The notes: generated by a model not told the origin, from the letters alone. Positions 1 through 64,000 are shown, counted from the first letter of the stretch. The stretch is DNA of 64,000 bases from Asterias rubens (GCF_902459465.1 NC_047074.1:124001-188000), one strand, 5' to 3'. Numbers and translations: made by a program.

Positions 1-1893
1 CATACCATTCCATTTGACAGCAAATATCTCTGTCATTTATCCAATGATTTTCTCATCTACTCTAAAAATAGACTTTGCATTCTTGCAGGCTCATGGGAAT
101 GACCTCTAAATTGAATACCATTGGTTCTTTAACGAAATTACTCCCTATAAATGATTCCACTATTTTGTCAAGTTTACTGTGTGTGCAATAATAATCCATG
201 TACAGCAATTCATATCAAAAAGGAACCCTGAGACCTTTTCACCCAGTCTCAATCTGACTATACTTCAGGGGTCATCTAAGGATGTATTTTGTAGTTTTCT
301 TGCACTATATTTATCGATAAGAAATACACAGTTATATTAGGACATTTGATGCATCATTTCATTTGCACATGAAGCACAAAACATCAACAAATTTATCTCA
401 AGTAAACCAAATGATGTGACCATGTGCTCAACATATTTGCGGCTTCCTACAAAAATAATTAATAAAAAAACTCTTAAAGCAAAAGGAATTCAAGCCTAGC
501 TATAGATGTCTTCAAAAGCCCCACGGTTCCCCATGTGACATTTCATTGCAATGCAAACAAAAACCCAAATGCTAACTGTGTGTACTTAGATGTCGCCGAC
601 GAGTGTTTCTATTGGCACAATATGAATAATTGAATCTGTAGAATTCCCTTGTGTGTTAAGGAGAATTCTTGAAGAGGGTGATGATAAGATATGACTGTGC
701 GGTTTACTGGAAAATGCAAATAAGTCTGAAAGGTGGTGAGTCAAGATGGAAGCATCTGTGAATGTGGCCTATATTTCTACCTCCATGGTATAACCATAGA
801 GCAAGCAAGGACTGTAACCAAAGAGCAATGACTGTATTAACTTATAGCTATAGTTCACAGTCTACATTTACAATATTGACAACACAAGAGGGCACTACAT
901 TGTTTTGAAATTAGCTCATCAAAGAAAATGATTACAGAATTGTTTGCATAATGGCAAAAGGGATGTGGTTTATACAGTGTATATGATGATATGTTTTAGT
1001 CCTCTGATCTCATTTCATTTATGTAGTTTGTTTTGTGCTGCAATTCTTAAGACCTTCACTGTCAGGACAATATAGTAATTAAACAAATTATAATCAAGTT
1101 AAAACACTTTCCACTGTTCTTTTCAATAACTGTAGATTTCAGAGGTAATTCCAATGTACGCATGTATCATGCAAATGTACAAAGTTTGAAATTTGCTTTA
1201 ATTAAAAAATATTGAAATAAAATTTGTTATCAATGCTATGAATCTAAATCAAATTCACCACAGTAGCATAAATAAATAAAAAGGAGAAGATTTCCTTTTT
1301 GTTCAGTACTTGTGGCTCTTTAACTGATAGCATTAATCAGGTACAATCACTTCATCCTTGTTGCCCTAAGCTGTAATTATGTACATTCAACTACATGGTG
1401 AATTTACATCTCTAATGGTGACAGTTCTATCTTAAGATTTAATAATGAGGTGTTGTTGATTTACCAACTGATGTGATTAAATGCTCAACACCCAAACGCA
1501 ACATTTGTTCTACACAATAATTGATTTATAGTCGGGGGAAATGCCGGCGGTATTATGCGCTCCCTTGCTGCCAAGGGCAACTGCGGTGTGACTGACCAGT
1601 AAAAACAGATTTTTGAAAAAGCTGATATTTATCTTGCATTATTGTATGCTCTTACAAATGTTATCGTGGCTGCACACTTTGTTAAAAAAGACAGACAAGC
1701 ATTAAATGGTGAAAAACAGAGCACTATTTCTTGATTAAATTAGGGATTTTCTTTATTCTCAGTCATCAAAGATATGCTAGACTGGTTTGCAAACTATTTG
1801 GATAAAACTTCTTTTTAAGCAATGTTAACGTTTCCAATCACTTGTTAAATATGGGGAAACAAATTCAAAAGTGAAATCCTATTTGTATCACCC

Positions 1894-2090
1894 ATAGGAT
1901 TGTCACGTAACATGGTCCTATTAGTATCTCTAAAAGGCTGGGCCTGATTCTGTCCCACATAGGATTGTCACGTAACATGGTCCTATTAGTATCTCTAAAA
2001 GGCTGGGCCTGATTCTGTCCCACATAGGATTGTCACGTAACATGGTCCTATTAGTATCTCTAAAAGGCTGGGCCTGATTCTGTCCCACAT
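1894..2090. repeat. Tandem repeat, 3 identical 65-bp units
   Basis: Unit ATAGGATTGTCACG...CTGTCCCAC starts at 1894, 1959 and 2024. Confidence 0.97.
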
Positions 2091-2556
2091 TATTTTTCAA
2101 CTCTTTTTACTCATGTTTCACTTTGAGTTTGATAGCCTGAGAACACCCACTGACACAACCTTAGTGACATTAATTTCACACTTATGACTTGAATGACACT
2201 CATCAATCATAAATGTTCATTCAAACTCTAAGCACTAAACACAATAATCACATTTCTAGCTTCATTCCAGTCAGCACAAAGAAACCCATTCACCACCCAA
2301 CCCTTAAATTCCAAGTGAATTGAATTTCTATTTATTGGACTTGACTGCAGTACTACATGTAAATACCAGCAATTATACACAGGAACTATTGCAAGCAGCT
2401 GCATTACAATACAGACCAGAATATTCACATGGTTTTCAAAATGCAGCCATAATGTATCCATGACAATTATAATAAAATTCATCACATTAGAATTTATCTA
2501 TCCTGCTACAATAACAGAAATGTGATTTGATGATTGTGAAATTTCATGACTCTATC

Positions 2557-2730
2557 AGCTTGTTCCAGTGGTTAGACTGCAGGACTTGCAATCACAATGT
2601 TGTGGGTTTGAATCCAACTAAGCTAACCACTGATTTCACAGGAGATTTACCTACCCTGTGCGCCACAAGAAAAACACAGCTAGCGATTTAGACACAGCGT
2701 GGATAAAGTGCAAGGCAAGCTCAAAGAGAT
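2557..2730 (+). mobile_element. tRNA-derived SINE-like relic
   Basis: TGTTCCAGTGGTTAG (A-box-like) and GGGTTTGAATCC (B-box-like, 2604-2615) at tRNA spacing; no acceptor stem. 3' limit approximate. Confidence 0.6.
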
Positions 2731-4130
2731 TTTGAGAAAATCCTAAAAATCATGGAAAATCCCAAGAAAGCCATTTCCATGCATTTCTCAAGGAAACACA
2801 AGAGGTGTGATTATACTACACAGGTAGTGTACTGACAGTCATGTCACAGCAATGTAGTAAGTACCTTCAATTAACTATGTGTACAGGTGCACAAAAATGT
2901 TGATTCATCAAGCTTACCCTAAACAATTCTGGTCAACAGAGGTCTCACTTCATAATTTGGGGTGATGCAATTCTGTTTAAAAAAATCCCTAAAGACCCAA
3001 TCTCAGTTATGTCGCTTGTTTTTAGTCTCAACTATCATGGTTTAACAAATAATGGAATAAACAACGTCAATGTTGGTTATTACTTTATTTTATAAGAATG
3101 GGGTCACATCAGTACAAGGGATACACCAGTTGGGACTGGCAATTTCATTAAAATAGGTCAACAAACTAAACTACGCCACCATGGTCATACATTTCACAAT
3201 CACATATTTTTTTTAACCTGATACCCCAGTGGTTGTTATGCAACAAACAAACTTTTATTGTTGTTTTATTTCATCTTGAGTTGTTTTAGGGTTGTTTTGG
3301 GTTTATTTTTTCAGCATTTATACCACAGGTCATTTGGGTTTGAACAGCAGGTTGCAAAAGCTAATTCCACTTTGCCTACAACCCACAGTTGTTATATTCA
3401 CTGCATACAATACATTGAAGTACTAATGTGACTAAGTAGAATAATGAATTTGATGAATTTAAATTCAACTGATAAGTATGTTAAAAGATCTATCCTCAAT
3501 TATTTTTAAATTACACAATACCAAATATGTAAAGGTTGTTTTCAAAAACAAATTTACATACATGTTCGTTCTTGTGAAATTTGTGAAGACATTTTTTTTT
3601 TATTTGACAATATATGATATCGACTTGGACTTTGGCTCTGGTTAAATACCATTCAAATACACAAGACCTGGTAACTTATTACGCATTTATCTACTAAGTC
3701 AATAGTCCAAGATGTATTAAGATAGAAGAAACAGGAATGTACCGTCTGTTTCACAATCCTTGATCTGTCTCCATTTATACAAGGGTTCTTTTCTCATAGG
3801 AGTTTGGATCGAGTGGGAATCATACAAAAGCTACATATTAGCACAACAAAATATTACTTCACTAAACATTGCAAGCTATACATTGCCCATTTGCTTACAG
3901 CTATTAATCCCAATAACACCCCTACCATAACAAATTACCTGCTTAGCAAAAACTGGCAACAAGTCAAACGCAAGAATCAATACGACAATCGAGTCTCAGG
4001 CCATGCCGACTGCTCAATTGGAAATGATAAATGACCAAACTATTAATACTGAATATTTTTGTAATTACTGACTTACTTTTGAGATGCAGCACATGCAAAA
4101 CAAGGTCCCACTAGTCTTCATCTTTCTTAC

Positions 4131-4400
4131 CATGGCTCTACACTAGACTCACTGATGTTATTATAAGGAACAAAATCCTGCCACCACAACCGCTGCTTGC
4201 CAAACCCTTGTCTCAATCCGTGATCATTGATGAGTACAAGATTGCCGTAAAACACTGCCCGTCCTCACAGCGCACGTGGAATAACATTTACATTGCATTT
4301 AGGTGTCAGATACCCATGGTCAAACTCCCTCTTGCCGTCAAGTGGCTGTGATTTTCCATTTGTTCTGCGTGATTGTCACAGTGTGAGATAGAGATGTAAG
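4131..4400 (-). other. Candidate alternative 5' exon of Dlg ending in a lone start codon
   Basis: GCCATG|GTAAGA at 4136-4125, in-frame TAG just upstream, CpG-richer upstream sequence. The 5' limit is arbitrary. Confidence 0.33.
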
Positions 4401-5799
4401 GATGGTTGTGATACTCAACAGCTCTGTTGACACTAAACATTGACAGCAATTTGATCAAATTCACATCAGAACTAGTCACCTAAGAGTCTTGGGACGAGAG
4501 ACTTTGTAAGGCGGAGTGAGATGCTCACAACTTTGTCACAGAACGCTGCACCATCATGAATATTCTATACATCATCTAATCTCTAAGTGCTAAATCAAGA
4601 AGTGTCTTATTCCAACCGTGCTTTATGTTTATTATCATAAACCTCCACTCCCATCAAATAGTCATGTTTTATTTAACAAACTGTATTATTGATGCCCGCC
4701 ATAAAAATGGACATGATATAAATTGAAATACTCCTGGGATTTTTTTTGTACTGATTTGAATGAGGTTGATACTACATGTACTAATTACATGAGACTACCT
4801 CAGCATCGATGAATGACTTATACAATAAAGTTGTACTACAAATCAGCAAATACTCATTTGAATTTGGATTACATCACTACCAATAATTTACTGCAAACAT
4901 CTAAATTTCCAATTAAGGAGTCGGCCGATTGAAACATAAAAAACGCAATTCTGCCAACAACCAATAAGGAATTATTCTGTCAATAAAAAATAAAAAAGTA
5001 AGTCACCAGTTCCTTTTGTTTTAAGGCTTTTCATTCAGGGTTTTTTAAGGTATTTGAAAACAATGTTTCACTTCAAAATGAACGTTGCAAAATTTAGTAT
5101 GGAACCAGTTATACCTGGTAACAATGTATTGCAAATTGACCGCTAGCCTGGTTCTGAACGATCAATTTGTTTACCCTTTATAGCAAGATCCATCAATCAA
5201 GTAGACTTTAATCGTTGTTTGTTCCAAGCAATATGAGGTTGAAATCGCCAAATGGACAGGTCCTCCTTTTCGGTAGACTAAGATTCCGTATTAACCGGTT
5301 TGATCTGGGAGTTCCACATTTTCCTGGTACCTTCCTTAGGTTTAGTTTTAGGAACACTAACCCTGTCTGTTTCACAGGTCAACACAGTGTGATGTCCCGA
5401 GTGCATGACCAGTGCTTGCTACACGGTGAGCCTTCTGAGGGAGTCAAACATGTCCACCAATGTCAAGCTCACCCCACGCAATACGTTATGGGTGTGTTAT
5501 CACATCAACCATTACTCACACATGAACACCTTGTACATTGACGTGTCTATATATACGCCTTGTCTTTATGTGTTTACACGTCATCTGGAAGTGAGTGGCA
5601 AACTATATTGCGGGGAACACAACCCCATGGTGGATGCATTGATTTACCTTCTAAGCGTAGTCCATGATCCTTACCCAATCAATTGTTCTTAGTATGTCAT
5701 TTCATTGATCTGATGATCCTGGTCTTATTTACAGTGTGCATTTTAGACATGCACCATATCTTAACATGCAATTTGACTTCCAAGAAACAGCTGTGTGAC

Positions 5800-6192
5800 T
5801 TAAAGGAACACGTTGCCTTGGATTGGTCGAGTTGGTCTTTGAAAAGCGTCGTAATCGTTTTTTATAAAATGCATGTGGGTAGAAAGATGTTGTAAAAGTA
5901 GAATACAGTGATCCACACAAACATGCCTCGAAAATGCATGGTTTTCCTTTTACCTCGTTGACTAACAGAGTCGGCCATTTATGGGAGTCAAATTTTTGAC
6001 TCCCATAAATGGCTGACCGTGTTAGTTCGCACAGTTAAAGGAAAACCACGCAATTTCAAGGCAAACTTGTGTGGATCTTTGTATTCTACTTTTTTTTAAA
6101 GCATCTTTCCAACCTTATGCATTTAAAAAAAAACCGTTACAAACGTTTTTTATAGACCAACTCGTCCGATCCAAGGCAACGTGTTCCTTTAA
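5800..6192. mobile_element. Foldback MITE with TTAA target sites (Kolobok/T2-like termini)
   Basis: TTAA-AGGAACACGTTGCCTTGGAT ... ATCCAAGGCAACGTGTTCCT-TTAA; arms pair to a centre at ATGGGAGTCAAATTTTTGACTCCCAT. Confidence 0.93.
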
Positions 6193-7614
6193 CTAACTAA
6201 AACAAGCATAGGTTATCCTGTTTAGATCTCAATACACACCACAACATAATGATTCAACTCTAATTCAGATCAAGATTCAATAAATACCCACACACAATCA
6301 TTCAACGCGATATCTGTATTAATATTAATGGCCTTCTAACACACTCAAATCACACACACACATTCTACTATGCCTCCACAACACACAAACTAGCCAAGTC
6401 TTACCCATACACTCTCTAGTCTTTACCACCATTTGTGATCGATTTGAAAGCATTCCAACTGGCTTTTGAAATCCATTGAAACCCCTCAAGTAAAAACCTA
6501 CCTGATCTATGGAGTCTATAACAGGGCCATGGACCCCTGTATGCTGTGCTTTCTTACCCCCTTTGAAGATTGAAACCACTGGGACTAAATCCACATACTT
6601 CTCCAGGTTATGATTTTGTAACTTCAATGGTTAACGCATTTATCACCACTAGGCAAACCCTATGGTATGATCACACAATACACCTTTGCCCTGATTGTAA
6701 CAATAGAAACACCAGACTATTGTACATGCCTTCTACACACACAAACCTATCAGTACATGAGTATGTACACATGTACATGTCTATCTGCAGACCTTCTATA
6801 ATTGTTCACTGAACAGTGGTAGTAATTGTACCCATAGCCTGGCACTATCCTCTCTGGAGTATCACTGCATGCCCGAATGGCCACATTGTTAACATGTACA
6901 GCTGGTAAAAAGCTTATGATCCTGAAGCAAACAACAGAGTTATTTATATCCAATGGGCGTTTATAACTGTAAAGCACAGTTATTAAATTAATCCCATCTG
7001 GAATAATGAACTAAAAGCTTTAACCAATACAATTGTTTATGTTCTTTAAGAATGAACTTGTCTTCACATTTTTAACTTTAGCTTGCAAAAATACAACACA
7101 AGCCAGGAGTAAAAAAAAACTTGAATATGTAAAGTATTGATGCCTCAAGCTGAATTGCCCTTGTACAGCATGTTATCTCAAAATACATCACAATGAAATT
7201 TCTACTACAGATGACAATCATGAAATGTTGAGAAAAAGCCTTTTAGAATCATAGCCTACATTGTTTACAAAAAATACAACATTTAACAAGTCAAAACTAT
7301 GCCCAGTGGTCATTCAGATGCTTTACGACAAACATTATTTAATTATGTAATGCTTAGCAACATTTTACTGCAAACAGTCACCAACGCCATAATAACATAA
7401 CCCACTGCTATCTGCTAAGCAAGTTTTGTAGACCATAGCAAATTCAAACATCCAGCAGCTCCATAAAATAATGAAATCATAGAGCAAGTATGAAATTCAC
7501 AGATCCTTAAGCTCAGAATTCCCTGTACACATAGCATAGTGTAATCTGTTTATCTTCACTGCTTATTCTAGTTGGAGCAACTCATCCCTAGAAACAGGAA
7601 GATTATCAGCTTAC

Positions 7615-7644
7615 CTGTAATTCCTGCTTGTCACTAGCCATCAT
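7615..7644 (-). CDS. Candidate alternative first exon of Dlg (MMASDKQELQ), phase 0
   Basis: GCTATGATGG start, 10 codons, near-consensus donor CAG|GTAAGC in phase 0. Confidence 0.42.
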
Positions 7645-10600
7645 AGCTTGCCTTCCGTTCAGTACGTGTTTAAGTGTAACACTGATTAATACAGATTGAC
7701 ATTACATCATATAATACCTCCTTACTGATCTAGATAGTATGTATACAACCATGGAGGTCTTGACACTCAGTGCCCTTTCCAATCTTAAATACAGTCATCG
7801 CTCTAAATCACGGTTCAATCCAACCAATACAGTAGGATGGTCACTTTCTTATTCACAAAGCTGCCAGCTTACTTGCACATTTTTTATTTATATTAACTAT
7901 TTAAGCCAAAACAAAGATATTATTTCCTTACATTTAGAATTTAAAAATTGAATTGAAAAAAACAAAAAAATTATTAAGAATCTATTTATTTTAAATGATT
8001 TAAAATTTAGTATTAAAATTTAAGTTTTTAATCTAAAAATTATTTTCAGTAGACAGATTAGGAAACTTTCAATTTAGGCTTATATTTCTAAGTAACAAAT
8101 GAAAGTAAACAATAATATTCAGTCAAGAGCAAACATTTTGTATTTATCTCAGAAATAAAAACCATGCTTTTTGTCTTACTTTTTATTCCAAAAATATTTT
8201 GTGTCTAATGTTTCCTGTTTTTAGGTTTTATTATAACTAGGACTTCAGGTTGCAAACATTTTCTTCTTACTTCTTATCTTTTTAAATTCTATTCAAAATT
8301 TAATTTATCCCCCAAATGATTTTATTTCTTCAAATAAAGTGAACCTTGACGAATTTGATTCCAAATAGATGGTCTACCACAACCATGAGAATCAAGCAAA
8401 GAGAAATTTGCCAGAAGCATTTTGAGATTCTTCTCCAAAACAGTATTGATCGGTTGCACTTCTATAAAAAGTGCATGCGCACACTGTGAATGTCAGCCAA
8501 TCCTAGCGCGGAGTAATACCTTGATTTAAGGTATATATCTAGTCAAAGCAAGATAAATCTAATAAATTCTGTCCAGGAGGATATTGTTACAGCTTCTATG
8601 CCTCAGTAACACGCTCAAAAAAATCCCTCTTCTTAGTCCGCTGCCAAGCAATTGTACTAGAGCTTCTTGGTTTCCATGAAACGCTTTCAAGTCAATAAGC
8701 TATTTCTCCTTTCCATCTCCAACCAAACTGAAATCTTAGCCGAGACTTTATGCTTATTTTTTCCGTTAGAGCTTTGTTCTCACCTCAGGCAGCTTGGACT
8801 AAAAAACTGATGCTGTTCTACTTCAAACAATCCAACAGATTTTAAACAAGCACTTTCTTATAAATCTGCATTTGCTTTTTCCTGAGGACAAAGCACCCCT
8901 GACTAACATTCATAGCAGCGGATTGAAACTTGACACTCCAAAAACAGAAACATCAATAGAGGTGCCCCAAACAAGTTATCCTGCCTGTATTGAATGACTT
9001 TCATGGACATAAAAACATCTTTCAAATCATTACTATTTCACTCTTTTTCATTTAGGTGTACACTACTGAACCATATGAAAGAGTTTATGTGAGGTTAAAT
9101 TTGAGTATTTCATGAGACATTAAAAGTGTTAAATTAACACCAAATAAGATTTCACAATTAATCAGATAATCTTTTAGTGATCAACAAAACTCCACAATTT
9201 CTTTGACTTTCCACCCAGATGAAAGCTGATACAATGACATTTAGAAAGCTATCCATTGATATTTATTTTCTTTCATTTCTTGTTCCCCCACCGAGTGATA
9301 AACAGGCAGAGCTCAATCTTAACTAGCCTCTTTAAGAACTACCACAATCAACATTAAATTGGTCCAGGCTAGGTCTTGCCAGTGGGTTTTTGTAACATTT
9401 TAATCCTGCAAGAAAAAAGGTCAAAACAAGGCTGTACTTCATAACAGAGGTATCAATTCTGGCATTTTAAGCCAGAGAGAGAAAAACGGAGTCAGGTTTA
9501 GTCTTCTTCCTGCAGGCAGAATAGAAAGTTAGCAGCATTCAAGATGCCAAAAGGTCTCTCCATACCTCTCAGGCAAAAACATCTTGAAGTTCAGTAACAA
9601 TATTGTGTTGAAAATACAGAACTTTACCTTTTTAAAAATGGAAGGATGTGCAAAATCAACTAGAAAGGTATACCCCAAAAAATCATGTTACCATGTAGCA
9701 GTTAATGATATAATCTCACATTGCTAATAAAGGGAAAGTGATAAAACATGAGATGAATGCACACTAAACTAATAATAATGACAGCATTATGTAGGATTGC
9801 TTACAAGAACACACCATCTGCATTCTGCAATAACCATTCATAGTTATCCTGTTTGCCTCAGGCATTTAGATCTTTCAATTTATTCAAACCACAACTGTAA
9901 TGTTTCATTGAGATTTGTTTCATGGGTTCATCAAAGTTCATACTTTCAAATTCATGGAATAAATCCAGTGCTACAATGTAAAAAATCTGCAGAGGGTTGT
10001 ATGGTGATGTAGAGAAACTAAACAGGTGGTGAATCCCAATGTTCAAAGTGTTTTTTTTTCCTTTCATTCTTTTTAATATTTATCAATTTAACCATATCAA
10101 TCAACTTTGTAGACACTTATCTGAGCCTACTTTATCACAGGTGCTCAAACATCTAGTGTTACATGATTGGTGTTAAGCCTTCAGCGACTTTTGCATATAA
10201 TCATTTATCAGTGTCTCAGAAATGTTTCTCAGGGGAGAGTGAAATAAACAACTTTCATTTGATGGCTACAATTTTCTCTAGGAAACCAGGCTTTGAAGCT
10301 TAGAATCCTTCCGACATTAAATCTCTAGTCTGAGTCACATTCAGTGGCAGGAAACACTTGATGAACATTCTACGTGCATAGTAATAACATGAATGTTCAA
10401 GTAGTATGTTCTATGAGGAAACAATGAGAGTGGTGTGATATTTCAGAACTCAACAACTTCACAGGTCTGTAAGATGAGTAGCTTTGAGCTCAGGGGGTCA
10501 AGACTTGGGGGAGGGTCGTTAGTCTCAACTCAAATAAAATAACCTGTACTAGAATTAGAATCAGTCAATTTAAAACAACAATGTAAACAACAACAGACAT

Positions 10601-13600
10601 TTTCTGTTTTCATATAATTATGTGGCAGTGATCAATCACAATGTAAATTCTTACACCTGTCTTTTTATGATGTCATAAATATTTCATTAATAGGAAAACA
10701 CTGAAATGTCCTTCCTGTTCAGCTCAGGCCAATTTACTTTTAAGCAGTCAAAGGTCTACTCAACATTTCCAAGAAAACCCTTGAATTTATTCATCTTTGC
10801 TTTTCACTAACAACAAGCTACCATCCAGACAAAACTCAACACTTATCACACAGTTTGTTCAAATCAAATGATTAATGAAGGAAATGGTTAACCTTTACGA
10901 GTCATGTTTCAAATAAGCTTGACTTTTATATTTTAAATTGGAGGGGGTGCACATGTGAATTAAGTACTGCCACCCTTAAACTCACATTAACTCCATTTGG
11001 AAACGTCCTCCTCCTGGCAGTGAAACCTGCAGACATCTCCTCCACAAAATCCAACAGAATCAAACAAATTAAATGACAAACGACTCTGGGACTCCAGAGT
11101 CTCCACAACCATCCAAAACGCAGCAGTGAGTGTCAAACCCTGTAACATGAAGCAGTTAAATGCTCAGGGGCTTTATGCTGCTGACTAACTGTAGTGAATA
11201 AAGATTCTCACTCAGGGAATCTGGCCAATGTGACCTTGAAATTGACCTTTGACATGACCCTGTCATGGTTGCTGAATCACATAAATGGAGACCAGGCTGT
11301 ATTTCACCATAGTTTACCATTGAGTGGTGTATAATGGCTACGACAGGTGTCTTTTTTCTAGTCTAGAAAAAGAAAATATAAGAAACTTCTGAAAGTTTTC
11401 AAAAGCATGAAAGAGGGGGCAGGGCAGAGAATGTTAGATTAATTAAAGGAAAAGTGTTGCCATTTTGTTCTTTTTACAGAGATAATACAGAAAAATTGGT
11501 ACGGTTATGTCTGTGCATGAAGAACAAAATCTGAAGATGTTTTATGCAGAAATGCTTTTTATATTGAAATATTATTGTCCAATCCTTTCTCTATCTTTGA
11601 AGTGAACCAGTTTAAAAAATATTATTCTTTATCAGCAGCTACAGTCTTGTTACCAAGTAACATTTTTAGAGTAATGACAAAAGGTACACCCTCCTATTAA
11701 CAATCCAGTGTTCGTTATTGCTCCAACCAGCAAACAGGAAAACAAAACATGGCAAACAAATATTGTTAAATTAATAAACTGAAGATCAAATTTCAGTATG
11801 AAAACATGTGAGTTTGTCATCAAAAACTAACTCTGAAGTTGGTTTTCAGTGTAGATGTAAACTAAGCATTCCAATCTCTAAACCTGACACATTTAATAAT
11901 TCCAAAGCTTGGTCTAGTGTGTTATTTCTGCATCATTAGTTAGTGTTATAATCCAGTCAAGTCTGCATAGGCAGCGTCGCCTCATTCAAGCTTCTCTAAT
12001 GTTAAAAAACAGAAAATGACGCTTACACAATAAAACCCCTGGTAGCATAATTTTGTATGGCATATTCTATGAGAATGCATTATGCATTGATGGCCCTTTC
12101 TGTATAGAGGTCTGATCACGGACTCCATTCATACATGGAATGTTGACTTAAGGCACACTAGAATATTGACAGGAACTGGTCCCAGGTGGAATTATAAAAA
12201 AATATCAAATTGCTAGGTTTACATTGTCTGCACTTTTTAGGTTAAATTTACTGAGGGAAATTAAGTTTTGTTTCAAATAATGAATCAAAGAATACTTTTT
12301 TAAGGAAAAAATTATGATGGTTTGTTTTCGTTAGATCAGTAGTGTTGAATGTTAATATTAGTCATCATTGCAAAAATCAAAAGACTAAAACGATATAGGG
12401 TCCCCATTCTTCAATTATTCCAGCTCTAGATAAACATCCTAGCCTGGTCTTACATACATTCCATCCGGAAACAGCCTCAGATCGTACATGTACAATCAAG
12501 GCTCCACTACAATAACAACATAGAAGCGCCTTGAACTTGAGACTAGCGCTATACAACTCTAGTACATGACAATGTTGTATAATGATATGTAAAATGCATA
12601 GCAACCCCAGGGATGAATTTAATAAAGCTGAGATGCTATCAAAGCTAGTATGAATATATCACAGTCTGACATCAACTTACTACGTACAGTAACGTAATTC
12701 CATCTGAATATGAAGGAATTATTCATTAGCCCGCTTAGGTTTGCATGAATGGAAATTTGAATTGGACAATCTGAATTTAATATGCATGAATATATTGGAG
12801 ACAAATTATAAGATCTGATATTATCTAAAGCAAAATAAATATATTACTACCCTAAAGGGCATTTCTGTTTGTATTTTTTTTTCCCAACAAATAAAACAAT
12901 TTCCAGTTTCTGTTTAAAAATTAAATGGTTATTTGATGCTGTTTCTTGAAACATTGGCAATTGCAATGAATGCACACAACACCAGCCATTCAATCAGTAA
13001 TTTGAACTTATCAAGATCTCTGCACAAGTAAACATTTCTACAATGCCCTGAATGAAAATCACTGAAATGCATTAATGGCTTGATTTATTCAAGTATTTAG
13101 GCTAATTCATGTACATAAGAAAATGTACACGTGCAAGTTATAATGTATTTGAGAATGTGCATACGTACGCACTAGATTTTAATGACTGAAAATAAATTTT
13201 ACTTTTTCATGGTCTATAGCAATAGCGCCCTCGTGTGCTTCAAGAAAGGTATGTTTTCAATACAATGTGAATAAATATTATTTGGTCCTTAGTGTAGTTT
13301 TCTGATTTATCTGAGGGCAAAAAAAATATATTTAAAAACGCAGACTAAAGTAGAAAGAACATCATGCCTGATAATTATAAACCGATTACAAACACATTTC
13401 CTAAATCATCAGAATATTTAATGATTTAGTGAGGTCAGTTATTGCATTGCTTCCAATAACATTTCGAACAGTTAAAAATAAATATTCAACTCACTCTTTT
13501 CTTTCATAGCCATTCCTAATCATAACATAAAATTGATGTCTAAAAACTTCTAATAATTGTTCCCACCATACACATCACACAAAGATAAAGAGAGATATTA

Positions 13601-13605
13601 CCTAC

Positions 13606-13743
13606 TTTGTAAACCCTCCTCGGTGGTCCAAAGATTCCAAACCTCATCCTTTCTCGAGCTGTCCTCATATATGAACAGCGGATCTTCACAGGTTCCGACA
13701 ACGACCCAACAGAGCCCCTCGACTTGACTGAAATGTTATCCAT
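13606..13743 (-). CDS. Candidate alternative first exon of Dlg (MDNISVKSRGSVGSLSEPVKIRCSYMRTARERMRFGIFGPPRRVYK), phase 0
   Basis: GCCATGG start, 46 open codons, donor AAA|GTAGGT in phase 0, GC-richer than flanks. Confidence 0.5.
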
Positions 13744-15230
13744 GGCCCTAAGCCTGTGCTTTACAAAGCATCCCACCGCCAACTTGTTTATTATTCATGT
13801 TGCAATTTCCTTTGAGATTGCGTTTGAGATGGGCAAGTGGGCATTGGAGGAGCACACTTAAAGTTGTTGTCTTCGTCTCTGACAAGATGTCTGTGACCAT
13901 GATGATGTCAGACTCTCCAAAGAAGATTATGGGTTAATGACCTTACATTGCACAAAGTAGAATGCAAGCATAAACACCAGATTAAACAAGCAAATCACAG
14001 AGATTTTCCTTGGCATTTAGCACGAAGCTTGTCCTGCACATCTCTCTGAGTATTACATCTTCAGAATCCTCTTAGATTTTGTAAACACAAACAGAAGTAA
14101 CACATGATTCAAATTTAATGCTTTAGATCTTTCCAACAATTTGAAAGATTGAAACTTCATTTTTGAGTGTGTACTTTGCGCATCCTTATATACCACGTAC
14201 AATGGCTTGTAGTTTGTTCTGATAATAAACTGCCCACATAGTGATTTATCTCTTCATTATAAACAGATGTCATTCTCAATCAAAGAAAACAAGCCATATT
14301 TGTAAGGACTTTCAAACACAGCAATATTGTACATAAAACAATCAAGATGCCTCATGCTAAAGCTATATCCTTGTTTTAAAGGTACAAAAAGCTACACAGA
14401 ATAATCAATGAATCAAATTATGAAGTAAGCAAATCGAAGGTGATTTCTTCTGGGAGAGACACACTCTCCAGATAAACTCCCTACAGAGCTGTCACTATGA
14501 AAGATGAGTTTCCATTCCACTGAGACAAAAGCGATCCATAAAATCAAGTCATCCAAAGACAAATATTAAGCAGCAGGAAAAGAGTTTACTTTTTTTCTTT
14601 TAACTTCACCAGCACTTGAGATGTTTTATAAACCTCCTTGTAACTACTCATCCAAATATAGATCCTGTCTGTAGGCTGCACAGGACTCTAGAAGAAAACA
14701 GCTGGACCAATAAACAGGCGGCATAAACTGGTTTACTTCCATTAGGTTCGTCTTTACTCAAAGTGTCTGCTGATAGCACTGGTACTAAAAAACATTCTCC
14801 ACTCAAAAAAAAAAAGGTGCTTCAAAGTCCTTCAGAAAATGATAGCCTTCAGATTTCCATCATGAACTGATTGCAGAAACAATGAGTAGAAATACAAAGA
14901 TTTGTTATAAAAACTTCTTGGAAGATGATAAGGTGATTTGTGGATAGCATCTTCTCACAGCTCAAGGAATGATGATACTACCTCATGTGGCTGGTCTGTC
15001 TGTACACCACGTCTTACTCCTCCTTCAACCCAGGTCTAGAAGACATTCCAAACATAAACATTCATCAGCTCTGTCAGGAGACGGTATTTCAAGACTGCAG
15101 GAGATGAGTGTGATTGTATACACAGTGTGATCTATAGACTGTATGCAAGCAGCCAAAGGGTGAATGTGCACATTTATACAACTGCTTCAATTAAGCATTG
15201 TTGTTTCTACACGTATGCAGTTTTGTCATC

Positions 15231-15487
15231 ACACAAAGGGTACAATGGTTTTCAAACTACCCCAAAACAAAACAAATTGCCAGTAGGCCGTAAGACAAGT
15301 GTGTTTTGTTTTCCCTTCATGTTCAAATTGCCAGTAGGCCTAAAGACAAGTGTGTTTTGTTTTCCCTTCATGTTCACAAAGTAATGTAAAATGGTTTTAA
15401 AACTACCCCAAAACAAAACAAATTGCCAGTAGGCCTAAAGACAAGTGTGTTTTGTTTTCCCTTCATGTTCACAAAGAAATGTAAATC
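15231..15487. repeat. Compound tandem duplication (~94-bp unit plus 51-bp partial)
   Basis: AAATTGCCAGTAGGCC...TTCCCTTCATGTTC occurs three times. Confidence 0.9.
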
Positions 15488-17275
15488 AGTCAGTAGATAT
15501 ATATTGCTTTCTGAACTGCTTCTGAATCTAATTAGCAAAAATAATACCTTGAGGCGAATCATACAATACGAATGACGATGCAGTTTTTTTTTCTTCAAAA
15601 AATTGTAAAATTTCAGGCCTGGAATTACAAGAGGCCATAAAGGTCATGGCTGGCCTTGCCCTGGTCTAGGCATCGGTGCCCCTTTAAAAAAAATTAACAG
15701 ACGAAACATATCCAACAGAAATTTGTTGCCCATCAAAGATGAATTTCCTGGACTGAGATTGTGTGCTGAACAGCTCCATGCAATAAGAACCTTTATTATG
15801 GTTTGTGTATGTTCATAAACTCTCTACATGTTCAGTAGTTTTAAGTTCATCATGTTAACATGTCAGCCATTTGTCAAACTCTAACCCAGTTTCAGCTAAT
15901 TGAGGAGATGGTGCTGGTTGAAAAAAAAGCTATGGTTTTGACTTACAATTACACAGAAAACAAGATATTGTTAAAGATGTGTAACTTTTAAGGAAATCAA
16001 CACTATTTAAAATATCATACGTTAAAAGCAGTTTGATTTCATCCACACCTTTAATCCATTATAATGCTCAAATGTGTCCAACCAGAACTTTTTTGAATTG
16101 TTTGCTTTTCTGTGAATCCCTTTTTTAACAAAACAACGCCCTCATGTGGCCATGTATGAGCAGACACGACAAATCATTTAAACTACCAGTTCTATAAAAC
16201 CAATAAGCGTCTTGAACCTTCCGAATACAGACAGGGGACCAGTCTACAAAGACAGCTGATCATACCCCATAGTAGAATTCACATTTCATGAAGACGGTTC
16301 ATAAAGAGTTCAGTCTGTATTTCTTGAAGTCTTCATTGCTCAGTCACGACAAGAGTTCCATGAAAGAGCAAAATCAATGCCTACTGTTCAGTGTAGGTCA
16401 AAAAACCCAAGGCCTTATTATATAAAGGGATGCAATTTGAAAACCAAGGTTCAGGCGCCTCCTTCATTTTAAACCTTTTTGGTCTGAAGCCTTTGCTTGA
16501 ACCTAACATTACTAAACAACATACGTATTTTGTAAGATTCCTTATTGACATCAGGTTAATATTGGCTCCAAAAAAGTTGTATCTTCAACACTAGTATCCA
16601 TTTTAATATATCCTGTTGTGGTGTTTTTTATCTTCATTGGGAACCCTCTTAAACCCATATGACTCCTTCATAACATTGAACTCAAAGAGAAATCCTTACC
16701 CTAATTATCCCAATTGAGCTAATACCCCCCCCCCCCCCCTCCTTAACTAAACAGTCTCTCTCATTAATTGGGTAAAATCCTGGTAAACCCTTGGGTACCC
16801 CTTCTGCAGTATAATGTACCTCACACATGAGGTGGAAGTATTTTGTGTCTTACATTATGTTGTGGGTAGCCATGTTAGCCAGGTAATTGCAGAGAGGAGA
16901 CTACATGTCACCATTAGCTGAGAGTATATGGGGCTTTTCACAGCAGCAAAGGTGTCAGTTGACAGGGAATTATAAATTTAATTACTCAGGCTACATCATT
17001 ATTTAACATCCATAGAGAGGAGGCCTCTTATATTATAACACATCAAATATTGAATGCCACCAGTATGTGTGTGTGCATAAACATGTCTTATACATTACTG
17101 GGTGAACAAACTCTGGCTGGATGGTAAAGTTCATTGGTTGTAAGCTGAACCAATTGTATCATCTTGCTTCAACATCTTAAAGATGCTGTACTGTCTCACT
17201 CTCTGCATATGATTCCCATGCACAGAGCCTTACTCTATGCTGGGCCAAGGATAGTGCACTGTGTTTCCCAGTAAC

Positions 17276-17367
17276 ATGTGTCTCTATTGCCAACCATTCG
17301 CATAGCAAGATTTGCAGTAAGATGTGTCTCTATTGCCAACCATTCGCATAGCAAGATTTGAAGTCAA
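17276..17367. repeat. Tandem duplication, 2 x 46 bp
   Basis: ATGTGTCTCTATTGCCAACCATTCGCATAGCAAGATTTG at 17276 and 17322. Confidence 0.92.
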
Positions 17368-20300
17368 GATAAATCATCCACTAATTCAATGGACTTATTA
17401 TTTTACTCAGAAATGGCATCGGAACAAAAGAATCAAGGGGAGAAAACAATTTAGCCAGATTACTGACCAAGAACATCTGGTTTGAAACTCGTATCAGCGA
17501 CAACAGCAAAAAAAGCTAGACAGCATTCCTTGGGCCTTAAATTCTGAAATCATAAGACTTGAGTTTGGCTGTGATGTACTATACCACCTTTAAGCAGCTT
17601 TAATGATCCTTGCCCTACTCCCTCTGGGAATTCCAACCATTGCCAGTTGGTCATCATATAAAGGTTACTGATTATCAACCAATAACTCCCTAGAGTGAAT
17701 CTGTACTGTCTCTGCCCTACAACCCCAAGAAACATGGTGGGTCAAGTTATGACTTTCTCTTCTTCAAGACACAAATTAATGGCAGGGGAACAGAATGTTA
17801 GAGATTCCGCTGGATTGGATGTAAATAGAAGAAATGCAATCCAATTTGTGGGTGTAAAACTGGACTGGCCAGCCTCGTTCTTAAAATAGTAGAGATTATT
17901 TAATATAATGAGGACATATGTCTGGAGGGATGGTTTCAATTATCCAAATAGAAGGTGAATCTAAATCTAACTTACAACCCACACATGTGAAGATGGACAC
18001 TTCCAAGGCCAAGACAAGCCAACCAAGTAAGAATACATGTGTACTATGGAGTAAGGACCAACAATTTATGACAGAGGGTTCTTGTTATGTATCAAGGAAT
18101 AGAGGTGGGGGGAAATGGCCAATAGAAAACAAATTGAAAAACAGCAGTAAAAACACAGATGCCTCTGATGTCATTAAAAGATGTCATGGACATTAAATAA
18201 TATTAATGTAAATTTGTGGCAAAGTCCTTTCAAAGTTCTTACAATCCGACAAATAAAGTTATTTAAAAACATTGCAAATAAGGTCATAACAAACCTACCA
18301 ACTCTATTGATTTTTTTTCTAGAAATAAGAGCAGTTATCTACATGTATTCCGATGAGAAAACCCTCATTTGGAAGAACAAATTTACGAGAAAAAATACTG
18401 ACACACCTAACTAAACTTTCAAACAAGCTGAATGAACTAAAGTATGTTTTTTAAATTTGTGCAAATCAAAGTGCAATTGCTCAATAAAAAATAAAGTAAA
18501 AATAGTTTGTACATTTGAGCATGTGCACCCTATGTATATCTGAACAGGTGCAATGCCTAGTGTGAAATTAAAATCAAGTTACCCTTATCTCCGATTTCAA
18601 ATAAATCATCCAATAACTTCAGATTATTCAATTCTTCTCACGCTGGTCCCAACTTCCCTGTCCCAGATGTAACATTAATGTGTTATGTACTTATGTTACA
18701 TACACTAAGGAGAGATAAAACCAAGATACTTCACAGCATGGGAACTAAAGCTAGAAATGCAAAGAGTGTTTTTATTTGTGATGTGATGAGGCCGGTGGGA
18801 GGTTGACAAGAATGGCGTTTTGATTGAACGATGCAGGAGGTTTAATTCTAAAACTCCTAGACTTATACAGCTGACTCCAACTATCAAACATCATGGCTTC
18901 ATATCGGCTTTAGGCCATCAAATAATTGTCCTAGTTTCAAATTCTAAAGAGTCTGTGTTCATATTTGTGCAGAGGGAATAAACTTCCAGTTTAGCAGTTC
19001 ATTTTCCTGTCGAAGTTCTTATGGTATGAGTACCAATATATATTTGTCATTTACTTCAAAATACATGTCTGTATTTATTTTTTAAATATGTCAAAACAAT
19101 GTGTCTAATCTTTTGACCTTGTCTCATAGGTGAACTGCTCTAATATAGTAACTGATGAATTGCACTAATTCCAAAATAATATCATGAAAACTTAGCTTGA
19201 AAAGAAATCTTCATTATTACTGGTTCAGCTTTCCAGTGAAGCTTCATAACAATAATAGCAGTGAATTGACTTATAAATATTACAAACACATAGTCGGCCC
19301 AATGGTCCATAATTAACCTTTCAAGAGAAGCTGTTATAAACTGTCATTTCATCAGCTGAGCTGATGATGACATTTAAGTATCTCCCTCCTGGACAGATCT
19401 GACTGAGCTTTGATGATCTCTCTAGAGTTGACTTCTAGTCATACAGTGTTCATCTTACAAATAAACTAGAAACACTTGAAGGTAGGGTCATACTTTGGTC
19501 ATGAAAAGTCAAGAAATTGCATAATTGTTATCAAAAAGCCAGAGTCGACTCTTAAAAGGTTTTCATAGGCATCCTACAAAATGATTTCTTCTGAATCCTC
19601 TGTCCGTTTAAATAGTGAATACTGCCCTCAATACAACCAGAGATGCGGTTGGTATCCGCTGTAACCTCGCTAATATACTGGACCACTGTACACAACTGAA
19701 AAAACTGGTACATCTTGAAGCTTTTTTTAATTTTGTGCCTATAGATAAATGACCTTCTAAGATTATCAACCTGTACTTACCTGCACATACTTACCAAGTT
19801 TCACCAATAGAGGGGGCTATTGATCTTTCCTATTGACTGATTATCACAATACACATTGGACTTGATTAACAGTAAGAATAACTTTGTATGGATTTATATA
19901 ACATTAAACCTGACAAAACGATTTATAACTTGTACTTCAGTGTAAATCTTAGTCTCAGATCCCATTTAAAACAGAAATTCTTATTTTGAATTGTCTAAAT
20001 CAAAGAATTCTGAATATTTGGAAAGTTTTATTGTTTTGGTTTGTTTTGATTCTAAAACAGAAACAATTATGTTTACTTTCTTCACACACCCTACCAAACT
20101 CTCCAAATCAATACAATCATTTTGCATGATTTGGATGAATCTAACATGATTTTGTGGGGCCAGTTAACAATAATTATCATGAGTTCTTCAAACTTTCAGT
20201 TATCAACCCTAAAAACTCTTCAGGTAACTCTCAGTTTTACTAATTTCTATCAAATAAAAAATGGAAACATGACTTTCAAAAATTTTATCTTGGAGAGAGC

Positions 20301-20456
20301 AAGGCCATTTTGTTTTGCTATGGGCACTTCGATTGCAGAATCATAAAGTCTATGAAAGGGGCACCAAGGCCAAGATCAGGGCAACCAAGTTCAAGATCAG
20401 GGCAACTGAAGCTACAGCCTCTGTGTATTTCCAGCCCCGTAACATACTGTACATAC

Positions 20457-20593
20457 CGGTGAGTTATCTGGGCGCATTGGAGTTGCATACGTTTGTTGTT
20501 CCCATTTGGAGGCCACTTCAAGAGTTTCCATGGTTTTTTGAGTGACACTTTTACTACCGTCCATCAAGGTGGCTTCGTAAAACTCTTGAATAT
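20457..20593 (-). CDS. dlg1: Dlg exon 3, end of L27 region
   Basis: Acceptor CCACATTAG, donor CCG|GTATGT. Encodes DIQEFYEATLMDGSKSVTQKTMETLEVASKWEQQTYATPMRPDNSP, in frame with exon 2, ends in phase 0. No PDZ exons recognised in the window. Confidence 0.93.
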
Positions 20594-23007
20594 CTAATGT
20601 GGAAGGAAATAAACAATACAAGTTTGTAAAATGACAGTTTTTATAAAATATATTAAATATGGCAGGCATCATGTGGTAAAACTGGAAATTCGACAGTGTT
20701 TATTAAGTTATTGCATCTTGAAGAATTTTTGACATAACGATCAAACTATTAAAATGGAATACGACAAGAAATGGATTGCCCTTTAAGAATAATGGAGTAC
20801 TTTTAAAATAAACCAACCGACCCGCCAAACAATACCCCCATTTCTGTATTGAACTGGTTCCACTTTAAAATATGTTTGGCTAGTTGTTTGTAGCGTACAT
20901 GAAAGGGGTAAACATTCTACATGAAATGTTCCAATCCCAAATGTCTGGTACCCTTTTCATTCACCACTCAAATACCAGTTGATTTTTATAGCTTTTTATA
21001 GCTTATTTCCAACATGGCAGCCTTGTGCGTTTCAAATCAAATCAGCCAATTTCAGTTCCGCAGAGAAAACCTTAATTGCATCTTCCCCTCCCGCCCACGC
21101 TAGCAGACAAGCCAATTTAGTGCCATACAAAGCATGTAGGCACTTCAAATATTCTGAAAAGCATCTAGGCTGTCTTTGCTACTATTGTGGGGTTTTTTTT
21201 TTTAATTTTCATCCATCTTTGGGCCTGGAATGCCCCCTCACAATGAATCTTCATTTCAGAGCCAAACAAAAATTCTATATCATTGTCTCCAAAGGGAATG
21301 TTGTTTATTTTGTTAATTAAAATTAAAGACAGCTTACAAAATAGAGTAATTTGTGAGTTGATTCAGGGTCAATTTTAACTATGTTAGGAAGGGTCACAGT
21401 GTGTTTGTACACAATAAAACATGCAATGTATGTTCAAGGATCAACTACAGACAGTTAATGTAGAATGCATCATTTTAAAAACCTACCTACAGTACATGCT
21501 CAAACAAGATGTTTCAGCCACTACTTTAACAAACTCATGTGCCAATAGCAACAAAAAACATCAATTGCAGCTAGCAATTTAACTCGGACATGCTTTAGTC
21601 TTGCAAAAATAAAGACAAATCTAAACAAAAATAAACTAAAATACAAACCCAAATAGCATGATGCATGAACATTCACTGCATTATGATAACAAGATAATTC
21701 ACTAAACTTGAATAGCCCCCTCTGTTGACGATAAATGTAACCTAATGAATAATGCATGCATGAAGTGCATAGCATATTACCTGGGGCTTAACTCAATAAC
21801 CTGCATTAAAGTGGTCAAGAAAACGCTGCCTGGGGGTTTAAGTCACAGGCTTACAGGTGATTTGTGTGTGGGAGGAGGGGGGGGGCGGGACATGCAACAG
21901 ACGCTCTGTGTCTTGTATACAGAAATAAAAACAGGCACCAAAAACAGGCACAAGACTATAAAACAAAATAACCAAAGGATCTTTGAAACAAACATCTCAG
22001 ACACATTAACAAAACTTATTCTGTTTTAACTAATTTTAAATTTATAACAAGTTTGGAAAAATTGCTCTATTGCAAAATTGCTAAGCGATGACAGTTCTTA
22101 CTTTTAACAGGTCTCCAGCCAACATAATGTTCATTGTTTGTGACTTGTTCCCTTAAAGCAATATATTCTGCTTGACCAGCTTTTGTTACTCTGTGCTTGT
22201 TTTATGGCCACAGAAAGTAAAGAGGGAAATGTGCTGTATGGTTCATTGTTAAATGTCTAGAATATATAGTACCCACAAAGTAATTCATCCCCTATCTTTC
22301 TGATTCTTCTTCTATTCCGTGTCCAACCCCCTCACACCAACCTACTTCTCCTCCCGAACCCCCTTTCAGAACCAACAATATATCATATGTATACCATTCA
22401 AACATAATTCACATGCTTAGGAATCTTAGTCATGCCTTTCTACTTTTCTCTTTTCATTCACCATTTCTGGATACCGCTTTCCAACATGCCTCTCCTCCAA
22501 AAAAAAGTAAAAGTAAAAGTAAATGGTATTCTAAAACAACTAAACAGGAAACAGGGACGACACTATAGGGATTATAAACTACACTGACACACTGTCTGAC
22601 ACACACTACAAGTATGAAGGAGAATCTGGGGCTTACTTTGATCAACGGGTAACAAGACACAGGCGTCCTGAATATCTGCAAACAATTTGAAGAAAAACAA
22701 AAAAATACTTTGAACTTTGGACTTAAATGTCAAAGGTCAAAAAAGACTCAAAAGATGAAGTTGATCATGAGTGGAAAGATTTGGAATTTTGTTCTTGTAT
22801 GAAATATGCAATAAATGAAGATGACATGCCTTTTTTTATAGGAGTGGTTAGCTGACTCGGTGGATGGCAGCATGATGATTTGTATTGGATTCACCAGACT
22901 ATATTACTATTATAAAAAGATAAATTTGGCTTGGTTGTTGGCTGCAGCTAGCTTTCATGACAGTGTAATGTGTTATCTTGTTATATTATCGAGCCATGTC
23001 TGCAGAC

Positions 23008-23152
23008 TAAGGCCGAATCCAAATTGGCGTCTACAGCTATGGCTAAGGCTGTTGCTATGGGTGTTGCTAAGGATGTCTTATACCTCAACCCATGATGAAG
23101 CAGAAATCTAGCTGTAGCCCTAGCTGTATTCACCAATTAGGACACAGCCTAA
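23008..23152. mobile_element. Degenerate MITE, possibly Harbinger-like
   Basis: Imperfect inverted ends TAAGGCCGAATCCAAATTG / CAATTAGGACACAGCCTAA with internal GCTA-rich repeats. Confidence 0.4.
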
Positions 23153-25332
23153 GCCACTAATTAGTGCCATTGAAACCCCCCCCCCCCCCAACAAGAGTCT
23201 CGCTCTAGAAGACACTTTGATTCACCATCACTTGAATTAAAATCAAACCAGTGAATAGCATTATAAAGACATTCCAATTAAGTGTTTAATCCACTTCAAA
23301 CCAAATGAACTTAATTGAGTCTCTATAAACCAACTGCATTAACGATTAACTACTTGCTCAATCACAAGAAGATGATCATCAGTAGCAAACAAGTTGTACT
23401 GAAGAATAATATGCATACTAATCAAGAAGAAAGGTAAAACAATAAGGTAAAAAAGTTTGATTTGGCAGCCCTGGTAAAACTGTGAATGTTAGTACACGTC
23501 AATGATAAGTTACCATGGGAACAGGAATTTAAGGAAGGGAAAACAATGAAGTGAAACAGAATTTAATAAGTACAATGTGCGATGCTGGAAGTGCACATGG
23601 CTCATCATGACAAAATGATACAATGTGGTAAAGATACATACGTGTAGGTGAATGTACTGGACAAAATAGTTTGCTCATAATCTGCTAAGCATCATAATAA
23701 TTCTCCTCAGCAAAAACTTATATTATGTTCTGCTTCAGCAAATTCTGCCACAATATGGTTATTGCTACGAGGCAGCTCTTATAACTACAATGGACCCGTA
23801 AGATTAAGCTGGTAAGCACAACATTTCTTGCTTAGCATTGCAATTTACCCAATTGACTATCAAAAACCATTAATTGATGAATGAATTAAGTATGGTAGTT
23901 TCAAAGTATCCAACATACAAAGATTGTAAATCTTTTATTTTCAGTTGCAACATCTACTTGATGACATGACCAACAAAATAAACACAAGCAAAGAACAATT
24001 CAACCTTGACTAGTAATAAGATGTATCACTAATTAAAGAAAAGAAGTCTGCCCTATGAAACATATTAAACCACCACAAAGAACTGGCCAATTAGCAATGA
24101 TTGTAAAAACACAATCACTAATTTATGGTCCATTGTTACAATGTATAATTTATGTGATTGGTACGTACATGCCCCTACTGTCCACATGTAATAAATTACT
24201 ACTGTTGAATCATTAGAATGTTTCGCTAATTAAACAAATTTCTATAACTGCAGAAAATGTATTACACGCCGACTTCAATTGGCACTGTACATTTCCAATC
24301 ATCCATGCAACCTACAAGTACAGACAGCTACATTTACATACAGAAACCATTTATAGGCCATGCACAATAGCCTCGTCCATCTTCCATCAAATTCAATCCA
24401 CTGCATTTCCTACCTGGGCTCGGTCTTTTTAATAAACAGAACGAACAAGTCATTTTTAATAACACGGTGGCGGTTTCGATGCACAGAGAGCAGAAAACTA
24501 GACCCAAGATTGCAGTGTGTGTTTATTGGGAAGTTGTTTCTCCAATGACGTGATTAAATCAGGGGAAATTTACCGCTATAAAAGAAAAAAGAAAACGTTG
24601 CAGTCCAAAGAATGGTTTCAGGCTGAATGTCTATTTATAGAGACTAACTCATGAGCAAAAACGATCCGCTGCATCGTACATGTAGCTATGTACGAGTTTC
24701 TCCAGTCAATAATGGCCAAGCACTTTAAATGCCAGTTTACTGCAAGCTGATTTTTACCCATCATTCGGTTTGATTTAATTGTTTTTGTGTGAAATCCATA
24801 GTCTGTTTCCTAAAGCTCTTCAGGACTTTATCATAATGTTCTGTATACTGCCTCCCGACAGTTACAACATACCCTCTGTAAGTTTATTTTAAAGAACACC
24901 ATTTGAGAACTTGTCTTGTAATGAGTATGGGTTCTACTACAAGAAACAGAGGGAGTCACTTTGACACTTGGGTACTGAGCAGAATAAGTAAGTACAGGTG
25001 AACATCTGAGTACGAGTCTTAGTAAGAGTCCAAAGTAAAACTCAAATACTCGCCCCTTAAGGTCAGATTGCAAAGCACAGTCGTGTCAAATTATGAAATA
25101 CTCATGTTATCTTGCCAGGTGATCGACAACACCTCGGAAGGCGTGAACGTCACGACCCAATTCCACTCTTAGTTTACAATAATCACAATCTCAAATCCCT
25201 AGACGATATCTGCCGCCATGTTTAACTACCCATCAGCAGTATGATTACACTTGCCTAGTAATTCCCATCATTACATGTGAATGTACATTATGGAAACAAA
25301 CCCCCGAGACAAAACCTGTCAGACTGCCCCCA

Positions 25333-25338
25333 GCCCCC

Positions 25339-25386
<48 letters not shown>
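25333..25386. repeat. Poly-C plus (CT)n microsatellite
   Basis: Direct reading. Confidence 0.97.
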
Positions 25387-25392
<6 letters not shown>

Positions 25393-27844
25393 GTCAACAC
25401 AAATTGCTAAATTCACATCATATCCAATATTTTGATAAGTGCATTGCAGGAAAAAGTCCATACTGGTCGCTACCAGAATCCAAATTCACAGTCAAGTGTA
25501 ATACAAAATGGCTTCAATATAACTCCCACAACTGATCCTAAAAAAAAAAAAATTTATAAATACTCAATTTCATTTTATTGTGCCATCAAATTATTCAAGA
25601 TCAGCAGTGCTTGTTTTTACAAAAAAAATTGTTTAAAGATAAACAGAGATTAAACAGAGCAGCACCGTGTTAGTTTGTTTCAATTATTATAATCAAGCCT
25701 TGTTTTTTTCATATGCCTACTCCTAACCACTCCCATAAAGAAAAACATGTTACTATTCTAAAAATAGGCAAAATTGAAAAATATATTAAGATGAATGCTT
25801 GACTGGCTCAGCTCATTTTCTCCAATTTACAAGAGACTGCCTACTGTTTGTCAACTGCAGCAGTAGCGGCAGCTTGTGTGTGTAACAGCACCATGCCTGA
25901 CTTGACCGTCCCTTACTACACATCGATGGGCAACAACGCAGCGGTGCATGACATGACATGGAGAAACGCCAGTGTGGAATCTAACGGTATTTGGTAAATG
26001 GAATCAGCGAGCATGAAGGAGTGAATACACAGCTTCTTTTGATGAGGCAGGGGACATCTTATAATTGGACAAGATGATAGGGACTAGAGGTGAAGAAGCC
26101 AGGAGACTAGTGAAGGAGCAGAGAGTGTACGGATGAGCGATCGCACTGACAGACTCACATTTATTATTCAGCACTTGGATAAATCATTATATCAAAAAAA
26201 TATGGCTTTTGGAATTCTGTGTTAATTGTCTGGCATCCATGGTACAGATATGGTGTATCTGATTTGGTTTCTTTTTATTAACCAAAATTGTTGCATTATT
26301 ATCTGTAAAAAGAATTTAATACCAATAATATTTATGATGTGCATTCCCATACTAAAATGACATCAAATCGTATTTTTACAAAAGCTCTGTAAAAGATGGT
26401 CTTTAGGATTTGTAAATGTGTGTGCGTGTGTGGGGGTGTGTTTGTTTGTTATCACATCGACCAGACATTATATGTCCTTGACCAAGGCAATCCTACTAAA
26501 AAAACAAGTCAATAAACATTGTGTCCATCATTATCAAACACCATGAGCCTTGATGGTAAAAAATGTCAAAAGGATGTTAAATTTGCTGTGATTTTATCTT
26601 ACGGGTTTATCACATCCTAGAGTGGGTAAATATGGGACACACAGTGAAGCCCTAGGTGCCATGTATAGCCTCAAGGGTGTGGAATCCAGGGACCACATCA
26701 CAGCAACTACACCTTCTTAGCTAAGGGGGTAAGGTTATAGCCCTTGATTTAGATTGCATTGAGTGAATCAACGCACACAATTAACAATATCAATTTTAGT
26801 GTTAACAAATATTCTAAATAATTTTTCTTGCAGAAAAATATTTTGACATTTTCTTTGTTGGTTATAAAAAATCAATTAATAAATCAAAAGAATTTAAAAA
26901 ATAAGGAACGCACTATCTATCATTGCAACAATGCAGGAAAAAATTTGGGGAACTACACTTTGTTGATTATTATTATTGACTAGAAAGTCAACTAGAATGT
27001 ATTATGTATGTTCTCCACATGAAAGGTACTGCATCGTGCAATGCATGAATGCTTCAAAAGCATTCAACGATAAAATTGCACAAAAAGATGAGCCATCGAG
27101 ATCACATGATATTTTCAAAACTGGCATAACAATTAATGAGCACCATCTGGATACATACATGTAGGAGTGTGTGTCATTTCAGTTTATTTTATCTTCACTA
27201 ACTCTAACCATAAGGGATAATATAAAATTACACCTCCCTGAACACCATCATGTAAACAAATACCATCAAGAAAGAGAAAACAACGTGACAGGCTTTGCAA
27301 CAGCAGGGACCACTGATATAAAGGACTGCTACGTACACAAATAATTCTACAAATCAGATACAAGAAGCGTAAAGGTCAGGCAACATGCTAGATGATGTAA
27401 GGGCCTTCTACGTTGTGTGTATCTTTTGTGTGATTGGTGCTTTAAGATCAATATCCCGTGCATGGCAGTGGGCTCATAGTTGAAACTAGATTTCCAGGTG
27501 GGTTTTTTTTAGAACAAGAGGCAACAAGTTTTCAAAGATCATTGTCATTATTTCAATTCTATTTTTTACAAATTTAAAATATACTCAAAAAATTTTGACT
27601 TTAGGGTGACTGTCAATTCACCTCTCCAATAATGATTTGTCCATTCCACTCTAGCCTCACAACACCCAATAGATTTCTTGATGCAAATGAGGTTCAAAAA
27701 GTTATAATAATGCCATTAAGAATGACCTAGTTTGATTAAAGTGTGAGTTACATTGCAAAGCCTGCATGTATTTATACAACGTTGTGTCAATAATTCAGGG
27801 CTAGCTGTTTTTGACTCTAGAGTGTCCATCATTCTTAGTTTCAC

Positions 27845-27965
27845 CTGTCGTTGCGGCTGAGTTCATAACCTTTCTAGAGAGATAATTATCTGATATTCTA
27901 TCGTGTTCAGTGACGCTGAATTTTATGCTGGGGATACTCTTATCGTGACTACAATTTCTAATCAT
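27845..27965 (-). CDS. Candidate alternative first exon of Dlg (MIRNCSHDK...NSAATT), phase 1
   Basis: ATG, 40 open codons, then CAG|GTGAAA in the phase matching the exon-3 acceptor; locally CpG-rich. No homology support. Confidence 0.3.
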
Positions 27966-30900
27966 GGGGCGGGAGGTAGTTTACCGCCATGGTTTACCCA
28001 ACAAATTTTGGAGCCGTCCAAGAGAACCGAAGCAGACTTATAAATAGATTCAGGCTGCATCATGTGCAACACACAAAATGAGAACTGACACAAAACAGGG
28101 TTAAAATATATGAGAAACTGCTAACAATTTAATTCTTGAAATAAGAACAAAATATGATTTCAAGGAAAACATTCTTTAGACACTTCCAAGAATGATAGAG
28201 TTGTGTGATGTGCAAACTTGCCCTATGAAACAGCTGACCATGTTCACCGAAACCTACCCATGAAGATTAATCCAATGAACACAACATGAATAAATAAGTT
28301 TATTCTTAAGGAAGAGATGTTATTCTTAAGAAATAAGATGTGATGCAGTTTTAATGTGCTCTGATCCTACAAATATTTAAATAGCAATAAGTCATCTCTT
28401 TAACTTGGCAGTAACGGCAAGCAACAGTTGTGAGTCAAGGTAAAAGAAAGTTCATCTATTTCTGCTCAGCATTCTCTTCAATCACATAGACAACGTACTA
28501 TTCAGACTTTTTATATCATTGTGGACATATCATACGCCAAATAAACCAAAATGACAAGCAACACTGCATGATTGGACTACAAAAAAGATGCATTCAGGGC
28601 TAGTAATTGATTTTTTTTTCTCTCACACCCAGTTCAGACAGAGAGTAGCGATGGATTTTACAGCAAGTCTATAATTTGTATCATGCAGTAAACCTATAGT
28701 TTGCCAAAAGTGCAAGAACATTACATTTCATGCACAATACTGTACTTGTAGGCCTACATTGAACATGTAAGGCCTACATGTATGTTATTTGCACAATACA
28801 AAATTAAATGAAAGGACTAAATAAATTATGGTTTTTTTAATATAGGGATAGGAAATATGAGACACAATTTTACTTCTGTTTCTTCATTACATCAATATGA
28901 ACGTCTTGCCTGATAAATTTGATGGAATTTCAAAACATTAAATCATCTAAATTTGAGCAGTTCCTGATGAAAAAACACAGACAGTGTCAGTAATCTTTCA
29001 CTGTTTGGTTTGTCTTGTTGTCATTCAATACCAGACACAGAAAAACAGGTTACCCAACCACTCCTTCAAAGCAATGCTTCCAAGAAGGTAAGGGTCAGTC
29101 CAAAGCTTGCCCCTAAACGAAAAAAAAATCCTAAGGAATTTTGGTGGTTGACATAACATCTCCTGATGAGGGTGTGTGTTGACACCATGGTCTACACCCA
29201 CATTGGATTGGACATGTCTACACTAGCTCACTATTAACCAACATCATGGTTCTGTGTCTCTGCCATACCACCCACGCAACCCTTCAGCTTTTCTTAAAGA
29301 TCATGTACAGCATTTCTTATTTATAGGAAATAAGACAGACAACCTTCGACAAAACTCTCTTGTGTTTAAAGCTGAACTGGTATCAATCACTACATGACAG
29401 CATGATGTATGTTCTTGTGTTTGACATTGTAGTCAATAATATTGAATAAGTATGGCTTTGGATAAGAAAACAGATAGAATTGCTAAATTTTGAACCGAAC
29501 ATGCATTTTAACTGGTAATAGTTCGCCTCGCTGGGTGATTTAATTACACATCCTTCATAAACAATGCAGAAAAGCCTGAAGTACCATTTCTCAGAATCGA
29601 GGCCTTTCGGACAGAAATACTTAAAAACAAGAAAAGTTTTTCTACAAGCATCCAGATTTTTTACAAAGGTGCACATTTTTCACAACTACACAGAAACACT
29701 ACACCTGTCTTACTTAATCCATAAATGTCAGTGTGTTACCAAAACAAAATACTTCCTTTCTTGTGACTAATACTTAGTCATATTTTGTCCCTGAGTGATG
29801 AGGGAAAAGAACAAAACAATGGGAATATATCAATACATTACTTCTATCCCTTGCATTAATTTTCACATAATTCAGTGTGTTGCGATGAGAAAGGTTACAG
29901 GGATTAAAAGGTATCAACATTCTATTTCAGTGTCATCTAAGTGTTTGTATTTATTTGAAATTCTTGGGGTTGAATCTTGGCAAAGTTCCCTTTAAAGATT
30001 TGTTAGTGAGAGTGGTGAATGAGTAAGAGAGAACACTGTATGATTCAGCATTATCAACACTGATGTGTTATGAATGCAGTATCCGCTAACCCTAAACCCA
30101 TCTGTCATACCATTACACACTGGGACCAACTGCAAGGAATTACAAATGTCAACATTTGGTCTTTCAAGTATTACTACAATGTCTGTCATTTTTCTGAGAT
30201 ATCCTACTCAGTGTAAGATGATATGAGACAACATTGGTATTTGATTTTTACATTTGAATGGCAAATCATTCTGTTGTCCTGTCATGTCTCAGAGTGTGGC
30301 GTCCGGTGCAAGATCAACTGTGACAAGTTTTAAAAGGCAATGTTTTAAAGATTCTTCTAAGATAGTACGAATTTCAAGTTCATGCTTAATGTTGAAAATG
30401 TGAGTGTGTTGACTGTTGAAATAATTACAGTACCAAATGTTGGCAAAAACAAGAGCAAGTAATAATTGATGAGAGAGTAAATTAACAATTATCTGGGACC
30501 CACCACATTCTGATTATCTGTGCCCCAAAATATTTAACAGTTGAGCGCCAGCAATGAATCAAAAAGAGGGCGTGTCCAGCATGATGGACGAGGTCACCTG
30601 TACTATAAAAAGCAAGCCTTTTCTCTATCACTGTACCATGCTTGTTATGAATGCTTTCTTAGCATCATGACAAAACAGAAACACAACAGTTTCCCACAAT
30701 AGCTATGTAAATGCAGAATATTCCAAGGATACCGAGTATCTATTGTTGATGTTTTGCCATTACGTGCACAAATGCATGTTCTTCCAAAGGGGGAGGGTGG
30801 TCCTGTGAATTTCAGGCATAATATGCACACAACCAATATTCACAAAAACACATAAACTAAATAACCTTAAGAATGCCCCAGATTGCACTCAAGCCAAAGC

Positions 30901-31980
30901 CAAAGATAAACACCAATGGTAAAGACAATCTGGGGACCTCGTTTCGATTGAGGGCACAAGTTCCAGAATGCCCCAGTTTTGTTAAGTCCTTGAGTGAATT
31001 TTAATATACTGTGTAAACTACTTATGTTGCCCCATGAACAAACTAGAATTCATAAGTACCCAAACAGACTGTATAACTTTCCTTGCCAGTCCCAACAATG
31101 TTCCTCTGTCCCACGATCAGAAGTTACATTAATTTCTTAGTTTCAAAGCCAAGTTGAGAAAGTGGAGTAACAGTAAGTGCCTCCATTATGAACCTGCACT
31201 GTTTATCACGGTTCACACACAATTCTGTCAATATGCCAGTAAGAATCAGATTACAAGTATGCAGTACAGTATTGCACCATAATGCACGACTGTTAAGATT
31301 ATTTCAAAAGCTCTCAGACCACCCCCCCCCCCCCTCCCCTAGGGAGAAAAGCTTCATTTATAGCGCCTAGATTCTTAGTCACTGTACTTTGATAAGGAAT
31401 CCAGGACAATCAAAGATTAACACAAATCCACATGTTGCAAGGCAACGTACTAGTGGTAATGTCAACACTGCACAGACTAGGCATGCTAGGAGTACAATGT
31501 GGGACTGCTGTAGGCATACCTACATGTACTGTACATGAACATGATAAACGCAAAGTACATATGTACGTGTATGTGATGAATGTACATGTTATGCCTGGCC
31601 AATAGTCTACCAGATTCTCACTTCACACATGTGTACATTCGTCTTCAACATTGTGCCTCCAAGATTGTAGCTCAAACGTGTACATTGATTTTTATTTAAT
31701 CAAACTAACATTTATTTATTGTCCATGATTTTAAAATGCAGAGCATGCTCACAAGATTAGCAATTATCTAAATTTTAAATTACACATTATTAAACCCAAA
31801 ATTCATCAAACAAAAAATAAGAACTACCACGTTAAAGAGTGTTTTTGTCCGCACTAACCATCTTTGCCTTCTGGCCCTTTAACTCACAATATTCTAATAT
31901 AATAGGGACGGACTGGTGTTTTTTCCAGCATCCATTAAAATATTCTGATTCAAAACGGAATTATAAATACATAGTAAACT

Positions 31981-32153
31981 TCTCGTCTTAAGGTGAATGT
32001 ACTTTCCTGAAGACGAGCAGAGAATACCGTTTGAAATGTCGGGACCACACCAGCTCTTTTCAGAGCCAACACTTCTCCCAAAAGAGATTTACACATGATT
32101 ATACTCCCAAGTGTAGTTATTTTCCACACCATGCAAAGCTTCAAACATCACTT
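31981..32153 (+). mobile_element. Short retroposon with hammerhead-like core, copy A
   Basis: CTGAAGA at 32007-32013, GAAAT at 32033; tail CAGAGCCAACACTTCTC..AAAGAGATTTACACATG..CCATGCAAAG shared with copies B and C. Confidence 0.7.
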
Positions 32154-32911
32154 ACTCTGATTTAAATGGTTGAAAAACAAAGGTTCAAACTTTAAGTAAA
32201 CTGCCACCAAGGTCTAACTTTAATGGCGCTTCTATAAGCAAACACAATCTAGCACTCTTCAGCGGTTAAGTAAAGCACCTGGGAGCATTGGATTTGGCGC
32301 TATTTCTAAGTGGCATGGTACGTTCTAGAGTTCAAAGAAAAACCATACCTGGCTTAATTATCTACCAACCCTTCACAAATCTTTTAAGCTAATAATGATA
32401 ACCTAAAGTGCAGTACACCCTGTATTATCTACAAGTATACTATACCACCAAGTCTTTAAAACGAGTCAAATATTTGATTTGTTTTTGGCTAATGATTCCA
32501 TGCATACGTAATACTTGTATTCACACCTCATGTATTGTTTAACATAATTCTGATTGTGCCCTTAATTAAAAATCTTCCCAAATGACCATATATAGATAAT
32601 TAAAGGCACCACACTATGTCAAATGAAGGGACTCTTCATGCATTACAGATCACTCTGCAATGTCAAGATAAAATTACAACAGCTGGTATTTTGCAGCTGC
32701 AAAAACCATGTGGTGATTAATGCTGTATTGTTCATGTAGAAGCATATGAACTCTTTACCCAAGTTAATAATTGACATCCCCAGTCCACCAGACATGGAAG
32801 GTATGAAACTTCACCAGACAGATGACCTACATGTGTTTTATTGCTAAATACTTTATTCTCTTTCAGTAGTTAAAGAGTATGTATTTTTATATATTTATAT
32901 TTGGTATAGTA

Positions 32912-33924
32912 TAGGGCCACTGATTTTCCGCGATCGCGGAAAACGGACGGAATTCGCGGAATCTGCCCTTTGAAACGGAAAACGGGATTTCAGAAAATTT
33001 GATTTTTTTTCCTTTTTTTTTTTTTCTTGTCTTGACGCCAAAACTATTGAAATTGCACTCTTTATTAAGATTCTTTTTGTTAAACTAAAAAAGCATCAGA
33101 AATCAGACCATTAAAAAGTACGAGATCGTATTCCGTGGATCATTCTGTTCTACTTCACACCATCATCCATGTTTACACACACCATGTACACACGTTGTTA
33201 ACATGGTTCAGCCATGGAGGTAGAATTAGCGAAGGGCATTATTCGCGGCACGTTTTTAACATTTTTTGTTCACCCAAATTGCATTTTCTCCCTCTCTTTT
33301 ACCAACAATAATACACAAACTAGCTTACCTATGATCTATAAGAACACATACAATGTTTTTTCATCTCGGAAAGGTCTAAAATAAAACCGTAAACTGTCAA
33401 CATTCTGTCGCCAAAGCGAAAACAAAATGGCTGACATTTTGTTTGTGGATGGAGAACGGTCACGTCCATAGACTTGTTCCCAAGTCTTTGATCATGCTGA
33501 AACAGCGCCCTCTTGTGGATACACTCCTGTTATTAGCCTACGATGTGGCTGATGCAGAGAATCAACTGCAGTTTTAGACTTGGAATCAAGTCTATCACAT
33601 CATGTGCATTGATACTGCAGTTACAGTGCAACCTTTTTACCCTGACTACATGTTTTTGTTTCATCGTATACAAAATAATCCACAATTTAAAAAAAAAAAA
33701 TTAAAGTATTTTTTTGAAATTGTTCAGTTCAAATGAACATTTTACGAAGTCAGCAGTGTAACTTATCTCAAATTGATTTTTATAAGTGTGTCTGTCCCTG
33801 GGTATTAAATAACCTTTTATCTAATTAAAAAAACATGAAACGGAATTTTTTGTGCCTGAAACGGAATTCATGTTTTTGCCAAACGGAATTTGCACTTTTC
33901 TGAAACGGAAAATCAGTGGCCCTA
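32912..33924. mobile_element. Non-autonomous hAT-like DNA transposon, ~1 kb
   Basis: 19-bp perfect TIR TAGGGCCACTGATTTTCCG / CGGAAAATCAGTGGCCCTA with clustered subterminal AAACGG. No clean 8-bp TSD, no ORF. Confidence 0.8.
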
Positions 33925-35376
33925 ATGGTACTTGATGTGAAATTTTTATGTCATTTTTGTCATTGTGCCCTTTTGTGCCTTTGTTATTTTTATTGTCTGG
34001 ATCGCCTTTAGATAGTGATTATTTTCGCTTTTTGGTTATCCGCAGGCTTGTTTTCTGTGTAGTCTTACTTTTATTGCCTATTCTTTGTATGTACTGTTTG
34101 CCTGGAAATAAATAAATAAATAAAACAAAATAAATAAGGGTTACATGATGTATGTATCTTCTTTAAAGTGTAAAATGTATACAACACAATGTTCATAATT
34201 TGTATAATGACAAATAGGCTACCTAAAACACTAATTTGGGAAGTGAATTTAATGTACAGTACATAAAGGCATTAACAGACAGTACCAATGTACACATTCC
34301 AATCCTTAGATTTTCAAGACATGCTCCATGTACATACTGTAATGTACATGTTGTAATGTACATTTAATGTATTTGCTTTGAAAACAAAGAAAATAAATAA
34401 TTCCTATCTCCTGCCAAGTCTGGAATTTCACCTCTTTAAAGGGCCAGACCTGTCCTTTGATAACAAACCCTTCTTATAATAGTCCAAACATGAGACTGGT
34501 TTACAAGGACATCAACACCTTTAAACTCTACTACATGTACTTCTGAATTATGGAACTCACAAACATACAATGAAGGTCTACATAACATGTGCAATCTCTA
34601 ACCCTTTGTTTAAGATATTAAACCCATAGTGCATGTACTACATTACTTGAAACTTAATAGCAACATCCTTCATAAAATGATTTATTGCCCACAGACAGCA
34701 GACGGGACAGCTGCTTTAAAGAGGCTAGTTAGTGCAAAGGAATTATTGTTCAACTATATACGAGTAAAAATTAAAACAAGTATCTAGGCACTTCCAGTAT
34801 AACACTCAAAATCCTGCAGTTTGGGTAAGTCAGTGTTGAAACTAAGAGAAGGAATTATAGAATTGAACAACCAAGGGAGAAAGATTGAAGTTTAATTAAA
34901 GGTCAAGTGTCACAACTGAGAACAGTGTAACACTGAGCTGATTAGCAGAAAATATATCGTTAATTAATAGATTTGCTGTTAAGGCAACTCTTAAGTGTGG
35001 AACCAGTCATTGTAGTTCATTTTCTCCACCAAAACTCATAAAGAAGTCAGAGTTTGCAGAGGATTCAATAAAAAAAAATATTTTTAAAATATTCTCAACT
35101 CAACTACACAACAATAACAAAAAGTAAGCTATTCCAATATTTCACACTTGTTTACTTTTGTCAAATATTTTAATCATGCATGCAACAGGAAAAGTGAAGC
35201 CAGCCAAAACATTGTACTGAGTCAGAATTTCCAAAAGCTTTTTAATGAAAGCACAGCAATGTTTTTTATAAGCGTAAACTGTCAATATGTGAGAGAAACT
35301 TTGCAAAAGCTGTCATTTAGTATTAACACAGAAACACCCATAAAATGCCAAAATAATTTTTTTATGTTAATCTTAC

Positions 35377-35508
35377 CAAGTAATGCCTGGAAGAGACGAC
35401 TTTTAAAGATGCGAATGACACGTTCGATGGCATTGCGAAGCGGTCGATCTCCAGGCTTCGTCAACTTGGAATGATAATCTTCCAATAACTCCAACGCCCG
35501 ATGGGCCT
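35377..35508 (-). CDS. dlg1: Dlg exon 2, L27 domain
   Basis: Acceptor TTTTTTCACAG, donor G|GTAAGA. Encodes [44 protein letters not shown], near-identical to the Drosophila DlgS97 L27 domain as recalled. Confidence 0.96.
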
Positions 35509-35995
35509 CTGTGAAAAAAAAAGTAGATGTAACAAATTGACAATTAGAGTGAATAGTATGACTTAACAAAATATAACTAGCACAGGTACATTCACATGCA
35601 TGATTGTAACGTATACATAATTAAGTTGAGATGATTTATTTTTATGACTTTTTTTTTAAAAAACAGTAACCTAACAATCAATAACAAAAAATCAACTGAT
35701 AAAGGAAGCGTTATCACCTCACACAAAATCTTATGTGTACATTAAAACAGTACACACTTGGTCATGATGTATGACTATTTATTATTAAAAACACTTTACA
35801 CCATTTGTGCAAAACCAAGTGAAGCTCTGGTGGTAAAATTGTAATTAAAAAAGAACCTGTAAAACAATGAACACACACACAAGATAATTTTAATTATTAT
35901 AGCACCTAGTAAGGTCAATATCTAAAATTAAATGTAATAATTTTCTTGTTCAACACGCCACAAGTGTGAAATGTTTGACAGTTCCAGGTTTGACA

Positions 35996-36170
35996 ATAGA
36001 CCTTATGCATTGACGTCATCCAGCCGCCATCTTAGAGGAAAAACGGTGACGAAACAATCGAGACGCACGGATTTGTACACGCGGAGTCCAGGATTGGCCA
36101 ATGAACAACCTCCTTTTGACCTCTAGGTGAGAGCGCCCTACTGAAATGACGTCATGTGCATAAGGTCTAT
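35996..36170. mobile_element. 175-bp MITE with ATAGAC...GTCTAT ends
   Basis: ATAGACCTTATGCA-TTGACGTCAT versus ATGACGTCATG-TGCATAAGGTCTAT. Confidence 0.85.
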
Positions 36171-36306
36171 AGGATGCTACATTTCCGAAATGCTATGATT
36201 GTGTTCATATTGAAACCTCCCAAAGTGGTATGATGTTGAAAAGTACATTACGCACATTCTGAAGGTCCTCAAAAATGGTATCTTGATATGAAGTTTAATA
36301 AAAAAA

Positions 36307-36478
36307 GCTTTAATTACTGAACAAATTGCAATGCTTAAAAATGTCATGGAATCTGTTTACAGGGCTTTAATTACTGAACAAATTGCAATGCTTAAAAATG
36401 TCATGGAATCTGTTTACAGGGCTTTAATTACTGAACAAAATGCAATGCTTAAAACTGTCATGCACTCTTTTTACAGGG
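36307..36478. repeat. Tandem repeat, 3 x 57 bp
   Basis: GCTTTAATTACTGAACAAA... at 36307, 36364 and 36421. Confidence 0.95.
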
Positions 36479-39400
36479 AAGACTTTTGTTCACTTTTAGT
36501 TTTGGTTTAAAACAAAACACTCCATTGCAGTAATGTGGACAATGTACACATCTCTGCATTGTGTTACTAACCAGAGTATCGGTTTGGTGTTAATATTCTT
36601 ATATGGACCGTTTCAAGAGGAAATATACAGAAATAAACACAAAACAGTCATACATGGGGCATCAATTGTCGAACACCAAATTCCTTGATTGTGATTGTGA
36701 TGAACTACAGTGACTAATTTTACTGACTTTCTTTATCAAAACAGCAAATGCATCATTCAGTGTTGTCAATGTTGGGAAGAGGAATGACCCCAAGATATTT
36801 AACACAAGTATTGACTTGTACTATAGTTACAGTACACTGTGAACTGCACCACTGTACAAAAGCACCCCTGATCATGCTTTGCATTATGTATACTTGACAT
36901 AGGAATGTAAACAAAAAAATGCCATCAGGAAAAGGACACATTGTTGATGCAATGAAACAAATCACCATCTGTGTCTGAACAATGTCCCTAGTCTTTCTTG
37001 AGAAAGACCCTGCTAAAGTCAAAATGTCAGGCCACTATATACTATTATTATTTTGCCTTCATACCTGGATAGGTCATTTTGGTTGGTAAGCCATTTACAA
37101 GCTATTCTGTTTTCTCATCCACCACAACTAACAATGATGTTGGAAACCTTAAGAGGATCGACCAGTGAACAAGTCAACAGTTAATTGGCAAGCTACATGT
37201 AACTAGTCCTGATGGCTAGTCACTGAAAGGTTCAAAAGGAAAACCTGTAGGGTAAACAGTAATGAGGCAAAAATAATAATTTACTGAACAAGGAAATGGA
37301 ATACCCATCTCACCATACCACACCAATGCACATTTTGTGTTCAGCTTACAAACAATAGTCAATTCTATGTTTACAAAAGAGTCAGTGCTGAAATATGCAA
37401 TTTGACCTTTGATCTTTGGTTTCAACATGTAATAAAAGTGCTATAGCTAAATTGTTTTATAGTCTTTTCAACCTACAATCATACTTGATTGTGTGCAGTG
37501 TCCATATGTAGGACACGTTGGTACTGTGATTAAAAACAAATGCATGAATCATCGTTTCAAAATGTGTAATTTAACTCATTGTTCTTACTTCTAAAATCAT
37601 CCAACTATTGCAGTCAATTTATTGTGCAACTAAAACTCAACAAACGTTGCAAAAATTTCATTCCAATAATTTGTTCTATTGTGGACTATTTCATTCCCCA
37701 CCTCCATGACTATATTATTATATAGAATTCCCTTCTGCCTTTCCACCATCTTAAGACAATATGACCAAATTGCACCCTGAAGTACAAACAATCATAGATC
37801 TCGCTGCATAGCATTATGGAATCCCAGGCAGAGATGATGTACCATTGACATGATTGAAGGTCACATCTGCAGATGAAAATAGCTGTCAATAGGTTAAAAG
37901 AACTGCTTTAAGTCATTACCAACAACAACAATAATCCTTCCACTGGAAAAGACAACAGAGCACAAATCTAACTGCTTTAATGGTCACAGCAAAACATGCA
38001 TATTTGCATAGCATTAACAAGAATTGCATGGCAACCAGCACCATGAAATCACAGCAGGCCCGGATCAGGCTTTAGAGTATGTCAAGTTTTTGGTAAAATG
38101 AAAAATATATAAGCACTAGGAGCATTCATTATGGCTTGATTAACAACAGGAGGTGTGATTTAAGCTGTTACATTGGTCAATACCTTGTTGGTTCGTGAGT
38201 ACAGAAGCCTACTGAGTCAATAAATTTAGGTTACATTGTGATCAATCTACTATTTTAAAATCACAGAGAACTCAACTTGTCCTTGAAACAGGTCATGAGT
38301 TAAAATACAAAGTCACACCTTGTTTAGACTGGTTCCCTCTAGCTGACTTTGTGTGTTTAAATAATTATTGTTTTTCTGGCTAGGGATTTAGTTTACTGAT
38401 GCATAAAGGTGGCTGCTGAATCCTGGCTTAATTAAATGCCTCAGAGAAATAAACACTGATAAGTCAAAGACTATACATTTTCCTATTATTACTTACATTT
38501 CAATAGGCTTACACATTGTGTTTCATATTACATGTAGGGCCTACTGTGTTTAAATTTACTTTGTGAATGGAAAATCAATGTTATGCTTGTCCTTAAAATT
38601 GAGTGTAACATCATCAGCTCTGTGCTCTTTTCCCAGGGGTTTAGATGAATTTTACACCAGGGTATCTTTAAAATGCACTGTTGATATTAAAAGCATCATC
38701 AAAAATTCATAAAGAATCTCAGTCTGGCGCTAGTAAACTGCAGTATACATGTAGTTCATAATTAACTTGTATTTTTTAATCTAAGAGTAGATTCAAATGG
38801 GAAGGCTTAGGGGGGGGGGGGGTACTAGACAAACATGTATGGTCCGGTATAAAATCAGATTGTGAGGGAAGGTTGGAGAACAGACAAATTACTTCTAACT
38901 GATTGGTTTTTTATAGTTTGAATCCTGACTTCTCTGACTGTACAAATGACTGATAGTTTGAGTACAGCACAGGGTCCTCTAGCACTGGTGTACAATACAC
39001 ATTGACAACTTCAGCACAGTGAAATCCTCAGGAAATATGTCCTATTTAACAAAGGGTTGAGTTATCCATGGACATGTAACAGACATCATGGCATAATTGA
39101 CATAAATGCATCGTGATTCAAACCTTAGGGTTGTCTACTTGAGATGTATTTTCACATCACAATGTTTTATTGTTTTCTGTGAGAGCCCTTGATACTTCAG
39201 AAGTACACCTGAAACTAGAAACAGTTTGTTGTGTACATTTGTTGTGTACACCTTATTTCATGTATTTCTGTGAGCTTTTTTACCGACATGTTCCCACGGC
39301 CTGCTTACTTTTGCACTTCATAGTACGATATTACTCACACGTGAGGCTTGTACTCGTATAGGAAGAAGAAGTACATACAATAAGTCAGCAATTTACTTAT

Positions 39401-40415
39401 GTTTTATACAATCAACATAAAGCCCTAATACTTTAGTTGAGAACACAGAAAACACTAGGCTCATAGAGGAAACAAGTTATACCCAGGCCAGGAAGGCTAC
39501 ATTGTGAGTTCTGACTAACACTAATAGATGGGTCTGTGTAGCCTAGGTAGCTTTAATGGTGGAGGAAGCCTCTAATGTTTTGAAAGGACTTCCTGTGTGA
39601 CTTTAAGTAGGGAACTTCCTGTTATTAAGTTATTTTTATAACATTTTTTTTTTAAATGAAGAACACATTATTTTCCATGGTCAAAGTTTTCATGAGTTAT
39701 CCAGATCAGGTCAGGCACATAACACATTTGTAGAACATGTAGTCCTAAAAAACAATCACTTTGAAAACCGTCAGCCTCCCAAACTGAAGAGTGAAGACTA
39801 ACCCAAATAACAGGAGTTTGTTTATCACCAGGCTCGGCACATTTCTGTAATAAATATTATTACAACTTTTTGGTTGAGTGACCAATTTGCTCATGGATAA
39901 TGGAACATACATGTAGGTATAATTTTCTAGTGTAAAAATTTTCGTTATCTTCGAGTTTGAGTTACATTGTTTAGAAATTCAGAAAGCGAAGCATCCGTTC
40001 CAACAGCTGTTTTTATGTTTGATAAAACGATTTTGGGGGTTGAATAAAACTTGACTTTGTAGTAAAATCAATAATGTGCATACTGTAGTTTGAGTGCAAT
40101 GACAATAATATTACTAATTACATCCTTGTGTACATGCACAAATCAACGCATGGCTTTGTTCCTATTGTTGTTAGGATGTCAGTAATTGCATATGTTTTAA
40201 GTACAGTTGTGTAGTGCCTGGAATTTCACATGACCTACAGACACCAATGCATTGGACCATGTTGTAGAACTTGTCCTGTTAGTGGCTGACAAAATGTATA
40301 ATTATTTAACCCTTGTGCTGTGGTCAAATCCAAGGTTTCTATATTTTTTTAGTTGTGACAAGATTTTTAACTGTGATTTTTTGTGTGTGATTATGTTGCA
40401 TTAGCAAGTCAGGCA

Positions 40416-40548
40416 AAGTTTCTGTATGGTGCCGCCACCACTTTTTCATTTGATATGAAATAATATAGTAATAATTTACCTCAACCTTCAATGAGATATC
40501 CCATTTTGTAAAAATAAGTGAAAAAGTGGTGCCGCCATACGGAAAGTT
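40416..40548. mobile_element. Small MITE (GCCACCACTTTTTCA family), copy 1
   Basis: Inverted ends GTATGGTGCCGCCACCACTTTTTCA / TGAAAAAGTGGTGCCGCCATACGG; interior is the reverse complement of the 55144 copy. Confidence 0.8.
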
Positions 40549-41087
40549 ATAAACTTAATATCCCCAAGTCACCCCTTTTAGCTATAGGCTTTTTTATTTA
40601 AATGTTTACACATACATGTAGCTACATGCATTCACCTACATGTAGCTAGCTAAGCCATGGAGGGTCTACCCACCACACTCCATACTCTCAGGTGATGACG
40701 CTACCTCAAATAATAACAACTTAAATCATAAGAAGAAGCATGACTAGATGAAATATGGAACGAAACATGTAAAATTGATACAAAATCAATTTAACTATGA
40801 TAAATAAATTATAAACAAAAATACAACATTAACAACAGCAAAATTCACCAAATCATTTAGTTGGGCTACAGCAGTTGTTAATGTTAGACCTACCTGGTTT
40901 CACTTTCAAGGTCAAGCATATTCATATTAAATCATTATCAAGTATCATTATCAAGTATCATTAGTAGGCCCTACTAGCCTACTACAGTCATCATACTTGG
41001 AAAGATATTCATATCTAGTTGCAATAACGTAACCCTCCTCCTGGCGGCCGTCGTTACGTTATCGCAATTCATTCAATTCAATCATTC

Positions 41088-41267
41088 ATATCCTGCCACC
41101 ACTTTTTCATTCATTTTTATCAAACTCAAAGACAACAGTATCTGACTCTTCTTGCTTGATTGATGTCGAGGGAGGAAGAGTAAATTCAGAACCACAATTT
41201 TATCTCATCCCAAATATAATGGCATTATATTAAATAATAACGAATGAAAAATGGTGGCAGGAGATAT
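41088..41267. mobile_element. Related MITE-like inverted repeat, copy 2
   Basis: ATATCCTGCCACCACTTTTTCATTC / GAATGAAAAATGGTGGCAGGAGATAT; interior differs from the other copies. Confidence 0.6.
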
Positions 41268-41339
41268 TTTCCCCTTTTTTTTTGGGGGGGGGGCTTTATT
41301 TTATACATACATAACAATGTTTAACCATATTATACAAAC

Positions 41340-41358
41340 CTTGTTTTCGCACGGGCAT
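41340..41358 (-). CDS. dlg1: Discs large (Dlg/SAP97) MAGUK, coding exon 1 (MPVRKQ)
   Basis: ATG CCC GTG CGA AAA CAA G|GTTTGT on minus strand. MPVRKQ is the known N-terminus of L27-containing DLG1/DlgS97; the phase-1 end fits exon 2. Confidence 0.9.
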
Positions 41359-41759
41359 AATTCCAAGCAAATTTGATCGTAAATCCTACGATTATCCGAG
41401 GAAAAAGAGTTAAGCTCCGTCTCACGAGTCACCAGTTGCGACGCATGTAGCAAACACTCACACACGTACACAGCAGACGGCCCGGCCCACACGCGCACGG
41501 TATGGGATTGTAGGCGCGTAAATAATCCACAAACTTTGCTGATACACACACGACACGTTACAACACTCCTCCAGTGAACGTCCGTGAAGTCCAAACAACA
41601 CTCCTTCAAATAAAGCAATATAAGTAGAAGACAACCAACCAACTTGTAGATATAGCACCCTATGAAACAGAGTAGGTCTCCTATGCCTTGAATGTTTCCA
41701 ACAACGGTGTAAATGTGTACGGTTCTTTAAAGTTTATGTGGCGTTGAATGTGCTGGTTA

Positions 41760-41850
41760 TTTACTCGAATGGCAAAATGGCGACCTCGAGTGACCGCGCG
41801 TCGACTCTCGATCACGTGACAATGGTGACCTACTAACCTTTGACCTACAC
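41760..41850. promoter_or_regulatory. Putative bidirectional promoter between Dlg and TMEM126
   Basis: CpG-dense patch between divergent genes, with YY1-type AAAATGGCG (41774-41782), E-box TCACGTGA (41812-41819) and DR1-like TAACCTTTGACCT (41834-41846). Confidence 0.55.
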
Positions 41851-42693
41851 ATGTGCACAGAAATTACAATCCATCCATAGCGTCAGTGCAGTGCAGCAAT
41901 CAGGTTAGTTGTTGGCTACAAACTCTCATGACAAATGAAATTAGCTTGTTTTATCCATTGAATGTGTCAACGACTAGACCCAGTAACATGCATCCATCTG
42001 CAGTGCAAGTCTACCGAGCCAGAAATTCTTTGTGTGCTCGTTTTTGGGTACATGCAAAAAATGAACTACAGTTAGTAGTAGTACTGCTGTTCGTGCACTG
42101 CTGAGGAGTGTCAGTGAGTGATTACCGAATACGATTTTCACTAGATCACAGATCAGCATATAATAATAGCAATGCATTGCATTTACAACTGCACACATGA
42201 CGTAGGCCAACATCGCATGAGTGAATGGTCAAGTCAAGTGGAGAAAAGGCCAAGTCAGTTCATAGAACGAGAAACAGTTTATTTAAAGGCTTGTTTAATC
42301 AGTTTCTCAAATAAAATGTTATGTGTTTGTTTTTGTGTCTAACTATCCTGATTTTTGCATTTTTTTGTCGAAATCCAAAAGGTTCAACTGCATCACATTT
42401 CACATTGGGTCTACTTGTGTACATTTTCATTCAGAAATTGTTTTGTTTATTCCTGAATTTTGATATAAAAACAAATGGCACATGACCTTTTGACTGGCGT
42501 AACAATTCCTCTTTGAAATCTGCCGAAGTTGTTGTCATGCCTCTTCTTCTTCCTTCTTAATGGCTTGAACCTCATCATAGTTCTAGGAGTAGGGGTAATA
42601 TGATGATGATTGATTCAACCTATCTATTCAGTTGCTTTATAATTATTCTCTTTGTTTTAGATTTTGCGTGTGAAAACACAGACTTAAGTCATC

Positions 42694-42845
42694 ATGGCAA
42701 ACAGGATGCCCTCGATCATCCAAGATGCTGCAACCATGACAACAAAGTCAACCTCCAACTCCGAACAAGAGTTCCAGCTCATCTCACCAGATGAAGCTAT
42801 GAAGATGCAAATGGAGCAAATACAAGAACTTCCTTCTGGCAAGAG
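42694..42845 (+). CDS. TMEM126A: TMEM126 (mitochondrial complex I assembly factor), coding exon 1
   Basis: Acceptor TTTGTTTTAG at 42660, ATCATGG start, MANRMPS...QIQELPSGK, donor AG|GTAACA in phase 2. Confidence 0.8.
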
Positions 42846-43154
42846 GTAACATTATCTTGTCAACTCAATAAAACAAGGTTTTTAAACTTGGTAAAAAACC
42901 TTGTTTTAAATAAGTAGTGACACCATGCCAAAATTACTTTTGTGAGTAGTGGTGGCTCTGTTGAGAATAGCCAGTTTTGTTGTTTGCTCGATGTTAAGAT
43001 CAGTGTAGTTGACAGTCTCCTTGTTTTAACCAACAAAGGTTATAATAGCTTACTAAACAAAATATGTTTAGATGTAAGAAAACCCATTTATATTTTGCTG
43101 TATGACCTGTTAAAAACAATTTGTTTAATACATTTATCATGTTATGTTGTCTAG

Positions 43155-43408
43155 GTGGCCGTTTGACATGGGACCCCTTATGCTGTCGGTCAATGCAGGC
43201 CTTGTAGGCGTCATCAGTAACTCCTTCTTCAGACGGATGTTGATGGTCCGTAAAGGTCTCTTCCTCACCAGTCTTCCTATGGCCATAATGCCTGCTCTGA
43301 TTATGACCCCAGCATGGTCAGAGTTGATCTCAAAACCCATTCTACTTGGAAATATGAAATGTGAGATTTGTGCCGACATCAGAGGAGGATTGATAAACTT
43401 TGCTCTCG
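43155..43408 (+). CDS. TMEM126A: TMEM126 coding exon 2
   Basis: NAGLVGVISNSFFRRML, LPMAIMP and CEICADIRGGL match recalled human TMEM126A NAALCGLIANSLFRRIL, LPMAGIP and CETCTITRSGL. AG/GT borders in frame. Confidence 0.92.
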
Positions 43409-43790
43409 GTGAGAATAACAAAAGTTGATTTTCATATTCTAAAGGGGCAGATCTGCTTCGGTTTTAATAAGCGACTTGTCCTAAATATGTTGTTTGAGAT
43501 TATTTGGTCCTTGTTTATCCAAATTACCAGTCAGAACAGATCAAATAAATACAATTCAAAATACCGCTAACCCTAACCAATTACAAATTTCAGAGATGGG
43601 ATCTTGTTAGGCAAAGTAGAAGAAGTTTATGTGATAGAAATATGCTTAAAGTTGCAAAAGAAACATTTCATAAGTTGTCTAGTTGTGCACCTTGTAAGGG
43701 TTTAAAAATATTTCCATGCTGGGGCTGTCCCTTTAGGGTTTGATTCAATGTTTATCTCCTTTGACAATTTTGATTATTTTTGTTTCACAG

Positions 43791-44050
43791 GAGCTGTGTA
43801 TCCATTTTTCCTGGCAGGTCCTCTCAGTGCTGCTCTTGCTAAACGCTATGATACGGTCAAAATTCCTAAACTAAGCCTCAAGAAGTCGGACCAAAGGACA
43901 TTGTTTAATTTCTGGTCAGGCAAGGTGCGGTACTTCAAAACACAATTTATTGCAATAACAATCTTCCAGACCTGTTTTGGGATGTACGTTGCAGGCTCGC
44001 AGATTGCACTAATGAGGAATGGACTGAAAAAGAAATTAGAGAAGCTGTGA
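43791..44050 (+). CDS. TMEM126A: TMEM126 last coding exon
   Basis: Acceptor TTTCACAG. GAVYPFFLAGPLSAALAKRY matches GLYPVFLAIPVNGGLAARY. TGA at 44048-44050; spliced product 221 aa. Confidence 0.92.
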
Positions 44051-44372
44051 AACCTCAATTGACTGATAAATGTGGAATAAAATCCAGGAAACTCATTTAA
44101 AAGAACTGGAGCTGTGAAAACTTTCACATGAACACACTGTTAAATGTAGATTTCATTCTTCAAAAACAGAAAACTGGATCAAGAGAACAGGAGCTGTGAA
44201 AACTTTCACATCAACACGCTATTAAATGTGGATTTAATTCTTCAAAAACAGAAAACTGGATCAAGAGAACAGGAGCTGTGAAAACTTTCACATCAACACG
44301 CTGTTAAATTTGGATTTCATTCTTCTGAACTGAAAACTGGATCAAGAGAACTGAGGCTGTGAAAACTTTCAC
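44044..44372 (+). repeat. 82-bp minisatellite in the TMEM126 3' UTR
   Basis: GCTGTGAAAACTTTCACA at 44111, 44193, 44275 and 44356; degenerate first unit at the stop codon. Confidence 0.92.
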
Positions 44373-45417
44373 AACTTTTCTGGTTATTTTGAATGAGTAA
44401 ACATGTACAAAACTGTACATTATTTTAAATGTTTGATTTTAATCACTACTTTGATAAAAGGGATACTTGTAATAAGTCTTAGCATGATGAAAAAAATAAA
44501 CAAATTATGTCAAAATAATGAAAAATTTAAGGAAGAGGATGGCCTTTTTATAGTGAATACAACCTATGCAGTAGGAGGAATTGCACCATCTTGATCAAGG
44601 GTCATGGTGGATATTCATTCTACAGGGGTTTACTGGGTTATCATGTACACTAGCCTGGTTTACATTGTCTAGTAAGAATTGTTGTTGGTTAGTAAATAAC
44701 ACTTCTCAGTTTGCAATGTGGGCTACAAAAACAAATGTACAACATACTTGGTTAAAATGCTCAGATTTCATCTTTTCGGATGTGAATAATAAACTTATAA
44801 AATTTGTTATTTTAGTTGTTGAGTGTGGATATGTTACTTCCTTTAACATTTAAACTGGGTGAGATAGCTACCATTAGTACATCAGAAAGATACATTTATG
44901 ACAATACATGTTTACAATCAGGGCTGCTAAACCTTCCATGGGGCTTCTTTAACAAATAAAATACAGCACAAGGCCTGGGTTTGTGGTATCGCAAGGAAAA
45001 CATCTCCTAAAAGTTGTAACCAACTGAGTTTTTCATCAATGTTTTCCTGGTATTTTTTTCGAAATGCTACTAGTTAAGTTACCATTTTGTTCACTTTAGT
45101 AGACTTATTTACTGTGGCACTTTTTGTTGTATTCGACATGGAGGTCGTTCGACAAGAGTATTGGTGCCTTCAACAAAGACCACTCGATATTGGTGAAGAG
45201 GCTAATGCAAAAGTGTAACCAAACTACATAGCGCCCTCTTGTGTCAAATATGGAACCTTTTGAAACAACCGCCGAAACTATTAAAAACTGCCACATTATT
45301 TTTTCACAGGATACAGGAGTGCAGAGATCCGTGTGCCAAGGACACTAAGGTTATTTAAAGAGGTTGACATTCTGAACTTGAGCTGTGGTTAAACAAGTCA
45401 GGGTTGACCAATGCCTG

Positions 45418-45785
45418 TTAAAGATGCTATGTCAGATTTTTGGCCGATTTGACCCCAAAATTTTGATTTAAAATTCAAAAGGTATTTTGATGGGGGTCAA
45501 GAAAGTTACAAGCTTTCATTTGAGCCATTGCTCGAAAAAGTCCGCCAATTATTAGTAGAAGTGAAATAAAGTGCTCAAAATTCGTTTTTGTCGGGATCCC
45601 GACAATATATCACGTGACCAATTCTTATGTGTTTTATAAGAAACGTTTTAAATTTTTGTCATGGTTCGACCATTAAAAGTAAAAGTTGTTTTCGTTAGAG
45701 CGGGTGATACTCTTTGAAATACCATTCACTCAAAAAAGTCTATTTGTTAATGTTTGGGGCCAAAAATCTGACATAGCATCTTTAA
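45418..45785. mobile_element. TTAA-flanked MITE (Kolobok/T2-like termini)
   Basis: Perfect 24-bp TIR AGATGCTATGTCAGATTTTTGGCC / GGCCAAAAATCTGACATAGCATCT, each bounded by TTAA. Confidence 0.93.
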
Positions 45786-47166
45786 ATGTTGACAATTCAA
45801 CTTTATTAAGAACTGCAAAAGTAATCAAAGATTGTGCTAGCTGGTGGTGAAGGTCCGAGCGTGCACAATTAATGTTCCATGACGATGTCTTCACGACACT
45901 GATGGTTAAACGAATTGTAGTTTCAAACAAAACATAAAACCTAACTCCTGTAATTAAAACAAAAAATACTGTTGTGACCATACCCTAGAGAACCTATCGG
46001 CGAATAAAGCGTTAAAAAGGGTGATTAACCGTCGATGGGTTTTCAAAATACAATTTTTTCAGGGTATCTTCTATGATATGGGTAATAAAATTCGTTGCTC
46101 CTGTTTCCCCTTAGCGCTTTAAACTTCTCATCTTCGTCTTTGGAGACGATTGTCGTCGTGGTATATTCCCCATAACGAACGCAAACTAATCCAGATGTAA
46201 ACACAAACACTGAAATCAATAGCAAAACTTCAAAAAGGCGCGTGTCCTTGCACTTATGGCCTCGTTTTGGTCTAGGAAACGGACACATCCAACCAAAATA
46301 CAACCCGACCAGTCAGTTCAGTGCCATTGTTATATATCCGTCAATAGACCTACTCTCAATTCAAGGCAAAAGGGCGAGCTTCTTTGTCCGTCTATTGACC
46401 TTCACTTCGATGGTACTCATATAACTTTAACTGAATAAGGGATCGAAACTCGCATTGGAGTGCTATATTGACAGGGGCGCTTTTGATTGTTTGAATCAAA
46501 TAATTCGTTATAGTGTGGGAGTGAAACTGTGCAAGGATTTTCCTTTCATGCAGTTAGGGTGGATTTCAAAGACGTATTTAGTGCATTAGTTTCCTTCATG
46601 CTCAGCTTACGTCGGGATGAAGCCGCGCCCAAGTGACGTGTCGGCGATGTACAAGTAATAATTAACCCAGTTAAAAACTGTTGAGTGACGGGTTTCACTT
46701 TCATTGTTTGTTCACAATAATACTGTTTGCCATTTCATGATAGTATTTCTTCACACATAGCGGCACACACAATTGTTACCCCTAAGCCAAGCGTGTAAAG
46801 CATACGGAGATATGTTCGGAACATTGTTGTTGGAGTAAAGAGTATAGGCACCAATTCTTGTAAATGAAGACAATGGATGAATGCGGCACAGACTAAACTT
46901 GAACTGGATGTGGATCATTGACTCTGACGGACAATAAACATGACTTCACAGTACAATACGACCTTGCATTAACTTGGATTTGCATAAAGGTGAGAATTTA
47001 GTGACGTATTTTCTGCCATTTACATGAAAATACCACAGGATGTACCACCAGCTACAATCGTTTATAAGTAGTCGCACCTGAAACCATACAGTCGGTACCT
47101 CACTGATGAACTCATCACAACACTGGTTGAATACGTTGACACTACTCTCCATACGTTCTCTCAGCA

Positions 47167-47536
47167 ATGAGTAGCCTTGTTGAAAGCACCTTAGCTACCA
47201 TTGCAACCTCCTCCAGCAATGCACAAGCTTTTCTGATATTTCTCTTGGTTGTCCTGGCAGTGCGACATTGGTGTCATAACCCGTACACTATTCCTCCTGG
47301 TCCCGCTGGCTGGCCGGTAGTTGGCTACGCACTCCAACTCAAAGATTCACCTCTGCACCTCGCCTTCACCTCTCTAGCCAAGCAATACGGGAAGCTGTTC
47401 ACTCTGTATCTCGGTAGATCTCTTATCTTGGTTCTTAATGATGCGGTTTCTATACAAGAGGCGCTTGTCAAACAGGCAGATGCATTCTCAGAGAGGAAAG
47501 TACCTGAGACAGTGAGACTGACGTTCCCGTCAAAAG
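47167..47536 (+). CDS. Cytochrome P450, clan 2, exon 1
   Basis: N-terminal membrane anchor, PPGPAGWPVVG hinge, LVLNDAVSIQEALVKQADAFSER; donor G|GTGAGT. Confidence 0.93.
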
Positions 47537-48209
47537 GTGAGTCTGACCCCCCCCCCCCCCCCCCAATGTTTTAGTCTGTAGAACTATGATATCTTTTACG
47601 ACACTCCCAGTTCTTCCATCACCCTAAAAACCAAGAATGTTAGTGTTGGGTCTCTTGCCCCAATGCGAAAATCACCCTTATATTATCACGCAAGCAAAAC
47701 ATGACTCGTGTGCAAACAAACAAAACGAATGGTTTTTATCCGATAGTCAAGAGTCAGGCAAACATTGGAAAAAAACAGAACAATATTGTTTGCACACAAT
47801 CTTTCCGGCGGAGGGAAAGTCCTCTTTTATCTGTTAGAAGTCAAGGCAAACTTGGTTAAGGTCATGGCCACCAGTCTTTCCTTGTTCAAGAGTGAGTCAG
47901 CTTTGAGAGCTGAGGTTTGAGTACCATGTCAATGTGCATTATTTGTACCCACTGACACCAGTGTAAGTTACTAATATACAGGGATACAAAATCTTCAAGG
48001 TTCTTGGATTCTCCATGAATGAAAATCAAAGAACTTCTCATCGGTTACTAACAGTACAGTAACACGATCATAATCACTTCACAAGATATCAGTAAGACTC
48101 ATCTTCTTTATTTATAAGATAAGACACTCTTAACGAAGAACGGCCAAGACTCTTCTTAAACATATTAAATCATCTATATTGTGTAAAATATTCTAATAAT
48201 CATATATAG

Positions 48210-48388
48210 GGAGCATACTGTACGACACTGGTGATAACTGGCGTGCCGTACGGCGGTTCACTGTGGGTGCCATGAGAACTTTCGGAGTAGGGAAGATGAG
48301 CATCTCGCTCCGTATCAATGAGGAAGTTCGGATTCTTTGTGATTGCTTTGAGCAGTACAAGGAAACGCCCTTCAATCCACGCATGCCG
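48210..48388 (+). CDS. Cytochrome P450 exon 2
   Basis: WxxxR motif (WRAVRRF) and MRTFGVGK typical of clan 2; borders ATATAG| and |GTAAGG in frame. Confidence 0.92.
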
Positions 48389-48505
48389 GTAAGGTTGTCT
48401 TACATTTATCTCTTAAAGACAAATCTTGTCCCTGTCAGAATCCAATATAATAGTTTATGTGTGAAAATAAAAAAGGGGAATGTCGTCCAGCACTATTGTA
48501 TATTA

Positions 48506-48650
48506 TGAACGCGACGTCAAGTTTTCCCCTGAAGACATGGATATATACAGTTCGAAACGTCGCGTTGAGACCACACCGGCCCTGTTCAGAGCCTTTACTC
48601 ACACAAAAGAGATTGAACACACTTTTGTACCGGCAAGTTTACTATTTTAG
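48506..48650 (+). mobile_element. Short retroposon with hammerhead-like core, copy B (P450 intron 2)
   Basis: AACGCGACGTC (48508-48518), CTGAAGA (48529-48535), GAAACGTCGCGTT (48554-48566), then family tail. 3' limit approximate. Confidence 0.72.
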
Positions 48651-48738
48651 TAACTTCATCAGCTTTCTGAAATAATATTATGAGTCACGTGATAATTTGA
48701 TTATTGTATAATCCAGTTTTCAATTCAATACTCTGCAG

Positions 48739-48951
48739 CTGTCTAGTGCAGTATCCAACGTGATCTGCCAGATGTCATTCGGTCATCGATTCGATTATGA
48801 CAACAAGAACTTCGTCATGCTTCAAGAGAACCTGAGAAAGAGGATGATGATCGGACGCACAAGCCTCGTCAATTACTTCCCTCTATTGTTTTATACTCCT
48901 TTGTATAAAGAACTCAGAGAACTGGATGCTGCACGCAGAAAACACATGCAG
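48739..48951 (+). CDS. Cytochrome P450 exon 3
   Basis: AVSNVICQMSFGHRFDY; borders CTGCAG| and CAG|GTTGGA, phase 0. Confidence 0.92.
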
Positions 48952-49077
48952 GTTGGAATTTTGTCAAAGTCAGGGCGAAAATAACGCAAATACTTCACTT
49001 TAACTTTTTTTTTACAATTCGTATAATAAACCAAGCAGATATACTTATGGCGTTACCGCAAACCAAATAATTATTGG

Positions 49078-49210
49078 TACCTCACCATAAGTCATATAAA
49101 CCAATGCATTTATTCAACTTGGTATCTTCTGAACTTGACAGGCTACCTCACCATAAGTCATAATAAACCAATGCATTTATTCAACTTGGTATCTTCTGAA
49201 CTTGACAGGC
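49078..49210 (+). repeat. 66/67-bp tandem duplication containing the P450 exon-4 acceptor
   Basis: TACCTCACCATAAGTCAT...GAACTTGACAGGC occurs twice. Confidence 0.95.
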
Positions 49211-49430
49211 TATTGTTAAAGAGCATCAGTCTACGTTTGACCCTGAAAATATCAGGGATATGATTGACCTGTTCTTCAAGGAAGTTCGTGAGAGTTCAAA
49301 GTGTCCATTTATTGAGGAGAATGTCGAAAGGTTGCTCCATGATCTGTTTGGTGCAGGCACTGATACGTCAGCTAACATGTTGGCATGGTTACTGCTCATC
49401 ATGACACAGTACCCAGATGTTCAGCTAAAG
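49209..49430 (+). CDS. Cytochrome P450 exon 4
   Basis: FDPENIRDMID and I-helix DLFGAGTDTS; donor AAG|GTAGGC. Confidence 0.93.
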
Positions 49431-49651
49431 GTAGGCGTGGTTATAGGATTGGAGGCTTGGGCCGAAGGAGGTGCGGGTGTGACAACATCGATTCGAATTT
49501 AGCATAATCGTTTTGGGCTAGGCCTACCATACAAAATAATCATAAATCGCATCAACAATTCTCTGTTCATTATCAGAATAGGGGAGCCAACAAACATGCA
49601 ATAAGATTAATGTCGGCATATTTGTTAATGTCCATGATGTTTCTAAATCAG

Positions 49652-49985
49652 ATCCAAGAGGAGTTGGAACACGTGATCGGTTGCGGACGTCAACCAACAT
49701 GGTGTGATCGCTGTGACCTACCGTATTGCCATGCCGTCATGTTAGAGGTGTTCCGATTCAGACCAGCAGGACCACTAGCCGTGCCTCATCTCGCCACATA
49801 TAATACTAAGTTAATGGGTTATGATATTCCTAAGGGAACCACGGTACTCGTTAACATCTATGCGGCCCATTTCGATCCGGATTACTGGGATAACCCAGAG
49901 CTGTTCCGACCGGAGCGGTTTTTGTCGAAAGACGGGAAGGAGGTTGTGAAGCCGACGCACGGATCATATCTCCCGTTTGGAATAG
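49652..49985 (+). CDS. Cytochrome P450 exon 5
   Basis: ExxR (EVFR), PKGTTVLVN, FRPERF; donor G|GTATAC. Confidence 0.95.
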
Positions 49986-50320
49986 GTATACTTCATTCAA
50001 AAATCTTAATGGAACTTCCATTCGGATTTTTGCAGTTATACATTTCAGTGTCAGAGTAAACATGTTTTATACGAAAATGGCAAACGATTATTGCATGTGA
50101 ATTAAGTTTTCTACCGTTCGAACAGTAATCACACGTGGGGTGGTAGGTGCTTTTGACATTGAACATTAGTGTGAAAGAAAACATTCCAGCAGTTCATTTT
50201 ACGGTGTTGTCCAATACCGGCGAGCTTATGGGATGAGGACGTATATAAGGGAAGTTACGAGTAGCACAAATTAATTGTCTAGATATTAATTGTTTTCCAC
50301 TTTGCCCTTTTTGTATGCAG

Positions 50321-50526
50321 GCCCCAGATCGTGTCCTGGAGAACAGCTAGCTCGCATGGAATTGTTCCTGTTCATGACAAACCTAATGCAGAGGTTTACT
50401 TTCCAACAACCAGATAACGACCCGAAACCGGACATGGAAGGCGTTTTCAGCGTGACCCTCTCACCTAAACCATTCCGTGTCTGTGCGATTCCCAGGCACG
50501 CACATACAGCTTCCAAAACGACCTAG
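50321..50526 (+). CDS. Cytochrome P450 exon 6
   Basis: Completes heme signature FGIGPRSCPG; TAG stop. Six exons sum to 1524 nt, 507 aa. Confidence 0.95.
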
Positions 50527-51712
50527 CCCTGTGGTCTTTCACTTTCGTATTGTTTTATATTATGTGTACAGCGCAGAGGATAATAAGTGTGGCCTTAGCC
50601 CTTTAAGGATTTCACTCAAACCCACGCATTATGCAGATTTCACCTGGTGATCAACGTTATTGACTTGAGTGCACTGCCTTTACTCAGACAAAAAAGGGTA
50701 TTTTCCCCACATTATGACGGGGAAAATAGACTCACAGAATGTTTTGCAGACTGTTCACCGGGATCGGTACCAATTTGGTCATTGGTTTTTGTTTTCTTGG
50801 CTTGGATTGAGCAGTTCTACATCAATGAATCCACATTTACTAAAATAAATTCACATACGCATCAGTTTGTGTAGCAACTGGTTATAAATACATCAAACAT
50901 ATAGTTTTTTACTCTTTTGAATTAGGTAGGTAATTAATCGGTGAACAATGAGAAATTTGTGTGATGGTTCGATAGTTCTGTTTGCTTGCTCTGGTATCCA
51001 AAAAAGGGTATGATTAATATAAAAGTAAACAAACGTTAACAATGGAAATTAAACAATAGTTTGACCATAAGTCATTTTTTGGTAATTTAATAAGCTAGTT
51101 TTCTTTGTGCTATCAGTTTGTTTTATTATAGCCCAGATTTACAAAAAGTTCCCCTGTACCCAAACTTTACTTGTTACCAGTGTTTCACCTTAGTCCTCCC
51201 ATATCTGCATTACCATCAAACATTTATACAAATTTTGTATAAATGTAATACTTTTTGCATAACGGACGTGTACTGTCCAAGAACCTGAAATAATAGACAA
51301 CCTCGACTCAGCAGACGAGCTGAGTTGAAGTGCGCCCTCCTGTGACATAACATCACTTTGATTAAAAGTCTGGTTCCTACTTCCATGCAACGAGTTTAGA
51401 GTATATCCGTCTGGTGCACTGTCATTCTGATGTAGACTGGCACTTCCTGAAAACAACCGCTGTCATACAAAGAGTAGTGTGTTTACTATTTAGTCTTGCA
51501 TCTCAACTAAACTTCGCGAATAAAAATTCCTTCAAGCTGATTTGGGTAAGAAAATATCATTTGCCACATTATAAGATATAGAGGAAAACTGGAACGCTTT
51601 GCACTTGGAATCCGTACTTATTTCATTGACACTGGATGAAACAAAGTGAATTTACTTTCAAAAAAGTGTCGGGCAAGTTGGACTTGATAATTTAATGCTT
51701 GTTTGTTTGTTG

Positions 51713-51862
51713 NNNNNNNNNNNNNNNNNNNNNNNNNNNNNNNNNNNNNNNNNNNNNNNNNNNNNNNNNNNNNNNNNNNNNNNNNNNNNNNNNNNNNNNN
51801 NNNNNNNNNNNNNNNNNNNNNNNNNNNNNNNNNNNNNNNNNNNNNNNNNNNNNNNNNNNNNN
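51713..51862. other. Assembly gap (150 N)
   Basis: Run of N. Confidence 1.
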
Positions 51863-52030
51863 AATGTTGGGCTTCAAACAAAACAACAATTGGGTAAAAT
51901 CAGCAGGGTAGGCATGGGTAGGAGTTAGGCGATCTGGGCCCCATCATTGGCACAGAATAAAAATTAGAGTGAAGATCAAACTTTGTTCTTATTATATTTT
52001 GTCAATTTGTACCTTTACAGTCATGACACC

Positions 52031-53383
52031 ATGGATCAGCTCATTGACAATGACATTGAAACAGATGACTCAGCCAAGGAGAAACCATATACCTGTGACG
52101 ATTGTGGTAAAAGCTACCTCAATCGGAGTAGTTTAAGGAGACATCAAAAGGACCATTTATCTGGTGACAATCTCATCTCAAATGACATTAAAACAGAAAC
52201 CCATATTTGTGAGGATTGTGGCAAAAGTTACTCCAATGTCGGCAATTTAAGAAGACATCAAATTCTTCATTCTGGTGTGAGACGTTTTGTTTGTGACACC
52301 TGCGGGAAAGACTTTGCTGTGAAAGGAAGCCTGAAACAGCATCTGTTGGTTCACTCTAAGGAAAAACCTTTCAAATGTGACACTTGCAACAAATCTTACG
52401 TACGAAAAGTAGACTTGAAACTTCATCAGACGATTCATTCTGGTGAAAGACCATTTGCTTGCAAAGTTTGTGCAAAATCGTTTGTGCGAAAGAAAACCTT
52501 AAAGCAACATGAATTACTCCATGTGGAAAGACCATTTGTGTGCGACACTTGTGGGAAATTCTTCTCGTCAGTAGATCAGCTGCAAAGCCATGAGCTCATC
52601 CACACTGACGATACAAAGTCCTTCAGTTGTGAGATTTGTCACAAGTCTTTTGCTGAGATGTACAATCTAACCTTACACAAGACTGTACACTCCGGTGAAA
52701 AACAATTCTCTTGTGACATCTGTGGGAAATGCTTCACACAGAAACGAACCCTTCGTCGACATGAAATTATGCATACTGACTATAGGCCATTCAGTTGTGA
52801 TGTTTGTGGTAAAGCATTTGCTTTTAATGCTCAATTAAAAAATCATCAAGCCTACCATACTGGAGAGAATCTTTTAAGCTGTGAAATTTGCGGTAAACTC
52901 TTCACAAAACCTTCTAGTTTGAAAAAACATCAGATAGTTCATACTGGTGATAAGCCATTTGCTTGCCCCGTCTGTAGCAAAGCCTTCGGAAGTAAAGGGA
53001 ATCTTAAAGAGCATCTATCAATCCATAACGGTGAGAAACCCCATGTATGTGCTATATGTGGGAAGGGTTTCTCAAGAGGGACTAAACTAAGGGAGCATCA
53101 GACAGTTCATACAGGGCAGAAGTTATTTGTTTGTGGGACGTGTGGGAAATCCTTTACACTTCGAGGCCACCTTAGACGTCATCAGACCTCAGCTCACACT
53201 AATGATCGGCAGTTTGCTTGTAAAATGTGTGGTAAATGTTTTGCTACAAGTAGCAATCTAACAGAGCATCAGAAAATTCATGATTCAACACTGGATAAAT
53301 GCCAGTTGTTTGATAAATTTGTAGCAAACATGTCTTCCAAAGAAACAAGTTCAGGCCTGTATACTTTGTTTTTGAAAGAGTAA
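52031..53383 (+). CDS. C2H2 zinc-finger protein, 14 fingers, 450 aa
   Basis: Repeated CxxC-x12-HxxxH with TGEKP-like linkers. Acceptor CCTTTACAG at 52020, first in-frame ATG at 52031 (the ORF-track start lies in the intron). Likely non-coding exon ending TGG|GTAAGA at 51545. Confidence 0.9.
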   Translation: MDQLIDNDIETDDSAKEKPYTCDDCGKSYLNRSSLRRHQKDHLSGDNLISNDIKTETHICEDCGKSYSNVGNLRRHQILHSGVRRFVCDTCGKDFAVKGSLKQHLLVHSKEKPFKCDTCNKSYVRKVDLKLHQTIHSGERPFACKVCAKSFVRKKTLKQHELLHVERPFVCDTCGKFFSSVDQLQSHELIHTDDTKSFSCEICHKSFAEMYNLTLHKTVHSGEKQFSCDICGKCFTQKRTLRRHEIMHTDYRPFSCDVCGKAFAFNAQLKNHQAYHTGENLLSCEICGKLFTKPSSLKKHQIVHTGDKPFACPVCSKAFGSKGNLKEHLSIHNGEKPHVCAICGKGFSRGTKLREHQTVHTGQKLFVCGTCGKSFTLRGHLRRHQTSAHTNDRQFACKMCGKCFATSSNLTEHQKIHDSTLDKCQLFDKFVANMSSKETSSGLYTLFLKE

Positions 53384-53536
53384 GGGCACCAAGGCATTTT
53401 CACTTGGTAAAGGGCACCCTATGAGGAAATAGTAAGTTTCTACTGGATCATTTCAAGGGCACCAAGGCAATGACCAGGGGGCATGGACGCAATCGTCTCT
53501 GTTACCTCTGTGAGATAATCACTACTATCAGGTCTG
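53352..53536. mobile_element. Small MITE-like insertion overlapping the zinc-finger stop codon
   Basis: Ends CAGGCCTGTATA / TATCAGGTCTG, internal repeats of AAGGGCACC(AAGGC); related fragments near 15614-15690 and 20357-20410. Confidence 0.65.
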
Positions 53537-55143
53537 CAAGTCAATACAACCCGTCAAGCTTTGTTGTTACAAAGGGGGTTGAATCTTGCCCAAAGGTACA
53601 CTTTGTTTTAGATATACAATTTATAAATTTTAAAAACACTGAACATCAAACTACTGGAAAATTGTACATTTATATTTCATTTAAAAAGCAGTATAATACA
53701 AAAACCTACATTTGAATAGACAATCAAATATCACAGAAGTATTGATATTTCAATTGGACCATTGTTATAAACAAGCTGTCAAAAGCTGGCTTATATTTAT
53801 TATTATAAATACCTGTGTTTTTTTTTTTTTTGTAGTACCATTTCTTATCTTGTATTATATATTACAAACAAGATTATTTAAAAAAAAACACTGTTCTTGC
53901 TACTGTTGTTTCAAGGTGTGTTATTTTATGATATAAAGGAATTATAGTACTTGTAGCTTTTTTTAAGTAATATTATTGCCAAGCATTATTGGGCATTTTT
54001 TACGTTAAACTTGTTAGCAAATTGGGTTTTGTTCACTGAGATTGTTAATCTGTCGTTCTTCCTTGAAACCCAACAGGGGAAATGAAGGAAGATTCTACTA
54101 CAGCTGGGTCCATTGGATTTAGGTCTTGCCTACACACACCATAAAAGTAATGCCATTATATGTTGCAACCCGTGTTAAGTCCGAAATGACAAATGACTCA
54201 TAAAGTGTGTCATTTTGTATTGAAGGAATGTAAACAAAAACTCACTATGCATTTTTTTTTTTTTTTTTTTTTTGTGTAAACCAAAACCAAGTATATATTT
54301 GTATGAAGTTAGTGCATGATACATGTGATGTATTGAATGATAAACATGTTTATTAATTTTTATTTTTTATTTGAGTGTATATTCATTCAAGTGTTAGAGT
54401 CATTAAAAATATATCAACAACTAAACTTGGTCTCAAACTGTTAAATCATTTATTTCTTTACAGTATAATTTATATTATTATAAAGTATTCTGATAAAAAT
54501 GATGTTGCTACTCACCTGTTCATCGGTTCTCTACCTGTCTGTGTGGGTGCAATACACTATATCACAGCCTACGGTTCTTTACCTCAATGTTTGAGGAGAC
54601 TTTGGTTAAATTTAGGTTTCAAAGTTGGTCCCAATAACCTTGAGAGGAAATGGAAGAAGGGATGTGCATAATTATATGCAGCAAATCGATTTGTGTTTGG
54701 GGAAAAAAGTTTATTTTCAGGGGGTACTACTTTCTGGGGGTAGCAACAAGTCCAAACGGCTGACCTGCCAAAAATTGAAAAGAAATCTGCAGATAGGTTG
54801 TCATAAAACAAATTGGATTGTTTTTTAAGAGGCTGGCAGACTGAAGTAGTATTTGTATTATAGTGTTTGGAATATTAAGCATTTATTAGCGATTGGTGCA
54901 AAGGAGTTTAGTGGGTGCACCCCCGTGCTGTGTGTCCAGTGTTTTAGTCGAGCGCCCTCACTCGGCGCTTTTAGTGTTGACATAGGTCGAGTCGACCAAT
55001 CAATTGATCTAAAAATCAACTGATCGAAATGTCAGAATTGAAAAAAAGAGCATCGACAACTTGCTCTTTGTTTGTCAACGCGCAACCAAATTGGCTAATT
55101 AATACTGGGTAAGTTTTTAGTTTTCAGAGGGAAGGTGTAGGAT

Positions 55144-55267
55144 AACTTTCCGTATGGCGCCACCACTTTTTCACTCATTTTTACAAAAAGGGATATATCA
55201 ATCAGGTAAATTAGATACTATATTGTTTTATTTCGAATGAAAAAGTGGTGGTGCCATACGGAAACTT
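55144..55267. mobile_element. Small MITE (GCCACCACTTTTTCA family), copy 3, best preserved
   Basis: TTTCCGTATGGCGCCACCACTTTTTCA / TGAAAAAGTGGTGGTGCCATACGGAAA. Confidence 0.88.
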
Positions 55268-55425
55268 TTCCAATTGAAACAGTATTGTTTACACTATGAC
55301 TATTAATAATTATTATTGATTTTCTTTTGGTTGTTTTTTTGTTATCCTTTGTTTTTGAGTAACATTTCTTACAACATTTTTTCTATTTTATTTACATGTT
55401 TCAATTTATGCAGAGGGATTTTTCG

Positions 55426-56340
55426 ATGATGGAAACTTCAGCATCTTCAATCCAAGACTCTCTGATCTTCAAGCAACATGACCTCATCACTTGTGACTCC
55501 AAACATGGGGGGAGCAATGATCAAACTGAGTGTGAACAACACTCGAACAGTAACTCTCAAAACAAGCAGCAACTGAAGAAAAACCAAAAGAAATTTGCCT
55601 GTAGCTTTTGCAACAAACAATTCACACGTAGAGGCAATCTGAAGCAGCATTTTAGAACTCACACTGGAGAGCAGCCATTTGTTTGCGAGATATGCGGAAG
55701 ATCATTCTCACAAAAGCAGAGTTTAAAACGTCACCAAACTGGTCATATTGAAGAAAAACCCTTCGAATGTGACATTTGTGGGAAATTTTTTCCAAACGAA
55801 CAAAAACTCAAAGGACATCGAAAGCTTCACACCGACGTAGAAGTTTGGGTTTGTGACATCTGCGGAAAATCATTCGCTCGACAAAGTCGCCTAAAATGTC
55901 ATCAAAGAGTCCATACTGGTGAAAGACCATTTCCTTGTGAAATTTGTGGTAAATCTTTTGCCTTGAAAAGAAACCTCAAGGACCATGGAACGATACATTC
56001 TGGCAACAAACCATTTGTTTGTGATAAATGCGGCAAGGCATTTTCCCGAAACAACAAATTACGAGAGCATCAACTAATCCACAATGGAGAGAAGTTATTT
56101 GTTTGTGGAACATGCGGTAAATCCTTCAAAGTAAGATATTACTTAAGGCGACATCATCTCTCAATACACCCGGAGGATAAACCTTTTTTTTGTAAAGAGT
56201 GTGGCAAATCATTTGCAGAAAACTATAATCTAAGACTGCATCAGAAAGTTCATGATTCTGCATTTGACAGGAGAAACTTGTTTGCCCAATTTTTGTTAAC
56301 TATTTCTCCAAGAAAAACAGCCCAAGAACATGCAGAATAA
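55426..56340 (+). CDS. C2H2 zinc-finger protein, 8 fingers, 304 aa, paralog of the upstream gene
   Basis: Acceptor TTTATGCAG at 55413, ATG at 55426, non-coding exon ending TGG|GTAAGT at 55108. Last three fingers and tail align with the upstream gene. Confidence 0.9.
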   Translation: MMETSASSIQDSLIFKQHDLITCDSKHGGSNDQTECEQHSNSNSQNKQQLKKNQKKFACSFCNKQFTRRGNLKQHFRTHTGEQPFVCEICGRSFSQKQSLKRHQTGHIEEKPFECDICGKFFPNEQKLKGHRKLHTDVEVWVCDICGKSFARQSRLKCHQRVHTGERPFPCEICGKSFALKRNLKDHGTIHSGNKPFVCDKCGKAFSRNNKLREHQLIHNGEKLFVCGTCGKSFKVRYYLRRHHLSIHPEDKPFFCKECGKSFAENYNLRLHQKVHDSAFDRRNLFAQFLLTISPRKTAQEHAE

Positions 56341-57575
56341 TCTTCATATGATTATCTTTGTGAACATGTTTTGCTAGTAACATTACATGTAACAAACAAT
56401 AATCACCGAAAGTCTACATCCTGTTAAAACATGTAGCTGCCTGTATATAGTGTATAAAATAAATAATTTACTGTGCACTTTATTTTTTTAGAAACTTACA
56501 ATGGGTCATAACTAATTGCAAGATTGTTGGCTTCATTGTATAGAAACGAATACATACCAACTACTCAAGTAAAATCTGGCAATGATCCAAACTTAAAAAT
56601 GGTGGCTTTGGGGAAGAATACAGTATCATGAACTTGAAGTTCTTGAAAATTAAAAATGTTGTGTCTAGCTTGCCGAGTTTAACGTTTTACAAAATCCTGC
56701 GAATTATATCTGCTTTGCAAATAAATAAAACCTTTGTAAAATAAATAATTAAGAAGTTTACAAGTGTAATTTTTTTGCCCCCGATTTGTCTCCAATAGGT
56801 CAAAAAATCTTGAGTCCAGTAACTTCATAGAATGTTTTTTTTATTTTCTCTAAAACAATGTTGACAAACAGAGAATGTTGTCAACCAGAAAACTAAATAC
56901 ATAAATTACTAATTTACCAAAAAAGGGAGGATGGGGGTAATCTTTTACTGTGTGAAAACAGTTTTAATGTTTCGCCAAATAAAAGGGCACACTTTGCCAA
57001 GCCTATTTAAATACATACTTTAGCTACTCGGGGCCCCTTCGGTGCAAAATTGGTGATCAATGTTTGTAAACAACTAATTATTTTATAAAGTGGGCGGGGT
57101 CGGGTGTGTTTTGTGGTTTGTCGTCTAGCGCCCTCACTTGATAGTTTTCTTTGTTAGACTGGTGCAGTGAAGTACTTGCAAAGTCAGTGACGTCTACCTG
57201 TTTACGCTTGTATTATTGTTGTACGGGCGTTCTGACCGTAGAGTTCATGATTTGCTGGGAGTAAATTTCAAGTAAAAAATCATTTTCTTGAGACTCACGA
57301 CTAGTCAGATGGCAATGTGATCGTTTGTATTTTACATCACGGTAAGTATTACAAGTAAGTGGTACAGTGATCACTTTTTCAAATGAAATGAATCAATGTT
57401 TGTTGTACATCCTTTTTGTAGACTCTTTTAGTTTTTTAGTTTTTCTTAGCCCTAATATTTCTTTTTCTTATTTTGGGGGCGGGGTCTGGCTATAAAAAAT
57501 AAAAAACATTAAGGGGGTAAACTAGCGACAGGGACCATCACAGGGTCGGGAGGAGGAGTGTTACGATCTTCGGGA

Positions 57576-57730
57576 AAATGTACGTATGCTGCCACTACTT
57601 TTTCATTTGTTATGAAATAAATTAGTATCTCATTTACTCAAGTGAGATTTTGCTTTTGTTTTGTTGGAAGTTTTGGTAAACCATGGTAAAAATTAGTGAA
57701 AAGGTGGTGGCACTGGCATGGTACAGAAAT
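57576..57730. mobile_element. Small MITE (GCCACCACTTTTTCA family), degenerate copy 4
   Basis: CGTATGCTGCCACTACTTTTTCA ... TGAAAAGGTGGTGGCAC. Confidence 0.6.
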
Positions 57731-57893
57731 CTATTCAAGTTCAATCAAGTTAGTTATGACTTGAATTTGAAAACAAACGAACACAAATCTCACAATTTTC
57801 TTGACTTACTATTAATTTTGGTGTACTTTATTATAAAAGTAAAACCTGATCTTCAATTTAATTTTTGTTGAATCCTTTGCAGATATAAACAAA

Positions 57894-57992
57894 ATGACGG
57901 TATTTAACCTCTACATCTTTGACCGTAACGGTGTGTGTTTGTTCTACCAGGAATGGAATCGGCATAAACACTCTGGGCTATCTCAGGAAGAG
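57894..57992 (+). CDS. TRAPPC1: TRAPP subunit 1 (Bet5), coding exon 1
   Basis: MTVFNLYIFDRNGVCLFYQEW matches recalled human MTVHNLYLFDRNGVCLHYSEW. Upstream non-coding exon ends ACG|GTAAGT at 57341. Confidence 0.95.
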
Positions 57993-58275
57993 GTTTGTTT
58001 ACATCAAAATACTGTCAACATTTTACTCTGTTCAAATACAAAAATCTTCTGAAAATGCGCTAATTATTAATTGAATAGATAGAGTATTTTAATTGTTTAG
58101 AAAACTTATGATGATGAATACAGCCTAACAGTCTCTAAAGGTGACAGGCCAGTCCATGTATTTCACGGCAGGAGGAGGGACCGCGGTGAGGAGGGCTACG
58201 TTATTGCAACTTCATGTCTCCAATTAAATCCAATTCAAAGCTTTTAATGTTGTATCTGTCTTTCTCTTCTCATAG

Positions 58276-58346
58276 GAGTTTAAGTTGATGTATGGAATGA
58301 TATTCTCCATCAAGTCATTTGTCAGTCGCATGGCACCGGTGGATTT
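58276..58346 (+). CDS. TRAPPC1: TRAPPC1 coding exon 2
   Basis: EFKLMYGMIFSIKSFVSRMAPVD, followed by the U12-type donor GTATCCTTT. Confidence 0.95.
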
Positions 58347-58820
58347 GTATCCTTTTTAACCAAACCAGTAACTGGTTCTCAGCTCAATCAATTATAATTT
58401 TATAACGACACCAAACCCAACCCTGAATTCTTAGGACAGTTCTCAGTCTTATTGAGTAGTAAGTTGAAACTTTTCATGGGGTGAGTATAATTAGGTGAGG
58501 TTTGTGTTAGCGGCATGTGTAAATCTCTTTTGAGAAGTGTTGGTTCTCAAAAGAATCGGTGTTTGACAACCCAAAGTTTCGATCAGTATGACCTGATTGT
58601 CTTCAGGATAAAAGTCTTATTGAATAAAGCAAAATCAACTCTTTTGATGAATTTAGGGTCACCATCTGAGAAGGATGTAATTTTACTTTAAAATTAAAAC
58701 CATGGATGTAATGTAAGGGTATCGATAAATTGATTTCCTGCTTTGGGATTAAAGGGCATTCTATTCTAAGTACAACTTTCCCATTATGATTCCTTAACTG
58801 CTTGTTTTTACCATTCTCAG
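58347..58820 (+). other. U12-type (minor spliceosome) GT-AG intron
   Basis: 5' site GTATCCTTT and branch point TTCCTTAAC at 58790-58798, about 22 nt before the AG; both exact consensus. Confidence 0.93.
58456..58612 (-). mobile_element. Short retroposon with hammerhead-like core, copy C, with 11-bp target-site duplication
   Basis: Minus strand CTGAAGA-CA-ATCAG-GTCATA-CTGAT-C-GAAAC. AGTCTTATTGA flanks it at 58445-58455 and 58613-58623. Confidence 0.8.
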
Positions 58821-58959
58821 CAAGGATGGGTTTACAAGTTTCTGTACCAGCGCATACAAACTACACTTCCATGAGACAGCAAGTGGTCTGAAGTTTGTAA
58901 TGAATACAAGCCTTAATGTGATATCAATTAAAGATGAACTTCAATATATCTACAGTGCA
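58821..58959 (+). CDS. TRAPPC1: TRAPPC1 coding exon 3
   Basis: KDGFTSFCTSAYKLHFHETASGLKFVMNT; donor |GTAAGT. Confidence 0.95.
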
Positions 58960-59287
58960 GTAAGTTGAAAATATTTAGGAATAAACATCAAAATTTTGTT
59001 ATTATCTGAAGGTTCAACAAGGTTCAGTATGTTTTATTTTTGAAACCATTAAGAGGGGTGGGGGGACACCCATTGGACATGCTAAACCATTGATTTGTTA
59101 CTTATGTTACTTGTAGTCAAGACATAGACCTGTAGTGCCCATCTTCTCTCATTCAACATCCACTGCAAGGGGGTACCATGTCAATCAATGACAAAGTACA
59201 TATATCTATAAGTTGCATATTCAGTAACAGTTTTACAGAAAATGAAACTAGCTGTATGAAATAAACTTCTATTCTGTTTTGTTGCAG

Positions 59288-59413
59288 CTGTTTGTTGAAC
59301 ATGTTGTGAGGAATCCTCTAAGCAAACTTGGCCAACCAATCGACAGTCATATCTTCAAGACCAAACTAGACAGCTACATCAGAGGTCTACCGTTCTTTAT
59401 AAGATCAACATGA
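59288..59413 (+). CDS. TRAPPC1: TRAPPC1 last exon
   Basis: LFVEHVVRNPL...KLDSYIRGLPFF then TGA; 144 aa in total. Confidence 0.95.
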   Translation: MFVEHVVRNPLSKLGQPIDSHIFKTKLDSYIRGLPFFIRST

Positions 59414-60779
59414 AATCTTTTTGCAAAAACCCGGGATACATAAACAATTAGCAGAAAGGGGTAGAAAGGAGACTAGGTAGGTGAGGCAGATACAATTATT
59501 ATTTCTTGTTTTTATAAACATTTTACTGATTGACTCTAAGACGTTTTATTCACAGCCTCACTCTGCCAGCTGTCAAATGAAACTGGTTTTAAGAATTATC
59601 TATAAACAAAAAGTAAACTTGTTTTTTTCATTCTGTCCATTTCCATACAGTACATAATACAGATATTGATAATAAAATGATAACATTTGTTTAACATTTC
59701 ATAGAAATCAAATTATCCTTGTTCTAACAGGCATGATATTCTTCCTACTTCAGTTTGATTTCTGATTTTCTTAGCCTTTGTTAAAATTCAGAAAAATTAT
59801 GATTACAAAGTCTGAAATGTCTATTTAAAGCCTAAACCATGAGTATAATATGTAGGCTAGCCCTGGTACTCAACAACATTTTCTTATTTTGTTCCCAAAG
59901 AAGAAGTATCATGCCTGGTTCTAACCCCATTTAATTCTAAATAGCGCCCTCTAGTTGTGAAGCATGATGTTTATTCATATACTTTGCCTTTCTCATAAGG
60001 CACATTGAACTTGCTGTTTACAAAGCCGCTTGTGTATCTAGTTTACTAGTCCTGAGTTACCCATAAGTCCCATATTTAGTCATTCATAATGTGGAGAATT
60101 AAATTGTGAGATATGGCCGTATAAGCTTGCCCCTTTGTATTTTCTTCATAATAGTGCAGCGGCTGCAGCCATATTGTTTTTCTTCAAATCAAATCAGTGT
60201 CACCAAACAGTGGCTTGAATGAAAAACAGTCTTTCTATATAAATGAACCCCCTGTGATTTAGCTCTTCGTGTTTACAAGACCCAGTTTCCAACAAAATCA
60301 ATACTATTTTTGAACATCCAGTGACATTGTTACAAACTGTGGCTATCTGTTTTTACTTTGCATCTATGGCTTCCCATAGTTGACCAACCTTGGTTGTCAA
60401 CAACTTGGACTGTGATGTTACAATAGAAAGGTCTATAATTATTTCAGAAGATACTAACCGTACAATGTATTTATAAATAAATAAGAAACTGGTTATCAGA
60501 AATCACTCAGTGCAATACCAAAAGAATTGGGTTAAAATTTAAAAGAGATAGGGACAGGACCTGGGCTTGCTCTTTGGCCTGATGTATTGTCAAACTAAAC
60601 TAGACATCGGTGGGTATAGGATATAAACTTGTCGGATCAGTGTTTATTTACTGAGTTGTGTCTTTGTATTGTCTTAATTCAACTTCAAGTTTAACAACCA
60701 TTTTATTAAAATGACTAAATACTAATGAAATGAATGCAAAGTTTTTGTTTCATTCATTGCATGACTTTTTGCCATCGGT

Positions 60780-60842
60780 GTTTGTTTGTCTGGCTCATTG
60801 CTTGTTTGTTTGTTGGGTGTTTGTTTGTTTGTTTGTTTGTTT
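60780..60842. repeat. (GTTT)n simple repeat
   Basis: Direct reading; interrupted. Confidence 0.85.
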
Positions 60843-61840
60843 TGAAGGGTTATTTGATGGTTTTGATTTACCTTGAAACTTTGATGCAAAAACAAGAGTT
60901 GGAAATGTATACCACTTTTGACACTTGTATGACAACAATTGGGGTTTTAAAGGAACATTATAAACCGAATTCCAAACTAATGGTGCATCATCAGAAAGAT
61001 TAAATTAATTTAAAAAGGTTCAATTAAATTGACGGAAATTTTGTGAATCTCGATGTATAGAAAACATCTATTATCTCCTATTAATAGATACTTCACAAAT
61101 GATACACTAATATTCACAAAGCGTTATTAATAATCAATACATGCAGCAGGCGACCTTTGGGTTTACCATCGCCAGGCGTGTCTCGTGGACTATGCACGAG
61201 TCACGTGTCTAGGAATAATATACGTGCGTTGCATGCAGCAGGCGTTTCATCCGCATGGTAAAAGGGGAAATGTTTTTAGCGCCAGAAATGTCATTAACTG
61301 TATGTATCTGCTGGTACATTCATTTGCAGCTGATATTGGGTTTCGGTAAATTTGCAGATTTGGATGAATTTAGCAGTTTCGGTTTGTTGAGATTACATTT
61401 TGATTCGTACTGATTGCTTTTATTTCTGAGCGCTCTGGACAAAGTATTTATTGGTCCAGATAGTGACAGTTTTTTATCGTACACTTTTAGAAAGCGCGGT
61501 ATAAAACAACATCTCATTTTGAATGAAGGAAAATGGCGAGTAAAGTTGACAGTTTATCTACATATTATTATTATGTTTTCTGTGTAATTCTGCTATGTTC
61601 ACGGTGAGTAACTCTGCAAATACAGTGGAGTAAATTTATTACCGTCTTGTGGTGCTTTCCCTTCTCTGGTTTATCTCTCGACGGAACGCGGTGGTATTTA
61701 CTCAAGGGGAAGGAAACAAGAAGTTGCAGTAGATCCGGATTCAGATATCTCCAATTTAAACTACGACAGTTTGAAGCGAAATACGTCGATAATTGTGCTT
61801 TAACTTTAAGTCGGGAGTTACTTTAACGAAATCAAGCATC

Positions 61841-62231
61841 ATGTTCACATCGAAATCTCCTGAGATCATGACGCTGCCTGCTCCTGGGAGCGAATCAGGA
61901 GCGACCCAGCAGTCACCCGATACCAAGCCCACTGAAGTATGGGACGCACAGGCGCAAAGATGGGTTGAAATCCAACAGAAAACATTCATGAATTGGTGTA
62001 ACGAACAACTCAAACCGACCGGGAAACGCATCGAGAACTTCCGGACGGATCTTGAAGATGGGTTGGTCTTGATAGCCTTGGTTGAACAGCTGACATCTTC
62101 AACTGGCGGGGCACTTTATAAGAGACAAGGTCGCTATTGTAAGTACCCAAAGATGAGAGCCCAGAAACTGGAGAATGTCACCCATGCATTGCAGATGATT
62201 GAGAAAGAAGGGATCAAACTCGTTAACATCG
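61841..62231 (+). CDS. Filamin-family actin-binding protein, first coding exon (CH1 domain); gene continues beyond the window
   Basis: WVEIQQKTFMNWCNEQLK, TDLEDGLVLIALVEQL, QKLENVTHALQMIEKEGIKLVNIG; donor G|GTAAGT. Confidence 0.9.
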
Positions 62232-64000
62232 GTAAGTATGCATAGCCAAAGTTTTGTTGTAGTTCCTCACGTTGGTTAACTTCCTAACCCCTCCTCCATT
62301 TTTATTTTATTTATTTGTCACAAGTAGCAACATTTCATGAAACAAAATTGATATTTTGGCTTGAAAAGGGAGGCAGTAATTTACTAAATATTGCACACTT
62401 TTCCGTTGACGGTGTGACACTAGAAACCATGGAAACGGAGGAGTACAGCCTGAGCTTAGTAACTTACCAGTATTAAATTGTCACCCTAATTTTATCTTTC
62501 CAATTAATACTCGGTCTATCTACATATCGTCAGCCATTATTTAGCCTTCTGCATAAAGTGCAGAGTTAACCCTACAAACAGTTAAGTGGACTTTAATACA
62601 ACGGACAATGACGATGTCGATTTTGGCTTCTGATGTCAATACATATGTTGACTTTAGAAGATCAACTAAACTCCATTTATTATTTCATATCACTCTGTCT
62701 GCATGATCATGATGCTGATTAAACAATTTATATGCAATCATACAGTTCTCATCTACTGGGAGTTCTCAGAATACTACAAATATAATTTATATCTTGGTTG
62801 TTTTGTTTTATTTTATTTTAAAAGACAGTGCATCCATGGTGAAGAATATGAGGTATAGTGCCATCATGTATTAAATGGGTCTAATCTTTTGCCATTCGTA
62901 CTGTACGGTTATATTAACATTTCCCCCAAAAGACACATCTTAAACCCTGCAACTGCAATAGATAGTAGACACACAAACAACAAAAGCCCCTAAAAAACTT
63001 CCAAACTTATATCGTGCTATCAATCATTCAGCAGCATTAAAAAACATGCAGAGCTATTATAAGCCAACTTTGTGAATGCAAGGATTTAAAATCATATATG
63101 CAAACCGAAGAAAAAATTGTTCTAAATAAACAAAAAGTAGAAATTTGTGAAAGGAAGTTTACCAATTTCCAATTAAAGAGCTCAAGGCCAACTACAACAA
63201 CTCCAGAAAAATGGATTTAAGCAAAAATTTGCAAAATGTAATGACTCAGTAAATACTCATCAGCACTCTGCAACAAGTATTATTTGTAAACAATCATGAC
63301 ATTGCCCAATCTGCTTAATTCAAAGGGATAAATTTGAACTGTTCCATGATTTCATCACATCTTATAGTGTCTGAATACATTGTACATGCCATCTGTTATT
63401 GATATAATAACTGTGAATAATACCCACGTATTGATTGTTTAAATCATAACAGCTTTTACAGCTTTCTATGCACCATGACCTTCAATATTCACTGTAAATT
63501 TGCATTCTGCTATTCATGAATAATGCAACAATTGTTTGTTTAGGTTGTTGCTTTCTAAGTACACCACAGACTGCAAGGGTAATTAAAATAATTATGTGAG
63601 CTTGCAACGATCACCTTGTTTATTTTTGTCTCTGATATTTTTGTACAGGGGAGGCACATAACAGTGTGTCTGTGTTTGTTTAACAGTACAGACAAAATAA
63701 TAAGGACACAGCACAAAGTTATAATTAATAGGCTATTGTATGGAAAGATAGATGATTATGTCCAAAGATATATATTCTGTTACCATGGGATTGAGTTTGT
63801 GAATAGTCATTAATGTAACCCTCTGTTATCTGATTTAAGTCTTTTTCACTCATTCCCAAGTACTTCTCTGTTTTACTTGACGGTAAAATTAATCCATTGG
63901 TTGTCATTATCCTGTAGCTATCTGTAAAGTCCTCTTTGTCATCCCAAATACTTTTGTTTTACTTGAATATATAAATATTAAATCCACTGTTTCTCCTGAT

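Follow-up and report, generated by a model that had tools for sequence, protein, structure and literature searches.

The window, the whole stretch of 64,000 nucleotides from Asterias rubens that was analysed, contains three copies of a short repeated element in or near a cytochrome P450 gene (Table 1). Copy 1 is a long-tail form with an internal deletion and shares ~75-88% identity with other members of its family. Copies 2 and 3 are old and diverged, and copy 2 is intronic, lying ~80 nt upstream of a cytochrome P450 exon. The existence of the copies, their homology to each other and their membership of a family had been proposed in an earlier note, and sequence comparison and genome matches, which show the family to be large, bear this out; the shared CTGAAGA-C-hairpin-GAAAC block with its common tail was also correctly described there. 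The limits given for the copies were close to those in Table 1, except that 31981-32001 is flanking sequence. A tail fragment placed at ~49030-49090 could not be recovered in a sensitive blastn search with six family queries, and this interval overlaps an unrelated 67-nt x2 tandem repeat.

Table 1. Positions of the family copies, their parts and the assembly gap, counted from the first letter of the window
Feature	Position	Strand	Details
Copy 1	32002-32154	+	
Copy 1 minimal hammerhead	32003-32044	+	sequence read against the criteria of PMC4209133
Helix I 5' strand	32003-32006	+	
CUGAAGA	32007-32013	+	
Unpaired C	32014	+	
Helix II	32015-32020 with 32027-32032	+	
GAAA	32033-32036	+	
Predicted cleavage	after C32040	+	
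Copy 1 histone-type stem-loop	32052-32067	+	AGCTCT-TTTC-AGAGCC; RF00032 23.4 bits, E 0.02, at 32047-32091
Copy 1 purine-rich AAAAGAGATTT	32080-32090	+	look-alike of histone downstream element, 12 nt past stem
Copy 2	48521-48657	+	
Copy 2 hammerhead core	48529-48561	+	CTGAAGA 48529-48535, GAAAC 48554-48558, GTC 48559-48561
Copy 2 stem-loop	48578-48593	+	GGCCCT-GTTC-AGAGCC, one mismatch
Copy 2 AAAAGAGATT	48605-48614	+	
Copy 3	58613-58456	-	CTGAAGA 58606-58600, GAAAC 58580-58576
Copy 3 stem-loop	58557-58542	-	RF00032 16.2 bits at 58518-58562
Copy 3 AAAAGAGATTT	58531-58521	-	
Assembly gap	51713-51862		outside the element

Each copy shows decay. In copy 1, GAAAC has become GAAAT, one helix II pair is mismatched and a CpG transition has removed the first base pair of the stem-loop. 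Copy 2 has lost most of helices I and II and carries a 5-nt insertion after the cleavage site; a 10-nt inverted copy of its own 48557-48566 is found at 48508-48517. Copy 3 has lost the cleavage triplet (TTT), and its helix II is AAUCAG/CUGAUC, in which the third pair, U-A, is compensatory. Several of the mismatches had been read in the earlier note as consistent with CpG decay, and this agrees with the family as a whole: when conservation was measured on the majority sequence of this short non-coding family, the CpG columns were the least conserved, and C>T and G>A changes at these columns are seen in reads. The assembly gap lies more than 3 kb from every copy and its flanks are unrelated to the family; continuity across it therefore has no bearing on the finding.

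The RNA-seq reads show passive, two-strand transcription of the family. In two raw-read runs with one organism label, coverage of the element is equal on the two strands, and 96-97% of the reads continue into unlike flanks. No pile of read starts or ends was present at the predicted cleavage site or past the stem-loop in these libraries, which were not designed for such ends, and no head-to-tail circle joint was found among the 15 joints listed (25 more exist). Neither a unit-length linear monomer nor a circular RNA of the family was seen in the reads, so the small circular or self-cleaved RNAs anticipated earlier were not visible in RNA-seq. The copies in the window are old, decayed relics in or near the P450 gene and are today transcribed only passively.

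A dispersed non-coding retroposon family

The three copies belong to a dispersed, non-coding retroposon family of A. rubens, with a unit of ~140-180 nt and a size of well over a thousand. First-look candidates in the genome search numbered 1602 with a 173-nt query and 3468 (~3500) with a near-typical copy; the 34-nt family head has 1461 genome matches at <=3 mismatches, and its reversed control has 0. From 5' to 3' the element is comprised of a minimal hammerhead, a histone 3' signal, a body and a tail, for which at least two alternatives exist. Family copies end in ...AATACTTA or ...TTCTTCTTAT, with no poly(A) or microsatellite tail, and a Pol III-type head was not detected, there being no tRNA, 5S or 7SL Rfam match within any family copy. 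A tRNA-Phe origin was considered, since CTGAAGA equals the Phe anticodon loop and a B box is suggested by TTCGAA, and was rejected: no acceptor or D-arm half is present, the T arm is unpaired and no tRNA model matches.

Family copies are flanked by target-site duplications of variable length (7-13 bp), and these duplications show that the family spread by retroposition. Direct repeats scoring >=8 flank 10 of 23 single full-length copies, compared with 0.9% of mismatched flank pairs. The 5' end of the copies is sharp and falls where helix I begins; in none of 55 loci does the element continue upstream of the hammerhead, and the target-site duplications lie directly upstream of it. At 13 of 55 independent loci an inverted, 5'-truncated partner abuts the 5' end of the element, with the partners' 5' ends clustered around query positions 33-43, the 3' base of helix II. 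The majority of copies are single, not arrayed. A search for tandem arrays, as the earlier note had suggested, found three units of 180 nt at locus L070, seven heads spaced at 119 nt at locus L066 and a further array at C11:13900546-13900896; once amplified, arrays retain the head and the stem-loop as one block. Inverted and tandem insertion forms have both been described for Penelope-like elements (PLEs; PMC8557442), and the inverted 5'-truncated partners and arrays of the family match this insertion habit. The opposite sense of transposition, considered for the variable tails, was rejected: the tails are of discrete types, target-site duplications of their own go with each type, and it is the head end that the inverted partners lack.

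A minimal hammerhead motif at the head of the family

The typical family hammerhead reads UCUC / CUGAAGA / C / GAGCAG-AGUAUA-CUGUUC / GAAA / CG / UC^ / GAGA, where ^ marks predicted cleavage. The 5' 45 nt of the family fit every sequence criterion published for minimal hammerheads of PLEs (Cervera and de la Pena 2014, PMC4209133). Both are type I, lack helix III, are palindromic at 15.2-16.2, have an unpaired base after A9 and a G10.1-C11.1 pair, and combine a long helix II with a helix I of 4 bp; in the published motifs helix I is 4-5 bp and a palindrome at 15.1-16.1 permits a dimer (PMC4209133). Motifs of the published kind sit in a PLE's pseudo-LTR or tail and self-cleave, at least as dimers (PMC4209133). 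The core CUGAAGA...GAAA and a GUC cleavage triplet (N-U-H) are present, and the core columns are invariant across families. In place of helix III and loop 3, which are absent, is a palindrome, ACGU in the family and AGCU in the PLE resident in this genome. The single unpaired base after A9 differs between families (main family C, resident PLE A, third family U); the third family, L030:2019-2262, has GACUAG/CUAGUC as helix II, and the G10.1-C11.1 pair occurs in 7 of 9 distinct alignment rows.

The helices covary. Four of the six pairs of helix II and three of the four pairs of helix I are changed on both sides, and the palindrome pair at columns 38-39 changes from CG to GC between families. In the covariation alignment 95% of cells are paired, as against 25-40% in slid controls, although this fraction is inflated because several rows were picked by a descriptor that demands pairing. 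Compensatory change was found in 8 of 12 pairs. A search with the hammerhead descriptor returned 51 hits over 350 kb, compared with 0 for ten shuffles. These observations support reading the family head as a ribozyme, with predicted catalysis.

The resident autonomous PLE (at least 149 copies) has RVT_1 and, at the C terminus, a GIY-YIG domain, and its own hammerhead (GCCU / CUGAAGA / A / GGUCCG..UGGAUC / GAAA / GC / UA^ / AGGC) lies 24 nt before its 3' terminus. The architecture is that of the family and the helix sequences are different; the motif stands at the 3' end in the PLE but at the 5' end in the family. Beyond motif architecture, blastn at word size 7 found no sequence similarity between the family and the one autonomous PLE read, which contains no hairpin with a UUUC-type loop. 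The search for a linked Penelope RT/GIY-YIG ORF, also suggested earlier, found no PLE ORF within 1.5 kb of family copies at 55 loci, and PLE loci from relatives (L091, L092) have neither the motif nor similarity to the family. The earlier assignment to a non-coding retroposon family of the Penelope or retrozyme kind is upheld by the target-site duplications, the published motif criteria, the architecture of the resident PLE, the helix covariation and the inverted and tandem insertion forms.

Scoring with the Rfam hammerhead models (RF00163, RF00008 and relatives), at the gathering threshold and more permissively, gave no match in the window and 15 loci, even at E 5-10, and RF00163 had none on the whole genome. 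These models also miss the resident PLE's own minimal motif, and their failure was therefore not counted against the motif of the family. A type III hammerhead with the upstream inverted fragment as helix III was rejected, as helix I would then be one nucleotide.

A histone pre-mRNA 3' signal after the hammerhead

A histone pre-mRNA 3' signal begins 11 nt past the predicted cleavage site of the hammerhead in the family unit. It consists of the stem-loop GGCUCUUUUCAGAGCC (6-bp stem, 4-nt UUUC loop), followed by ACCAC or AACAC and, past a short variable spacer, by AAAAGAG. An identical 16-nt stem-loop follows the real histone genes of this genome, with ACCA and then AAAAAGAG after it; AAAGAG lies 12 nt downstream of the stem in the family and 14 nt in histone genes. 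The stem-loop and AAAGAG blocks are conserved, whereas the spacer between them is variable. RF00032 scores 18-32 bits in nearly every copy, copy 3 being lower, and reaches 35.4 bits at L008:1543-1588, over the gathering score of 34. The pattern of stem-loop, ACCA and purines has 216 genome matches. Among the 100 of these listed, ~85 read ...AGAGCC-ACCAC-TCCTTC-AAAAGAG or are one base off and lie away from histone genes, and six adjoin histone genes and read ...AGAGCC-ACCA(C/A)-9 nt-AAAAAGAG. A histone 3' signal directly after the ribozyme motif was absent from the earlier note.

The family shares the stem-loop, ACCA and AAAGAG with the replication-dependent histone 3' signal (RF00032 and the U7-bound downstream element). 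Unlike in that signal, two C displace the A-rich 5' flank, and the signal lies near the 5' end of a retroposon, with ~100 nt of element after it. No histone ORF is found upstream of it, because the hammerhead precedes it. A U7 snRNA model had no match in the genome, in a search that was uninformative. No description of a hammerhead paired with a histone signal was found in the searchable literature. The hammerhead-bearing element is of a known kind.

Origin of the family and its meaning

The probable explanation is that the family is non-autonomous and is copied in trans by PLE reverse transcriptase and GIY-YIG endonuclease, with a hammerhead followed by a histone signal in the element. Two heads on one transcript, from arrays or neighbouring copies, would pair via the ACGU palindrome into a dimeric hammerhead, which would cut after GUC. 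A host RNA ligase may close the unit-length RNA, as in animal retrozymes, and the PLE enzyme would then copy element RNA by target-primed reverse transcription. The histone signal might enable RNA with neither cap nor tail to recruit SLBP and U7, to the benefit of its stability or the formation of its 3' end; that the signal is functional, and that element RNA left without cap or poly(A) by ribozyme cutting uses the histone mRNA pathway by recruiting SLBP and the U7 snRNP, is considered unlikely.

It is also conceivable, if rather doubtful, that the PLE-derived motif no longer cleaves and has been kept as a structured 5' module, e.g. a site that the reverse transcriptase recognizes or stalls at, and that the histone part is a functionless captured piece of histone gene flank. 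The minimal hammerheads published so far cleave poorly in vitro (PMC4209133), PLEs are able to retrotranspose host sequences (PMC8557442), and both the missing cleavage ends in RNA-seq and the clustering of inverted-partner 5' ends at the base of helix II are consistent with such a module. However, the invariant core and covarying helices across families are what selection on a ribozyme fold would give, and the conservation of stem-loop and AAAGAG around a varying spacer, together with arrays that keep head and stem-loop joined, argues against a functionless flank.

The copies could instead form no independent family but derive from an autonomous PLE with a hammerhead and histone signal at its 3' end, either as severely 5'-truncated tails or as solo pseudo-LTRs, the signal then being the PLE mRNA's own non-polyadenylated 3' end. 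This is improbable. The resident PLE does have a hammerhead in its 3' tail, and single dispersed minimal hammerheads have been ascribed to truncated PLEs (PMC4209133), but the sharp 5' ends (0 of 55 loci reach upstream of the hammerhead, where target-site duplications directly adjoin it), the lack of a PLE ORF <=1.5 kb from any copy, the different tail without a stem-loop in the only autonomous PLE read, and the relatives' PLE loci without the module all speak against it.

An ordinary LINE-dependent SINE whose hammerhead-like string is a chance resemblance would be short, dispersed and non-coding with variable target-site duplications, as the family is, and would give no Rfam hammerhead match and no cleavage evidence in RNA-seq, but it is very hard to reconcile with the missing Pol III-type head and poly(A) or microsatellite tail, five independent minimal-hammerhead features together (by a rough hand estimate, well below one chance occurrence per genome), the absence of descriptor hits in shuffles, the same architecture in the genome's PLE, the compensatory changes between families and the PLE-type inverted and tandem forms.

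The family resembles several known elements. In animal genomes few structured RNA motifs are as numerous as minimal hammerheads. Sm-alpha of Schistosoma is, like the family, a SINE-like short dispersed retroposon with a hammerhead; its Pol III head is tRNA-like and its hammerhead is canonical and active, and the family has neither such a head nor such a hammerhead. PLE minimal hammerheads are, as here, mostly single and dispersed, and at times near neighbours, in tandem or on opposite strands (PMC4209133). Unlike them, the family motif stands at the start of a short, discrete element that has a body and tails of its own, is joined to no PLE ORF (55 loci) and is followed by a histone signal. 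Animal non-LTR retrozymes (PMC7229834; bioRxiv 10.64898/2026.07.22.740005) are likewise non-autonomous, non-coding and 150-400 nt long, with a type I hammerhead, target-site duplications >4 bp, low GC, a proposed PLE origin and some tandem copies. They form tandem repeats of 150-450 bp with a hammerhead in each and yield abundant linear and circular unit RNA, whereas family copies are mostly single, their hammerhead is minimal rather than canonical, and no such RNA of the family appears in the reads.

The role of minimal hammerheads for Penelope-like elements is still open (PMC8557442), and the family offers a compact natural test case, with a 140-180 nt unit whose ribozyme lies right at the 5' end, naturally occurring arrays of two, three and seven units and, as a possible helper, a resident PLE lineage that is nearly intact. 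It also explains the many orphan Rfam Histone3 hits to be expected in annotation of this genome. The pairing prompts a hypothesis open to testing, namely that the RNA of a retroelement, once processed by its ribozyme, makes use of the one cellular pathway dedicated to mRNAs lacking poly(A). Were the histone signal functional, a bare stem-loop RNA of ~35 nt would be freed when both sites are cut. In that case the copies, well over a thousand in number, would as a by-product seed the genome with ready-made terminators of the histone type, and host genes could take up some of them.

The minimal hammerhead motif

In metazoan Penelope-like elements (PLEs) the minimal hammerhead has type I topology, with a long helix II, a short helix I (4-5 bp), palindromic positions 15.2-16.2, a single base left unpaired between A9 and 10.1, and a G10.1-C11.1 pair; neither helix III nor loop 3 is present, helix III being formed only when two motifs pair, and most occurrences are single and dispersed (Cervera and de la Pena, PMC4209133). 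The typical head of the family, UCUC / CUGAAGA / C / GAGCAG-AGUAUA-CUGUUC / GAAA / CG / UC^ / GAGA (^, predicted cleavage site), has every defining feature of that motif. A descriptor coding the published features matched 51 times in 350 kb versus 0 times in ten shuffles, and its matches fell into three groups: the family, the 3' tail of the resident autonomous PLE (GCCU / CUGAAGA / A / GGUCCG-GAU-UGGAUC / GAAA / GC / UA^ / AGGC) and a third, unrelated short element at L030:2019-2262 (CUGACGA / U / GACUAG-AGCAAG-CUAGUC / GAAA / CG / UU^ / GAGA). The third element carries its own UUUC-loop hairpin, CAGUUCU-UUUC-AGAACUG, at a distance of 125 nt downstream, and lies between 29-nt inverted repeats of the sequence around it; only one copy was present within the 350 kb scanned.

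Pairing was examined in an alignment of ten heads (A3), in which 95% of cells were paired, a fraction that is inflated, since a descriptor requiring pairing was used to choose several rows; both the main family and the autonomous PLE were found independently of that descriptor. Changes on both sides were present in 8 of the 12 pairs, and pairing fell to 25-40% when the partner was slid by 1-3 columns. On four of five measures zero or one of 500 shuffles reached the observed value, and 24 of 500 did so for the number of further pair types. In the variant from the L066 array, GUA^AAGA pairs with UCUU; here the first pair of helix I is U-A in place of C-G. In the predicted fold of a single copy (z = -2.4) both helix II and the stem-loop are retained. 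The Rfam hammerhead models matched neither the family nor the third element nor the autonomous PLE's own motif; because the last was missed too, their silence is not evidence against the motif. The earlier note had read the copies as a retroposon family of the retrozyme or Penelope kind built around a hammerhead core, and sequence, structure and genomic behaviour support that reading.

Copies, ends and insertion forms

Sensitive blastn with six family queries found exactly three family members in the window, and the three stretches named in the earlier note are mutual homologues. The tail fragment it had also claimed, at 49030-49090, had no family match in the same search and is overlapped by an unrelated tandem repeat (67 nt x2). 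Two further unrelated tandem repeats lie within its proposed span, at window:44102-44373 (82 nt x3.3) and 36307-36478 (57 nt x3). The assembly gap at 51713-51862 has surroundings unrelated to the family and is more than 3 kb from the nearest copy, and the continuity of its two sides is therefore irrelevant to the family finding. Copy 2 is intronic, ending ~80 nt upstream of the splice acceptor of a cytochrome P450 exon (window:48739-48951; PF00067, 27.5 bits). Just upstream of this copy, window:48508-48517 is a 10-nt inverted copy of 48557-48566, with which the hammerhead core seems to be enclosed by a long helix; this piece is probably a remnant of an inverted partner and not helix III.

Family copies in the window, tandem forms, and examples of histone genes with the family's 16-nt stem-loop
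Feature	Position	Strand	Detail
Copy 1	window:32005-32154	+	sensitive blastn, six family queries
Copy 2	window:48521-48657	+	sensitive blastn, six family queries
Copy 3	window:58613-58514, reaching ~58456	-	sensitive blastn, six family queries
Tandem array	L070		three 180-nt units
Tandem array	L066		seven 119-nt units (head, stem-loop, private 45-nt spacer), then a full unit; inverted fragment precedes the whole
Tandem pair	C11:13900546-13900896		
Histone gene	C5:5778054		same 16 nt
Histone gene	C5:5779335		same 16 nt
Histone gene	C7:5972866		same 16 nt
Histone gene	C7:19596872		same 16 nt

A first look at the 417.6-Mb assembly, of which the window is G000:C14:124001-188000, gave 1602 candidates with copy 1 as query and 3468 with a more typical copy; with up to 3 mismatches allowed, the 34-nt head matched 1461 times versus 0 for a reversed control. 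Sixty loci of ~3.2 kb, 55 of them independent, were sampled. Homology in these loci has a sharp start, a few bases before CTGAAGA, and no copy among them had family homology upstream of the hammerhead. At least two discrete 3' ends were found, a long form terminating ...CAAAGCTTCAAACAATACTTA and a short form stopping ~35 nt earlier, each with separate target-site duplications. Flanking direct repeats scoring at least 8, typically of 7-13 bp, were present in 10 of 23 single full-length copies, against 0.9% of mismatched flank pairs. Family copies had no poly(A), and none matched the tRNA, 5S or 7SL models. Divergence from the majority sequence is ~5% and the CpG columns are the least conserved, indicating that the family is not young. 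Its words are present under four organism labels, and in a run labelled echinoderm metagenome.

At 13 of the 55 loci the direct copy is abutted at its 5' end by a second, inverted copy that is truncated at the head. PLE insertions are characterized by partial tandems and by an inverted, 5'-truncated copy beside the 5' end, forms unseen in LINE retrotransposition (Craig et al., PMC8557442); inverted head-truncated partners and tandem arrays are common to those PLEs and the family.

The autonomous PLE, with at least 149 GIY-YIG matches in the genome, contains ORFs reaching 921 aa, ~98% alike, that encode RVT_1 and, C-terminal to it, a GIY-YIG domain. Among named relatives of its protein, one from Asterias amurensis is the nearest. 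Homology among copies of this PLE stops 24 nt past the predicted cleavage site, and no histone-type hairpin was found in the portion examined. No sequence was shared between this PLE, as examined, and the family, no PLE ORF lay near family copies at the 55 loci, and the module of hammerhead and stem-loop was absent from PLE loci of relatives. Dependence of the family on PLEs therefore rests on motif architecture and insertion forms. At L052:2364-2640 a ~20-nt satellite, (AGGAGCAAAACCATATATAT)n, adjoins the autonomous PLE at its 3' end and may be a preferred PLE insertion target. Three near-identical tRNA genes (L035:126-198, 2443-2515 and 2759-2831; 48-54 bits) surround a PLE insertion whose tails occur in partial tandem and inverted forms.

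RNA matching the family

Two raw-read RNA runs, together with two contig sets, were aligned to one near-typical copy. Reads were restricted to the element, leaving its flanks uncovered, coverage was equal on both strands, and 96-97% of reads continued into unlike sequence. Read starts or ends piled up nowhere on this copy in the two runs and two contig sets. The joints listed were small duplications and opposite-strand joints from inverted genomic pairs, and no head-to-tail (circle) joint was among the 15 listed of 40. Passive transcription of many copies as parts of host transcripts gives this pattern. Cleavage, circles and U7-type ends had no RNA support in these ordinary libraries, a type that shows such ends poorly.

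The histone-type 3' signal

In copies 1 and 3 a permissive Rfam scan placed the histone 3' stem-loop (RF00032) immediately behind the hammerhead. Nearly every other copy had it at 18-32 bits, and at L008:1543-1588 its 35.4 bits exceeded the gathering score (34). The typical family stem-loop, GGCTCTTTTCAGAGCC, begins 11 nt past the predicted cleavage site; next come AACAC or ACCAC, a spacer that varies, and AAAAGAGATTTACAC. When the histone genes of the genome were located with PF00125, at least six had the family's 16 nt downstream, followed by ACCA(C/A), nine bases and AAAAAGAG. The pattern stem-loop-ACCAC...AAAGAG had 216 matches in the genome; ~85 of the 100 matches listed were GGCTCTTTTCAGAGCC-ACCAC-TCCTTC-AAAAGAG or one base off. 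Within the family, conservation is 0.9-1.0 in the stem-loop and the AAGAGATTTACACATGG block and as low as 0.5-0.6 in the intervening spacer, the same layout as in real histone signals.

Seven exact histone-type stem-loops also lie on one strand of G000:C4:2336860-2343665 at a spacing of ~0.47-1.66 kb, none of them next to a listed PF00125 match; this region could be a histone cluster absent from that list or an array of the element.

A search of the literature found no description of a retroelement that pairs a hammerhead with a histone 3' signal; the attached signal sets the family apart as a variant. The sequence evidence supports placing the ribozyme part of the family within the known PLE minimal hammerhead kind.
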